From contig QHZE01000460.1 of assembly GCA_003225335.1 (NCBI GenBank), positions 1-54,357 of the forward strand: 54,357 bases of DNA, given 5' to 3'. Source of the DNA: Acidobacteriota bacterium. Lineage in GTDB: Bacteria; Acidobacteriota; UBA6911. Below, piece by piece: positions 1 to 54,357 of this stretch. The position numbers and the translations under genes are program-made. The notes beneath the pieces are model-generated. The model ran no database searches and had not been told where the DNA came from. It saw only the letters and a list, made by a program, of their open reading frames with translations. Position 1 is the stretch's first letter, and each line of letters starts with the position of its first letter.

Positions 1-652
1 GATCTCGTTGGAGAACACACATAACATGGCCGGCGGAACGGTATACAGCCCGGAGCAGATCGATGATATCTGCGACCATGCGCACGAGGCCGGTCTCCCC
101 GTCCACCTCGACGGGGCTCGGATCTTCAATGCCGCCGTGGCGCTCGGGACGGACGTGGCGCGGCTTTGCCGTCCTTGCGATTCCGTCATGTTCTGCCTTT
201 CAAAGGGACTGGCGGCGCCCGTGGGCTCGATGCTGCTCGGATCAGCGGAATTCATAGAACGCGCTCGCAGTATACGCAAAATGCTCGGCGGGGGAATGCG
301 GCAGGCGGGAATCCTCGCGGCGGCAGGACTGATCGCCTTGGAGAAAATGCCGGGCAGGCTTTCAGAAGACCACGAGAACGCCCGGCTCCTCGCCGGGCTT
401 CTAAGCGAGATCCCGGTGCTGGACGTGGAACCGCGTAAGGTCGCCACCAACATCGTCATAGTCCGTATTTCCCGCACCGGAATGGACAGCGGCGCGCTCG
501 GGGGCCTGCTGAAAGGGCAAGGACTTCTGGTGGGCACAGTGGATCCCCAGACCATCCGTCTCCTTACGCACCTGGATGTCTCCCGCGACCAGATCCACGA
601 GGCGGCGCAAACATTCAAGCACGTTTTAGAGAATGCTGTAATGCGTCGGTAG
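1..652 (+). CDS. ltaE: Low-specificity L-threonine aldolase (5' end outside window)
   Basis: ENTHN..GG, HLDGARIFNA and CLSKGL.APVGS (PLP lysine) motifs, plus GGGMRQAG. Confidence 0.92.
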   Translation, partial: ISLENTHNMAGGTVYSPEQIDDICDHAHEAGLPVHLDGARIFNAAVALGTDVARLCRPCDSVMFCLSKGLAAPVGSMLLGSAEFIERARSIRKMLGGGMRQAGILAAAGLIALEKMPGRLSEDHENARLLAGLLSEIPVLDVEPRKVATNIVIVRISRTGMDSGALGGLLKGQGLLVGTVDPQTIRLLTHLDVSRDQIHEAAQTFKHVLENAVMRR

Positions 653-674
653 CTGTGAATAAATCGGCATCCGC

Positions 675-752
675 GTAGGGGGGACCCTATGTGGTCGCCC
701 GCCCGGCCAATCATACCGGGACTCGCGGTCGGCCACGCAGGACCGCCCCTAC
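675..752. repeat. GTAG-type REP doublet
   Basis: GTAGGGGGGACCCTATGTGGTCGCC (675-699) and an inverted copy GGTCGGCCACGCAGGACCGCCCCTAC (727-752). Confidence 0.75.
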
Positions 753-873
753 AAGATGTGGGTTTTTTTCAACACGTCCCCCAGTCATAGGGCGTGACTG
801 TCAAACTAGGACGCGGATGAACGCCGATCACGCGGACCGAACCCGAAGTTAGGATAACAAGATGGAAGGCATA

Positions 874-982
874 GACAGGATAACAGGATGGACGGGATGG
901 ACGCAGGATCGAGAGGTGTCACCCCGTCCCCCCCATCCGGTAGATCCTGTAATCCTGTCCGAGAAAATCCTGTCATCCTGTC
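874..982. repeat. GACAGGAT-family tandem-repeat hairpin
   Basis: GACAGGATAACAGGATGGACGGGATGG ... ATCCTGTAATCCTGTC ... ATCCTGTCATCCTGTC form inverted arms. Confidence 0.75.
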
Positions 983-995
983 GACTCGAAATCGC

Positions 996-2135
996 ATGAA
1001 CCTGGAATTTGACGAGGAACAAGGAATTCTGCGCCAGACGGTGCGGGAATTTGCCGAAGCTGAAATAGCGCCGCACAGTATGGAGTGGGATGAAGCGCAG
1101 CGCTTTCCGCTGGAAATTGTTCCCAAGCTCGCCGAGCTGGGGATCATGGGAGTGATCTTTCCGCCAGAGCTCGGCGGCAGCGGTCTCACGCATATCGACA
1201 ACGTGATCGTTGTGGAAGAATTGGCGAGAGTGGACGGGTCGATTGCCCTGTTCGTCTCGGCGCACAACTCGCTGTGCACATCCCATATTTTCATGGCCGG
1301 CAACGAGGAGCAGAGGCGCCGTTTCGTGCCCCCTCTTGCCTCGGGAGCGAAGATAGGGGCTTGGGGGCTCACCGAATCCGGCGCAGGAAGCGACGCGGGC
1401 GGCACGCAGACCACCGCGGTCAAGGATGGCAACCATTACGTCCTGAATGGATCGAAGAATTTCATCACCAACGCTTCCATAGCCGACATCTTCGTCCTCA
1501 TGGCCGTAACCACCAAGGGAGCCGGCAGCAGGGGAATATCCGCTTTCATTATCGAAAAGGGAACGCCGGGATTCTCGGCCGGAAAGAAGGAGAACAAGCT
1601 TGGCTTGCGCGCGAGCGACACCGCCAGCGTAATTCTCGAAGAGTGCAGGATTCCCAGGGAGAATCTGCTGGGCAAAGAGGGACAGGGCTTTGTCGATTCC
1701 CTTCGAGTGTTGGACGGCGGCAGAATCTCCATCGCCGCGCTCGCCGTGGGAATGGCTCAGGGCGCTTATGAAGCCTCTTTGAGATATGCCAAGGAGAGGA
1801 AACAGTTCGGCAAGCGGATAGCGGAATTTCAGGCGATCCAGTTCAAGCTGGCGGACATGGCCACGGAGATCGAGGCGGCTCGCCTCCTGACCCTGAAGGC
1901 TGCAGATCTCAAGCACAGAGCGGTCCGATCGACCAAAGAGTCCTCGATGGCGAAGCTCCTCTCCGCAGAAGTAGCCGTGCGAGTCGCAAACGAGGCCGTT
2001 CAGATTCACGGCGGCTACGGTTTCATCAAGGATTTCCCTGTGGAGAAGTACTACCGCGATGTCAAACTGTGCACGATCGGGGAAGGAACAAGCGAAATAC
2101 AGCGCATGGTGATTGCCCGGCAGATCCTCGAATAA
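996..2135 (+). CDS. Acyl-CoA dehydrogenase (short/branched-chain type)
   Basis: [44 protein letters not shown]. Start moved to ATG 996 because the upstream ORF extension is repeat DNA. Confidence 0.93.
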
Positions 2136-2154
2136 TTATCCCTTCGATCCCACT

Positions 2155-3135
2155 ATGCTCCGGTCCGGCCCTAAGGATCCAGCGGTTGACCCTCGAATGC
2201 TGGAAAGGATACTCTCCGGGGACTTCCGTTCGGTGGCGCGCTTGCTGACGTGGGTGGAGAACGAAATTCCGGCAGCGACGGCGTATTTGCGCGAGCTGTT
2301 CTCGTACACGGGACGCTGCTTCGTCGCAGGAGTTACCGGCCCTCCCGGTTCCGGCAAGAGCACTCTCGTAGACCGCCTGGCGGCATATTATCGTGTCAAC
2401 GGCAAACGGTTAGGCATCCTTGCCGTAGATCCCACGAGCCCGTTTTCCGGGGGCGCAATCCTTGGAGACCGGATACGCATGCAGTCCCGTAGTGTGGATC
2501 CTGGTACATTCATCCGCAGCATGGCGACACGCGGTCACCTGGGAGGTCTGGCCCGATCGACATCCGACGCTCTGTTGGTACTGGACGCAGCCGGTTTTGA
2601 TACGGTGCTCGTTGAGACGGTGGGTGTTGGCCAGGATGAAGTGGAAATTGCCCGGACAGCGCACGTGACTCTCGTCCTTCTGGTTCCCGGGATGGGCGAT
2701 GATGTCCAGGCTATGAAGGCCGGCATCATGGAGATTGGCGATATCTTTGTAATCAACAAGGCCGACCGTCCCGGGGTCGAACGTGTGGAGACCCAAGTGA
2801 AGACCCTGCTTGCACTGGCGCGCAGGTCAGACGGTTGGGAGATGCCGGTTGTACGAACGATCGCGTCCGAAGATGCGGGCACACAGGAATGTGTGCAAGC
2901 AATTGAGAAATATCGCGATTTTTTGCGAGCCTCCGAAATTCAAAAGAGCCGCTCCGTCGAAGTCGAGAGGGAACGGCTCCTGGATCTCGTCCGTTCGCGC
3001 TCAGTGCAGCGGCTGCTTGTGGATCAGCGCATGGCGGCAAAGCTGGACGAACTGGCGCAGCGGGTCGCAGACCGGCAGGTGGATCCTTATTCCGCGGCGG
3101 AAGAGCTCTTGCGAGGTTTGGAGGTCAAGCTTTAG
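2155..3135 (+). CDS. meaB: Methylmalonyl-CoA mutase-associated GTPase MeaB
   Basis: GPPGSGKST, VDPTSPFSGGAILGDRIRM, ETVGVGQDE, INKAD. Start could be 2155 or 2197. Confidence 0.93.
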   Translation: MLRSGPKDPAVDPRMLERILSGDFRSVARLLTWVENEIPAATAYLRELFSYTGRCFVAGVTGPPGSGKSTLVDRLAAYYRVNGKRLGILAVDPTSPFSGGAILGDRIRMQSRSVDPGTFIRSMATRGHLGGLARSTSDALLVLDAAGFDTVLVETVGVGQDEVEIARTAHVTLVLLVPGMGDDVQAMKAGIMEIGDIFVINKADRPGVERVETQVKTLLALARRSDGWEMPVVRTIASEDAGTQECVQAIEKYRDFLRASEIQKSRSVEVERERLLDLVRSRSVQRLLVDQRMAAKLDELAQRVADRQVDPYSAAEELLRGLEVKL

Positions 3136-3163
3136 CTTGCAGCCTGAAGGCTGAACTCCAAAC
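3116..3163. repeat. GGAG-type REP doublet overlapping the meaB stop
   Basis: GTTTGGAGGTCAAGCTTTAGCTTGCAGCCTGAAGGCTGAACTCCAAAC; same family as 33661-33805. Confidence 0.75.
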
Positions 3164-3197
3164 CCGACAGATTACTCCAGATCACAGGAGTGAGGCG

Positions 3198-3608
3198 GTG
3201 TATCTCAAAATCGACCACATCGGGATCGCCGTGCGGTCCCTGGAAGCTGCCCTGAAGGTCTACTGCCAGGGATTCGGTTTGCGGACAGACCACGTCGAAG
3301 AGGTTGCGGATCAGAAAGCACGTGTGGCCACGTTGCCGGTAGGTGAAACCCGGCTGGAGCTTCTCGAAGCCATGGAAGAGGATTCACCGGTTGGCAAGTT
3401 CATCGCCAGGCGTGGAGAAGGCCTGCATCATATCTGCTTCCGGGTGGAGAATCTGGAAGAGGAATTGAAGAAATTAAAAGCGGCGGGCGTGAGGCTGATC
3501 GACGAAATGCCGCGTCCGGGCGCCAGGGACTGCCTGGTGGCCTTCATTCACCCGTCCAGTACGGGTGGAGTGCTGGTCGAGCTCTCGCAGTCGAACTCCA
3601 CAAAATGA
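3198..3608 (+). CDS. mce: Methylmalonyl-CoA epimerase
   Basis: IDHIGIAV, GEGLHHICF, AFIHP..TGGVLVEL. GTG start with AGGAG/GAGG upstream; adjacent to meaB. Confidence 0.93.
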   Translation: MYLKIDHIGIAVRSLEAALKVYCQGFGLRTDHVEEVADQKARVATLPVGETRLELLEAMEEDSPVGKFIARRGEGLHHICFRVENLEEELKKLKAAGVRLIDEMPRPGARDCLVAFIHPSSTGGVLVELSQSNSTK

Positions 3609-3788
3609 AAACCACCGATGAACACAGATGAACACAGAGCAACGCAGCCGCAACCCAAAAAATCTCACCACGAAGACACGAAGAAATCCTTTGCGATTCT
3701 TCGCGTCTTCGTGTCTTCGTGGTGAATAGGATGGAATTTGCAGTCGTGCAATTTGTCATTTTTCATTTGTCATTGGTCATTGTTCATT
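3599..3788 (+). repeat. Composite intergenic repeat (modules A-B-C-D)
   Basis: CACAAAATGAAAACCACCGATGAACACAGATGAACACAGA + GCAGCCGCAACCCAAA + CACCACGAAGACACGAAG..CTTCGTGTCTTCGTGGTG + TTTGTCA/TTGGTCA heptamers. Confidence 0.85.
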
Positions 3789-3806
3789 CGCAAAAATAAG
3801 GGTTCT

Positions 3807-4670
3807 ATGGAACAGGTGAGAATCGGAGTCATCGGAGGCAGCGGGTTGTACGATATGGAGGGAATTGCCGACCGATCAGAGCTCTCCATGGGGACACCGT
3901 TTGGGACGCCTTCCGACGCGTTCGTTCTCGGAACCCTGGAGGGGAAGCGCGTGGCGTTTCTCGCCCGGCACGGAAGAGGCCACCGGATCCTTCCGAGCGA
4001 GTTGAACTTTCGCGCCAACATCTACGCAATGAAGATGCTGGGTGTCGAGAGAATCCTGTCGGCGAGTGCCGTAGGATCCCTCAAACAGGAACTGGCGCCG
4101 CTGGACATTGTTCTACCGGATCAGTTCCTCGATCGAACTAGCGGGCGCATTTCCACGTTCTTTGGCGAAGGTCTCGTGGCGCACGTTTCCTTCGCCGATC
4201 CTGTCTGCCCGGAACTGATGGATCGCGTCTACCGCGCCGCGGCGGCAATCGGGATCGGCGCGAAAAAGGGGGGCACGTACGTGTGCATGGAAGGCCCGGC
4301 CTTTTCGACCAAGGCGGAATCGCACCTGTACCGGAAGTGGGGGATGGATCTCATCGGCATGACAAATCTGCAAGAGGCCAAGCTGGCTCGGGAAGCGGAG
4401 ATCTGCTACCTCACGATCGCGCTCGTGACGGATTATGACTGCTGGCACGAAGCTCACGAATCGGTGACGGCCGAAATGATTATTTCAAACTTGCAGCAAA
4501 ACAGCCGGAATGCGCAGGCCATTATCCGGCAGACGGTGCGCGACCTGCCGGACGCACGGCTATGCAAATGCAGCGAGGCCCTCAAACACGCCTTGGTCAC
4601 AGACAGACGGGCCGTCCCGGCGCAGACGCGCAAGAAGCTTGAGCACATTGTGGGCAACTACCTTTCGTAA
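3807..4670 (+). CDS. mtnP: S-methyl-5'-thioadenosine phosphorylase
   Basis: IGVIGGSG, FLARHG.GH, MEGPAFSTKAES, GMTN, VTDYDCW. Start ATG 3807. Confidence 0.93.
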   Translation: MEQVRIGVIGGSGLYDMEGIADRSELSMGTPFGTPSDAFVLGTLEGKRVAFLARHGRGHRILPSELNFRANIYAMKMLGVERILSASAVGSLKQELAPLDIVLPDQFLDRTSGRISTFFGEGLVAHVSFADPVCPELMDRVYRAAAAIGIGAKKGGTYVCMEGPAFSTKAESHLYRKWGMDLIGMTNLQEAKLAREAEICYLTIALVTDYDCWHEAHESVTAEMIISNLQQNSRNAQAIIRQTVRDLPDARLCKCSEALKHALVTDRRAVPAQTRKKLEHIVGNYLS

Positions 4671-4680
4671 GGGGCGAAGC

Positions 4681-5589
4681 ATGAGGATTCTCGTCGTAGG
4701 TTCCGTGGCTTTGGATACGGTGAGGACACCCTTCGGATTTCGGGAGGAAATCCTGGGAGGTTCGGCGACCTATTTCAGCCTCGCCGCCAGCTACTTCACC
4801 GGCGTGAGCATAGTGGCAGTCGTCGGACAGGATTTCCCTGAGGAGCATATCGATTTTTTTCACCGAAAAGGGATCGACACTTCAGGCCTTGAACGGCAAA
4901 GCGGGAGGACCTTCCGTTGGAAGGGCGAATATGGTTTCGACCTCAACGCCGCCAGAACTCTGGATACCCAGCTCAATGTCTTCGGCAGTTTTAACCCCAG
5001 AGTCCGCGAGGAGCATCGGACTTTGAAGTTTGTGTTTCTCGGCAACATCGATCCGGACCTTCAGAGGTCGGTCCTGGAACAGATGGAACGTCCAACGCTG
5101 GTTGCCTGCGACACCATGAACTACTGGATAGAGCACAAGCGGGAGTCGTTGAAAAGGACACTCTCACAGATCGATATCCTCCTTATCAACGATGCTGAAA
5201 CGCGTCAACTGGCCGAAGAGACCAGTCTGATGAAAGCGGGACGCATTGTGCTGTCGTGGGGACCCAAGACGCTCGTGATCAAGCGCGGGGAGTACGGGGT
5301 CCTCATGCTGAGCTCAAAGTCCACATTCGGGGCGCCGGCCTTTCCGCTCGAAGACGTATCCGATCCAACTGGCGCCGGGGACTCTTTTGCGGGCGGGTTT
5401 TTGGGCTATTTGGCCGCGTGCGGGGCGACAGATGACTCTTCCTTGCGGAGGGCTATTGTTTACGGTTCCGTTATGGCATCCTTTAACGTCGGCGAGTTCG
5501 GTCCCGACCGTCTCGGCTCTCTGACGTATCCGGAAATCGAAGGGCGCTATCGGGAATTCAAGAAGATCACGCACTTTGATGACATTTAG
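4681..5589 (+). CDS. PfkB-family carbohydrate/nucleoside kinase
   Basis: VVGSVALD, GGSA and DPTGAGDSFAGG PfkB signature. Confidence 0.9.
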   Translation: MRILVVGSVALDTVRTPFGFREEILGGSATYFSLAASYFTGVSIVAVVGQDFPEEHIDFFHRKGIDTSGLERQSGRTFRWKGEYGFDLNAARTLDTQLNVFGSFNPRVREEHRTLKFVFLGNIDPDLQRSVLEQMERPTLVACDTMNYWIEHKRESLKRTLSQIDILLINDAETRQLAEETSLMKAGRIVLSWGPKTLVIKRGEYGVLMLSSKSTFGAPAFPLEDVSDPTGAGDSFAGGFLGYLAACGATDDSSLRRAIVYGSVMASFNVGEFGPDRLGSLTYPEIEGRYREFKKITHFDDI

Positions 5590-5611
5590 CAGAAGATTGA
5601 ACCGCGTATTA

Positions 5612-7058
5612 ATGCGGGCATTCGCCAGGCATGCCCACCACCTCGAAAGGCCGCGAAAGCTCCACCGGCGCCAGAATGGCGCCCTGATAACACTGCTTTT
5701 CGTTCTCGCCCAGCCCGCCGCTCATTCCCAGGGCAAGAAACTCAGCACAGAGGATGACGCGAAGATCTGGGGTGAGGCCAGGGGCTGGTTCAAGAAGGGG
5801 GAGGCATTGATTGGAACACCCAAAGAAAACAGCGACGAGCAGGCTGCATTCTTTCGCAAGGCACTGGAAGGCGGCGGCGGAGTTTGAAAAGGTACTTAAA
5901 CTCGATCCGAAGTTTGAAGGAGTTCATTTCTTGCTGGCATCCGCGTACAAATCCCTGGGCGATAGCGGCGCGGCAATCGCGGCGCTCGATGCGGGCCTTC
6001 GAAACAAGCCTAAAGACCTGGAAATGCTCAGGGCCCTGGCGTATCTGCAAATGGGGACCCGCGATGAGATGTCGGCGCTGCCCACTCTGCAACGTATTCT
6101 GGAACTCGCGCCCGCCGATCCCGGCGCCTCGATGGATCTCGCGTTGCTGTATCAGAAAAGCGGCAAGCTGGACGAAGCCCTGTTACGCTATCAGGATGTG
6201 CTTCTCCTCGATACCGGAAACTTTGCTGCGCATTACAACCTTGCGCTCATATACTGGAAGCTAAAGAAGTTCGCCAGCGCTACGGAAGAGTTGGAGCTGT
6301 GCGCTCGACAGGCGCCGGAAAACATGGATGTCCTGGAACAACTGGGCGACTTCTATGCCTTCCAAAACCAGCACGCCAAAGCCGTCGAAGCCTACAACAA
6401 GGCTCTGGCGAAAGCTCCGGCGCGCGCGTCCCTCTACTCCAAATCCGGATTCAGCCTGGCAAGCTTGAACAGGGATGACGAGGCAATTGCGGCTCTTGAA
6501 AAGGCGGTTCAGATGGATAACACCAAGGCAGAATCGCTCTATCTTCTCGGAGATCTTTACGCGGACGTGAAAAAGTACGATGAATGCATCGCAGCCTATA
6601 AGCGCGCCCTGGAACTGAATCCTCGCTTGAAGGAAGTTCATTACAATCTTGGGACGGTTTACGCAGAACGGCAGCAACTGGAAGATGCCGCGGCTGAGCT
6701 CAAGGCTGCGGTACGGCTGGATCCCGAGTACGCCTCAGCCTGGTCGAATCTGGCCATTGTGAGCGAGAAACTCGGCCTCGATGACGCCGCGATAGAGGCG
6801 TACAGGAAGGTGATCGCCCTGGGCAAGGGCCAGGCCAGCAACTACTTCCGTCTCGGGATCCTGTACGCCAAGAGGAACATGGGCGACCAGGCCGTAACAA
6901 ACCTCGCAAGGGCCATCGAGCTCGATCCCGAAACGTACCGTCAGATTCTTCGGGAGGAGATCAAGAAGGTACACTCCGCCCTCGACAGCATCCGGTATAC
7001 CGAGCCTTTCGCGCGGCTGCTGACCGGCCCGCCCCCCGCGCCTCCCCCACATCCGTAA
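5612..7058 (+). pseudogene. Exported TPR-repeat protein, frameshifted near 5870
   Basis: The signal-peptide-like N-terminal ORF (ends 5887) and the multi-TPR ORF (ends 7058) are in different frames, and the join lacks most of one TPR unit. Confidence 0.65.
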
Positions 7059-7244
7059 CAAATGACAAATCACAAATGAACAGTGACAAATAGAAGTCAG
7101 AAGTCCGGACAACGAACTGCGATTTGTCATTTTTCATTGGTCATTTGCCAAATCTCTCTCTGCGGGATCTGCGTCTCTGCGGTGAGATTTTTGGGTTGCG
7201 GCTATGCCGCGCCAGGTGCATCTGGGTTCATCTGTGGTCTGATC
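7057..7244 (-). repeat. Composite intergenic repeat (A-B-C-D on minus strand)
   Basis: Minus strand reads ACCACAGATGAACCCAGATG + GCGCGGCATAGCCGCAACCCAAAAA + TCACCGCAGAGACGCAG + AATGAC-heptamer hairpin. Confidence 0.85.
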
Positions 7245-7255
7245 TTGTGCAGTTT

Positions 7256-8572
7256 CTAACGTATCTCGAAAGAGGTGGCGGTCTCGTGGAAGACTTCACC
7301 TGTCACCGGGTCAAGCACTCTGGATTTGAGTACGTAGGTGCCTGCCGGGAGGTTCCGGGTCACTTTGAACGGGTCCAGTGGCTGCAGCTCCACATAGGAA
7401 CCAGGCGTCAGCGCCAGCGAACCGTCGGCACCCAGAGAAAAAACGGCTATTGGATTCAGGCTGGGGGCCTCCAGCCATACTTTTGCCTCAATGGTTGCCG
7501 GCGCAGCGCCCTGATTGATGATTCTGTACGAGGCCAACGAGACCGTATCGCCTGAGATGTACTTGGGACTGGCGACCTGGCAATCAACCGCCAGCGAAGG
7601 CATCCGATCATTTCGAACCAGAGGCGACTTTTCGGATGACATGGCCAGAGTGAATGACTTGACCGTCTCCCCGACGATCTCTCCGGTCACGGGATCGAGT
7701 ATGCGTGCGCTGAATTGCGCTTTCCCGCCGAGCATTCCGGGGGAAACGCGCAGCTCAACAGGCCCATACTCTTCGTCCAACCCCGGAGGGAGAACATAAA
7801 GCCCGTCGGCTCCCACGTTCCCCACAGATACGGGATTGACTCCAGGACCGGACATCCAGGTCTTCAACTCCACGCTCTGGCTCGAGTTTGACGGGTTGGA
7901 AACCCGGTAGCCGCTGACGCCAACGGTTTCGCCGGCGCCGTAGCTGTCCTTGCTCATTTGAATGTCGACGATCGCCATGCGCGCGTTTGGCTTGGACTCC
8001 GCCGCCTTGACGATCGCCTGTTCTATCCAACTTCCTTCCTCCGCTTCGGCCTCTTGCGCCGCTGCGTCCGAGGCTGTCGCACCGCCTGCGCCTGAAGCGA
8101 CACCGGAGTGGGCAGTACCCTCTCCCACCAGATAGGGAACATGCTGCGTTTGTTGCGTCTGGCTGACGGTGGTTTGGGGCGGTTCGGTGCGCGTGAATTG
8201 ACGTGATTGCCCGAAGGAAGCCTGGCTCAGGTACGCGAAGGAAAGCAGCAGCGAGGCCGCAATCCTAAGACCGATGCTCGCTTTGGCTTCCACCACGCGC
8301 AGCCCAACGTGGATGCGGTCGGTGTCGCGGCCGCGCCCAATCCACTGCACGGTGGCGTTGGCTCGGAACCTGCCGCCACTTGATACCGTAACAAGCAAAC
8401 CTTGGGTCAGTACATCCTGCTCCAGGATGACGCCCAGACCCGCCCGGCTGAAGTCGCAGCTCTCGCCGGCAATCCTGAACGGTCTGCCCTCGCGGCTGGT
8501 TCCCGTCAGCACAACCGGGAGGTGCAGCTTCGCTCTGACATTCTTTCTTGTAGTGGCTGCACTGTCGGTCAT
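7256..8572 (-). CDS. PilZ-domain membrane protein with two tandem C-terminal beta-rich repeats
   Basis: RKNVR (RxxxR) and DFSRAG (DxSxxG), a hydrophobic segment IAASLLLSFAYL, then two repeats each containing GADG and R(I/V)LDPVTGE. Confidence 0.7.
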   Translation of the reverse strand: MTDSAATTRKNVRAKLHLPVVLTGTSREGRPFRIAGESCDFSRAGLGVILEQDVLTQGLLVTVSSGGRFRANATVQWIGRGRDTDRIHVGLRVVEAKASIGLRIAASLLLSFAYLSQASFGQSRQFTRTEPPQTTVSQTQQTQHVPYLVGEGTAHSGVASGAGGATASDAAAQEAEAEEGSWIEQAIVKAAESKPNARMAIVDIQMSKDSYGAGETVGVSGYRVSNPSNSSQSVELKTWMSGPGVNPVSVGNVGADGLYVLPPGLDEEYGPVELRVSPGMLGGKAQFSARILDPVTGEIVGETVKSFTLAMSSEKSPLVRNDRMPSLAVDCQVASPKYISGDTVSLASYRIINQGAAPATIEAKVWLEAPSLNPIAVFSLGADGSLALTPGSYVELQPLDPFKVTRNLPAGTYVLKSRVLDPVTGEVFHETATSFEIR

Positions 8573-8615
8573 CGTGTCATCCCTCCCGTCAAGCCCTGGC
8601 GCCGTAAATGCCTCT

Positions 8616-10223
8616 TCACGGTTGCGAGCCGATCGCTATGTTCATCAGACTCTGAATTTCCGTCTGGCTCAGCGCGCGGCTGTAGACGCGCAGCTCGTCC
8701 ACAGTCCCCCTGAGGTAGTCCGAACCGTCAAGCACTCGTCCGATCTGAAGGCTGGTCGGTGCAGCTGCGGTTGGACGTATCGTGGAACTGCCCTTCTCAT
8801 CCCCGTCGACATAGAATCGGTGTGTCGCTCCGTCAAAGGTGTAAACAATGTAATGCCATGTCCTGGACGGTTGGTTTGCGGCCACGAGCCAGCCGCCAGG
8901 ATCCTGCCAGACTCCAATTCGGGAGTCCTTGAATCCCGCCTGGATCGAGATCTGCTGCGCGTCATCGGCCAGCGAGACTACAGGCTCCGTCGAGGTCGAC
9001 CGTCTGCTCGCAGTGAACCAGTAGGCTATGGTCTGAGGAGCGTTCATTGCAGGCAAACCGGAACATGGAGCCGTCACGTAGGCATTTTTTCCATTGAACC
9101 AGAGTGCATTTCCGTACTTGCCCGTCGTCCAGCTCGCATTGAATAAGGTGCCGGTATTTGAGTTTCCAGAGTAATCCGCAGCCGTGGTTCCGGCGCCTTC
9201 GTCGAAGGAATACGCGACCACAAGGTCGGCGTTGAGAGGCGTCGTAGTCTTAAATGTGAAATCGGAGCTGGTAACAAGGTTCGTGGCCGCGTCCTTCGAC
9301 GTTACCCGGTAGTGGTAAATCGTACCGGCGGCAAGACCGCTGAGAGTTTGAGTGTGCGAGGTTGTCAGGGACGGATCCAACGCCGACGTGGATCCGTAAC
9401 TCGTCGATGTCCCGTATTGAACCTGTGAATTGGCCGCCTCGTTCGTGCTCCAGCGGATAGTCGCTGCATTGCCGCTGACGCCGCTGCTCGAAACGCTGCT
9501 TATGACAGGCGCGGTCGTGTCGGCCGTGGCGCTCGTCGTAAACGTGAAGTCGCCCGAGGTCGCCGGGTTGCCGGCGGCATCCACAGACTTTACCCGGAAG
9601 TGATACGTGGCGCTCGCCGCCAGGCCGCTGAGCCCCTGGGAGTGCGCCGTCACGAGCGTCGCGTTGAGCGGGGTCGAGGACCCGTACGAGGCCGTGGCGC
9701 CGTAATCCACCTGGCTGTTGGTCTGCTCGTTCGTGGTCCAGGTGACGGTGGCAGAGCTGAAGGTCACCGAGGAACTGGAGACCGCGCTGATGACGGGCGG
9801 GGTCGTGTCACCACCCGTCACAGCCGCGGTGGCCTGGTTTGAGAACCCGCTTTGCACGCCTGAACTGTCGTAGGCGGTAACTGCGAAATAGTAAGTTCCG
9901 GCGGCCAATCCTGTAACGGTGTACGTTGTCCTGGTTCCAACGTCCACAGACGTGCCATACGCTCCGGAAGCCGTTCCGAAATGGACCTTGTATCCGGCCG
10001 CGCCTGTGGAGGCGTTCCAGGCGAGATTAACATCTCCCGCAAAAGAGATCCCCGCAAAGGCCGAAAGACCTAAAACAACCGCCAGGATGGCGAAAGGAGT
10101 GGAGAATCCAAAACGGCGGTCGCTCACGAGGCCAACACTCCCGCGCTCTGTGCCGGTCGATGGGGGCTCGCCGCGCATGTTTCCCTTGGCATTACCCCTC
10201 AAGCGGATGGGATGTCTCCTCAT
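8616..10223 (-). CDS. Secreted fibronectin type III-repeat protein with C-terminal LamG-like domain
   Basis: Signal-like segment, three FN3 units (W..S/T, L.GL....TY..RV/AV), and C-terminal YSFDEG.G, GKYGNAL.F.G, W.YIV.T.DG, DELRVYSRALS. Start uncertain. Confidence 0.85.
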   Translation of the reverse strand: MRRHPIRLRGNAKGNMRGEPPSTGTERGSVGLVSDRRFGFSTPFAILAVVLGLSAFAGISFAGDVNLAWNASTGAAGYKVHFGTASGAYGTSVDVGTRTTYTVTGLAAGTYYFAVTAYDSSGVQSGFSNQATAAVTGGDTTPPVISAVSSSSVTFSSATVTWTTNEQTNSQVDYGATASYGSSTPLNATLVTAHSQGLSGLAASATYHFRVKSVDAAGNPATSGDFTFTTSATADTTAPVISSVSSSGVSGNAATIRWSTNEAANSQVQYGTSTSYGSTSALDPSLTTSHTQTLSGLAAGTIYHYRVTSKDAATNLVTSSDFTFKTTTPLNADLVVAYSFDEGAGTTAADYSGNSNTGTLFNASWTTGKYGNALWFNGKNAYVTAPCSGLPAMNAPQTIAYWFTASRRSTSTEPVVSLADDAQQISIQAGFKDSRIGVWQDPGGWLVAANQPSRTWHYIVYTFDGATHRFYVDGDEKGSSTIRPTAAAPTSLQIGRVLDGSDYLRGTVDELRVYSRALSQTEIQSLMNIAIGSQP

Positions 10224-10627
10224 GGGTTATCTCCCTCTCTCTAACTGGGACCCGAACACCCTGCAGGGCCACAACCGCCCGGAGCTGTTCACGCAGAAAC
10301 TACTTCCAGCTCTTGTGGGAATCCAAGTCGTCGGATGGAAACGTCCGCGGCCTTTCTGCCGGCTATGTCTTAAGCGTAGAGGCGCGCCACAAAAGTGTGA
10401 TCCCAGTCTCAGATGCTGAAGAAATCTCTTTTGGCGAACAGCCTATCGCTCGCGGGCGTTTCTGGAACGGAATTCAATCCTTCCTGGGGCGCATTCCTTA
10501 CGACTGCGGTTTGACTAACTGAGGGAGACTTACAGGTACGTTTTTAGAACAAGAGCGTTTGCAAATCAAGTGAAAACTTTGGCGCCGCCTCTAATCGCAC
10601 CCGGAAAAGACGGAAAAGACAAGGGGC

Positions 10628-10656
10628 TTGCCGGTGTGGGAGGCCGCGCGTATAAT
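10628..10656 (+). promoter_or_regulatory. Sigma70-like promoter for trxB
   Basis: TTGCCG-N17-TATAAT. Confidence 0.7.
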
Positions 10657-10664
10657 CAGGGTTC

Positions 10665-10713
10665 CCGCGAGCTCATCTGGCGACCTGAAGCGTTGGATCT
10701 CGCGGTTTTTTTT
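10665..10713 (+). terminator. Intrinsic-terminator-like hairpin in the trxB leader
   Basis: CCGCGAG...CTCGCGG stem followed by T8, lying between the promoter and the ATG. Confidence 0.5.
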
Positions 10714-10736
10714 CAGGCTTTGACCTGACATCGGAC

Positions 10737-11678
10737 ATGAACAATCCCAGAAAGGTCGTCATCATTGGCTCCGGACCGGCGGGATTTACGGCAGCCATCT
10801 ATGCCGCACGGGCAAACCTTTCCCCATTGATGTTCATAGGGTCGCAGCCCGGGGGCCAGTTGATGCTGACGACGCTGGTCGAAAACTATCCAGGTTTTGT
10901 CGAGGGCATAGACGGACCGCCACTAATGGAACTGTTCCAGAAGCAAGCGGCACGTTTCGGAACCGAACTGATTCAGGACGATGTCACTGCGGTGGACTTC
11001 CGTCGCAACCCTTTCGCGGTGACAGCCCGTGAGGTGACAGTCGAGACCCAGACCGTGATTATCGCCACGGGAGCGTCCGCCAAGCTTCTCGGGTTGGAAA
11101 ACGAGTCCAGACTCATGGGGCGCGGTGTGTCTACCTGCGCGACTTGCGATGGGTTCTTTTTCAAGGACCAGGACGTCATGGTGGTGGGAGGAGGCGATAC
11201 GGCGATCGAAGAGGCGCTCTACCTTTCCCGCCTGGGCCGCAAAGTTGACGTGGTGCACCGCCGCGGTACCCTGCGAGCGTCCAAAATCCTGCAGGAGAGG
11301 GCCTTCAAAAATCCCAAGATCAATTTCATGTGGAACACCACCGTCGAGGACATCCTGGATCCAGCTCAGGGGAAAGTCAAGTCGGCTCGTTTGAGAAACC
11401 ACAAGACAAATACGGGTTGGGAGGTCGAGGTCGACGGCATTTTCATCGCTATTGGCCATCAACCTAACACATCGCTTTTTGAAGGGCAGCTCGACCTTCA
11501 GCCGAACAAATACATCAAAGTGAAGCCGGGTACAACGCAAACTTCCGTTCCGGGGGTTTTTGCCGCCGGTGACGTTCAGGATTACACCTACCGGCAGGCC
11601 GTGACCGCTGCGGGATCGGGCTGCATGGCAGCCCTGGAGGCCGAGCGCTACCTGGAAGAACACTACGCCAGTCACTAA
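10737..11678 (+). CDS. trxB: Thioredoxin-disulfide reductase
   Basis: IIGSGPAG, CATCDG, VVGGGDTA.EEA, GVFAAGDV. Confidence 0.96.
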   Translation: MNNPRKVVIIGSGPAGFTAAIYAARANLSPLMFIGSQPGGQLMLTTLVENYPGFVEGIDGPPLMELFQKQAARFGTELIQDDVTAVDFRRNPFAVTAREVTVETQTVIIATGASAKLLGLENESRLMGRGVSTCATCDGFFFKDQDVMVVGGGDTAIEEALYLSRLGRKVDVVHRRGTLRASKILQERAFKNPKINFMWNTTVEDILDPAQGKVKSARLRNHKTNTGWEVEVDGIFIAIGHQPNTSLFEGQLDLQPNKYIKVKPGTTQTSVPGVFAAGDVQDYTYRQAVTAAGSGCMAALEAERYLEEHYASH

Positions 11679-11748
11679 TTGAGGATCGAAGATGGAGGAT
11701 AGAGACATCATGTTTGATCTCTCCACGCTCCATCCTCAATCCTCTATC
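11679..11748. repeat. GAGGAT-family heptamer hairpin between convergent genes
   Basis: TTGAGGATCGAAGATGGAGGATAG ... CTCCATCCTCAATCCTCTATC. Confidence 0.65.
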
Positions 11749-12742
11749 GTCTGTCTTTACGTTGCTTCAAAAACTCCATGAGATCTTCGGGGGAAAGCTC
11801 GTACAGATCAGGAGAATTCTCATCGGGCCGGTTCTTCCAGCGCTTATGTCCCCAAAGCCACGTCTCTGGGTACTGCCGGATAATACCTTCCAGGATCCGG
11901 TTGAACACTCTGGTGTTTAACTCTACATCCCGATTCATGTCTCCCGTGCGTATCAGGTCGAGAGGCTCCAGAAACCTGATTCTGTATTTACCGCCGATCG
12001 AAGGCGTAAGGAACCCGGGAAGCACGACTGCATGGGTTCGAAGGGCAAACAGCGCCAGGCTGGTGGACGTCGCCGCAGGAACGCCAAAAAGGTCCGCAAA
12101 AATCCCTTCCTGCGGGCTGGTGTTTTGATCCATCAGGATTCCCACCGCCTCGCCCTGCTTCAGTTTTTCCAGAATCACGCGAGTTGAATTCTTCTTGGGG
12201 ACGGTCTTGTTTCCCGAAGCCTCCCGCAGCCGGAGCACGTATCGTTCGAGGGGAGGATTGTCCAAAGGACGCGTTACGAAGCTCAGAGGGTAACCATACA
12301 AGGCGTGCGCCGCGGGGAGGAGCTCCCAGGCGCTGAAATGACCGGTCAAGTACAGCAAAGGTTTTCCCGTCCGACGGGCCAGGAGATAATTCTCCAGTCC
12401 AAATTGAGAGTCATATTCCACCAGAGAGCCTATGTTTTGAGGAGAAAGCAAGGGAAGGCGAGCTGCCTCGACAAGGTTGCGGGCGGTATTCTGAAAACTC
12501 CTCCAACCGATGCGATCGCGTTCCCGGGGCGTCAGCTCCGGGAACGCGATCGTTAAGTTTGTCCTGGCGATTCGACGATGCTTAACATCCACCCAATACG
12601 CGAGCAGCGCTGCCAGGTTCAGCATGCCGATGCTCAGGCTTCGCGGCAGCAGGCGAAACAGAGCCATTAGGAAGCGTGCTGTAAGGTAAGCGATGTAGGA
12701 TTGCAATTTGTGGCGTTCCTGAGGCGATGCTATACTTGCCAA
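11744..12742 (-). CDS. Lipid A lauroyl/myristoyl acyltransferase family (LpxL/HtrB-like)
   Basis: GHFSAWE (HxxxxE), GILMDQ, F.DLFG.PA, WLWGHKRWK. Confidence 0.88.
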   Translation of the reverse strand: MASIASPQERHKLQSYIAYLTARFLMALFRLLPRSLSIGMLNLAALLAYWVDVKHRRIARTNLTIAFPELTPRERDRIGWRSFQNTARNLVEAARLPLLSPQNIGSLVEYDSQFGLENYLLARRTGKPLLYLTGHFSAWELLPAAHALYGYPLSFVTRPLDNPPLERYVLRLREASGNKTVPKKNSTRVILEKLKQGEAVGILMDQNTSPQEGIFADLFGVPAATSTSLALFALRTHAVVLPGFLTPSIGGKYRIRFLEPLDLIRTGDMNRDVELNTRVFNRILEGIIRQYPETWLWGHKRWKNRPDENSPDLYELSPEDLMEFLKQRKDRR

Positions 12743-12838
12743 GTTTCATCAGTTGCGGCGCGCTATCGGCGTCATAGCTCAGGAATTGTGCCGCCATTTC
12801 GGGATACAGTGGATACCGTAAAGAAGCTCTTTAAGGTC

Positions 12839-13498
12839 ATGAACCATGGGGCAGTCTGCCCCGCGATCTTTCGGTCGAGCCTCGTAATCTTGATTCTAAG
12901 CGCGCTCGCCATCGGGGGATATAAGGCCCGTCCCTGGACCATCGGAGCGGCCGAGAGTTACCCCGCGCGGCTGCATAGCGAAGGAGTCACTATTGCCGTT
13001 CAGCCCCTTTTTCAGGATTCGCTTGCCGCTCGCGTCTTCGACAAAAGCGACATCGTGACGCGCGGCATTATGCCCGTCGCGCTCCTGATTTTCAACGATA
13101 ACGACTTTCCCGTGCAGGTTGATGGCGCTTCGGCGGAGCTGATTCACGAAGAAGACCGGCTTCGAACTCTCGAGCCCGGCCAGGTTGTCCACGGGCTCTT
13201 CTCCAAAGACAAGAGGAATGTTTGGGTTCCGCAGCCTGTTCCGCGACTCCCGGGAGGAGGGCGCTCTGATGCCGAAGCTCTTGACGACTTTGAGCATAAA
13301 TTCTTCGACCGAAAGATCGCGGAGCCCCATAACAAGGCAGGCGGATTTCTCTACCTTCGGCTGCCCCAATCGAAGGATATACGCGGATACCTTGCGGAGT
13401 CGCGCATTTACATTCCCGAAATCTCCCGGGTGGATACGGGCGCACCGATGATCTATTTTGAGATTGACCTGCGCCCCGCGGTCGATGCAGTCCCGTGA
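12839..13498 (+). CDS. Hypothetical exported protein
   Basis: N-terminal hydrophobic signal-like segment; protein-like composition. Confidence 0.65.
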   Translation: MNHGAVCPAIFRSSLVILILSALAIGGYKARPWTIGAAESYPARLHSEGVTIAVQPLFQDSLAARVFDKSDIVTRGIMPVALLIFNDNDFPVQVDGASAELIHEEDRLRTLEPGQVVHGLFSKDKRNVWVPQPVPRLPGGGRSDAEALDDFEHKFFDRKIAEPHNKAGGFLYLRLPQSKDIRGYLAESRIYIPEISRVDTGAPMIYFEIDLRPAVDAVP

Positions 13499-13570
13499 TT
13501 CTTCGTGATTCGGTCGTGTCTTCGTGGTGGATTGGGCCCGGCCCTTCCCACGAAGAACGAAGACGCAAAG
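13499..13570. repeat. CACGAAGA-family repeat hairpin
   Basis: TTCGTG..TCGTGTCTTCGTGG ... CCACGAAGAACGAAGACGCAAAG. Confidence 0.6.
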
Positions 13571-13634
13571 GCAGGCCCCGCATAGAATTTGCATCAATGT
13601 TTTCTTCAAGCGGGCGATAAGAAAAGGGTAGAGC

Positions 13635-13784
13635 ATGTCGAAAGATGGCCAAGCTGAGGCGCCGGCGGCGGAGCTGATCATAGTGCCCCCCCAAGAGTCC
13701 ATTCGCTGGAGCGCCTGCGGAGAGGAGAGACTGTCCGCTGGTTTCCGCTTGAGGCCGGAAACGGAGGACATCTTTCAGGACTGA
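13635..13784 (+). CDS. Possible 49-aa small protein
   Basis: Purine-rich AAAAGGG upstream; ORF MSKDGQAEAPAAELIIVPPQ...EDIFQD, below the ORF-track cutoff. Confidence 0.3.
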   Translation: MSKDGQAEAPAAELIIVPPQESIRWSACGEERLSAGFRLRPETEDIFQD

Positions 13785-13860
13785 CCGGCTCTGAGAAAAG
13801 TGTTTAAGGAACCGATAGCGGCTTCTCCCCCAAGCACGTCGCCAGGAAAAACTTCCGCCG

Positions 13861-15270
13861 ATGCCATCCAATCCCAAGTCGCGCCCTTCTCGAGATTCCT
13901 TTCTCGAAACTCTCAACGCCGAGACGTTGGCGGGAACGGAAAACCTCTCTGCCTGGCTCCGCCATGTCGCTGCGCAAGAGAGAACTGAAATCGTCTTCGA
14001 GCTGGAGGCCTGGCTTCGGGGCTTGCGTGCGTTTTTTGACATTCGGCACCTTCCGCTGACGGGGGCTGAGCGCGCCAACCTGGTAAGTCGAAGTTTCTCT
14101 CCCGAAATTCGCATCGTGTACCGCACCCTCCTGCACGTCGAAAGGATAAGCAACGCCATACTCAGCGTGGGACAGCCCCAGAAGCTCGAGTTCGAGACTT
14201 TCGTGGAGGCACAGCTCCGAAAGGGAGCTCGGCCGGACCTGCAGGTCAGCAGGGTTTTGGAACAGCCTACGCCGTTGGACAGCCTGTCGCACTTCCTGGA
14301 AGCCCTAAATGATCTGAGAATGATGGTGCAGGCTCTAAAGGACGCGCCCGACCAGAGCTACCCCGTCTTTCTCGGCATCGGGCGATGCTTCCAGCGGGAC
14401 CTGCGAGATTGCCGGTACATCGACATGCTCCTTACCCAGCAGTTCAAGGTGCAATTCGATCAGGTGGATAATACTGTCGTGAGATCCCTCTTGCGAAGCA
14501 TACGCGACAAACAAGTCCGGCAAAATGTATCCCTTGCCCTCCTTCATCTGTACCGTCTGCTCCGGTATTTGAAGATCGTTTCCCAGGATCTGGTCAGGGA
14601 TCGTCCTCTGCGCCACTACCTGGTAATCTTCTCGCTTCTCCACGAAGAAATGGGCAATCTCTCTCAGTTTCTCAAAGCCGGTTTCCTCCGCCGGCAACAA
14701 GCCGGGCAGGGCCTCTGGAATGCGGTTGAGCTGATCGTGTATTCTCTTCAAATCGAGTCTCAGCGCGCGCTCGAGCGCGAGCTGGTCTTCGTTTCACAGG
14801 AGCGCCAGGCCCCTCCGATTTACACCAAGATCGAAAACAGTCACGGGCTGCTGCGCAATTGCTTCCAGAGCTCCATCGTCGCTCTGGTCCAGGCTTTAGA
14901 CAAATCCGTAGATGCGAAAACCATCTTCCCGTCGATGGTCGATCGGTTGCAGGAAGCACAGAAGCTCCTTCAGGAGCTCTGGGATCTACGCCAGGCCATT
15001 AAGGACTTATTGGACAAAGGGAAGGAATTCGATCTGAACCGCGTCATGGACCGCCTCACGAGTTTTCGAGAGTCCTCGCTACGCTACTTGATGTATCGGG
15101 ATTGGGGCGAATTTGAAAGGTTGTCGGATGCGATTATCACAGCGACGAGTGAGATCGAGTTGCGCACTCTCCTCCGCAAGTTCGTGAGCTTTCTCGAAGC
15201 CCTGGTTCAGGAGGTCTCGAATCGCAGTGTCCTGCGGGAATCGCCTGCAGAATCAATCCTTAGACAATGA
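13861..15270 (+). CDS. Hypothetical all-alpha-helical protein (469 aa)
   Basis: Long ORF with L/R/E-rich amphipathic helices and no motif I recognise. Confidence 0.8.
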   Translation: MPSNPKSRPSRDSFLETLNAETLAGTENLSAWLRHVAAQERTEIVFELEAWLRGLRAFFDIRHLPLTGAERANLVSRSFSPEIRIVYRTLLHVERISNAILSVGQPQKLEFETFVEAQLRKGARPDLQVSRVLEQPTPLDSLSHFLEALNDLRMMVQALKDAPDQSYPVFLGIGRCFQRDLRDCRYIDMLLTQQFKVQFDQVDNTVVRSLLRSIRDKQVRQNVSLALLHLYRLLRYLKIVSQDLVRDRPLRHYLVIFSLLHEEMGNLSQFLKAGFLRRQQAGQGLWNAVELIVYSLQIESQRALERELVFVSQERQAPPIYTKIENSHGLLRNCFQSSIVALVQALDKSVDAKTIFPSMVDRLQEAQKLLQELWDLRQAIKDLLDKGKEFDLNRVMDRLTSFRESSLRYLMYRDWGEFERLSDAIITATSEIELRTLLRKFVSFLEALVQEVSNRSVLRESPAESILRQ

Positions 15271-15887
15271 GCCAGGGTCAGGTGCCTGTAAGAATTATGA
15301 GATTGAAGCGCGCGTTCCTGTGGTCTTCTCTGGGAGGCGTGGCTCTGGGCGTTGGCGTGGCCCTCATAGGAAAGATGGCTCGCAAGCCCGCCTTAAGCCC
15401 TCTCGTTTACGAGAAGATTCCTCCCGGCTGCAAGAGAATATCTCTATGGACCGAGCGATTTGAGATTGGGGTAGCGGGGAAGCCGAGTGTTGCGCACGAT
15501 GAATATCTACTGCAGGTCACGCCTTTCAAGGTGTGGAGTTTCTTGAACCTTCCGTCGCCGGACAACAAGGCTCTGCAGGAGGGCATCCCTGTATACCACG
15601 CCACAGTGATCCGGCACCTCGAACCCGTGAACGGAGAAAACGGGCCGGAAGAAGCTCACGGTCGGGAAGAAACTCAAATCCAGGATCGCTTCTATGGGAT
15701 CCTGTCCGCGAGCGGCGGGCCAGGGAAATCGCCCGGCCCAAACTTGCTCGCTCGGGGTGGGTCGCTGGAGTTGCGTAAGTGCAGCGTGGGCGGCACCAGC
15801 AATGCGGTCGAAACCGGAGAGGTGCATCGCTCTACCGGCCTGGTCCTCAATTATCGCTTTGAGTATACCTATGCCGTTACCGACTGA
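15267..15887 (+). CDS. Hypothetical membrane-anchored protein
   Basis: ATGA overlap with the upstream stop; N-terminal TM segment LGGVALGVGVALIG. Confidence 0.65.
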   Translation: MSQGQVPVRIMRLKRAFLWSSLGGVALGVGVALIGKMARKPALSPLVYEKIPPGCKRISLWTERFEIGVAGKPSVAHDEYLLQVTPFKVWSFLNLPSPDNKALQEGIPVYHATVIRHLEPVNGENGPEEAHGREETQIQDRFYGILSASGGPGKSPGPNLLARGGSLELRKCSVGGTSNAVETGEVHRSTGLVLNYRFEYTYAVTD

Positions 15888-15916
15888 TCCTCCCGGCAAG
15901 TGGCAAAGCGTTCTTT

Positions 15917-15966
15917 AGAGACACGGAGAAAAACCTTGTCTCCGTGGCTAAATCGGTTGCGGTTGG
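15917..15966 (-). repeat. Short CACAGAGA-type hairpin plus module B remnant
   Basis: AGAGACACGGAG...GTCTCCGTGGC followed by GGTTGCGG. Confidence 0.5.
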
Positions 15967-16032
15967 GTGGGCCGGGGCGAAGCGTTTCCTATAGCGGGAC
16001 CACACGAGAGACAAAGGCGGCCTAGGATTGGC

Positions 16033-17025
16033 CTAGGATATGATGGCGCCTTTTACCAAGCGCCCCACATGGAACTCGAGCTTGCCGTCCCCCACCTCCA
16101 CATGTATCACTTCGTTGGGATCCAGCCCCTTTTCGGCAATCATGCTCGCCAGCGGGTACTCCAGATATTCGCGGACCGCACGGCGCAGCGGCCGTGCCCC
16201 GTAGCGAAGGTTCGTACCGCGCTCGATCAGGAATTTCTTGGATGGGTCGGATATGACCGTTCCGACGCCGGCCATGGCGAGGCGGGCGCGCGTGTCCAGC
16301 AAGAACTTGTCCAGTATAGCCAGCAGATGCTCTTCCTTTAGCCGGTTAAAGGTAATGATTTCGTCGATCCGGTTGATGAACTCCGGGCTGAAGAAATCCT
16401 CGACGGCCCCGATGCAGACGGTCTGGATCTTGGCATCCGCAGAATCCTGATCCAGTTCCTCGAACTTATGACTGGGCGGGCTGAATCCGATGACGGCATT
16501 CTTGGTAATGTCGTCCACCTCCTTGGCGCATACGTTGCTGGTCATCATGATAAAGCAGTTTCTGAAGGTAAGATCTACGGCCCGCCCGGTCTTCAGTTCG
16601 CCGCGCTCCAGGATCTGGAGAAGGAGGTCGTAGAAAGCGCGATCCGCCTTCTCTAACTCCTCAAAAATCACAATCGTGAGCTTTCTGTCCAGTTTTTCCT
16701 GGGTCAGAAACGGAGGCTGTTCGTGCCCCACATACCCTGGAGGCGCGCCCACGAGCTTGGCTACGTCGTGGGGATTCTTGAACTCGGTGCAGTTAACTGC
16801 CACAACTTCGTTCTCATCGCCGTGCAATACCTTGGCCAGGGAACGGCCGATCTGGCTTTTACCAGTCCCGGTGGGCCCCAGGAAGAGAAAGGTCCCGAGG
16901 GGACGCCGCGGGTCGCAGATTCCAAGATCGGCAACCATTACAGCCCGCACTACCGCGTCTATGGCACGGTCCTGGCCAATGATCTCTTTTCTCATCTGTT
17001 CGCGGAGTTCCTGAGCCTTAAGCAC
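16033..17025 (-). CDS. Single-domain Clp-type AAA+ ATPase (ClpA/B/C D2 module only)
   Basis: IIGQD.AI, GPTGTGKS, PPGYVG, FSPEFINRID, YGARPLRR. GTG start at 17025 with GGGAGG RBS and TATAAT at 17061-17056. Confidence 0.88.
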   Translation of the reverse strand: MLKAQELREQMRKEIIGQDRAIDAVVRAVMVADLGICDPRRPLGTFLFLGPTGTGKSQIGRSLAKVLHGDENEVVAVNCTEFKNPHDVAKLVGAPPGYVGHEQPPFLTQEKLDRKLTIVIFEELEKADRAFYDLLLQILERGELKTGRAVDLTFRNCFIMMTSNVCAKEVDDITKNAVIGFSPPSHKFEELDQDSADAKIQTVCIGAVEDFFSPEFINRIDEIITFNRLKEEHLLAILDKFLLDTRARLAMAGVGTVISDPSKKFLIERGTNLRYGARPLRRAVREYLEYPLASMIAEKGLDPNEVIHVEVGDGKLEFHVGRLVKGAIIS

Positions 17026-17323
17026 GGTGCCTCCCTTCGCGCGTTCTGGAACGCTATTATAGATTACGCAAAACAACAAAAGGTTTCCGAATCTGATGTT
17101 TGGAGCTCGGTGAAGACCGCAGCCCGAAGGCCAAACACCCCACACCTTTTGAAGCATTGCTTTGAATGTGCTCCGATCAAGTCCTGATGGAACACAGCAG
17201 GCAGGGATGCACCGAAATTACACGGTAACCCGGAAACGGAAGCTCCGTGTGCACCCGTGCCTATAGTTCATATCGGCGCGAGGCCCAAAAGCATTTCGAT
17301 GCCGTGGAGAAATATGCTAGCTT

Positions 17324-17592
17324 AGGGTCTGTAACGAAATAATCTGAGCACTTTGCTGCTGGCCCCCAGGCCCGCTGGCGAGGCGCGAGCGACGAGCAAT
17401 ACCCGGTGCGGTATGTGAGGAGCGAGCAACAAAGCCTGCGGGCCGCAGCCCGAAGCGGTGCGGCGGCGAAGGGCGCGTATCGGCGTTGTTACCGCTCCTC
17501 GACGATGTCCGACATCGACTGCGTCGCGGCGGCTCGCATCTGCCCGCCCGGCGCTCGCGACAAAGTGTTCCTATTATTTCGTTACAGACCCT
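17324..17592. mobile_element. MITE (non-autonomous) upstream of hisS
   Basis: Perfect 20-bp TIR AGGGTCTGTAACGAAATAAT (17324-17343 / 17573-17592), extending to 29/32; no transposase inside. Confidence 0.85.
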
Positions 17593-17613
17593 CACCGTTC
17601 GCGCTTTGGGCCT

Positions 17614-18915
17614 ATGGAACAAAAGCCTCTCACTACGCTCCCCGGAACTCGGGATATCCTACCGGTTGAGATCCCGCGCTGGCACCTGGTTGAAGACCGC
17701 GCGCGGCAGGTGCTCGCTCTTTACGGGTTTCAGGAAATCAGGACCCCACTGCTCGAGGCGACAGAGCTCTTCGCTCGCGGCATTGGCGGCGACACGGACA
17801 TCGTGGGCAAGGAGATGTACACGTTTACCGACCAGGGAGGAACTTCGATCACCCTGCGTCCGGAAGTCACGGCGTCGGTGGTTCGGGCCTATACAGAGCA
17901 CCATATGTACCGGGGCGGCGGCATTACAAAACTTTACTATATCGGGCCGATGTTTCGTCATGAGAAGAAGCAAAAAGGGCGCTGGCGGCAGTTTTACCAG
18001 ATTGGCGCGGAGGTCCTGGGATCGGACGATCCCGCCGTCGAGGCGGAGGTGATCGAGATGATCCTCCGGCTTCTGGAACAGCTCCAGGTCGAAGCGAGAC
18101 TTCTCATAAACTCCGTTGGGGACCGTAACTGCCGGCCCGGTTTCATCGCAATACTCAAAGAGGCAATAAGTCAAGACCTGGGACGGTTCTGCGATGATTG
18201 CCGCAGGCGGGCTCAGACGAACACCCTGCGGGTTCTCGACTGCAAGGTGGAAAGCTGCCAGCCCTACATTAACCGGCTTCCGCGGATCACGGATCACCTG
18301 TGCCGGGAGTGCTCCGAGCATTTTCAGAAGTTCCAGGACCATCTCAGGGAGGCGGGCATCCGTTACGAGATCGTCCCAAGGCTCGTACGCGGTCTGGACT
18401 ATTACGTACGCACCGCCTTCGAGATGGTTAGCGGGGAACTGGGCTCTCAGAACGCTCTGGTCGGTGGAGGCAGGTACGACGGGCTTTCCGAGGTGCTGGG
18501 GGGGCCTCCGGTTCAGGGTTTCGGCTTTGCGCTGGGTCTGGATCGGCTGGTTATGATCCTTCCGGACAGTCTGGCCGAAGCTTCAGTCGACAGGCCGGAA
18601 GTGTACCTGGTGTATTTGTCCGATGAGGCCTTGAAGGCCGCCATCTCGATAGCTCGCCTGCTAAGGAGACAGGGCGTCCGCTGTCACCTGGAATTTGGGG
18701 CAGGGAGCCTCAAGAGCCAGATGCGGATGGCCAACAGAGTGGGTGCGAGGCACGTCCTGATCATCGGGCAGGATGAACTGGCCAAGGAACGATACTCTCT
18801 CAAGAGGATGGAAGACTCCAAACAATGGGAGGTCTCCCTCCCCGAATTGTCCCAATACCTGCAATCTCTGCCCGCCGCAGCCAGGAAGAATCCGTCGTCG
18901 ACCAATGACAAATGA
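17614..18915 (+). CDS. hisS: Histidine--tRNA ligase
   Basis: GTRDILP, LRPEVTA, RQFYQIGAE, LVRGLDYY, GGGRYDGL, GFALGLDRL. ATG 17614. Confidence 0.97.
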   Translation: MEQKPLTTLPGTRDILPVEIPRWHLVEDRARQVLALYGFQEIRTPLLEATELFARGIGGDTDIVGKEMYTFTDQGGTSITLRPEVTASVVRAYTEHHMYRGGGITKLYYIGPMFRHEKKQKGRWRQFYQIGAEVLGSDDPAVEAEVIEMILRLLEQLQVEARLLINSVGDRNCRPGFIAILKEAISQDLGRFCDDCRRRAQTNTLRVLDCKVESCQPYINRLPRITDHLCRECSEHFQKFQDHLREAGIRYEIVPRLVRGLDYYVRTAFEMVSGELGSQNALVGGGRYDGLSEVLGGPPVQGFGFALGLDRLVMILPDSLAEASVDRPEVYLVYLSDEALKAAISIARLLRRQGVRCHLEFGAGSLKSQMRMANRVGARHVLIIGQDELAKERYSLKRMEDSKQWEVSLPELSQYLQSLPAAARKNPSSTNDK

Positions 18916-18981
18916 CCAATGGCAAATGAAAAATGACAAATCTACAAATCCCTCACCCTTCATTTGTCATTGATCATTTGT
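18903..18981. repeat. AATGAC-family heptamer hairpin overlapping the hisS stop
   Basis: CAATGACAAATGACCAATGGCAAATGAAAAATGACAAAT ... CATTTGTCATTGATCATTTG. Confidence 0.75.
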
Positions 18982-19020
18982 GAACGCATTCCCAGGCGTC
19001 GCGGTGAAAAAAACGCTTCC

Positions 19021-20880
19021 ATGAGCAAGATCAAGGTCCTGCCCGAGACCCTTGCCAATAAGATCGCGGCAGGGGAAATCGTGGAACGGCCGGCTTCCGT
19101 GGTAAAGGAGCTGCTCGAGAATTCCGTCGATGCCGGCGCCGGCTCGGTCGCCGCGGCAGTGCAGTCCGGAGGCAAGCGCCTGCTCCAGGTGCGAGATGAC
19201 GGCGAAGGGATGACCCAGGACGATGCCATCCTCGCCTTCGAGCATCACGCCACCAGCAAACTGCAGACCGCGGAAGACCTCAATGCCATCGCAACGCTCG
19301 GGTTCCGCGGCGAGGCATTGCCGTCCATGGCTTCCATATCCCGATTGGTTCTCAGGACCCGCCATCCTTCCGATCCGGCGGCGGCGGGAACGGAAGTCGA
19401 AATTCAGGGGGGCACGCTGCGATCTGTTAAGACCGTCCCTTGGGAGAAGGGGACTGAAGTCACGGTCCGGGACCTCTTTTTCAACGTGCCTGCGCGCAGG
19501 AAGTTTCTGCGCTCCAACGATACGGAGCTTGGACACATTACCAGGCTCGTAACCCACTATGCCCTGGCCCACCCCGAGATGCGCTTCTCTCTTGAGAGCG
19601 ACGGGCGCGCGCTGTTCGATGTGGTCCCTGTGCCCACGTTGAAGGACAGGATTTACCAACTCTTTGGCGAGGGTTTCCTGGAGAATCTCGTGGAGGTCTC
19701 CGGCCGCGCGGGAAATGTTGAGGTCTATGGCTTCAGCTCGCGGCCGCATGAGCAGAAAACGAATCCGTACTCGCAGTTCTTCTACGTAAATCGCCGCATG
19801 GTGCGGGACAAGTTGATCGCAAGCGCCGTGCGCCAAGCCTACCGGAATTGCATTCCTGCCTCTGCGTATCCGGTCGTGCTTCTCTTCGTGCAGTTGCCCT
19901 TTGACGAGGTGGATGTCAACGCGCATCCGGCCAAGACCGAGATCCGCTTCAGACAGCAGGGGCTCGTCCACGATCTGATTCTGGATGCGATCCAGCGCGC
20001 GCTGGTCGGGAGTAAATCGATTCCGATTTACGAGCATCGCAGCGATGCGTGGCAGGAGGCTCCGATTCCTGGAAGCAATTTCCCGGGGAGCCCCTGGACC
20101 ACCAGGTCGGCTCCGGAATCCACACCATTTGATTTCACGCCGCCCAGTGCGGCCGCCGATCCATTCCAACGGGCTTTCAACTATCCCTTCCGAGATGAAA
20201 CTTCGGCTCCTCCTGAGTATCCGCAGGACCACCACGGTTTGCGCATACGGCCCGACATGCTGCTGGGAGCGCCCACCGAACTTGCTGCGAGTCCATTCGA
20301 TTTGTCGGGAGCCCGGATTCTCGGGCAGATCCATGACAGCTATGTCATCGCAAATGACAGCCGGGGCCTGTTGATCATCGATCAGCACGTGGCCCACGAA
20401 CGCATTCTCTACGAAAAACACGCTCAAGCTGTTCGACAGCAGTCCGTCGAGGTCCAGGGGTTGCTCGTACCCGTCGCGCTCGAGCTGCCTCCGCATCAAA
20501 CCGTCATTCTAGATCGATCTCTTCCGGAGCTCCGGAGGAGCGGTTTCCAGGTGGAACGGTTCGGGGGCAATTCGATTCTCGTCCGGTCTGTGCCCGCCGT
20601 CGCAAAGGATTACGACTGCCAGAAGGTGTTGTCGGAGATCCTTGAGGGGTTGGAGTCGGAGGACAGAACCTTGGATGTGGATCGCATCCGCGACAGGATC
20701 GCCGTCAGCATGGCCTGCAGGGGTGCAATTAAGGTCCATATGCCCCTGGCTATGGAAAAGATGCAGTGGTTGCTCGACGAACTGTGCAAGACAAAGATTC
20801 CGACGAATTGCCCGCACGGCAGGCCCATCATTCTTCGATTCAGCTTGTACGAGATCGAAAGAAACTTCGGCCGGATCTGA
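19021..20880 (+). CDS. mutL: DNA mismatch repair endonuclease MutL
   Basis: IAAGEIVERPASVVKEL, GFRGEAL, DQHVAHER endonuclease motif, ACR, CPHGRP. Confidence 0.97.
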   Translation: MSKIKVLPETLANKIAAGEIVERPASVVKELLENSVDAGAGSVAAAVQSGGKRLLQVRDDGEGMTQDDAILAFEHHATSKLQTAEDLNAIATLGFRGEALPSMASISRLVLRTRHPSDPAAAGTEVEIQGGTLRSVKTVPWEKGTEVTVRDLFFNVPARRKFLRSNDTELGHITRLVTHYALAHPEMRFSLESDGRALFDVVPVPTLKDRIYQLFGEGFLENLVEVSGRAGNVEVYGFSSRPHEQKTNPYSQFFYVNRRMVRDKLIASAVRQAYRNCIPASAYPVVLLFVQLPFDEVDVNAHPAKTEIRFRQQGLVHDLILDAIQRALVGSKSIPIYEHRSDAWQEAPIPGSNFPGSPWTTRSAPESTPFDFTPPSAAADPFQRAFNYPFRDETSAPPEYPQDHHGLRIRPDMLLGAPTELAASPFDLSGARILGQIHDSYVIANDSRGLLIIDQHVAHERILYEKHAQAVRQQSVEVQGLLVPVALELPPHQTVILDRSLPELRRSGFQVERFGGNSILVRSVPAVAKDYDCQKVLSEILEGLESEDRTLDVDRIRDRIAVSMACRGAIKVHMPLAMEKMQWLLDELCKTKIPTNCPHGRPIILRFSLYEIERNFGRI

Positions 20881-20963
20881 TTGATTTCGGATTGCGGATT
20901 TCGGATTGTCGTAATCGAAGCCGTCTACTAATTCCAAATCCGCAATCCGCAATCCGAAATCAA
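20881..20963. repeat. GATTGCG-family heptamer hairpin filling the mutL/accA gap
   Basis: Perfect 20-bp inverted arms TTGATTTCGGATTGCGGATT / AATCCGCAATCCGAAATCAA. Confidence 0.85.
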
Positions 20964-20964
20964 T

Positions 20965-21927
20965 TCAAGGGGCGTAGAGTTTGTTAAGCCGCACAACGGC
21001 GCCCATGCTCCGAAACTTCTGATAACGCTGCTCGCGCAATTGCGCGCCCGTCATGCCCAAGAGCGATTCCAGCGCCGGCCTCAGCTTGCCGTCCAGCATC
21101 TCCGCGGCGGCTTTGTGGTCCGTCTGTGCGCCGGCCGGGGGCTCCGGTACGATCTCATCGATGATGTGAAATTCCTGGAGGTCCGGAGCCGTCAACTTGA
21201 GGGCCTCCGCCGCCGCCTCCACATGGTCCTGGTCCTTCCATAGAATCGCGGAGCATCCCTCGGGAGTAATGACCGTGTAGACGGCGTTTTCCATCATCAG
21301 GATGTGGTTTCCGACGCCGATTCCCAGCGCTCCGCCGCTACCGCCTTCTCCAATGATACAGACAATCACAGGGACCGCGAGGCGGTTCATCTCGCGAAGG
21401 TTGTGCGCAATGGCTTCGGCCTGGCCCCTTTCTTCCGCCCCGACGCTGGGATAGGCGCCCGGCGTGTCAATGAAAGCGATGATGGGGCGCGAGAATTTCT
21501 CCGCGAGCTTCATGGCCCGCAGCGCCTTGCGATAACCTTCCGGTTGGGCGTAACCGAAATTGCGATACTGGCGCTGCTTCAGGTCGCGTCCTTTCTGATG
21601 TCCCACGACCATGACGTGATGCCCATGATAGCGCGCCATGCCGGCGACTATAGCCGGGTCGTCGCCAAAACGCCGGTCCCCGTGAATTTCTGAGAAGTCC
21701 TGAAAGAGGCGCTCCACATAGTCGAGCGTATAGGGGCGTTGCTCGTGCCGGGCCAGCAGCGTGCGCTCCCAGGCCTTGCTGCCGGGACGGATTGCTTCCC
21801 TGAGCCGCCGAAGCTCTGCCCGAAGCCGCTCGACTTCGGACCCCCGGCTGGAGGGCCGTTCCCGGGCCAGACGGTCGATGTCGGATTCGAGGGACCGTAT
21901 CTTGTCTGCTATTTCGTCGTCACTCAT
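20965..21927 (-). CDS. accA: Acetyl-CoA carboxylase carboxyltransferase alpha subunit
   Basis: ARH..RP, HGDR.FGDD.A, PEGYRKA, DTPGAYP, GEGGSGGALG. ATG 21927. Confidence 0.96.
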   Translation of the reverse strand: MSDDEIADKIRSLESDIDRLARERPSSRGSEVERLRAELRRLREAIRPGSKAWERTLLARHEQRPYTLDYVERLFQDFSEIHGDRRFGDDPAIVAGMARYHGHHVMVVGHQKGRDLKQRQYRNFGYAQPEGYRKALRAMKLAEKFSRPIIAFIDTPGAYPSVGAEERGQAEAIAHNLREMNRLAVPVIVCIIGEGGSGGALGIGVGNHILMMENAVYTVITPEGCSAILWKDQDHVEAAAEALKLTAPDLQEFHIIDEIVPEPPAGAQTDHKAAAEMLDGKLRPALESLLGMTGAQLREQRYQKFRSMGAVVRLNKLYAP

Positions 21928-21961
21928 CCCGCGGTCTCCGATAGGGAATCTGGCCTGGATG

Positions 21962-22023
21962 TGAAACCACAGATGAACACAGATAAACACAGATCTGTGT
22001 TTATCTGTGGTTTCATTTTGTCC
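21962..22023. repeat. Stand-alone module A palindrome
   Basis: GAAACCACAGATGAACACAGATAAACACAGATCTGTGTTTATCTGTGGTTTCATTTTGT. Confidence 0.85.
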
Positions 22024-22063
22024 ACCTTACGCAGACGAAACCTGCCGCTCGTGAATAATGTGG

Positions 22064-25000
22064 CTAGCTCATCACTTCTACAGAACCGGGCCCGCAAATG
22101 CCCTCTATCTCACGAATCAGCTCCGGGCTTGACTTGACTTTCACAAAGTCGGAGGAATGGATGGTAACACGGAAATCGTGGGGAAGGTACAACTCAACTT
22201 CGACCCCGGTCTCGCCACGGTTCTTCTCGAACAGACGATAGAGCTCCGTTGCGGCACCAGGGGCCAGGATCGGGACCGGGGCGCGGATGTGAAGCTTTCT
22301 GGCGTTTCGCGCCGAGGCCCCCTCCAGCGGCTGTATCTCGGAGGCCACAATCTTGAAGTTGTTTTCGTTTTCCACCTCGAACCGCCCGGTCACCAGGATA
22401 GGGCTGTCTGACTTCAGGAAAGGCTCTGCTTTGACATAGAGTGACGGAAAGACCACAGCCTCGACGGCCCCTGTCAAGTCTTCGAGCTTGAATGTGGCCA
22501 TCAGCTCCCCCTTTTTTGTGCGCCGGGTGCGGCACTCTGTGACGATTCCCGCCACCCGGCAATCCCCTGAGCTTCCATTGCTGAGGATCTCGGCCAGAGG
22601 CTTCTTGGCGAACTTCTCCAGCTCGCCGGCAAAGCGGTCCAACGGATGTCCGGACACGTAATAGCCCAGGGTTTCCTTCTCAAAGGCCAGTATCTGGTCG
22701 AGCGGCCATTCCGGGATATCCGGAGGGGCGGGTTCCGGTATCGTGGCAGCGCCGCCCGGCAAGTCCATGAACAGCCCCTTTTGCCCGCTCTGGCGATCTC
22801 GCTGGATCTTCTGCCCGTGTTCAATGGTGGCGTCGGCGCTCGCCGTGAGCTGAGATCTCTTCCATTGAAAGGAGTCCAGCGCGCCACACTTGATCAAACT
22901 TTCGAGAACGCGCTTGTTCAAGGCGCGCGCATCCACTTCCTCGCAAAAGTGGAAAAGGCTGCGGAACCGCCCGCGCTTACGACGGTAGTCGAGGATGGAT
23001 CGAATCGTCCCTTCGCCTACGTTCCGGATTGCCAGGAGGCCGAAACGTATCTTGTCCCCCACCGAACGGAAGTACAAGTCGCTTTCGTTCACGTCCGGAG
23101 GAAGAATGGGAATCCCCATGTTCCGGCACTCGGCGATGTACATAACGATCTTCTCCGTGTTTCCGATCTCGCTCGAGAGCAGGGAAGCCATGAACTGCAC
23201 GGGATGATGCTCTTTGAGATATGCCGTCTGATAAGCCAGGAGCGCATAAGCTGTGGAGTGCGACTTGTTGAACCCGTACTTGGCGAAGTGTTCCATAAGG
23301 TCGAAGATCTGAATCGCGACCTTCTCCGGTATCCTCTTTTGCCGCGCTCCCGTCAGGAACTTCTCCCGGTTGGATTTCATCGTGGCGCTGTCCTTCTTAC
23401 CCATCGCCTTGCGGAGGATGTCCGCCTCTCCGAGGGTGAATCCGCCCAACCGGCTGGCTATCTGCATGACCTGTTCCTGGTAGACAATGATGCCGTACGT
23501 CTCTTTCAGGATTGGCTCGAGGGACGGGTGCAGGTACTGCACTTCGATCTGGCCGTGCTTCCGCTTGATGAACTCGGGGATCATTTCCATGGGCCCGGGG
23601 CGGTACAGCGCATTGAGCGCGATGAGGTCTTCGAACCGTTCCGGACGCAGCTTGCGCAGCTCTGCCTTCATCCCGCCGCTCTCAAACTGGAATATTCCGT
23701 TAGTGCGCGCTTCGGAGAACAAGGCATAGACCTTGGGGTCGTTGAGCGGCAGCATCTGAAGGTCCAGCTCGATCCCTTTTTCTTCGTGGACGCGCTTCAC
23801 GGCCTCGTCCAACACGGTCAGCGTGGCAAGGGCCAGGAGATCCATCTTCAGCAGGCCGATAGTTTCCAGATCTTTCATGCTGTACTGCGTCGTGATTTCG
23901 TCCTTGTTCGACTTGTGCAGGGGAATAATCTCGACCAGTGGTTTCGGGGCGATGACGACGCCGGCCGCGTGCGTGGAAGCGTGACGGGACAGCCCTTCCA
24001 GCCGCTTTGCGATCTCGATGAGCCGCGCGATCTGCGGATTTTTCATCTCCTCGCGCAGCCGCGGTTCCTGTTCGATTGCCTTGTCTATTGTGATTTTCAG
24101 GTCGTTGGGGATCAGCTTCGCAATACGGTCCACGTCCCCGTACGAAATGTCCAGCGTTCTGCCGACGTCCCGTACGACGCCTTTGGCAGCCATAGTTCCG
24201 AAGGTGATGATCTGGCACACATTGTCACGGCCGTATTTCCGGCCCACGTAGTCCAGGACCTCGGCGCGCCGGTGCATGCAGAAATCCATGTCGATGTCGG
24301 GAGGCGCGATTCTTTCCGGGTTGAGAAAGCGTTCGAAGAAGAGGTCATACTGGAGAGGGTCGATATCGGTGATCCTCAGGCTGTAAGCCACCAGGCTGCC
24401 GACCACCGAGCCCCGTCCGGGCCCGACGGGAATGCGATTGTCGCGAGCATACTTGATGAGGTCCCAGACAATGAGGAAGTAGCTGGAGAACTTCGTCTTC
24501 TTGATCATTTCAATCTCGGATGCGAGCCGTTCCTCGTAAGCCGTGAGCGGATTCTTAAGCAGCCCTCCCCTTGCCATCCCCTCCAGTTGGGGGCGCCGGC
24601 CCTCAAAACCCTCACGCACAACCTTCTCGAAATACGAGTCCGCGGTGAATCCAGCCGGGACGTCAAAGGGAGGCAGATGCAGCTCCGAGGTGTCGATCTG
24701 GACATCACAACGCTCGGCGATGCGGACGGTATTCAGCATCGCCTCGGGCAGATGTCCCCAGACCTGATACATCTCTTCAAAAGACTTGAAGTAAAACTGG
24801 TCGGCGGCGTAACGCATCCGATCCGTCTCCTGGACGGTCTTGCCGGTGCCGATGCAGAGCAGCACGTCATGCGCTTCATGGTCCTCTCTGCGCAGATAAT
24901 GGGCGTCGTTCGTGCAGACCAGGGGGATGCCGCATTTCCCGGAGATTTCGAGGAGGCTGGGATTGATGCGGCGCTGCCCCGGCAGGTTGTGGTCTTGAAG

Positions 25001-25528
25001 TTCCAGGAAGAAGTTTTGCGGGCCAAAAATGTCCTGAAGCGCCCCGGCTTCCGCCAAAGCCGCATCGAACTGGTCCAGGAGCAGCCGTTCCGGTACGGCC
25101 CCCTTGAGGCAGCCCGAAAACGCAATCAGCCCCTTGCTGTGTTGCGAGAGAAGCTCTTTGTCCACGCGCGGCTTGTAGTAGAAGCCCTCAAGATAAGCGT
25201 AAGAAACGAGCCTGCTCAGGTTCTGATATCCCGCGGCATTTTCCGCCAGAAGTATGAGATGGTTGGACTGGTCGCCGCCCCCCGTTTTCTTGTGACGGCT
25301 TTCCTTGGCCACATACATCTCGCACCCGATGATGGGCTTGAGCCCCTTCGCTCGGGCCTTGGTGTAGAACTGAATTGCGCAAAAGAGGTTGCCGTGGTCG
25401 GTGATCGCCATGGCCGGCATCCCCATGGAGACGGCCGTGTCCACCAGCTGATCCACTTTGGACGCGCCGTCGAGCAGGCTGTAATCAGAATGATTGTGCA
25501 GATGAACGAATGCAGTCGGCTCGGCCAA
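22064..25528 (-). CDS. dnaE: DNA polymerase III alpha subunit
   Basis: PHP motif HLHNHSDYSLLDG, GPGRGS, PDIDMDF, HAAG, YGFNKSHS, and an OB-fold C-terminus. Confidence 0.98.
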   Translation of the reverse strand: MAEPTAFVHLHNHSDYSLLDGASKVDQLVDTAVSMGMPAMAITDHGNLFCAIQFYTKARAKGLKPIIGCEMYVAKESRHKKTGGGDQSNHLILLAENAAGYQNLSRLVSYAYLEGFYYKPRVDKELLSQHSKGLIAFSGCLKGAVPERLLLDQFDAALAEAGALQDIFGPQNFFLELQDHNLPGQRRINPSLLEISGKCGIPLVCTNDAHYLRREDHEAHDVLLCIGTGKTVQETDRMRYAADQFYFKSFEEMYQVWGHLPEAMLNTVRIAERCDVQIDTSELHLPPFDVPAGFTADSYFEKVVREGFEGRRPQLEGMARGGLLKNPLTAYEERLASEIEMIKKTKFSSYFLIVWDLIKYARDNRIPVGPGRGSVVGSLVAYSLRITDIDPLQYDLFFERFLNPERIAPPDIDMDFCMHRRAEVLDYVGRKYGRDNVCQIITFGTMAAKGVVRDVGRTLDISYGDVDRIAKLIPNDLKITIDKAIEQEPRLREEMKNPQIARLIEIAKRLEGLSRHASTHAAGVVIAPKPLVEIIPLHKSNKDEITTQYSMKDLETIGLLKMDLLALATLTVLDEAVKRVHEEKGIELDLQMLPLNDPKVYALFSEARTNGIFQFESGGMKAELRKLRPERFEDLIALNALYRPGPMEMIPEFIKRKHGQIEVQYLHPSLEPILKETYGIIVYQEQVMQIASRLGGFTLGEADILRKAMGKKDSATMKSNREKFLTGARQKRIPEKVAIQIFDLMEHFAKYGFNKSHSTAYALLAYQTAYLKEHHPVQFMASLLSSEIGNTEKIVMYIAECRNMGIPILPPDVNESDLYFRSVGDKIRFGLLAIRNVGEGTIRSILDYRRKRGRFRSLFHFCEEVDARALNKRVLESLIKCGALDSFQWKRSQLTASADATIEHGQKIQRDRQSGQKGLFMDLPGGAATIPEPAPPDIPEWPLDQILAFEKETLGYYVSGHPLDRFAGELEKFAKKPLAEILSNGSSGDCRVAGIVTECRTRRTKKGELMATFKLEDLTGAVEAVVFPSLYVKAEPFLKSDSPILVTGRFEVENENNFKIVASEIQPLEGASARNARKLHIRAPVPILAPGAATELYRLFEKNRGETGVEVELYLPHDFRVTIHSSDFVKVKSSPELIREIEGICGPGSVEVMS

Positions 25529-25531
25529 GAG

Positions 25532-27067
<1,536 letters not shown>

Positions 27068-27190
27068 GATTTACTCCCTGGTATTATTGATGCTCGTTTT
27101 TCGCGGCGTTTAGTTAACGTTAATAGGAAAAAATTACAATAGCGCAGCGATTTCGAATTTCAAGATTTTTGTGGTCCCGTTGGGCACAAA

Positions 27191-27277
27191 ATTCTTCGCG
27201 CTTCTTTGCGCCTTCGCGTCTTTGTGGTGAAAGAGTGTACGACGCATTCACCGCGAAGACGCAAAGACGCGAAGAAT
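27191..27277. repeat. CGCGAAG-family repeat hairpin
   Basis: ATTCTTCGCG..CTTTGCGCCTTCGCGTCTTTGTGGTGAA ... TTCACCGCGAAGACGCAAAGACGCGAAGAAT. Confidence 0.75.
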
Positions 27278-27311
27278 CACTAAGGATCGGGAGCTTGACG
27301 AAGCGGAGACG

Positions 27312-28316
27312 GTGATAAGTTCCTTACACTTTTCGCATCCCTGGGTGTGGGGCCTGACAGTGCTGCCCGTAGTGGTTTTTGCGCTGGGCTGGACTAGAGC
27401 TGGGCGGAGAGCGCCCTCTCTCGTGTTTTCGGCCTTCCCCTGGATTCCGATCTCTTTCGACAGCCTATCCTTTTGTCCCAGGGTGGCGGAGATCCTGAGA
27501 TTCCTTGCGGTCCTGAGCGTGCTACCGGTCATGGCCGGCATCGGGTCGCAGACGCCCATCCAGGCCAGCAGCCGGACCCCTCCAGCGTTGCTCATCGTCC
27601 TGGACATTTCCAGCTCGATGACTGCCGAGGACTTCAAACCTGAAAATCGCCTGCAGGAGGCGAAGAAAGACCTCAAGAACTTCATTGCCAATAATCCGCA
27701 CGCCGTCGTCGGTCTCATGGTCTTTGCGGCGGTACCCCGTCTTCTCGTACCTCTGACTTCCGATCATGAGACGGTCTTGAAAGCCTTGGAGAAGGCGGCG
27801 CCGGCGGGTTACGGCGAAGACGGCACCGCTCTGGGGAGCGGGATTGCAAGTGCCGCGAACCGGCTTCGCAATGGAACCTGGTCGAGCCGGAAGATCCTTC
27901 TGATCACGGACGGAGTGAACAACAGAGGGGCGCTCACGCCGTTAGACGCTGCGCGGCTCGCGAGAGAATTGGGCATCTCAATTCATGCGGTGGGCCTCGG
28001 CACCAACGAGATGGCACGCTACTTCGTCCCATCTGCCGCCGGCAGCTTGACGGAAGTTCGCGCGCGCATCGATATTGACGACGAGGCCCTCGCAGCGTTA
28101 GCCCAAGCGACAGACGGCTCGTATCAGCGTGTAAGAAACTCGGAAGAGCTTGGCCGCGCCCTCTCCTCCATATCACTCGGGGAAGCGCGGGCGGAGAGCA
28201 CCAGCAGCGCCGGCGAAGATCTCTTTTGGGTCCGGGCATGCACCTGGACGGCCTTGCTGCTTCTCGCCGTGGAATTCGCGCTCGTCCAATTCGTAATTTC
28301 GGAACTGCCGGGTTAA
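27312..28316 (+). CDS. BatA-like vWA-domain membrane protein
   Basis: N-terminal F..PW TM segment, MIDAS LDISSSM, PLT.D, GTALG, LLITDG.NN.G, C-terminal TM. Confidence 0.85.
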   Translation: MISSLHFSHPWVWGLTVLPVVVFALGWTRAGRRAPSLVFSAFPWIPISFDSLSFCPRVAEILRFLAVLSVLPVMAGIGSQTPIQASSRTPPALLIVLDISSSMTAEDFKPENRLQEAKKDLKNFIANNPHAVVGLMVFAAVPRLLVPLTSDHETVLKALEKAAPAGYGEDGTALGSGIASAANRLRNGTWSSRKILLITDGVNNRGALTPLDAARLARELGISIHAVGLGTNEMARYFVPSAAGSLTEVRARIDIDDEALAALAQATDGSYQRVRNSEELGRALSSISLGEARAESTSSAGEDLFWVRACTWTALLLLAVEFALVQFVISELPG

Positions 28317-28332
28317 CGGTAGGTCAACGGGC

Positions 28333-29229
28333 ATGCAGTGGAGGGACGGCTTGTATATCTTGCTTCTCCCCGTCGCCGTCGTAATCGCCTGGATCGTTGC
28401 GGAGCGCGCGCGTCTGCGGCGTCTGCGGTCCTTTGGCGATCCCGAGATTCTCGGCATGCCCGGGCGTAAGCGCACGCGGATTTTGGCGCTGGCACTTCTG
28501 ACCGGGAGCTTCGTCTTGCTCGCCGCCGTTTTGCCGTTTGCGGTCCCAAAGGCTGCGCCGTCTGACGGAGAGTCCCTTGTGGAGATACTCCTGGATTCAG
28601 GGATCGCAGAGGGCGGTGATTCCCAAGCGGCCGATGCGCTGGAGCTCATCGAAGAGAAGGTCCGCGCGGTAGTCAGACTCTCTCCTCGCTCCCACTTTGC
28701 GCTTTACAAGTCGGCAGACCCCTTACAAGTCGTTGTTCCGCCGACGACGGATGCCCAGGGTCTTCTGATCCTCCTGAACCGGCTGCGCGAGGAATGGCGG
28801 GGAGAAGCCCCGGTCTCCTTTTATGACAGCGTGGATGCTCTGCGGAGGCTCACTCCGAGCAAGAACTGGCGCCGGCGCATTGTTGGGATCGCAGCGCCCT
28901 CCCGGGCAGATTCCGCGGCCAAAAGTCCACCTCCTTCTTATGATGTCCCCGAGGTCTTGATCCTGAGAGTGACCCGAACAGCCCCTGATGAGTCCCCGGC
29001 GCCGGGAATTGAGACCGCCGCAAAGGATGCGGATGTCCAGGTCGCCGGCCTGCGCGAGTTTCTACGCGCGGAGAGGACGACGCAGCGCCGGTCCAGGAGC
29101 ACGCTTCAAGGTTTCACTTACAGCCAGTATCTGGCGTCGCTGGGCTTCTTCGCTTTGCTGGGAGAAGTTCTCGTATGCCGCTACTTTCGGGCGGCCACGC
29201 AGGGCCGCCCCTACGCGCCCAGGGGCTGA
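28333..29229 (+). CDS. BatB-like protein with degenerate vWA domain
   Basis: N-terminal TMs with LR.FG, ILLDSG and VVPPTTD matching vWA positions, C-terminal TM; follows batA-like gene. Confidence 0.6.
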   Translation: MQWRDGLYILLLPVAVVIAWIVAERARLRRLRSFGDPEILGMPGRKRTRILALALLTGSFVLLAAVLPFAVPKAAPSDGESLVEILLDSGIAEGGDSQAADALELIEEKVRAVVRLSPRSHFALYKSADPLQVVVPPTTDAQGLLILLNRLREEWRGEAPVSFYDSVDALRRLTPSKNWRRRIVGIAAPSRADSAAKSPPPSYDVPEVLILRVTRTAPDESPAPGIETAAKDADVQVAGLREFLRAERTTQRRSRSTLQGFTYSQYLASLGFFALLGEVLVCRYFRAATQGRPYAPRG

Positions 29230-29240
29230 AGGAGTGCAGG

Positions 29241-30452
29241 GTGAATAGACGCGCGGTGCTGCTCGCCTTGGGTTTCATTTTTCACTCGGACGACAAACTC
29301 CTCTTTTCCTGGGAAGATCAGGGTCGCGCTTTCAGCGCGCAGATTGCTCCGGGGCTGAAAATCAGAACCGAGGTGTCGTCACAGTTCCTACATGTGGGAC
29401 AGCAGTTCAGCATCCTGTACAGCCTTGTAACCCAGCGGTACCCCACCGAAATCGATATTGAACCTCAGCAATATTCCGGATTCTGGACTGAGATCGTGCC
29501 CCTGGCGGAGCAAACGCGTACGATCACGCGCTTGCTCGATGGACGTCCTACCCACGAATTCCTTCTGCGACAGATAATAGCCTCCCCATTGGAAGAGGGC
29601 GCGCTCGGACTTCCACCGCTGTCGGTGAAGATCATGATGGCCCGCAGTGCGGCCGCCGGCGCCCCACGCTGGGATGTTGTTGCGAAGTCGAATCCCGTGT
29701 CTCTTACGGTGCTTCCTTTGCCGGCGTCAGAGGCCGGAGCCACGACATCACTTTTGGTGGGGACCCTGGAAGGGCGGCTGGAAGAAAGCAAGCGATCGCA
29801 GGGAAGGGAAGTAATTCTCGACTTGCAGGGGACTGCCAACCTCGCATTCTTTCAGCCTCTTGACTGGTTCCGCGGGACCGGGGTGGCTTTCCTTGCTCCA
29901 CGCCTGGTCCAGGCAGAGTCTTTCGTCGAAACCTGGGACACGGGGGATAGACGGCGGCTCACGATGCAGCAGCACCACCGGTGGTCGATCTGGATGATTC
30001 CCCAGGAGGGGGCCGCGAGGCGTGTTGAAGATCTGCAGATTCCTGTCTTCGACCCGGGCAGAGGCACATGGACGAACGTCCGCATCCCCGGAATCGACGT
30101 CAGGGCGCCGTCCTCCACGACGCGCCCTGCGGCCCCGGCGCCCCTGCCTTCGTCCGAGCGCGGGTCCGCCGGTTTCTTGGGGCGCTACCGTCGCGCTCTT
30201 TGCGCCGGGGCGGTCCTGGCGCTCGTGTCTCTGGGGGTCTGGCTCCTTCGGAAGCGCAAGACGGAGCGTGTCCTGCATCACTGGATGGGATCGAGCCTGG
30301 AAAAACTGCAACAGCAATCGTCAAGAGCGCCGCGCTCCTTTGTCGAAACCGCGCACAAAATTCTGGAGCGATACGCCGAAGAAAACCATCTCATACCGGG
30401 TTCCGGAGACAAGAACTCGTCCACCGATGGGCTGGCGGGGACGTTCCAATAA
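29241..30452 (+). CDS. BatD-like protein
   Basis: GTG start with AAGGAG RBS, VGQQF, P..EG.L.LPP, L.V.PLP, G.ANL, C-terminal TM. Confidence 0.65.
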   Translation: MNRRAVLLALGFIFHSDDKLLFSWEDQGRAFSAQIAPGLKIRTEVSSQFLHVGQQFSILYSLVTQRYPTEIDIEPQQYSGFWTEIVPLAEQTRTITRLLDGRPTHEFLLRQIIASPLEEGALGLPPLSVKIMMARSAAAGAPRWDVVAKSNPVSLTVLPLPASEAGATTSLLVGTLEGRLEESKRSQGREVILDLQGTANLAFFQPLDWFRGTGVAFLAPRLVQAESFVETWDTGDRRRLTMQQHHRWSIWMIPQEGAARRVEDLQIPVFDPGRGTWTNVRIPGIDVRAPSSTTRPAAPAPLPSSERGSAGFLGRYRRALCAGAVLALVSLGVWLLRKRKTERVLHHWMGSSLEKLQQQSSRAPRSFVETAHKILERYAEENHLIPGSGDKNSSTDGLAGTFQ

Positions 30453-30800
30453 ATGACCAATGAGCAATGACAAATAGAGGTCAGAAGTCCGGACAACGAA
30501 CTGCGATTTGTCATCTTTCATTGGTCATTGGTCATTTGTCATTTGTCATTTTTTTCTCTGTCCTCCCGGCGACTCTGCGGTGAATCTGTTTGGTGCGGCC
30601 GAGCTGATCTGTGTTCATCTGTACTACTAACCCGAAAATCCTTTGCTGGCAGGAAAGGATTTTTCTTCGCCGAAATCTTCGCGCTCTTCGCGGCTTCGCG
30701 GTGAATCTCTTTCACCGCGAAGGCGCGAAGCACGCGAAGAAAACGCGAAGGACTTTAGTTTGGTTGCCGCTTTGCTGATCTGTGTTCATCTGTGGTTTCG
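30451..30800 (-). repeat. Tandem composite repeat with two A-B units carrying different bodies
   Basis: Minus strand reads [ACAGATGAACACAGATCAGCAAAGCGGCAACCAAA][~150-bp body shared with 40721-40878][ACAGATGAACACAGATCAGCTCGGCCGCACCAAA][C-D body shared with 7057-7190]. Confidence 0.85.
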
Positions 30801-30816
30801 TTCAAACTGAGTAAGG

Positions 30817-31665
30817 ATGGCGCCTGTGGAAATAATTTCGGCAGTGATTCTCGGAGTGGTTCAGGGATTGACTGAACTTCTTCCCATCAGCAGCTCGGCC
30901 CACCTGATCGTCGTCCATCGGCTCCTCGGCTGGGAGGCGCAAGGACTGGTCTTCGACGTTGCCCTCCATGTGGGAACGTCGGCGGCAATTCTGGCTTACT
31001 TCTGGAGAGACTGGATAGACCTGGCGCGTGAAATGCTGCTCGGAATCAGGGAGCGGCAGTTGTTGGGTAACGCTCAAAGGCGCCTGGCGTGTTTTCTGAT
31101 TGTCGGAACTTTGCCCGCGGCGGCGGCCGGCGTGGCGCTCGGGGTTTATATCGAAACCCATCTGCGTTCCCTTCTTATTCCGGTGTTCACCCTGGTTGCC
31201 TTTGGCGCCCTCATGTATTTTGCGGAACGCTGGAGCAGGCAGGACCGCTCCCTGGAGAAGCTGACCTGGGCAGATTCTCTTTGGATCGGTCTCAGCCAGG
31301 CTCTCGCTTTGATTCCCGGGGTGTCCCGAAGCGGGATAACCATCAGCACGGCGCTGGCAAGGGACATAGACCGGATCTCGGCCGCACGCTTCTCTTTTCT
31401 TCTTTCCACGCCTGTGATCGTCGGCGCCGGAATGCTCGAGGGCTGGCATCTGGTGAAGGCGGCGCGGACCCCCGCGGGATCACCTGGTCCAGAAATCCAA
31501 TGGCTGCTTATGGCAGTAGGAGCCGCAACCGCGGCGATCACGGGCTTTTTGTGCATTCGTTATTTTCTGCGCTACCTGCAAACCCACACGCTCACGCCTT
31601 TCGTCATCTATCGAATCATCTTCGCAGGAGTCACCCTGCTCGTATATCTTACTTATTCCAAGTAA
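30817..31665 (+). CDS. uppP: Undecaprenyl-diphosphate phosphatase
   Basis: LGVVQGLTELLPISSSAHL, ALIPGVSRSGITI, ARFSFLL. Confidence 0.95.
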   Translation: MAPVEIISAVILGVVQGLTELLPISSSAHLIVVHRLLGWEAQGLVFDVALHVGTSAAILAYFWRDWIDLAREMLLGIRERQLLGNAQRRLACFLIVGTLPAAAAGVALGVYIETHLRSLLIPVFTLVAFGALMYFAERWSRQDRSLEKLTWADSLWIGLSQALALIPGVSRSGITISTALARDIDRISAARFSFLLSTPVIVGAGMLEGWHLVKAARTPAGSPGPEIQWLLMAVGAATAAITGFLCIRYFLRYLQTHTLTPFVIYRIIFAGVTLLVYLTYSK

Positions 31666-31687
31666 GCGCGGTTTGTTTCGGAGATCA

Positions 31688-31800
31688 GAAGCTGTGAAAA
31701 AAATCCATCCGCCGTAGAGGCAACCCGCCGACTGGCCAATAATGGCGCGGACTTGCGGGCGGACACCAGCCCTACGACGCTCCAATTTTTTCACAACCTC
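31688..31800. mobile_element. MITE-like element inserted in a GGAG-REP and containing a GTAG-REP-like core
   Basis: Ends GAAGCTGTGAAAAAA / TTTTTTCACAACCTC; the flanks rejoin to GGAGATCAGGCTTTAGCCTG. Confidence 0.6.
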
Positions 31801-31934
31801 CTCAGGCTTTAGCCTGCTGACGGCGCCCTCTGCTGTTCCGCTCCCCTGATTCTCATCAGGGTATACGTCAACATCCCTAGGCCATGAGTCGAACACCCTA
31901 GGGTTTTTTTTCAGGAAACAAGGGAAAACCCCAG

Positions 31935-31963
31935 TTGCCTAAAACGCAATGGTGGCGTAGCCT
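31935..31963 (+). promoter_or_regulatory. Possible sigma70-like promoter
   Basis: TTGCCT-N17-TAGCCT just upstream of ATG 31972. Confidence 0.3.
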
Positions 31964-31971
31964 ATGAGAGT

Positions 31972-33660
31972 ATGAATTCTCCTCAGAAGAAGAAAGTTCC
32001 GATCTTCAATGTCGAGGTCGGTCTGGTCCGGACACGCGACGAACTGGAGAAGCTGAACGCGCATCTCGAAGATAAGGTGCGCGAACGAACAGAAGACCTC
32101 TCCTGCGAGATCGCTCAGCGCGAGCGGGCAGAAGCGGCGCTGCGCGAAGAAAGAGAGCGATACCGCGAGCTGTTTGAAAACGCCAACGACATTCTCTACA
32201 CCCTGGACCTGACGGGACGCGTGACTTCCTTAAATGCGGCAGGCGAACAGATCATCGGGCATAAACGACGTGAAGCCCTGGGCACGAGCATCGGCGAGAT
32301 CCTCGGAGAGGAATATCAGGATTTTGTTCAAGGCATGCTTGACGAAGAAACCAACGGGAAGCACGGTACCGCTTACCAACTGGAGATTGTGGCGAGAGAC
32401 GGCCGCCCCATAGAGCTTGAAGTCAGCACACGCCTTGTATTCGACAAGGAAGGACGACCTGTAGGGGCTCACGGCATCGCCCGTGATGTGAGCGAGCGCA
32501 AGAAACTGGAGCAGCAACTTCGCCAGGCTCAGAAAATGGAAGCCATCGGGAATCTGGCAGGCGGCATCGCTCACAACTTCAACAACATGTTGACCGTCAT
32601 TTTGGGATACAGCCATCTGATTCTCAGCTCCGGCGCCGCGGACAGCCGCATCCGCGCGCAGGTCGAAACAATAGCGGGAGCCGCGGAGCGCTCTGTCGCG
32701 CTGACGCGGCACCTCTTGACCTTCAGCCGGAATCAGATACTCCAGCCGAAAGTGCTGGACCTGAATGCCGTTGTCCGTCAGACAGAGAAGATGCTGCGCC
32801 CTTTAATCGGCGAAAACATGAATCTTGTGAGCAGGCCGGGCAGGGATCTGGGAAGGGTTAAAGCGGATCCGGGCCAGATCGAACAGGTCATCATGAACCT
32901 TGCGGTCAATGCGCGCGACGCTATGCCGGACGGTGGGGCCCTCATCATCGAAACCAAAAACGTCGAGTTTGACGAAGACTACATCCGATGGCACCCGGGA
33001 GCCCGGCCCGGAACCTATGCGCTCTTGAAGGTCACGGACACGGGGTGCGGCATGGATCAGCAAACAATGTCCCACATCTTCGAACCCTTCTTCACCACAA
33101 AAGAGGCCGGCAAGGGAACAGGACTGGGGCTGGCGACCGTCTACGGAATCGTCAAGCAAAGCGGTGGACATATCTGGGTGTACAGCGAGGTCGGGCAAGG
33201 AACCACGTTCAAGATCTATCTGCCGCACGCCGAGGAATCCGCTGAGCCGGTCGAGCCCAGCGAGATGAGGGTTGAGAGAAGAGACGGCGGTGAAACCATT
33301 CTGCTTGTCGAAGACGAAGCGGCTTTGCGCCGTCTCGTTCACGACATGCTCGAAAGATACGGCTACACGGTTTTGCAAGCGGAAAGTGCGGAGGCGGCGA
33401 TCATTCTTTGTGAGCAGCACGGAGGACCCATCAGCCTGTTGCTCACCGACGTCATCATGACAGGCATGAACGGCAGTCAACTGGCCGACCGCTTAAGAAC
33501 CCCGCACCCCGAAATGAAAGTTCTCTACATGTCCGGGTACACCGATGGAAGCATTCTTCGCCACGGCGTGCTGAGGCACGGGACACGCCTCATTGAGAAA
33601 CCCTTCAAGGCAGAAACGTTGAACAAGAAGCTACGCGAGACCCTGGGAGCGAAAGCGTAG
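31972..33660 (+). CDS. PAS hybrid sensor histidine kinase/response regulator
   Basis: PAS/PAC, H-box AGGIAHNFNN, NLAVNARDAM, FEPFFTTK, GTGLGL, receiver LLVEDE..LLLTD..KPF. Confidence 0.93.
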   Translation: MNSPQKKKVPIFNVEVGLVRTRDELEKLNAHLEDKVRERTEDLSCEIAQRERAEAALREERERYRELFENANDILYTLDLTGRVTSLNAAGEQIIGHKRREALGTSIGEILGEEYQDFVQGMLDEETNGKHGTAYQLEIVARDGRPIELEVSTRLVFDKEGRPVGAHGIARDVSERKKLEQQLRQAQKMEAIGNLAGGIAHNFNNMLTVILGYSHLILSSGAADSRIRAQVETIAGAAERSVALTRHLLTFSRNQILQPKVLDLNAVVRQTEKMLRPLIGENMNLVSRPGRDLGRVKADPGQIEQVIMNLAVNARDAMPDGGALIIETKNVEFDEDYIRWHPGARPGTYALLKVTDTGCGMDQQTMSHIFEPFFTTKEAGKGTGLGLATVYGIVKQSGGHIWVYSEVGQGTTFKIYLPHAEESAEPVEPSEMRVERRDGGETILLVEDEAALRRLVHDMLERYGYTVLQAESAEAAIILCEQHGGPISLLLTDVIMTGMNGSQLADRLRTPHPEMKVLYMSGYTDGSILRHGVLRHGTRLIEKPFKAETLNKKLRETLGAKA

Positions 33661-33805
33661 GTTCGGAGTTCAGCCTTCAGGCTGCACAGGTCAGTGCAGG
33701 CTAAAGCCTGAACTCCATGCCTGCTTCAATCAGGTTTGGTTCAGGTTCGGATCTCAGCCTTCAGGCTGCACTGGCGCCGGGCAGGCTGAAGCCTGAACTC
33801 CAAAC
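33661..33805. repeat. Two GGAG-type REP doublets between convergent genes
   Basis: GGAGTTCAGCCTTCAGGCTG...CAGGCTAAAGCCTGAACTCC, present twice (second copy slightly degenerate). Confidence 0.85.
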
Positions 33806-33809
33806 AGGA

Positions 33810-35144
33810 TCACTTCCGTCCCCGCTTCCGCTCTTTGATGCTCTCCAGGATTTCCTTGATCTGCCGCTCCGCTCCCTGACCAGTAGGATAGTAGTACTGC
33901 CGCCCTCGAAGCGATTCCGGCAGGCATTCCATGTCCGCGACCTTTTCGTCGAGATCGTGGGCGTACTGATATCCTTTGGCGTAGCCCAGTTCCTTCATCA
34001 GTCGCGTGGGCGCGTTCCGGATGTGAAGTGGAGGAGGCTCATTTATGGTTTTCTGCACGTCCTCGGCAACGGCGGAATACGCGGTGCAAAGAGAATTCGA
34101 TTTGGGCGCCACGGAAAGGTATACGGCCGCCTGCGCGAGAGCGAGTTTGCATTCGGGCAGCCCCACTATCTGAACCGCATCGGCGGCATCCAGGGCAACA
34201 CGGAGCGCCCTCAGATCGGCCACACCGATGTCCTCCGAGGCGAAACGGACCATGCGGCGCGCGATGTAGATCGGGTCTTCTCCCCCCTCCAGCATTCTTC
34301 CCAACCAGTACAGCGCGGCGTCAGGATCGCTGTTCCGCATGGACTTGTGGAGAGCGGAGATGAGGTTGTAGTGTTCTTCTCCCGCTTTGTCATAAAGCAG
34401 GATCTTCTTCTGCAGCGCGGCTTCGACGTCGGCTTCCGACAGAGCCACCGGCGATCGTCCGGAAGCGAGAGCGACGGCGATTTCGAGAGCATTGAGGGCG
34501 ATGCGCGCATCCCCGTTGGCATAGATCGCCAGCCGCCGCAGAACTTCATCAGAAACCTGAATCGGAAGCTTGCCCAATCCCCGTTCCGGATCGTTAAGCG
34601 CGCGCCGGAGAATCGCGACAATGTTCTCCGGGCTGAGCGGGTTCAGAACATACACCTTGGCTCGTGAGAGGAGAGCGCTGATCAGTTCAAAGGACGGGTT
34701 CTCCGTGGTCGCGCCTATAAGAACGACAACCCCCGATTCGACATAAGGGAGAAAGGCGTCCTGCTGAGCCTTGTTGAAGCGATGGATTTCGTCGACGAAC
34801 AGAATCGTCCTGGACTTGAGTCGCCTGTGACCGGTTTCCGCCTCGGCCATTACCGCCTTGATCTCTTTGATCCCGGAAAGGACGGCGCTGTAAGAAACGA
34901 ACCTCGATTCAGTCTCTTGAGCGATTATGCGCGCAAGAGTGGTCTTGCCAGTTCCAGGCGGTCCCCAGAGGATGATCGAACGGAGTTGATCCCGTTCGAT
35001 CATCTCTCGCAGCACCTTTCCCTCGCCTATCAGGTGCGACTGGCCTGCGACTTCGTCAAGCCTCCGGGGACGCACGCGCTCCGCCAACGGCGCATCCTCC
35101 CCAGGGGACGGCGGCTCAACATCGGGAAATAGTGAACGATTCAT
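33810..35144 (-). CDS. rarA: Replication-associated recombination protein A (RarA/MgsA)
   Basis: [56 protein letters not shown]. Confidence 0.96.
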
Positions 35145-35177
35145 AAGTGCGAGGGTGTAATTGTATCACGCCCGTTT

Positions 35178-35263
35178 TGATTGCGGATTGGCGATTGCGG
35201 ATTGTCTAATGCAAGGTGTCCGTTAACTCCAAATCCGAAATCCGCAATCCCAAATCCGCAATT
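35178..35263. repeat. GATTGCG-family heptamer hairpin
   Basis: GATTGCGGATTGGCGATTGCGGATT ... AATCCGAAATCCGCAATCCCAAATCCGCAAT. Confidence 0.8.
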
Positions 35264-36059
35264 AGAGATCCCTTTGGCGGAGCGCCTCGAAGAGAAGGAT
35301 TGCCCCCGCACTCGCCACATTCAGGGATTCGACCCCGGGCGCCATCGGAATGCGAACCGCGCGGATGCCGCTCCATTCGATTCCCGGAAGTCCCTGGCTT
35401 TCGTTCCCGAGCAGAATCGCCGTGGGCCTCGTCAAATCCATTTTTGAGTAGGGTTCTCCAGTGCGAGCGTCGGCTCGGACGGGCTGGAGGCCGTGTCTCC
35501 CGCAATATTCCAGAATGTCCTTTGGCGCCAGCTCTTCCACGACCGGAATACGGAAGTAGGTCCCGGCGCTGGCGCGGATGCATTTCGGGTTTCTTGAAGA
35601 GACGGTGCTCGTCGTCGTGCAAACGAGCGCCGCCGCGGCTGCTGCTGCCGCGCGCAAGAGCGTTCCCAGATTCCCGGGATCCTGAATGGCGCACGCGCAA
35701 AGGACCACAGGATTGGGCCCCAGGCTGATGTCTGCAAGGTTGAGACGTGGAACACGCACCAGGGCGAGCGCCCCCTGGGGCGAAAGCACTTCCGAAAGAG
35801 ACTTCATCAGCTTCCGGTCGGCGCGGTAGATCTTCACGCTCTTCGATCGCAAGCGCGAAATCAGGAGCTGCTCGCGATCTCTCTTTCCGAATCCTTCTGA
35901 AATGACAACGGCATCGATTGAGTGTTCGGCGGCTTCTTCCAGGACGCGCAGTCCTTCCGCGAGCACCAGATCGCGGGGCGCCCTCCGCGACCCGGAGGCA
36001 ACAAGACGGATTCTCCGCACAAGCGGATTCTCTTTACTTGTGATTTCAGGGAAGGACAT
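35262..36059 (-). CDS. TrmH/SpoU-family RNA methyltransferase
   Basis: ITS.EN, IQDPGNLGTLLR, LGNE..G, IPM..GVESLNV. ATG 36059. Confidence 0.92.
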   Translation of the reverse strand: MSFPEITSKENPLVRRIRLVASGSRRAPRDLVLAEGLRVLEEAAEHSIDAVVISEGFGKRDREQLLISRLRSKSVKIYRADRKLMKSLSEVLSPQGALALVRVPRLNLADISLGPNPVVLCACAIQDPGNLGTLLRAAAAAAAALVCTTTSTVSSRNPKCIRASAGTYFRIPVVEELAPKDILEYCGRHGLQPVRADARTGEPYSKMDLTRPTAILLGNESQGLPGIEWSGIRAVRIPMAPGVESLNVASAGAILLFEALRQRDL

Positions 36060-36073
36060 GGATGGGGAGGGTG

Positions 36074-36916
36074 TCAGCTCCTCTTCGCCGTGAGGGAGGC
36101 CGCACGGCCGCGCCGCAGGCTGCCCCAGACGACGCGTTCGATGGGAAAGCGTTCGTTCTGCAGCAACTCGGAAGCGAGCTTTCGAGCCAGGGAGTCCTGC
36201 TTCTTGCTGTCCGCCTTGTTTATGTAAGGGACAATGCGCATGCGCGGTTTCCAGCCCTTGCACACACCGTCGGGATGGAGAAGGAGCGAGGCCGCCAGCT
36301 CGGGCGTCAAGATCTGCCCTTGCTCCAGGGAGTACCGCTCAAAGGCTGTTTCCCAGCGAAAGAGCGTTTCCGGCCCCAGAGGCTTGTTCAAACAATCCAG
36401 ACCGATTACGGGAATGAGATACTCCCCCTCTTCCATCAACACCGGCTCCCCATCTCGAGGCATTTTCAAGGACATGCTGCGAGCGCCATCGGCCTCGTTC
36501 AGAATAAGCGGAAAGTCCGCGCGGTCGAGTTTCCGCGCAAAATCCGGAGCCACGCCCCCAAGCAGGCCAGGCGCAATGGACGGGCGGGTCGCCACCAGAA
36601 TACGGACCCAGTCGAGCCCGCTGTGCAGGCTCCGTTCCAAGAGCGTCCTGTGCAGATTCGGATCGTCGCAGGCCACCTGGACCAGCCCCTTCTCCGGGTG
36701 CGGCGGGTGTATGCGGACAGTCGTCGTATAGATCACGGGGAGAGTAGAGGAATACTCTCGGGCCAGCTTGAGAATCAGAGCGGTTTTTCCGCCGCCGCCG
36801 ACGAAATTGACGATCGCGGGTATCTGGAGGCCGAATTGCTCAGCAAACAGGCCCATGATTTCTACCGCGAAAGCGCTTTCGGGCGCTGGCCGGCATGACT
36901 CTCCGATTCCAAGCAA
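36074..36916 (-). CDS. yqeC: YqeC-like accessory protein of selenium-dependent molybdenum hydroxylases
   Basis: FVGGGGKT, YTTT, EADGAR..LK.P...EP, INKAD. Start uncertain. Confidence 0.78.
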   Translation of the reverse strand: MLGIGESCRPAPESAFAVEIMGLFAEQFGLQIPAIVNFVGGGGKTALILKLAREYSSTLPVIYTTTVRIHPPHPEKGLVQVACDDPNLHRTLLERSLHSGLDWVRILVATRPSIAPGLLGGVAPDFARKLDRADFPLILNEADGARSMSLKMPRDGEPVLMEEGEYLIPVIGLDCLNKPLGPETLFRWETAFERYSLEQGQILTPELAASLLLHPDGVCKGWKPRMRIVPYINKADSKKQDSLARKLASELLQNERFPIERVVWGSLRRGRAASLTAKRS

Positions 36917-37857
36917 TTCCAGGTCCGCCGGATAATGTAAGGCGTCTTGCCCTGAGACTCAAAGTAGGTTCGGATCAAGAGCTCCGCCACGAGACCCATC
37001 AGAATGAATTGCACACCGAGGATAAACAGAAAGACCGCCAAGAGAAGAAAGGGATTGTTATGGGCCTTTGTTTGATTCATGTACTTTTCCACGAGCGTCC
37101 AGCAAGCAAAGAACAGGCCTCCGGCACAGGACAGGAGCCCCGCTCCCCCAAAAAAGTACATGGGTTTTGTGGAGTAGCTCCCCAGCAGCTTCAAGGTGAT
37201 CAGGTCCAGGATCACCTTGAAACTCCGAGACAATCCGTATTTGCTTTTCCCGCGCAGCCGCGGATGATGGCGCACCGGTATCTCCGTAACTCTCGCGCCC
37301 GCCCAGGACGCGTATATGGGAATAAACCGGTGCATTTCTCCGTAGAGACGCACGTGCTGGAGCACTTCGCGCCGATAACCCTTCAATGTGCAACCGTAGT
37401 CGTGCAGCCGCACGCCGCTGATGTGGGAAATCAGCAAGTTTGCCAGCTGTGAGGGGAGTTTGCGGTCGAGCCAGGGATCCTTCCGATCGCGCCGCCAGCA
37501 ACTGACGACGTCGAAGCCTTCATCCAGTTTCATCAAGATAGATGGAATATCGGCGGGATCGTTCTGCAAGTCCGCATCGAGCGCGATAATGATCTGTCCC
37601 TGGGCGAAATCAAATCCGGCGGCCATCGCCGCGGTCTGGCCGAAGTTCCGGCGAAATTCAATCAATTTGATTCTCGGGTTTTCTTGCGCCCGCGCCTGCA
37701 AGTAAGCGCCGCTTCCGTCCGTACTGCCGTCGTCCACAAACACGATCTCATAGTTCCTGCCGATCGAGTCCAGCGTGTGCGATAACCTGGCGAGCAGAGG
37801 CTCGAGATTGTATCTCTCGTTACAGACCGGAATGATGACAGAGATCATTTCGTTCAT
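36862..37857 (-). CDS. GT2 polyprenyl-phosphate glycosyltransferase (ArnC/GtrB-like)
   Basis: SVIIP..NE, VDDGSTD, RNFGQ.AA, DADLQNDP.DI, and two C-terminal TMs. Confidence 0.9.
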   Translation of the reverse strand: MNEMISVIIPVCNERYNLEPLLARLSHTLDSIGRNYEIVFVDDGSTDGSGAYLQARAQENPRIKLIEFRRNFGQTAAMAAGFDFAQGQIIIALDADLQNDPADIPSILMKLDEGFDVVSCWRRDRKDPWLDRKLPSQLANLLISHISGVRLHDYGCTLKGYRREVLQHVRLYGEMHRFIPIYASWAGARVTEIPVRHHPRLRGKSKYGLSRSFKVILDLITLKLLGSYSTKPMYFFGGAGLLSCAGGLFFACWTLVEKYMNQTKAHNNPFLLLAVFLFILGVQFILMGLVAELLIRTYFESQGKTPYIIRRTWNCLESESHAGQRPKALSR

Positions 37858-38834
37858 GAAAAATCGGCCTCGAAAGCGGCCATTTCCCGAGCGTCCCGCT
37901 TATCCTTGAAGAACGCATAGAGCACGCCGCCCGGAATGGCGGACAGAATCATAGTCGAAAAGTATAGAAGGCTCAGGGCCAGACACGAGGCTGGCGACAC
38001 GCCAACGGCGCTGAACAAGGCTCTGAAAGCGTAGTCGCGCAATCCCATGCCATTAAGGCTGACGGGGATCATCGAGACGAGAGTCACCACAGGCACAAAC
38101 GCCAGAAAGTACAAGATTGAAAGATCGAGCCGCAGCGCTTCGGAAATGAGCCAGGTCACCGAAATCACCAGGAATTGGTTGACTAGAGAGATTGCCAGGG
38201 AACCCAACAGAACATTCCGCTCGCGGCCGAGGATCTGAAAGGCGCTGGAGAGTCTGTCCATCTTGCCTGCGATCCGCGGCATCCTCATTCGATGAAGCAG
38301 GCTGGTAAGCAGCCGGTGCACCGAGGGGGTGAAGATGGCCCCATTAACGAGCAGGAAGGCCGCGAATGCCCCCCATACGATGAGCGAGACCGGGACCCCG
38401 GGAATGCTCACGGGGTGCGCAAGCGTGGCATAGCAGGCGATGATCATCATGGCCAGCATCCCCGCGTCGCGGTCGAGGAACGTCGCTGCGAAACTCTGCG
38501 CGTATTGCCTGGAGGGCTTGCCGGCGTAGTACATCTTGACAACATCCCCTCCCACCACCGTCGGGAACGCGAGGTTGAAGAACAGTCCGATGCAATAGAT
38601 CTTCAAGAGCTGCGCCAGGGAAGGAACGGGCATCAGCGGGCGCATCAACAGCCGCCAGCGAAAGAGGCAGACGTAGTGGCCGACACAGAGCACGGCAAAG
38701 CCCAGGAGCAGCAGATTGAAACGCGCAGTGCGCAGCGTGGCCCAGAACTCATGGAAATCGACTTTGCGGAAGAGGAGGTAGAACAGGGCCACAGTCACCA
38801 TAGTCTTTAGCAGCGCGGCGAGAACGTTCTTCAT
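37854..38834 (-). CDS. Lysylphosphatidylglycerol synthase TM-domain (UPF0104) putative flippase
   Basis: Polytopic; RW, FFN..FP..VGGD, DR, PVSLNG.G.RD. Confidence 0.82.
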   Translation of the reverse strand: MKNVLAALLKTMVTVALFYLLFRKVDFHEFWATLRTARFNLLLLGFAVLCVGHYVCLFRWRLLMRPLMPVPSLAQLLKIYCIGLFFNLAFPTVVGGDVVKMYYAGKPSRQYAQSFAATFLDRDAGMLAMMIIACYATLAHPVSIPGVPVSLIVWGAFAAFLLVNGAIFTPSVHRLLTSLLHRMRMPRIAGKMDRLSSAFQILGRERNVLLGSLAISLVNQFLVISVTWLISEALRLDLSILYFLAFVPVVTLVSMIPVSLNGMGLRDYAFRALFSAVGVSPASCLALSLLYFSTMILSAIPGGVLYAFFKDKRDAREMAAFEADFS

Positions 38835-40558
38835 GGGTTTTCACGCCCTTCCTTCATGTTGGGTTCGAGAGCGGGCCGGTTAGAGACCAGCAGTAATTCC
38901 TGCTCTGCCCAGGACTCCTCGTCCAGGAGCAGGTGGAGCTGCGTGATAAGCCGGGGGCGGCGATCCAGAACATAAAGAATCAGGTCCCGTGTTCCGACAA
39001 AATAACTGTAATCCTGTTCTGTGAGAATACAGAAGACCGCCCTCGTCGAACGAAAGCGCTGCACCATGGACTCCGCATCAAACTCCTCAAAGATAGGACG
39101 GCGAAGATAAAAAGCCATGCTCGGCAGAGCCGCGTCATAATAACCCACCTGATCTTCCGGCTTGGATTGCGACGCTATTTGCCGGCACATTTCCTTCACA
39201 GGCCGTAAAGGCTCGATTCCTGGAATGTAAATCGAGGCCGCCAGCAAAAGCAAAAGCCAGATCGAGCACGAGAGGGTCCCGTAGCATCCAGACAGATTTC
39301 CGCGAATCAATTGCCAGGCCAGTGCGAACGAAGCAACCAGCAATACAGCCGAAGGAAGGTAGACCAGAACCGGGAAAAGATCCGGAAAAACGGAGCGCAT
39401 CAGGATTATCATGTATAGGCACAACCCAAAGACGAGGAGAAGCAGGAGGAAAAAAGCACACATCCATGGGTAGTTCGGTCTATTTAAATTAGAAGTTACT
39501 TTAATGAGTGCGCTCCGCCGCAGCGCGCCGCCCAAGAGGACGGCGAGGAGGGGATACATGGGGGCGATATAGTATTCCTGTTTGTTCTTGGAGAGTGTGA
39601 AAAAAAGAAACACGAAGGCGCACCACACCAGGGGAAATCCATACTGGAAAGCGCTTACCGGGCGGAGATTCTCCCTCTCTGACCAGAAGTAGAAAGCCGC
39701 AGCAACTGCGAGGATCGACCACGGAAAGAAGTCCGCGAAAAAAGTGGGCACGTAGTAGAACGGCCCTCGCATTGGCCCGAAACTCTGAGTGGCGAAACGT
39801 CCCAGGTTGTCCTTGAGGAAAAAGGAAGCGATGTAATCCCGGCCGTGAGACCGGTAGATGAGAGCGTACCAGGGCAGCACTGTCGCGGCCAACAGAACGA
39901 GACCCCTAAAGGGTCGCAAGCGACGCCAGGATAAAGAGAAACTTCGCGTAAGGACCAACCAGAGGGAGAAACTCGCCCCCGGCAGGACCCAGGCGACGGG
40001 GCCTTTGGTGAGGAAACCGCATCCCAGAAAAAGATACAGCGGGACCCAGCTCTTCCATGAAGGGGACGGACGACGCAGGGCGTGGACAAAGAAGTAGGCG
40101 CTGCCCGTGAGCCAGAACAGCAGCAGAATATCGATAGGAAGCTTTCGCGCCAGGATGAAGAACCGGGGCGTTGTGCCGATCATGACCGCGGCCAGGATTC
40201 CCGCAAAGGGGGAGAAAAGAGCGCGGCCGATCCCAAAGGTAAAAACAATGACCCCCAACGCGGCGAGAGCCCCCGGCAGCCGAACGGCGAATTCGGATAC
40301 CCCGAAGAGATTATACGAAGCGAGGACCAACCAATATGTGAGCGGCGGCTTCTGTGGCCGCAATTGGTGGTTGAAGCGCGGCGCAAGGTAGTCTCCTGAT
40401 TCGAGCATTTCCCGGGGCGTCTCCGCGTAGAAGGCTTCGTTGGCGTCCCAGAGAGAGGACGTCCCGAGATGGATGAAGTACGGCAGCGCTACTGCCGCCA
40501 GCACCACAAACGGCGCGCCGCGCGAAACCCGGCGAGAATTGAAGGGCCAAACCATCAT
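38831..40558 (-). CDS. ArnT/PMT-like (GT-C) membrane glycosyltransferase
   Basis: D.NEA.YAE..REM..SGD, KPPL.YW, EFAVRLP, TKGP, K..YYI.P.YP. Confidence 0.88.
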   Translation of the reverse strand: MMVWPFNSRRVSRGAPFVVLAAVALPYFIHLGTSSLWDANEAFYAETPREMLESGDYLAPRFNHQLRPQKPPLTYWLVLASYNLFGVSEFAVRLPGALAALGVIVFTFGIGRALFSPFAGILAAVMIGTTPRFFILARKLPIDILLLFWLTGSAYFFVHALRRPSPSWKSWVPLYLFLGCGFLTKGPVAWVLPGASFSLWLVLTRSFSLSWRRLRPFRGLVLLAATVLPWYALIYRSHGRDYIASFFLKDNLGRFATQSFGPMRGPFYYVPTFFADFFPWSILAVAAAFYFWSERENLRPVSAFQYGFPLVWCAFVFLFFTLSKNKQEYYIAPMYPLLAVLLGGALRRSALIKVTSNLNRPNYPWMCAFFLLLLLVFGLCLYMIILMRSVFPDLFPVLVYLPSAVLLVASFALAWQLIRGNLSGCYGTLSCSIWLLLLLAASIYIPGIEPLRPVKEMCRQIASQSKPEDQVGYYDAALPSMAFYLRRPIFEEFDAESMVQRFRSTRAVFCILTEQDYSYFVGTRDLILYVLDRRPRLITQLHLLLDEESWAEQELLLVSNRPALEPNMKEGRENP

Positions 40559-40680
40559 TCTATCTTAATCGTTCAGTCTCGGGCGGAACTGGTGTCTTTC
40601 CTTTCCCAAGCTGCCATTGCAGGCACCAGAATCACTTGACCTCAGATTTCACGAACAAGAATTCTCGTTCACGTGGATTG

Positions 40681-40943
40681 CACAAAATGAAACCACCGAT
40701 GAACACAGAGCAGCCCAGCCGCAACCAAACTAAAGTCCTTCGCGTTTTCTTCGCGTGCTTCGCGCCTTTGCGGTGAAAGTCCAGCCCAGGATTCACCGCG
40801 AAGCCGCGAAGCGCGCGAGGATTTCGCGAAGAAAAATCCTTTCCTGCCAGCAAAGGGTTTTCGGGTTAGTAGTACAGAGCAGCCCAGCCGCAATAGTGGA
40901 GATCTGTGTTCATCTGTGTTCATCTGTGTTCATCTGTGGTTTC
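40681..40943 (+). repeat. Composite repeat: module A palindrome enclosing a ~150-bp body between 20-bp direct repeats
   Basis: ACAGAGCAGCCCAGCCGCAA at 40705-40724 and 40874-40893; the body is an inverted copy of 30618-30777. Confidence 0.88.
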
Positions 40944-40956
40944 GTTTACGATTCCA

Positions 40957-43458
40957 TCAGAAGAGTGATTTCTGGATTTCTCCCAGCACTTCGTCTGCCG
41001 ATCGTGCGCGGGGACGGCCGGTCAGGTCAATTTCCTTTCTTTCCAGACGTTCGAGAATCTGGCTGGCTCTCCGCAGCACTTCACGTGGGAGACCCGCCAG
41101 CCGCGCAACCTCGATGCCGTAACTCTTATCCGCGGTTCCGGCAACGACCTTGCGGAGAAACACGATTTCATTCCCCGCCTCCCGGATCGCCATGCAGTAG
41201 TTTTTGACTCCCGGCTGGACGTCGGCCATTTTCGTAAGTTCGTGGTAGTGAGTAGCAAAGATCGTCTTGGCGCGGTGCTGCGGATTTTGCGCAAGATACT
41301 CCGCGACGGCCCAGGCGATGGACAACCCGTCAAACGTTGCTGTCCCTCGCCCCACTTCATCCAGGAGGATCAGGCTTCCATTGGTCGCAGTGTTGAGGAT
41401 GTTCGCCGTTTCTATCATCTCTACCATGAAGGTGGACTGGCCGCGTGCCAGATTGTCCGAGGCGCCCACACGAGTGTAGATGCGATCCACGAGCCCTATT
41501 CTCGCCTGCCGGGCGGGGACGAAGGAACCCATTTGAGCGAGGATCACAATGAGCGCCGTCTGGCGCAGGAAGGTCGATTTCCCCCCCATGTTCGGTCCTG
41601 TAAGAATGAGGAGCTGATCCGTGGTCGTATTCATGTAAAGATCGTTGGCAATGAACGGGCGGCTTTGGAATTCAACCACGGGATGGCGTCCTTGCTGGAC
41701 GCAGATCTCGTCGCTCTCAGCCAACTGGGGGCGGACGTAATCATTCTTTATGGCCACTTCAGCCAGCGCAGCGTAGACGTCGAGCTCCCCGAGCAGACGT
41801 GCCGTAGCCTGGATCCGCCCCGCCTGTCCGGCGATAGTCTTTCGTACCTGGTCAAAAAGGTCTTTCTCCAATTCCGCAATGCGCTCTTCGGCGCGGAGAA
41901 CCTTCTCTTCGTATTCCTGAAGCTCCTCGGTCACAAATCGCTCACAGTTCACCAGGGTCTGCTTGCGGACGTAACCCGTGGGGACCTGGGGCAGATTGGG
42001 CCTGGTTACCTCGATGAAATATCCGAAGACCTGATTGAATTTGACTTTGAGCGATTGGATCCCGGTTCGCTCGCGCTCCCGAGCTTCCAGTGAAGCGATG
42101 TAAGTCTTACCGCTTCGTCGAATGGCCCGCAACTCATCCAATTCCGCCGAAAACCCCGAACGGATGATTCCAGGATCCAAAGAGGAAGCAGGGGGCTCCT
42201 CTGCTATAGCATTCTGGATCAGTTGAACGACGTCCGGGAGATCATCGAGTTTCGATCGTATCTGCTGCAGTGTTGCGGCTCCGCATGACTCCAGCGACGA
42301 CCGGATCGCAGGCACGGCGCAAAGCGAGTCCCGCAATGCCAGCACATCGCGGGGAGATGCGGTGCCTAGCGTAACCCGGCTGACCAAGCGTTCCACATCA
42401 TGGATTTCTCCAAGTCTCCGAACCAGCCGGTCGTGCCCCACGACGTCCTTTGTGAGCACTTCTACCGCATCCAGACGCTTGTCGAGCTCGCCGGCGTTGA
42501 GGAGCGGAGTCAGCAGCCACGACTTCAGCAGCCGCCCACCCATTCCAGTCCGCGTCACGTCGAGAACAGACAGAAGAGAACCCTTGCGGTCGCCCTCCAT
42601 TGTTTCGATCAGCTCCAGGTTTTTGACGGTGGAGTTGTCGAGTTTCAGATAGTCCCGGGGTTCGAAGAACCGCAGTGCGGCGATCTTGCCCAGCTGCGAG
42701 AGCTGGGTCTCACGGATGTAATGAATGAGAGCACCGGCCGCCGATATGGCGAGGGGGTGGTCTTCGCAACCGAAACCTGCCAGCGTGGCTACACTGAAAT
42801 GCTCCAGGAGGAGCCGAAAAGCATAATCTGCATTGAATGCCCAACCGTCGAGCGGACTCGCGACCCACTCGCCCGGCCAGTCCCTGGCAAGCTTCTCCTT
42901 GAGCGGGTTGCTGCCGTCTTCGGGAAGCAGTAATTCACGGGGCCGGAACCGGCTCAGCTCGTCAAGCGACCTGTCCCACGCGTCTGCACCGGTCAATTCC
43001 GTAGTCACGAAGTCTCCGGTCGAGAGATCGATGAATGCCAGCCCGGACCCTTCGCCGGTCAAAATCAAACTTCCCAGGTAGTTGTGATCCTTGGGTTCGA
43101 GCAGCACTTCCTCCACTACAGTCCCGGGGGTGAGTATGCGAGTGACTTCTCTGTGAACCAGTTTCCTGGCAGTCTTGGGGTCTTCCACCTGCTCGCAAAT
43201 GGCAATCCTGTAGCCCTTTCTAAGAAGCCGGGCGATATACCCGTCGACGGAGTGATAGGGCACCCCGCACATCGGGACGGGGGCCCCGGCCTTGTCTTTG
43301 TTTCGAGCGGTCAGGGTGATCTCCAGTTCGCGGGAAGCCACAACAGCGTCTTCATAGAACATCTCATAGAAGTCCCCCAGGCGGAAGAAAACCATCTTTC
43401 CGGGAAACCGGCGCTTTATTTCATGGTACTGCTTCATCATGGGGGTCAGATCTTCCAC
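40957..43458 (-). CDS. mutS: DNA mismatch repair protein MutS
   Basis: TPMMKQY, GDFYE.F, TGPNMGGKST, STFMVEM, DEVGRGT, FATHYHEL. Confidence 0.98.
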   Translation of the reverse strand: MEDLTPMMKQYHEIKRRFPGKMVFFRLGDFYEMFYEDAVVASRELEITLTARNKDKAGAPVPMCGVPYHSVDGYIARLLRKGYRIAICEQVEDPKTARKLVHREVTRILTPGTVVEEVLLEPKDHNYLGSLILTGEGSGLAFIDLSTGDFVTTELTGADAWDRSLDELSRFRPRELLLPEDGSNPLKEKLARDWPGEWVASPLDGWAFNADYAFRLLLEHFSVATLAGFGCEDHPLAISAAGALIHYIRETQLSQLGKIAALRFFEPRDYLKLDNSTVKNLELIETMEGDRKGSLLSVLDVTRTGMGGRLLKSWLLTPLLNAGELDKRLDAVEVLTKDVVGHDRLVRRLGEIHDVERLVSRVTLGTASPRDVLALRDSLCAVPAIRSSLESCGAATLQQIRSKLDDLPDVVQLIQNAIAEEPPASSLDPGIIRSGFSAELDELRAIRRSGKTYIASLEARERERTGIQSLKVKFNQVFGYFIEVTRPNLPQVPTGYVRKQTLVNCERFVTEELQEYEEKVLRAEERIAELEKDLFDQVRKTIAGQAGRIQATARLLGELDVYAALAEVAIKNDYVRPQLAESDEICVQQGRHPVVEFQSRPFIANDLYMNTTTDQLLILTGPNMGGKSTFLRQTALIVILAQMGSFVPARQARIGLVDRIYTRVGASDNLARGQSTFMVEMIETANILNTATNGSLILLDEVGRGTATFDGLSIAWAVAEYLAQNPQHRAKTIFATHYHELTKMADVQPGVKNYCMAIREAGNEIVFLRKVVAGTADKSYGIEVARLAGLPREVLRRASQILERLERKEIDLTGRPRARSADEVLGEIQKSLF

Positions 43459-43533
43459 GCGCGCGCTCTCACAGCTAACTACGTGATTTCATAAATACCG
43501 CAAACGTATTTTCCCAAATAAGTCGGGCGCCCT

Positions 43534-43826
43534 GAACCACAGATGAACACGGATCCGTGTTCATCTGTATCCGAAGATACCGAGTGAGGCAACCAAGTCC
43601 ACTTGGTGGAAACAAAGTTCACAAATCGTTCAAGTTTTGTATCATGGCCGGGACGGTCATGCCACGAAGCCATCGTGGCACGGGCGTCTCGCCCGTGAAT
43701 GACTGGGTGGTGTACGGGTACTCGTTATCACTAGCTGCGCCATTGCATTCCCCGGGACGGCGGGACCACATTTTCGTGCGCTTTGGGTGTGCGCCGCACA
43801 TCTGAGACTGTGTTTTCATTTTGTCC
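43534..43826. repeat. Composite region with inward-facing A/B ends around a GTGG-type REP pair
   Basis: GAACCACAGATGAACACGGATCCGTGTTCATCTGT..GGCAACCAA; REPs at 43643-43665 and 43675-43697; degenerate A-B on the minus strand at 43781-43826. Confidence 0.6.
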
Positions 43827-43919
43827 AGTCTTTACGCGCGGCTGCACCAAAGGTATCTGAGGAAGAATTGTTGTAGGTCCCGGGACGACGTGCAAAATGA
43901 CTGGAAATATCTCAAATTC

Positions 43920-43948
43920 TTGTACTTAGTAAACGCGCAGTATATAAT
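43920..43948 (+). promoter_or_regulatory. Sigma70-like promoter for tsaB-rimI
   Basis: TTGTAC-N17-TATAAT in an AT-rich region. Confidence 0.6.
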
Positions 43949-43973
43949 TCCTTGCCCCCGCTTGTCAATAATC

Positions 43974-44678
43974 ATGCCGCCGGATAAATCCATCCGAGTT
44001 CTCTCGATCGACACCTCGAGCTCGCGAGGAAGTATCGCGCTGATGCGAGCGACGGAAGTGGTGGCAGAGCTACGCGTGCTCTCTCAGGAGACGCATTCGG
44101 GGAGACTTTTGAATTCTGTCGAATTTCTCTTGTCGATGGCCGCGTGGAATATCGGGGATGTGCAACTCATTGCCGTTGGCATCGGTCCGGGATCCTTTAC
44201 CGGGATCCGGATCGGAGTATCCACGGCTCTCGGATTGGCCCAGACGCTTTCCTGCCCGATGGCCGCGGTCTCGGGATTGGAAGCTCTGGCTTATGAATCA
44301 GCATTTGTGAGGGGACGCATAGGCATTGTTATGGATGCGCAGCGAAGCCAGGTTTACTATGCAGAGTATCTCGCCGGCGCAAATGGAAAACTGCGTCTGG
44401 TTCAAAAGCCTGGGGTGTGGTTTCCACGAGATTTGGATCGGGTGCTGGGGCAAGGACGTCTGTACGTCACTGGGGACGGCGCGGAACGGTACTCGAAGGA
44501 GATCGGGATATCCGAATCCGGCCCGCGCCGTTTCATCAGGAGAGACCTGTTCCTTGCCGCCGGAATTGCCCGTCTCGCGCTGCGGCGAAAAAGAAGCTGG
44601 CGGAGGGGGGAGTTTCTGACCGCGGAACCTCTCTATATTCGACCACCGGATGCTCTCCGCAAGAGAAGGACGCGCTGA
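43974..44678 (+). CDS. tsaB: tRNA threonylcarbamoyladenosine biosynthesis protein TsaB
   Basis: LSIDTS, HS..L, GPGSFTGIRIG, DAQR..VY, P.YIR. Confidence 0.93.
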   Translation: MPPDKSIRVLSIDTSSSRGSIALMRATEVVAELRVLSQETHSGRLLNSVEFLLSMAAWNIGDVQLIAVGIGPGSFTGIRIGVSTALGLAQTLSCPMAAVSGLEALAYESAFVRGRIGIVMDAQRSQVYYAEYLAGANGKLRLVQKPGVWFPRDLDRVLGQGRLYVTGDGAERYSKEIGISESGPRRFIRRDLFLAAGIARLALRRKRSWRRGEFLTAEPLYIRPPDALRKRRTR

Positions 44679-44679
44679 A

Positions 44680-45147
44680 ATGATCGCAAGTGCCCTTATT
44701 CAGCCGCTCACAGCCGCGGATATCCCGGCGCTCGAAAAGCTGGAGGCCGCCACGCGCCTCGCTTTTTGGGGAAGGGAACATTACCGGAAGTTTCTTGAAG
44801 AGTACCCGGAATACTTCGGCGCCAAAGCGGTCCTGGCTCCTGAAATCGGTTCAACGAAGCTCGTTGGTTTTATCCTGTCTCGCTCGATCTTCGACAACCT
44901 GGAAATTCTCAAGGTCGGGGTACATCCGGATCATCACAGACGGGGAATCGGGACGATTCTTATACAGTCTGCGTTTGAGGAAGGACTTCGCCGGGGCTGC
45001 AGGCGCTGCTTTCTTGAAGTCCGGAAGTCCAATCTGGGAGCCATTGAGTTCTACTACCGGCACAACTTCAGGATGGCAGGGAGCCGGATTAATTATTACA
45101 CCGATCCCGTCGAAGACGCCTGGATCATGGAGCGCTCGCTCAAGTAA
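44680..45147 (+). CDS. rimI: RimI-like ribosomal protein N-acetyltransferase
   Basis: V.P...RRGIG, LEVR.SN..A..FY, R.NYY.DP.EDA..M; follows tsaB. Confidence 0.88.
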   Translation: MIASALIQPLTAADIPALEKLEAATRLAFWGREHYRKFLEEYPEYFGAKAVLAPEIGSTKLVGFILSRSIFDNLEILKVGVHPDHHRRGIGTILIQSAFEEGLRRGCRRCFLEVRKSNLGAIEFYYRHNFRMAGSRINYYTDPVEDAWIMERSLK

Positions 45148-45256
45148 TCAATGACGCGCACACGAGCGCGACCTTGTCTTTCAGCCCCACAGATCCATCG
45201 GACGGAATCCTTGCAGTTTGGAGTCGTACGCCTTCCAGCCGAGAATGTGTGACTTC

Positions 45257-45299
45257 CATTTGAGATTTCAAATAATTTCAAATTTGAAAATTTCAAATG
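45257..45299. repeat. AT-rich TTTGAAA/TTTCAAA repeat palindrome
   Basis: CATTTGAGATTTCAAATAATTTCAAATTTGAAAATTTCAAATG. Confidence 0.55.
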
Positions 45300-45309
45300 T
45301 TGCCCGCAC

Positions 45310-45660
45310 CTAACGACGCTGAAAATAAGTATCCGTGTGCTCGAGCCAGTCCTGACGAATCGGACTGAAAATATCGATGTCGAGGGTGTCCTCCAAAGCC
45401 AGAGCTTTGTGAGGAACGTTGGGAGGTATTACCAGCAGCTGACCAGCCCGCAAAATCAGTTCCTCGCCGCCCACCCAGAATTTTAGAGTTCCTTCGACAA
45501 TGTAGCTGATTTGTTCGCTTATATGAGAATGCTCCGGCACCAGCGCGTCCTTCTTGAGGTAGACCTGCGAGACCATCTCATTCACGCCGGTTATGATCCT
45601 TCTCGAGATGTCGTGGGTGACTTGTTCCCATGGCATCTCCTTCCACGTGTGGATTTTCAT
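45310..45660 (-). CDS. Cupin-domain protein
   Basis: PEHSH..EQ, IPPNVPH, DIFSP.R.DW. ATG 45660 with GGAGG RBS. Confidence 0.88.
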   Translation of the reverse strand: MKIHTWKEMPWEQVTHDISRRIITGVNEMVSQVYLKKDALVPEHSHISEQISYIVEGTLKFWVGGEELILRAGQLLVIPPNVPHKALALEDTLDIDIFSPIRQDWLEHTDTYFQRR

Positions 45661-45769
45661 TGCTCCTCCGACAGCGTCAGACAGCAACCGGAAAGCTTCA
45701 ACGTCTCCGAACATGTTTTCTGTTCTTTGAGGATAGCAAAGGAGTCTTTCTTGGCAAAGGAGATGTTCG

Positions 45770-45823
45770 GCCACAGAGACACGGAGACACAGAGATTTCT
45801 CCGTGTCTCGGTGTCTCTCTGGC
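45770..45823. repeat. CACAGAGA-family octamer hairpin
   Basis: GCCACAGAGACACGGAGACACAGAG..CTCCGTGTCTCGGTGTCTCTCTGGC. Confidence 0.75.
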
Positions 45824-45996
45824 AAAGCAAAGGCAAAGCCCTGATTCCGCGCTAACGCGCGACCCGCCAAAGGACCGCTTATTGTGTCGTCATTCTATAA
45901 GTGATACTATCCAGCGGCTGTTTTCGAGGCGGTCAGGGCTGGGGCATCGTGTTGCCCTCCCGGAGAGCGGAATAAAGAAAGGAGCAAAGCCTTCGC

Positions 45997-46359
45997 ATGA
46001 AAAAGCAGGGTGAGGAGGAAAACGCGGAAAATATTGCCACTCCTGAGGCGGACGAGACCTGGCCGTCCTACACCATGGTCGAAGGGAGAATGAAGAAGAT
46101 CTATTTCGACTTCTACCAGGAGACCTACAAGCGGAGCAAAATCGACCGCAAAACCAAGGAGCTGATTGCCATCGCCGCCTCGCTCGGCTTCCGGTGCCAG
46201 GGATGCCTTAACGGTCATATCAAGAAAGCCATGAAGTTCGGGGCAACACCGGAAGAGATCAGTGAATCGATCGCTATCGCCATGGGAGTTGCCGCAGCAT
46301 CCGTCGTTGATCTGACAGATATCGCCGCCGCTCGACTAAAGATCAAGCTCTTCGAATAA
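45997..46359 (+). CDS. Carboxymuconolactone decarboxylase/AhpD-family protein
   Basis: KTKELIAIA, CxxC (CQGC), H...A...GAT.EEI.E. Start may be later. Confidence 0.85.
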   Translation: MKKQGEEENAENIATPEADETWPSYTMVEGRMKKIYFDFYQETYKRSKIDRKTKELIAIAASLGFRCQGCLNGHIKKAMKFGATPEEISESIAIAMGVAAASVVDLTDIAAARLKIKLFE

Positions 46360-46366
46360 ATTCTCA

Positions 46367-47557
46367 ATGCCGCGCCGGTCCAGGGAAGAAATCCGCGTGG
46401 TTTTGTGTCTTTTTCTGGTCCTCTTTCTTGGCGTCGCCGACAGCCAGATCGTCAGCCCTCTCCTTCCCGCAATTCGCGCCAGGGTGGCCAGATCCTCGCT
46501 TGAGATGGGCCATCTCTTCACCGGGTATTCCCTCAGCGCAGGGCTTTCCGTGCTGATCTGGGGGCCCTTGTCGGACCTGTTTGGCCGCCGGAGAGGGCTC
46601 CTGGCGGGATTGGCGCTGTTCGCGTCCGGCTCGTGCATTTCCTTCCTTTCCGCTACCTACGGCGGCATCCTGGCCGGGCGCGTGATCACGGGAATGGGGG
46701 CCAGCATGCTCAGTCTCAATACGATTTCCTATGCCGCAGACTTCTTCCCCTACGCAAACCGGGGATGGGCGATGGGTTCGATCTTTTCCTCCTATTTCGC
46801 CGCACTCATCCTGGGAGTTCCTTTGGGCTCCCTGGTTGGGGATGCGCTGGGATGGAACGCGGTATTTGGGATCAGCGGAATCTTGGCTCTGCTTCTTGCC
46901 GCTCTCTCAATTGTTTTGCTCCCTCCGCCGGCCGGCCACGCCGGGGAGGTTCGAACGCCTGTCTCTTTGATTCGTCACGCCCGCGTCTATCTGGATTTCG
47001 CCACTTCCCGCGGATCGCTGGGAGCGCTTGTCAGTTCGTGCCTCACATCAGCCGGGACCACGGGATTTCTCGCCTTCGTTGGTATCTGGTTGCACGATGT
47101 GTTTGGCAAGACAAGCAGGGAAATTAGTCTGGTTTTCTTGACTTCAGGAGCCGCGGCGCTCCTCGCTTCTCCGTTTGCCGGAACGCTCTCGGACAGATTT
47201 GGGAAGAAGCTCCAGTTCGTCTGCAGCAATGTGGTGTTCGCCCTCCTGTTACTGGTACTGCCGCGGCTCGCATGGGGAGTCGCTCTTTTTGTCGTGTTCT
47301 GCGGCATCAGTCTTTGTGCGGCCTTCAGGCAGGGTCCTATGGAAGCGCTCATCACTGAAGTAGTTCCAGCAGCAACCCGGGGATCCTTCGTTGCGCTCAG
47401 AAATTGTTTTTCCCAGCTGGGGATCGCACTGGCGGCTCTGGCATCCGGCAAGCTGTTTGACGTCAGCGGCTACGGCGCCATATGCCTTCTATGCTCCGCC
47501 CTGACATTGGCATCTGCCGCGGGAATGACGCTGCTGGTACGGCACGAGCACCTTTGA
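46367..47557 (+). CDS. MFS transporter
   Basis: About 12 TMs; motif A GPLSDLFGRR and GTLSDRFGKK. Confidence 0.92.
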   Translation: MPRRSREEIRVVLCLFLVLFLGVADSQIVSPLLPAIRARVARSSLEMGHLFTGYSLSAGLSVLIWGPLSDLFGRRRGLLAGLALFASGSCISFLSATYGGILAGRVITGMGASMLSLNTISYAADFFPYANRGWAMGSIFSSYFAALILGVPLGSLVGDALGWNAVFGISGILALLLAALSIVLLPPPAGHAGEVRTPVSLIRHARVYLDFATSRGSLGALVSSCLTSAGTTGFLAFVGIWLHDVFGKTSREISLVFLTSGAAALLASPFAGTLSDRFGKKLQFVCSNVVFALLLLVLPRLAWGVALFVVFCGISLCAAFRQGPMEALITEVVPAATRGSFVALRNCFSQLGIALAALASGKLFDVSGYGAICLLCSALTLASAAGMTLLVRHEHL

Positions 47558-47716
47558 ATGGCGGATCTCCGATTGCGGATTGCGGATTGCGGCTTTGGCT
47601 TTGAATTGCGGACTGCCGATTTGGAAGCACCTTTGAATGGCGGATTTTGGAAATAATGGACAGCTGAGACAATCCGCAATCCGCAATCGGCAATCCGAAA
47701 TCGAAAATCCGCAATT
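47547..47716. repeat. GATTGCG-family hairpin with a 20-bp duplication of the MFS 3' end
   Basis: AGCACCTTTGAATGGCGGAT at 47547-47566 and 47626-47645; GATTGCG and AATCCGC heptamer arms. Confidence 0.8.
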
Positions 47717-47800
47717 AAATGCTTTGGCATGAATTTCGGAATTCGTTAGAATTATGCGCTTAAGCCTTGTATAGTCCCGCTCACCTCGAAGGAGGCCGTC

Positions 47801-48934
47801 GTGCGGCTTGCAAAGCACATCCTGCTGCTTCTATGCCTCGCTCTTCCGTCGGTCCATTGCGGCGGAGGTCGTGAGGGTCCCGACGCAATGGCGTCGATGA
47901 AGAAAAACAAAGTCGTGCGCATCGCCACCGATGCGGTCAACCTGCCGTTTGCGTTCGGGTCAGGGACCGGCGTTCAGGGGTTGGACGTGGATATAGGCGC
48001 GGAGATCGCCAAGGACCTCGGCTATGAACCGAAATGGATCAAGTCTCCATACGAGCGGCTCTTCGACCTCCTCGCGAATGGAGAAGTTGAGCTGATTATC
48101 TCGACGATCTCCATCACCCCGGACAGGAAGAAGGATTTCGCGTTTTCAGAGCCTTATTTTGAAACGGGAAATACGATCGCCCGGCGCAAGGACAACGAGG
48201 CGATCAAGGACTTGAACAGCCTCTCGGGAAAGAAGGTCGGAGTGCAATCGTCTTCGACGGGCCATAAGTTCATGGAATCCCGAGCCGGGTCCATGAAAGT
48301 AACGGTCGCGAAATTTTCCACGCTGGACGATGCGCTCGGGGCTTTGAACAGGACCGAAATCGACGCCGTGGTCGGTGACGAACACATCCTCACCTACAGC
48401 ATCTACAAGAGCTATGCGAATCTCATGACCTTGGGAGTGCGGCTTACCGAAGAACACTACGGGGTGGTGGTCCGCAAAAACGAAAAGCAGCTTCTGGCCT
48501 CGGTCAATGCCACCATTGAGCGCCTGAAGAAATCCGGCGAATTGGAAGTGCTGCGCAAGAAGTGGTTCCAAGATGTAATGGAGCGAGTAGCTAAGCAACG
48601 CGACGACTTGCAACGAAACGAGATAATAAAGAAGGGGCCGAAGACGGTCGCATTCAACTTCGTCAAGGTCTCAGGTAACTTCCCGATGGACCGTCTGGAC
48701 GGGTATCAACTGACTCTTGTGGGACCGAACGGAAAGTTTACCTCCGGCCCTATTCTCACCAATGGGTCTCGCGGCAGTTGCAAATTTTCGACCCCGGTCC
48801 CTCCAGGGGAGTATTCGCTCAACATGTCGATCTTGAAGCTGAATACGACGATAAAGATTCCCAAGATTGCCGCCAGCAGCGTAACCTTTGACATGAAAAT
48901 CGCTGCGGACAAGGTCGATATCAGCCAGCGATAG
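47801..48934 (+). CDS. Polar amino-acid ABC substrate-binding protein (family 3) with extra C-terminal domain
   Basis: PF, G.DVD....IA, ISITP.R, FSEPY, L.GKKVGVQ, KKWF; signal peptide ending in Cys. Confidence 0.85.
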   Translation: MRLAKHILLLLCLALPSVHCGGGREGPDAMASMKKNKVVRIATDAVNLPFAFGSGTGVQGLDVDIGAEIAKDLGYEPKWIKSPYERLFDLLANGEVELIISTISITPDRKKDFAFSEPYFETGNTIARRKDNEAIKDLNSLSGKKVGVQSSSTGHKFMESRAGSMKVTVAKFSTLDDALGALNRTEIDAVVGDEHILTYSIYKSYANLMTLGVRLTEEHYGVVVRKNEKQLLASVNATIERLKKSGELEVLRKKWFQDVMERVAKQRDDLQRNEIIKKGPKTVAFNFVKVSGNFPMDRLDGYQLTLVGPNGKFTSGPILTNGSRGSCKFSTPVPPGEYSLNMSILKLNTTIKIPKIAASSVTFDMKIAADKVDISQR

Positions 48935-48985
48935 TCTTTTCGCCCCGGGTGCGATGCTCAGGCGCTGCTTCGATCTCCGGTAACC

Positions 48986-50149
48986 ATGAAGCCATTCAGA
49001 ATTGTCCTTTTCGCAGCGCTCGTCTCGAGCGCCGCCACGTTCGCCCTCCTGCGCTGGGACCTCATTCCCGGATTTAGATGGCGAACGATACCAGGTGAAA
49101 CACGGACGTGGGCTGCCGCCAATCCGTCCGGACAACCCCCTCTTAGTCCGGATGAAGAGGTCAATGTTCGTGTTTACAACAATGTCAGTCCGGGCGTCGT
49201 GAACATCACCTCAACGGTGGTGGAATACGGTTTCTTCTTTGGCGCCATACCAAGCAAGGAGACCGGGAGCGGCTCGGTGTTGGATCTGGAGGGTCACGTT
49301 CTCACCAACTACCATGTGATCGCCGACGCCCAGAGTCTCGAGGTCGCATTGCCGGACGGAACCAAATATCGGCCGGCGGTAGTGGGCGCCGATCGGACAA
49401 ACGACCTGGCGGTCCTCAAGATCCAAACCTCCAAGGAGCACCTTCACCCTGTCCCTTTGGGCGATTCCACAACTCTCAAAGTCGGTCAAAAGGTGTTGGC
49501 GATAGGGAACCCGTTGCGCCTCCAGAATACCCTGACGGTTGGAATCATCAGCTCGCTCGGGCGAACGATTCAGACCGAGAGCGGGGAACTCGTGGACAAC
49601 ATCATTCAAACGGATGCGGCCATAAATCCCGGGAATTCGGGGGGACCCCTGCTGAACGCCGCCGGTGAAATGATCGGGATCAATACGTCGATATTCACCA
49701 TCGGCGGCGGAAACATCGGCATAGGTTTCGCCGTTCCGGCGAGCACGATCCGGCGCGTCGTGGATGACCTGATCCGCTACGGCCGGGTGCTGCGCCCCTG
49801 GCTCGGTATTTCCGGATATACGATTACGGAAGACCTGGCTTCAGCGCTGAACCTGCCGGTCAGGCGCGGCATTCTCGTTGCGCAGGTTCAGAAGGGGAGC
49901 TGCGCGGATCAGGCCGGCATCCAAGGCGCCACCGAGATGGCAGTACTCTACAACGAGCGGATTCTCATTGGCGGAGATATCGTCACTGATGTGGACGGCA
50001 AGCCTGTTTCGTCCCGCGAAGAACTGAGACTTGCGCTGGAAGGCAAGCGGCCGGGCGAGACGGCGCGAGTTACGCTCTACAGGGGCCGGAACAAGATGGA
50101 GAAGACGATGCCCCTGGTGGAGCGCCCACAACGCAGTTTTCGCTTCTAG
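48986..50149 (+). CDS. HtrA/DegS-family serine protease with one PDZ domain
   Basis: TNYHVI, DLAVLK, QTDAAINPGNSGGPL; C-terminal PDZ. Confidence 0.93.
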   Translation: MKPFRIVLFAALVSSAATFALLRWDLIPGFRWRTIPGETRTWAAANPSGQPPLSPDEEVNVRVYNNVSPGVVNITSTVVEYGFFFGAIPSKETGSGSVLDLEGHVLTNYHVIADAQSLEVALPDGTKYRPAVVGADRTNDLAVLKIQTSKEHLHPVPLGDSTTLKVGQKVLAIGNPLRLQNTLTVGIISSLGRTIQTESGELVDNIIQTDAAINPGNSGGPLLNAAGEMIGINTSIFTIGGGNIGIGFAVPASTIRRVVDDLIRYGRVLRPWLGISGYTITEDLASALNLPVRRGILVAQVQKGSCADQAGIQGATEMAVLYNERILIGGDIVTDVDGKPVSSREELRLALEGKRPGETARVTLYRGRNKMEKTMPLVERPQRSFRF

Positions 50150-50157
50150 CTGGAAAT

Positions 50158-50219
50158 GAAACCACAGATGAACACAGATAAATACGGATCGGCGTCCGTC
50201 TGTGTTCATCTGTGGTTTC
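50158..50219. repeat. Stand-alone module A palindrome
   Basis: GAAACCACAGATGAACACAGATAAATACGGAT...CGTCTGTGTTCATCTGTGGTTTC. Confidence 0.82.
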
Positions 50220-50221
50220 GC

Positions 50222-51247
50222 ATGCTTCGACCGGTCGGCTTCAGGCTCCTTTGTTTCGAGCTCCTTTTCTTCGGGCTCCTGACGCAACATGCGGGAAGTG
50301 GCGCCTACCAGGGCGAGGATGGCGAAGTTCGTAAACTCGCAGAGGGAGTTTACGTTCGCATCGCGGCCGCGGATCAGAGCATCGTCAGCAATGCCGGTTT
50401 TGTAGAGCTCGATAATTCGGTCCTCGTCTTTGACACGCACTTCACGCTGGAGGCCGGGCAGTCATTGCTGGCCGCGATCCAAAAGATTACAACCAAGCCG
50501 GTCCGCTATTTGGTAAACAGTCACTTTCATCCCGATCACACTCACGGCAATCAATCGTTCGCAGGGCCCGTCCACATAATTGCGACAACGAACGCGCGTC
50601 GCGACGTGGTGCAGCGCGATCTTCCCGCAATGAACCGCACACTTGGCATTGCGCAAGCACAGATCGAGAAGATGAAGAAAGACCTGATCGCGACCAAGGA
50701 CCCGGCGCAGCAAGCGGGTCTTCGCGCGCAAATCCAGCAGCACCAGAAATTCCTGGATAGAATGACAGGCCTGAAGATTCTTCCTCCGGTCCTGGGGGTG
50801 GAAGACAGTCTCGATGTAAACGACACCGTGCGGCCGGCCCGGCTGCTATACCTGGGCAAGGGTCACACCGACGGCGACCTGGTTTTATATCTGCCCAAGG
50901 AGAAGATCGCCTTTGTGGGCGACCTCTTCTTTAACTCTGCGCTTCCCAATACGCAGGATGCCTTTCTGCTCGAATGGATGCGGACGCTGGCCGAGTTGCT
51001 GAAGCTCGACGCCGAGACTTTTGTTCCCGGTCACGGGCCCGTGGGCACAAAAAGCGAGGTGAAAGACTTCCTGAAGTATCTGGAAGAGCTAAAAGAGTGG
51101 GTGGAACCGCGTGTGACGGAAGGGGCTGCCATGGAGCAGGTTTTGCGCGACGTGAAACTTCCGCCCAAGTATTCGTCCTACAGTTATCAGTATTTTTTCC
51201 CCGCCAACCTGCAAAAGATGTATTCGGAGCTTCGGGCCGCGAAGTAG
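50222..51247 (+). CDS. Exported MBL-fold metallo-hydrolase
   Basis: SHFHPDHTHGN, GHT.GD, GDL, VPGHG. ATG 50222; the upstream ORF extension is repeat DNA. Confidence 0.88.
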   Translation: MLRPVGFRLLCFELLFFGLLTQHAGSGAYQGEDGEVRKLAEGVYVRIAAADQSIVSNAGFVELDNSVLVFDTHFTLEAGQSLLAAIQKITTKPVRYLVNSHFHPDHTHGNQSFAGPVHIIATTNARRDVVQRDLPAMNRTLGIAQAQIEKMKKDLIATKDPAQQAGLRAQIQQHQKFLDRMTGLKILPPVLGVEDSLDVNDTVRPARLLYLGKGHTDGDLVLYLPKEKIAFVGDLFFNSALPNTQDAFLLEWMRTLAELLKLDAETFVPGHGPVGTKSEVKDFLKYLEELKEWVEPRVTEGAAMEQVLRDVKLPPKYSSYSYQYFFPANLQKMYSELRAAK

Positions 51248-51274
51248 AAAGAGGAATGAAACCCTGATGAACGT

Positions 51275-53005
51275 TTACGCCTCCAGTACCTCGCGCACCT
51301 TGAAAGACAGAGCATCCGGGCTGAAAGGCTTCTGAAGGAAACACGTATCGGAATCCAGCTCGCCTTGATTGCCTATCATGTCACCGGGGTGGCCCGACAT
51401 ATAGAGAATCCTTATCGCCGGGTCGCGGTCCGACAGCCCCACAGCCAGCTTGCGGCCGCCCATCTTCGGCATGATCACGTCAGTGATCAACAGGTGGATT
51501 TTGGGCCCACGGTGGTTTCTAGCGACATTCAAAGCTTCCTCTCCATTCGATGCCTCCAGCACCTCGTAACCTCGCGCGCGGAGCGTAGAAGCGGCGATTT
51601 CTCTCACTGAAGGCTCGTCCTCAACCAGTAAGATTGTTTCGGTGCCGTCAGGAGCGCGGTCCGAAGGTACTTGCCGGGGTGACTCCGTGTCTTGCTGAAC
51701 CCGCGGCAGGTAGATCTTGAAGGTAGTCCCGGCGCCCTGTTGACTCTGGACCGAGATATGCCCGTTCATCTGACGAACGATGCCATAAACGGTAGCAAGC
51801 CCCAGCCCGGTTCCTTCCGCCTTTGTCGTAAAGAAAGGTTCGAAGATACGGGACATTGTTTCACTGCTCATCCCGAATCCGGTGTCACTAACGGAGATCA
51901 TCACGTAGCTGCCGGGAACGAGATCCTCGTGCGCGCCGCTCGCGTCAATCTCACAGTTGACGGTTTCAATGACCAGTCTGCCTCCTTTCAGCATCGCGTC
52001 ACGGGCGTTTACAACCAGGTTCATTATTACCTGTTCGACCTGTCCGGCGTCTGCCCTTACTCGCCCGAGCGCTGCGTCCAGCCTGATTACAATCTCGACG
52101 TCATCACCAATCAAACGGCGGAGCATTTCATCCATTCCGGCCATCAGGTCGTTCAAGTCCAACACCCTGGGTTGAAACACCTCTTTGCGGGCGAAGGCCA
52201 GGAGTTGTTTGGTCAGCGCGGCGGCACGCTGAGCGCCCGCGGCTATCCCTTCCAGTTCCTTGCCCGGCGCTTCGCCTTGCTCGAGCTTCATCGTCGCGAT
52301 CTCGCAGTAGCCGAGGATGGCCGTCAGCAGGTTATTGAAATCGTGTGCGACTCCGCCTGCCAGTCTCCCCACCGCTTCCATTTTCTGCGCGTGACGCAGC
52401 CGCTCCTCGCTCTGACGCAGAGCCTCGCGAGCCCGCTTGCGTTCGGTGATATCCGTGATTGCCGTGCGGCAATGGGCGGTGTTGCCCTCGGAACCCTGGA
52501 CCGGTACGCTCAGCAGCTCGACTTCCAGAGATCCGCCGGTCTTCGGCATGAGCTTGATCTCGCTGAATACCCTATCACTGCTTCGCTCGCAATCAACCAA
52601 GTGCTGGAGGAAGCGAGCCCGGTCACTTGCGGTCACATAACTTGAGAAGAGCCTTCCGGCCAGCTGCGAGCGCTCACCGCCCAGCATTTCGGCGCAGGTG
52701 AGGTTGATTTCGTGAATCCGCCCCTGTCGATCCAGGCTGACGTAGCCAACAGGCGCGAAGTCGTAGAGATCGGCATACCGGCTCCGGGATTCCTCGACCA
52801 GTTGGTGACTTTCCACCAACTCGCGGTTTTGCATCTCCAGCTCGACCTGATGGACCTCCAGCTCATGTAAGGCGCGAGTCAGTTCATTCGCAGGCTGGGA
52901 CAGCCGCGTGCCGCTTTTGTTCTCGAGCGCGCGCAACTCGTCGATCAGCTCCGTCTTCGTCATCCCTTCAAAATGCTTCTTGGGCTTATTCGCCGAACCG
53001 TTCAT
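51275..53005 (-). CDS. PAS hybrid sensor histidine kinase/response regulator
   Basis: Coiled coil HELEVHQVELEMQN.EL, PAS, AGGVAHDFNN, GTGLGL, receiver domain. Confidence 0.93.
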   Translation of the reverse strand: MNGSANKPKKHFEGMTKTELIDELRALENKSGTRLSQPANELTRALHELEVHQVELEMQNRELVESHQLVEESRSRYADLYDFAPVGYVSLDRQGRIHEINLTCAEMLGGERSQLAGRLFSSYVTASDRARFLQHLVDCERSSDRVFSEIKLMPKTGGSLEVELLSVPVQGSEGNTAHCRTAITDITERKRAREALRQSEERLRHAQKMEAVGRLAGGVAHDFNNLLTAILGYCEIATMKLEQGEAPGKELEGIAAGAQRAAALTKQLLAFARKEVFQPRVLDLNDLMAGMDEMLRRLIGDDVEIVIRLDAALGRVRADAGQVEQVIMNLVVNARDAMLKGGRLVIETVNCEIDASGAHEDLVPGSYVMISVSDTGFGMSSETMSRIFEPFFTTKAEGTGLGLATVYGIVRQMNGHISVQSQQGAGTTFKIYLPRVQQDTESPRQVPSDRAPDGTETILLVEDEPSVREIAASTLRARGYEVLEASNGEEALNVARNHRGPKIHLLITDVIMPKMGGRKLAVGLSDRDPAIRILYMSGHPGDMIGNQGELDSDTCFLQKPFSPDALSFKVREVLEA

Positions 53006-53065
53006 TGCTTGTCGCCTCCAACGACCTGCTCGCGATCAAAAAAGACAGGCTGGTCGCTCCCAGAG

Positions 53066-54357
53066 CTAACCAGCGCACGCCTGCTCTTCAGGGGGGGTAC
53101 CTTTAGCCGCTATCTCGCGAATGTTCAGAAACACGAAGTGCGTATGCCTTCCCTCGTCGTCAACACGTTGCGCGTCCATCAGAAGCCTTTTCCGGCCTGG
53201 CTCTCCGAAGTCGTGGACGATTTCGAAGTCCCGAACCAGAGGGTTGTCCCGGGTGAGCGCCGAAAGCAGTTTCCTCAGCTTTGGGATGTTCCATTTGCCG
53301 CCGCCCAGTTCATAGATCGGGCAGCCCACGCTTTCTTCGGGTTTGAGCCGAAAGGCCTGGCGGAAGGACCGGCTGGTCGCTCGAACTCGCAGCTCCGCAT
53401 CAAGCGCAACGAGCGGCGGTGCGGCCGCCAGCATTGTGTCGATGAAGTCACGGCATTCTTGAAGCTCCTGCTGACTCGATTTGAGCGCGTCAATATCCAC
53501 GAGGGCCATCACGGCCCCATCGATCTTGTTATCAGCCGTGCGGTACGGACGGATTCGCATCGAGTACCAAAAACCTTGCCGGTCCTGGACCTCTCGCTCG
53601 ACGGTGTCCAGCGAATCCATCACATCTAAAGTTGCCCGCTCCAGGTCCGTTGCTTCGATGTTGGGCTTGATATCGGTGATCGGCCGCCCAACGTCGCTCC
53701 GGATCAGGTTAAAAACTCGTTCCGCGGAAGCGGTGAAGCGCCGGATGCGCAGATCCTGCCCGAGGACAACGATGGGGATATTCAATCCGGTAAGCAGATT
53801 GTGCAGGTCGTTGTTGAGCTGGTTCAGCTCCGCGTTCCGATTCTCCAATTCCTCGTTAACCGTGTTCAGTTCTTCGTTGGTCGATTGTAACTCTTCCTTG
53901 GCGGTCTCCAACTCCTCATTGGTGCTCTGCAGCTCCTCGTTGCTCGACAGTATCTCTTCGTTTGCCGCACGGAGTTCCTCGTTCGTGGCCTCATGTTCCT
54001 CTGTCGTCGCACGCAGGTAGGCCTGAAGCGCCTCAAGTTCCTGGCGGAGCCGGGCGATTTCCCTTTCCAGGTTCCGGCGCTTGCTCCTCGCGCCAGACCC
54101 TGGTTTGTCAGGTCCTGCCGTGTCATGCTCGACCGGCCCAGGCGGGGGTGCGGCTGATAGGGTCGCTTCTTCAAACAGAACCAGGAAGAAGCGCTCTTTG
54201 ATGAGGGGCGAACTGATGGGAATCACTTCAAGGTTGACGGTCTTGGTTTGACCGTTGTGCTTGACCTGCAGGTTCGTCCTTCTGGCGTTGGCGTCTTTCT
54301 TCTTTGCTTCGTGGACGGCAGTACGCACCTCCATCAACAGATCTTCCCGGATCATTT
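53066..54357 (-). CDS. C-terminal part of a CheB/CheR-type fusion protein with coiled coil and PAS domains (5' end outside window)
   Basis: NEELQSTNEELETAKEELQSTNEEL heptads, D.GRPI.DI, RIRPYRT.DNKIDG.V. Confidence 0.85.
   Translation of the reverse strand, partial: MIREDLLMEVRTAVHEAKKKDANARRTNLQVKHNGQTKTVNLEVIPISSPLIKERFFLVLFEEATLSAAPPPGPVEHDTAGPDKPGSGARSKRRNLEREIARLRQELEALQAYLRATTEEHEATNEELRAANEEILSSNEELQSTNEELETAKEELQSTNEELNTVNEELENRNAELNQLNNDLHNLLTGLNIPIVVLGQDLRIRRFTASAERVFNLIRSDVGRPITDIKPNIEATDLERATLDVMDSLDTVEREVQDRQGFWYSMRIRPYRTADNKIDGAVMALVDIDALKSSQQELQECRDFIDTMLAAAPPLVALDAELRVRATSRSFRQAFRLKPEESVGCPIYELGGGKWNIPKLRKLLSALTRDNPLVRDFEIVHDFGEPGRKRLLMDAQRVDDEGRHTHFVFLNIREIAAKGTPPEEQACAG

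Follow-up and report, generated by a model that had tools for sequence, protein, structure and literature searches.

Transposons of the IS608 type have ends with asymmetric subterminal hairpins and insert with polarity beside a short specific sequence. Modular non-coding repeats in which the order of the modules is fixed are also known, such as the BOX elements of Streptococcus pneumoniae (boxA-boxB-boxC), which are not known outside one genus and have no known enzyme. Cyanobacteria carry heptamer repeats (STRR), and small dispersed repeats of 21-27 nt were reportedly described there by Elhai et al. in 2008 (Genome Res 18:1484). REP, REPIN and BIME repeats are moved by RAYT transposases, which are HUH enzymes of the Y1 kind, and linking motifs keep a fixed order within the BIME mosaics (PMC3733652).

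We analysed a stretch of 54,357 nt of acidobacterial DNA (the window), in which an earlier note had described a single non-coding element with four modules, A-B-C-D. The fixed order was confirmed but the single element was not. It is most likely that the A-B-C-D composites represent small gene-less insertion units (B..T units) lying within intergenic repeat hairpins. A is a short-tandem-repeat hairpin that forms the flank or target of the units. B and a second conserved terminus, T (..TTTTCGGGTTAGTAGTA), which the earlier note did not mention, bound a discrete unit at its 5' and 3' ends, respectively, and C and D are independent repeat-hairpin modules that the units carry as cargo.

Results

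Modules in the window

The recurring order A-B-C(-D) was confirmed by reading at 3599(+), 7244(-), 30800(-), 30622(-) and 40681(+), as were the B hairpin of the second locus and the D heptamers of three loci (Table 1). The additional copies reported as degenerate held in part: the one at 15966(-) lacks A, that at 43826(-) consists of a degenerate cap and a B-like stretch, and that at 43534(+) begins with a short closed A palindrome and continues into a different repeat. The bodies behind B differ and are shared between distant loci, as had been proposed; 30709-30802 is 93% complementary to 40686-40779, and 7067-7150 is 90% identical to 30451-30534. B (GCCGCAACCNAAA, at most one mismatch) was matched at 3647(+), 7190(-) and 40718(+), and none of 100 shuffles of the window gave three or more matches. 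The 21-mer of A (at most three mismatches) was matched 10 times with 0 expected.

Table 1. Features of the composites in the window.
Positions	Strand	Feature
3600..3634	+	A array, flank/target: cap ACAAAATGAAAACCAC and CACAGATGAA 10-mers; the TGA stop (3606-3608) of the glyoxalase-family gene upstream falls in the cap
3635..3662	+	B terminus with CAGA, an imperfect mini-hairpin and AACCCAAAAAA, in this order
3665..3725	+	C hairpin: TCACC..GGTGA caps, arms of CACGAAGA 8-mers
3751..3788	+	D: only the right arm of an ATTTGTC heptamer hairpin; composite truncated, without T end
7215..7250	-	A array, degenerate
7188..7214	-	B terminus, B2 flavour: TGGC, GCGGC-ATA-GCCGC (7210-7198), then AACCCAAAAA
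7153..7185	-	C-type half module, TCACCGCAGAGACGC..
7056..7146	-	D hairpin, complete: AATGACA heptamer arms round a conserved core, not followed by T
15925..15975	-	B-like stretch, degenerate (..CCAACCGCAACCGATTTA), and small CACGGAG hairpin, without A
21963..22014		Closed A/A' palindrome, centre CAGATCTG; unoccupied site
30783..30803	-	A array, flank
30622..30782	-	B..T unit of 161 nt, complete, with B variant, C and T hairpins and ..GTTAGTAGTA; ~93% like unit 40706-40874
30452..30611	-	Second unit, one A repeat behind the preceding; has a B variant (30611-30588), a C-type half module and a D hairpin (30452-30550) but no T
40680..40705	+	A array, left palindrome arm
40706..40874	+	Complete B..T unit, 169 nt, of the 28-copy family
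40875..40901	+	Truncated second B (CAGAGCAGCCCAGCCGCAA) and 8 nt, directly behind the preceding unit
40902..40947	+	A' array forming the right arm, paired in the fold with 40680-40705
43533..43569		Closed A palindrome, short; a copy of another repeat family (109 nt) comes next
43826	-	Degenerate cap and B-like stretch
50158..50219		Closed A/A' palindrome, 14-nt centre; unoccupied site

B sites across the genome

Across the 7.5-Mb soil acidobacterial genome, 210 exact B sites were found, 207 of which had full flanks and were used for flank statistics. Of the 207 sites, 77 have a same-strand A unit no more than 60 nt upstream and none has one on the opposite strand (chance ~0.4%); the gap between A and B is 11 nt in 54 of the 77. 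The information content is 0.4-1.2 bits upstream of the B end and at most 0.5 bits directly past AACCNAAA, which marks a sharp end of conservation. Both the upstream link to A and the downstream boundary that the earlier note had proposed to look for were thus found genome-wide. The DNA behind B fell into 22 clusters among 206 sites, nine of them with several members.

The orientation of B is neutral with respect to genes: in tandem spacers 41 sites are sense and 40 antisense, and convergent and divergent spacers hold 35 and 32 sites. No replication-strand bias of B was detected (65 vs 59), while genes follow the local GC skew (1507 vs 1017). Covariation in the B mini-hairpin, which had been suggested as a check, was not supported (A.C 191, G-C 68 and A-T 4 of 280). 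A search of Rfam matched no family to the motifs, and a literature search found no paper containing them.

Ends, target and families of the units

B begins with CRGM, continues with an imperfect mini-hairpin, GC(A/G)GC-NNR-GCCGC, and has AACC(N)AAAA as its tail. It is followed by a variable interior of at least one repeat-hairpin module (C, D or others) and by T, in which a second hairpin (AAATCCTTT..AAAGGATTT) precedes TCGGGTTAGTAGTA. The units are without terminal inverted repeats and show a junction microhomology of at most ~4 nt. They interrupt short-tandem-repeat arms or palindrome centres at a CA^C(A/G) step and do so with a single polarity, the host repeat being A in the window and other repeats elsewhere. 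Because the 3' end recreates the target, units can stack head to tail. T-like sites numbered 197, compared with 46 for a reversed-pattern control, and T was present downstream of B on the same strand at 49 of the 210 sites (opposite strand, 4; median distance, 153 nt).

For the excision test, units were cut from 4 nt before GCNGC through ..GTAGTA, and the joined 9+9-nt flanks were sought uninterrupted elsewhere in the genome. Excision restored a repeat or palindrome known elsewhere in 33 of 87 B..T units; since these counterparts are paralogous and not allelic, insertion is indistinguishable from precise deletion. Only one register diagonal scored (33, 30, 26, 23, 12, 5), and each of the other 30 offset pairs gave 3 or fewer. 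In the genome, closed A..A' elements no longer than 600 nt number 133, and 52 of these are simple palindromes of up to 80 nt. The lone A palindrome behaves as an empty site, in agreement with the earlier note. Sequencing runs, searched as contigs that break at the repeats, yielded neither empty alleles nor circle junctions.

The 87 units were grouped into nine full-length families (28, 7, 7, 6, 5, 5, 5, 5 and 2 members) and 17 singletons. The families have common ends and different bodies, with a best pair identity of 97.6% and a median of 87%. These families and the 22 clusters show that the sequence following B is not one fixed MITE. Boundaries, polarity, target register and families of the units are established by these data.

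Distribution among genomes

B was found in 12 of 400 other genomes of the phylum and was multi-copy in only two of them, G050 (40) and G028 (6); the same survey counted 131 copies in the source genome. No B was detected in ~497 kb of related metagenome loci, and five relatives have a short, insert-free spacer at the orthologous junction, which lies upstream of an MTAP-like gene. Among 185,579 species genomes, the exact 20-base B pattern occurred in 64 stretches against ~2 estimated by chance. B was nearly letter-identical in these matches, whose record titles span at least six phyla, with the labels taken from metagenome bins of which some are possibly misbinned. Five cross-phylum genomes contained 39, 17, 16, 8 and 4 copies.

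In a verrucomicrobial genome (G428), a T-like end was found 38 times versus once for the control, and it follows 14 B sites on the same strand at a distance of 190-410 nt; one unit has a duplicated body. In G050, a discrete ~237-nt repeat (46 matches, 79-100% identity) has the B hairpin as its 5' terminus, and at least eight matches begin at position 36 and hence are without the B hairpin. Patchy multi-copy spread and cross-phylum conservation of both ends are established as well, and the occurrence of the same ends in distant phyla points to a DNA-moving enzyme.

Search for an enzyme

The earlier note had suggested looking for copies beside HUH, recombinase or nuclease genes. No HUH gene, recombinase or other repeated gene with B or T ends was found, nor did any repeated gene lie within an inverted pair of B, A or F or within a long-range B..T pair; the assembly of the source genome comprises 795 contigs, and an autonomous copy could be unassembled. 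None of its three Y1_Tnp loci is flanked by A or B modules. Y1_Tnp genes were present in all six B-bearing genomes searched and also in 6 of 14 control genomes, and their presence is hence a weak argument for an HUH enzyme. The end hairpins of the multi-copy IS200-like element of G428 are unrelated to B and T.

Discussion

We infer past or present movement of the units, brought about in trans by an enzyme whose gene lies elsewhere. That they are non-autonomous mobile units of this kind is, on balance, somewhat favoured by the evidence. As to the enzyme, the leading but tentative candidate is an HUH (Y1) transposase like those of IS200/IS605 or the RAYTs, which would recognise hairpins in single-stranded DNA. 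Its mechanism fits the anatomy of the units, namely asymmetric ends with a subterminal hairpin at each, no inverted repeats and a polar target. Such a transposase would cut next to the B hairpin, and the unit would be inserted with one polarity at CA^C(A/G) in a repeat arm or palindrome centre. Later recombination between repeat arms would truncate and shuffle the units, which would explain the approximately three quarters of B sites that are without T. Classical IS200/IS605 insertion predicts a replication-strand bias, and the lack of such a bias in B counts against it. The reading is further weakened by the in-register empty counterparts, available for only 33 of the 87 units and paralogous, by the presence of T downstream of only about a quarter of B sites, and by the mini-hairpin without compensatory change.

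The units may instead be moved by an IS110-type DEDD enzyme or a conservative site-specific recombinase. The unit would then pass through a circular form, whose short core (CAGA / CRG) recombines with the same core in a repeat arm; we consider this rather unlikely. The ~4 nt of microhomology at both junctions, visible as the decaying register diagonal, the head-to-tail stacking where the 3' end recreates the core and the absent strand bias are in line with it. On the other hand, the core is not always common, since CACGAATT repeats share only C at both junctions, and no such gene lies beside B or T in the loci read.

No more probable is an origin without dedicated mobility, through slippage at the abundant repeat hairpins and through unequal recombination and gene conversion between them, in which the clean boundaries would be deletions between microhomologies combined with shared descent of composite pieces. 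Truncated or chimeric composites are indeed common, as seen in the B sites without T, the half modules in the window and the duplicated body in G428, and the lack of an enzyme and of an orientation bias agrees with this. Such processes leave unexplained the near-identical B and related T in distant phyla with unrelated flanking repeats and bodies, the single exact register of empty counterparts, and the multi-copy bursts in few genomes with none in most relatives.

B and T could also be functional sites selected by the host, either protein-binding sites or signals for RNA processing or stability, with the repeat hairpins as terminators or RNase III targets. The very stable composite fold (-70.6 kcal/mol, z -9.4), the gene whose stop codon falls within an A cap, and the presence of the modules in contigs of one metatranscriptome run, where DNA carry-over is possible, would suit such a role. 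It is improbable since B does not follow gene direction, reaches the expected frequency in divergent spacers, was not detected in 388 of the 400 genomes sampled from the phylum or in the orthologous junctions read, and has no Rfam match; a possible closing stem between B and T is not conserved in G428.

Least probable of all is derivation from hairpin cassettes with a GxxExxY (PD-(D/E)XK) nuclease that cuts B, with homing driven by repair, or with a four-helix-bundle gene: such genes are enclosed by C-, D- and A-type arms in the source genome, and B directly adjoins a GxxExxY gene in 1 of 5 loci there and 2 of 4 in G050, but B lies within ~1.5 kb of none of seven further GxxExxY loci in three other B-bearing genomes, no GxxExxY-motif nuclease ORF was found near 53 cross-phylum B sites (the single motif match, a 176-aa ORF, was judged unrelated by eye), PF13366 was unmatched in one genome with 8 B copies (a metagenome bin), and gene counts do not follow B counts in five genomes.

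Regarding described systems, A, C and D are gene-less hairpins of the class found in the GxxExxY/four-helix-bundle (23S rRNA IVS protein) cassettes, whereas B is not regularly beside those genes. Integron attC cassettes, to which the earlier note had likened the composites, are likewise polar, vary in content and have an imperfect hairpin as their recombination site. Nothing like an integron array was found, however: hundreds of spacers in housekeeping DNA hold the units, which are not arrayed at one attI, contain no ORFs and have core sites that do not fit GTTRRRY on reading. BOX elements share the non-coding modules in fixed order, but the sequences are unrelated, and BOX has neither a cross-phylum terminus nor a hairpin target. 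The cyanobacterial repeats are alike as very small, conserved and apparently mobile repeats in tandem heptamer hairpins, and the D heptamers (ATTGGTC / ATTTGTC) presumably match STRR units. That work concerns cyanobacteria, whereas B..T units occur in Acidobacteriota and other phyla and have two conserved termini round variable cargo.

The non-autonomous elements derived from IS200/IS605 (palindrome-associated transposable elements) and REP/REPIN/BIME are likewise small, gene-less and intergenic. Together with B..T units they have asymmetric ends, subterminal imperfect hairpins and no terminal inverted repeats, insert with polarity by a short specific sequence without clear target duplication, and vary patchily in copy number between relatives. 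Unlike them, B..T units carry neither a GTAG nor a CGTC tag (their unpaired tail reads AACCAAAA), flank no Y1 gene with B or T and are free of replication-strand bias; their target lies within tandem-repeat hairpins, and one terminus is preserved near letter-for-letter across phyla.

Results

The contig (C792) belongs to an assembly of 7.54 Mb in 795 contigs with a G+C content of 58.7%. It carries housekeeping genes, those for DnaE, MutS, MutL, HisRS, GuaA, and AccA among others, and the spacers between these genes hold every site cited for the repeat modules. The terminus B (GCCGCAACCNAAA) had three matches in the window, a number reached by none of 100 shuffles, and the short-tandem-repeat array A had ten where none was expected. 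The earlier note had proposed that A, B, and the hairpin modules C and D recur in this order as a cassette system in which B inserts into A. Reading of the loci bore out the order of A, B, and a C-type octamer hairpin, with D heptamers added in three, and confirmed the GCGGC-ATA-GCCGC hairpin at 7210-7198. The recurrences listed in that note held at the main loci, whereas 15966(-) and 43826(-) are only degenerate copies; the bodies said to be common to distant loci agree at 90-93%. The whole composite at 40678-40950 is predicted to form a fold closed by the A arms (-70.6 kcal/mol, z -9.4).

Repeat features in the window and repeat arms around small genes elsewhere in the genome
Feature	Position or contig	Strand	Remark
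Closed A palindrome	21963-22014		locus read
Closed A palindrome	50158-50219		locus read
Complete B..T unit	40706-40874		member of the 28-copy family
Truncated second B	40875		directly behind unit 40706-40874
Complete B..T unit	30782-30622	-	
Second unit start	30611	-	exactly one A repeat past the first unit
Connector-like repeat GCAGGCTGAAGCCTGAACTCCAAAC	3139-3163, 17119-17143, 33696-33720, 33781-33805		mini-hairpin and A/C-rich tail, B-like build
Member of 109-nt repeat family	43570-43700		word count up to 143; paired GGCCGGGACGGCCATG.. hairpins; unrelated to A-D
Repeat hairpins of other families	20874-20961, 35170-35272, 47548-47717, 851-982, 45772-45817		in other gene junctions
C-type arms around small gene	C689, C224, C23		same genome
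D-type AATGACA arms around small gene	C9		same genome
A-type arm at small gene	C512		same genome

Genome-wide, 210 B sites were counted, one form of the full hairpin end being CAGA-GCAGC-NNR-GCCGC-AACCAAAA. A same-strand A unit lay within 60 nt upstream at 77 of the 207 sites with full flanks and an opposite-strand unit at none, the chance level being ~0.4%; the gap was 11 nt at 54 of these 77 sites. Among 846 A-array ends, 173 ran into B and 152 into inverted A. The expected sharp edge downstream of B was evident, since the information content was 0.4-1.2 bits upstream and collapsed directly past AACCNAAA. The sequences behind 206 B sites formed 22 clusters, nine with several members (72, 43, 26, 20, 14, 11, 3, 2, and 2) and 13 singletons, and thus do not represent one fixed MITE. 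With this genome-wide link to A and this diversity of clusters, neither of the two outcomes that the earlier note had named as fatal to its proposal, B independent of A in position or all composites descended from a single MITE, was encountered. The covariation check on the B mini-hairpin revealed no compensatory change (A.C 191, G-C 68, A-T 4; n=280).

The 3' terminus T consists of a hairpin AAATCCTTT..AAAGGATTT followed by TCGGGTTAGTAGTAC; the last 11 letters of T occur in 47 exact copies. T-like sites numbered 197 as compared with 46 for the reversed-pattern control. Of the 210 B sites, 49 had a same-strand T downstream and four had one on the opposite strand, the median distance being 153 nt. 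With slightly looser patterns, 87 B..T units were gathered. To locate their boundaries, the 9-nt left and right flanks were joined in 42 offset combinations, and each joined word was sought uninterrupted elsewhere in the genome. It was revealed that a single diagonal scored (33, 30, 26, 23, 12, and 5 units), with at most 3 in the remaining 30 cells. The best excision register runs from 4 nt ahead of GCNGC (CAGA, generally CRGM) through ..GTAGTA. The B hairpin begins 4 nt inside the unit, and ~14 nt separate the T hairpin from the 3' end. What in-register excision leaves is a perfect A repeat or a closed A palindrome (..GAACACAG|ATCTGTGTTC..); for some units it is a CACGAATT repeat. Units are inserted at a CA^C(A/G) step, where microhomology reaches ~4 nt. 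Closed A palindromes had been suspected to be empty sites; this view was upheld by 133 A..A' elements of up to 600 nt, 52 of which are simple palindromes no longer than 80 nt. The 87 units comprised nine full-length families (28, 7, 7, 6, 5, 5, 5, 5, and 2 members), the largest of which is the one present in the window, and 17 singletons. Termini were common and bodies unlike across families, the best pair identity being 97.6% at most with a median of 87%.

In a read look-up, 20 of 21 runs from 16 studies contained the stretch or part of it, and in 18 runs at least half of the sampled words were present. Over 30300-50299, four runs gave only Logan contigs, which end at repeats, and the sides of the listed joints (e.g., 40716>40853 and 40706>43588) are ~30 nt, so that they may originate at other loci; neither empty alleles nor circle junctions were discernible in these contigs.

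Several observations concern the A arrays. The TGA stop (3606-3608) of a glyoxalase-family gene lies within an A cap (ACAAAATGAAA), and the gene end differs in relatives. One strand of the A-array 10-mer CACAGATGAA presents TGA in all three frames per three repeats, and the other strand presents none. Closed A..A' elements often have CGTCTGCGTAAACTGCACAAAATG on one side and B plus GTATGAACG on the other; A hairpins thus also stand directly behind a B, and the connector grammar is richer than A-B-C-D. Words of the connector-like repeat GCAGGCTGAAGCCTGAACTCCAAAC occur ~200-270 times in the genome, often ahead of TCACCGCAGAG modules. The other repeat hairpins in the window belong to families of GATTGCG/AATCCGC heptamers and of ATCCTGTA and CACAGAGA octamers.

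The genome is rich in hairpins with arms built of 7-10-nt tandem repeats, which belong to many families. It has five PF13366 and about eight PF05635 loci (13 small-gene loci altogether), most of which are enclosed by inverted repeat arms. Since arms of the A, C, and D types enclose such genes, these modules are gene-less hairpin modules of the GxxExxY/four-helix-bundle cassette class.

B is unevenly distributed among relatives. The strict B1 pattern matched 99 times in this genome and only 4 times across 40 relatives. The 17-base B frame was present in 12 of 400 other genomes sampled over the phylum and in multiple copies only in two other Acidobacteriota genomes, G050 (40) and G028 (6), as compared with 131 here. 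In ~497 kb around an MTAP-like gene from 80 metagenome loci (59-77% protein identity), the full frame was not found, and the bare B 13-mer occurred once, within coding-looking sequence; at five loci a short spacer lacking the 190-nt composite makes up the orthologous junction. With the MTAP-like protein as query, nothing above 77% identity was found in the metagenomes scanned.

A wider search of one genome for each of 185,579 species gave 64 stretches with the exact pattern GCAGCCNRGCCGCAACCAAAA, the chance estimate being ~2. About eight were coding-looking matches by eye, and in most others B lies between one tandem-repeat tail (..CAC(A/G)(G/A)(A/C)) and a different, lineage-specific array. 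The record titles include Acidobacteriota, Verrucomicrobiota, Planctomycetota, Desulfobacterota, Thermodesulfobacteriota, Chloroflexota, and others, although these are metagenome bins and single labels may be wrong. Three contigs of 36-139 kb from a Saccharimonadales-titled bin (L029, L030, L042) carry B beside Acidobacteriota-like CACGGAG/CAGAGG repeats; they may reflect misbinning, which calls for caution in counting phyla. Five cross-phylum genomes held 39, 17, 16, 8, and 4 B copies; in all five, the 3-nt loop varied, whereas the arms of the hairpin and its A.C mismatch were constant. In the verrucomicrobial genome G428, with contigs of up to 431 kb, units start with ..CTAGC-GCAGC-NNR-GCCGCAACCAAAA and end with ..GGAT(A/T)GTAATAC; the T-like end occurs 38 times as compared with once for the control, and lies on the same strand 190-410 nt downstream of 14 B sites. 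In Bryobacterales records, two hairpins enclose the arrangement CCCCACAGA|B..body..GGTCTAGTAGTA|TATGTGGGG. A discrete ~237-nt repeat of G050 (46 matches) has as its 5' terminus the B hairpin, which there pairs with B' across an AAAAA loop; at least eight of the matches begin at position 36 and hence lack the B hairpin.

Pairing of B with B' was considered as the general form. It is true of G050 and a few closed composites of the present genome, and was seen at only 2 of 56 cross-phylum loci; a strict B' lay within 900 nt of a strict B frame in 6 of 91 cases here, and the looser 9-mer search for B' returned mostly noise. A sigma-54 promoter reading of B' was dropped as well: the GG-N10-GC spacing agrees with it, but the consensus on either side is not matched, and such a promoter would point antisense into genes. 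Nothing supported a tRNA-like 3' end (..GCCGCA-A-CCA), and an RNA stem (AACC-AAAA / TTTT-GGTT) by which B would be closed onto T is not kept by G428. Thirteen viral-contig matches, 11 in coding-looking sequence by eye and two of the element type, gave no evidence of a viral vector.

The earlier note had suggested looking for a recombinase or HUH gene beside the copies. Across the 795 contigs, no repeated gene was enclosed by inverted pairs of B, A, or F or by B..T pairs at long range, and the ORFs common to inverted or long B..T pairs, candidates for autonomous copies, were translated repeats. Y1_Tnp genes were present in all six B-bearing genomes searched. The three Y1_Tnp loci of the present genome have no flanking A or B modules, one having a different repeat family, and ten Y1 loci in five genomes had no convincing B or T nearby.

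One of these loci (L001, G000:C191:4444-4791) holds a complete 155-aa Y1 (HUH) transposase gene with a different repeat (..GGGGCGACTCAGGAAAGCCCAGGGCGC..) on both flanks, words of which occur ~78 times in the genome; this looks like a separate REP/RAYT-like system. G428 has at least nine near-identical copies, for example L237, L241, and L245, of a ~556-nt minimal IS200-like element encoding a 152-aa Y1 transposase. The near identity suggests recent activity, and the end hairpins of this element are unrelated to B and T. In the same genome, 103 codons from the C-terminal part of a DDE transposase of the IS701 type lie within a 737-nt B..T unit (L234, G428:C105:53341-54089). The encoded piece has 89% identity with proteins of 411-500 aa that carry PF01609 and PF13546, and this 103-aa ORF was read as a passenger fragment. 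A duplicated stretch of the unit body, ~145 nt long, flanks it on either side.

Discussion

The present results support the existence of discrete insertion units that are polar and gene-less and that carry variable hairpin cargo between two conserved ends of unlike sequence. They likewise support the view that these units lodge at a fixed step of repeat hairpins, have multiplied in few lineages, and are common to several phyla.

Tentatively, the most likely mechanism is mobilization in trans by a single-strand enzyme of the HUH type, which would act on the B..T units by recognizing the hairpin in single-stranded form. Our confidence in this mechanism is kept low by the absence of strand bias and of a matching gene. 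B orientation relative to local GC skew was 65 vs 59, and that of genes 1507 vs 1017, a noisy proxy in this fragmented assembly; the lack of bias argues against classical lagging-strand IS200/IS605 insertion. A more far-reaching and rather doubtful proposal is that the units are substrates of an undescribed, horizontally spreading insertion system. Its enzyme, from a family not yet tied to transposition, would recognize a ~25-nt imperfect hairpin terminus that is nearly unchanged from Acidobacteriota to Verrucomicrobiota/Planctomycetota, and would target CA^C in extruded tandem-repeat hairpins, by which the junction mosaics of many soil bacteria would be built and reshuffled.

Four other explanations remain. 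The units may be moved by a core-based recombinase. As to the integron-style cassettes suggested at the outset, such cassettes are arrayed beside intI/attI, whereas the units are dispersed in housekeeping-gene spacers in all orientations; on reading, neither the core of B nor that of T agrees with the attC core RYYYAAC..GTTRRRY. Enzyme-free recombination may also lie behind the mosaics. B and T may instead serve a host function. The B sites comprised 41 sense and 40 antisense in tandem spacers, 35 in convergent spacers, and 32 in divergent spacers, the last not being depleted; an orientation independent of gene direction argues against a strand-specific mRNA role. Nuclease homing remains as the fourth; B adjoins GxxExxY genes at 3 of 16 loci read, and no GxxExxY-motif nuclease ORF was found around 53 cross-phylum B sites, where the single motif match was unrelated by eye.

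In this genome and in those of many soil bacteria, repeat hairpins stand at a large share of the junctions between genes. Defined here by its two conserved termini, exact register of insertion, empty sites, and families that differ in cargo, the unit makes the question of hairpin turnover testable. The near identity of a terminus in several phyla is a mark of the horizontal spread of non-coding DNA, and it can serve in practice to annotate or mask these regions, at which metagenome assemblies break.

Among known systems, the repeat-hairpin cassette class, with inverted 7-10-nt tandem-repeat arms, a PF13366/PF05635 gene, and gene-less copies, accommodates A, C, and D; B and T are additions to it. 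At gathering scores, no Rfam family matched the window, and E-value scans of two composites returned only far sub-threshold miRNA-like hairpin matches. The units would belong to a known kind, that of non-autonomous mobile repeats. In the literature searched with motif strings, the B and T motifs appeared only as primers or unrelated matches and thus without relevant context, and the literature on the GxxExxY/S23 protein and on STRR or small dispersed repeats described nothing comparable. Elhai et al. reportedly described tiny mobile repeats within cyanobacterial heptamer repeats, which the B..T units would, by analogy, resemble.

A classical MITE is expected to have terminal inverted repeats, whereas the B and T ends are unlike. 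The inverted A/A' arms are outside the unit here and exist also as empty palindromes. As to a target-site duplication of fixed length, the two junctions have ~4 nt (CAGA) in common in A targets and only 1 nt in CACGAATT targets. An autonomous IS with the same ends was not found among the 795 contigs of this genome, from which a copy may be missing. Elements of the IS200/IS605 type, such as IS608, have asymmetric ends with subterminal hairpins, lack inverted repeats, and insert in a polar manner 3' of a short target. The B..T anatomy agrees with a non-autonomous element of this type in its asymmetric ends and its polar insertion at CA^C in a single register. It differs in that the orientation bias toward the lagging-strand template is absent for B by the GC-skew test and that no TnpA-bearing parent with matching end hairpins was present among the loci examined. 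According to PMC3733652, REP sequences are imperfect palindromes of 20-40 nt, one end of which carries a GTAG (or CGTC) tag. Measured against that description of REP/REPIN, the mini-hairpin of B has 5 bp, but the tail of B, AACC(N)AAAA, is neither GTAG nor CGTC, and none of the three Y1_Tnp loci of this genome is a REPtron, a RAYT gene flanked by such repeats. The unit anatomy resembles both IS200/IS605-type non-autonomous elements and REP/BIME mosaics.
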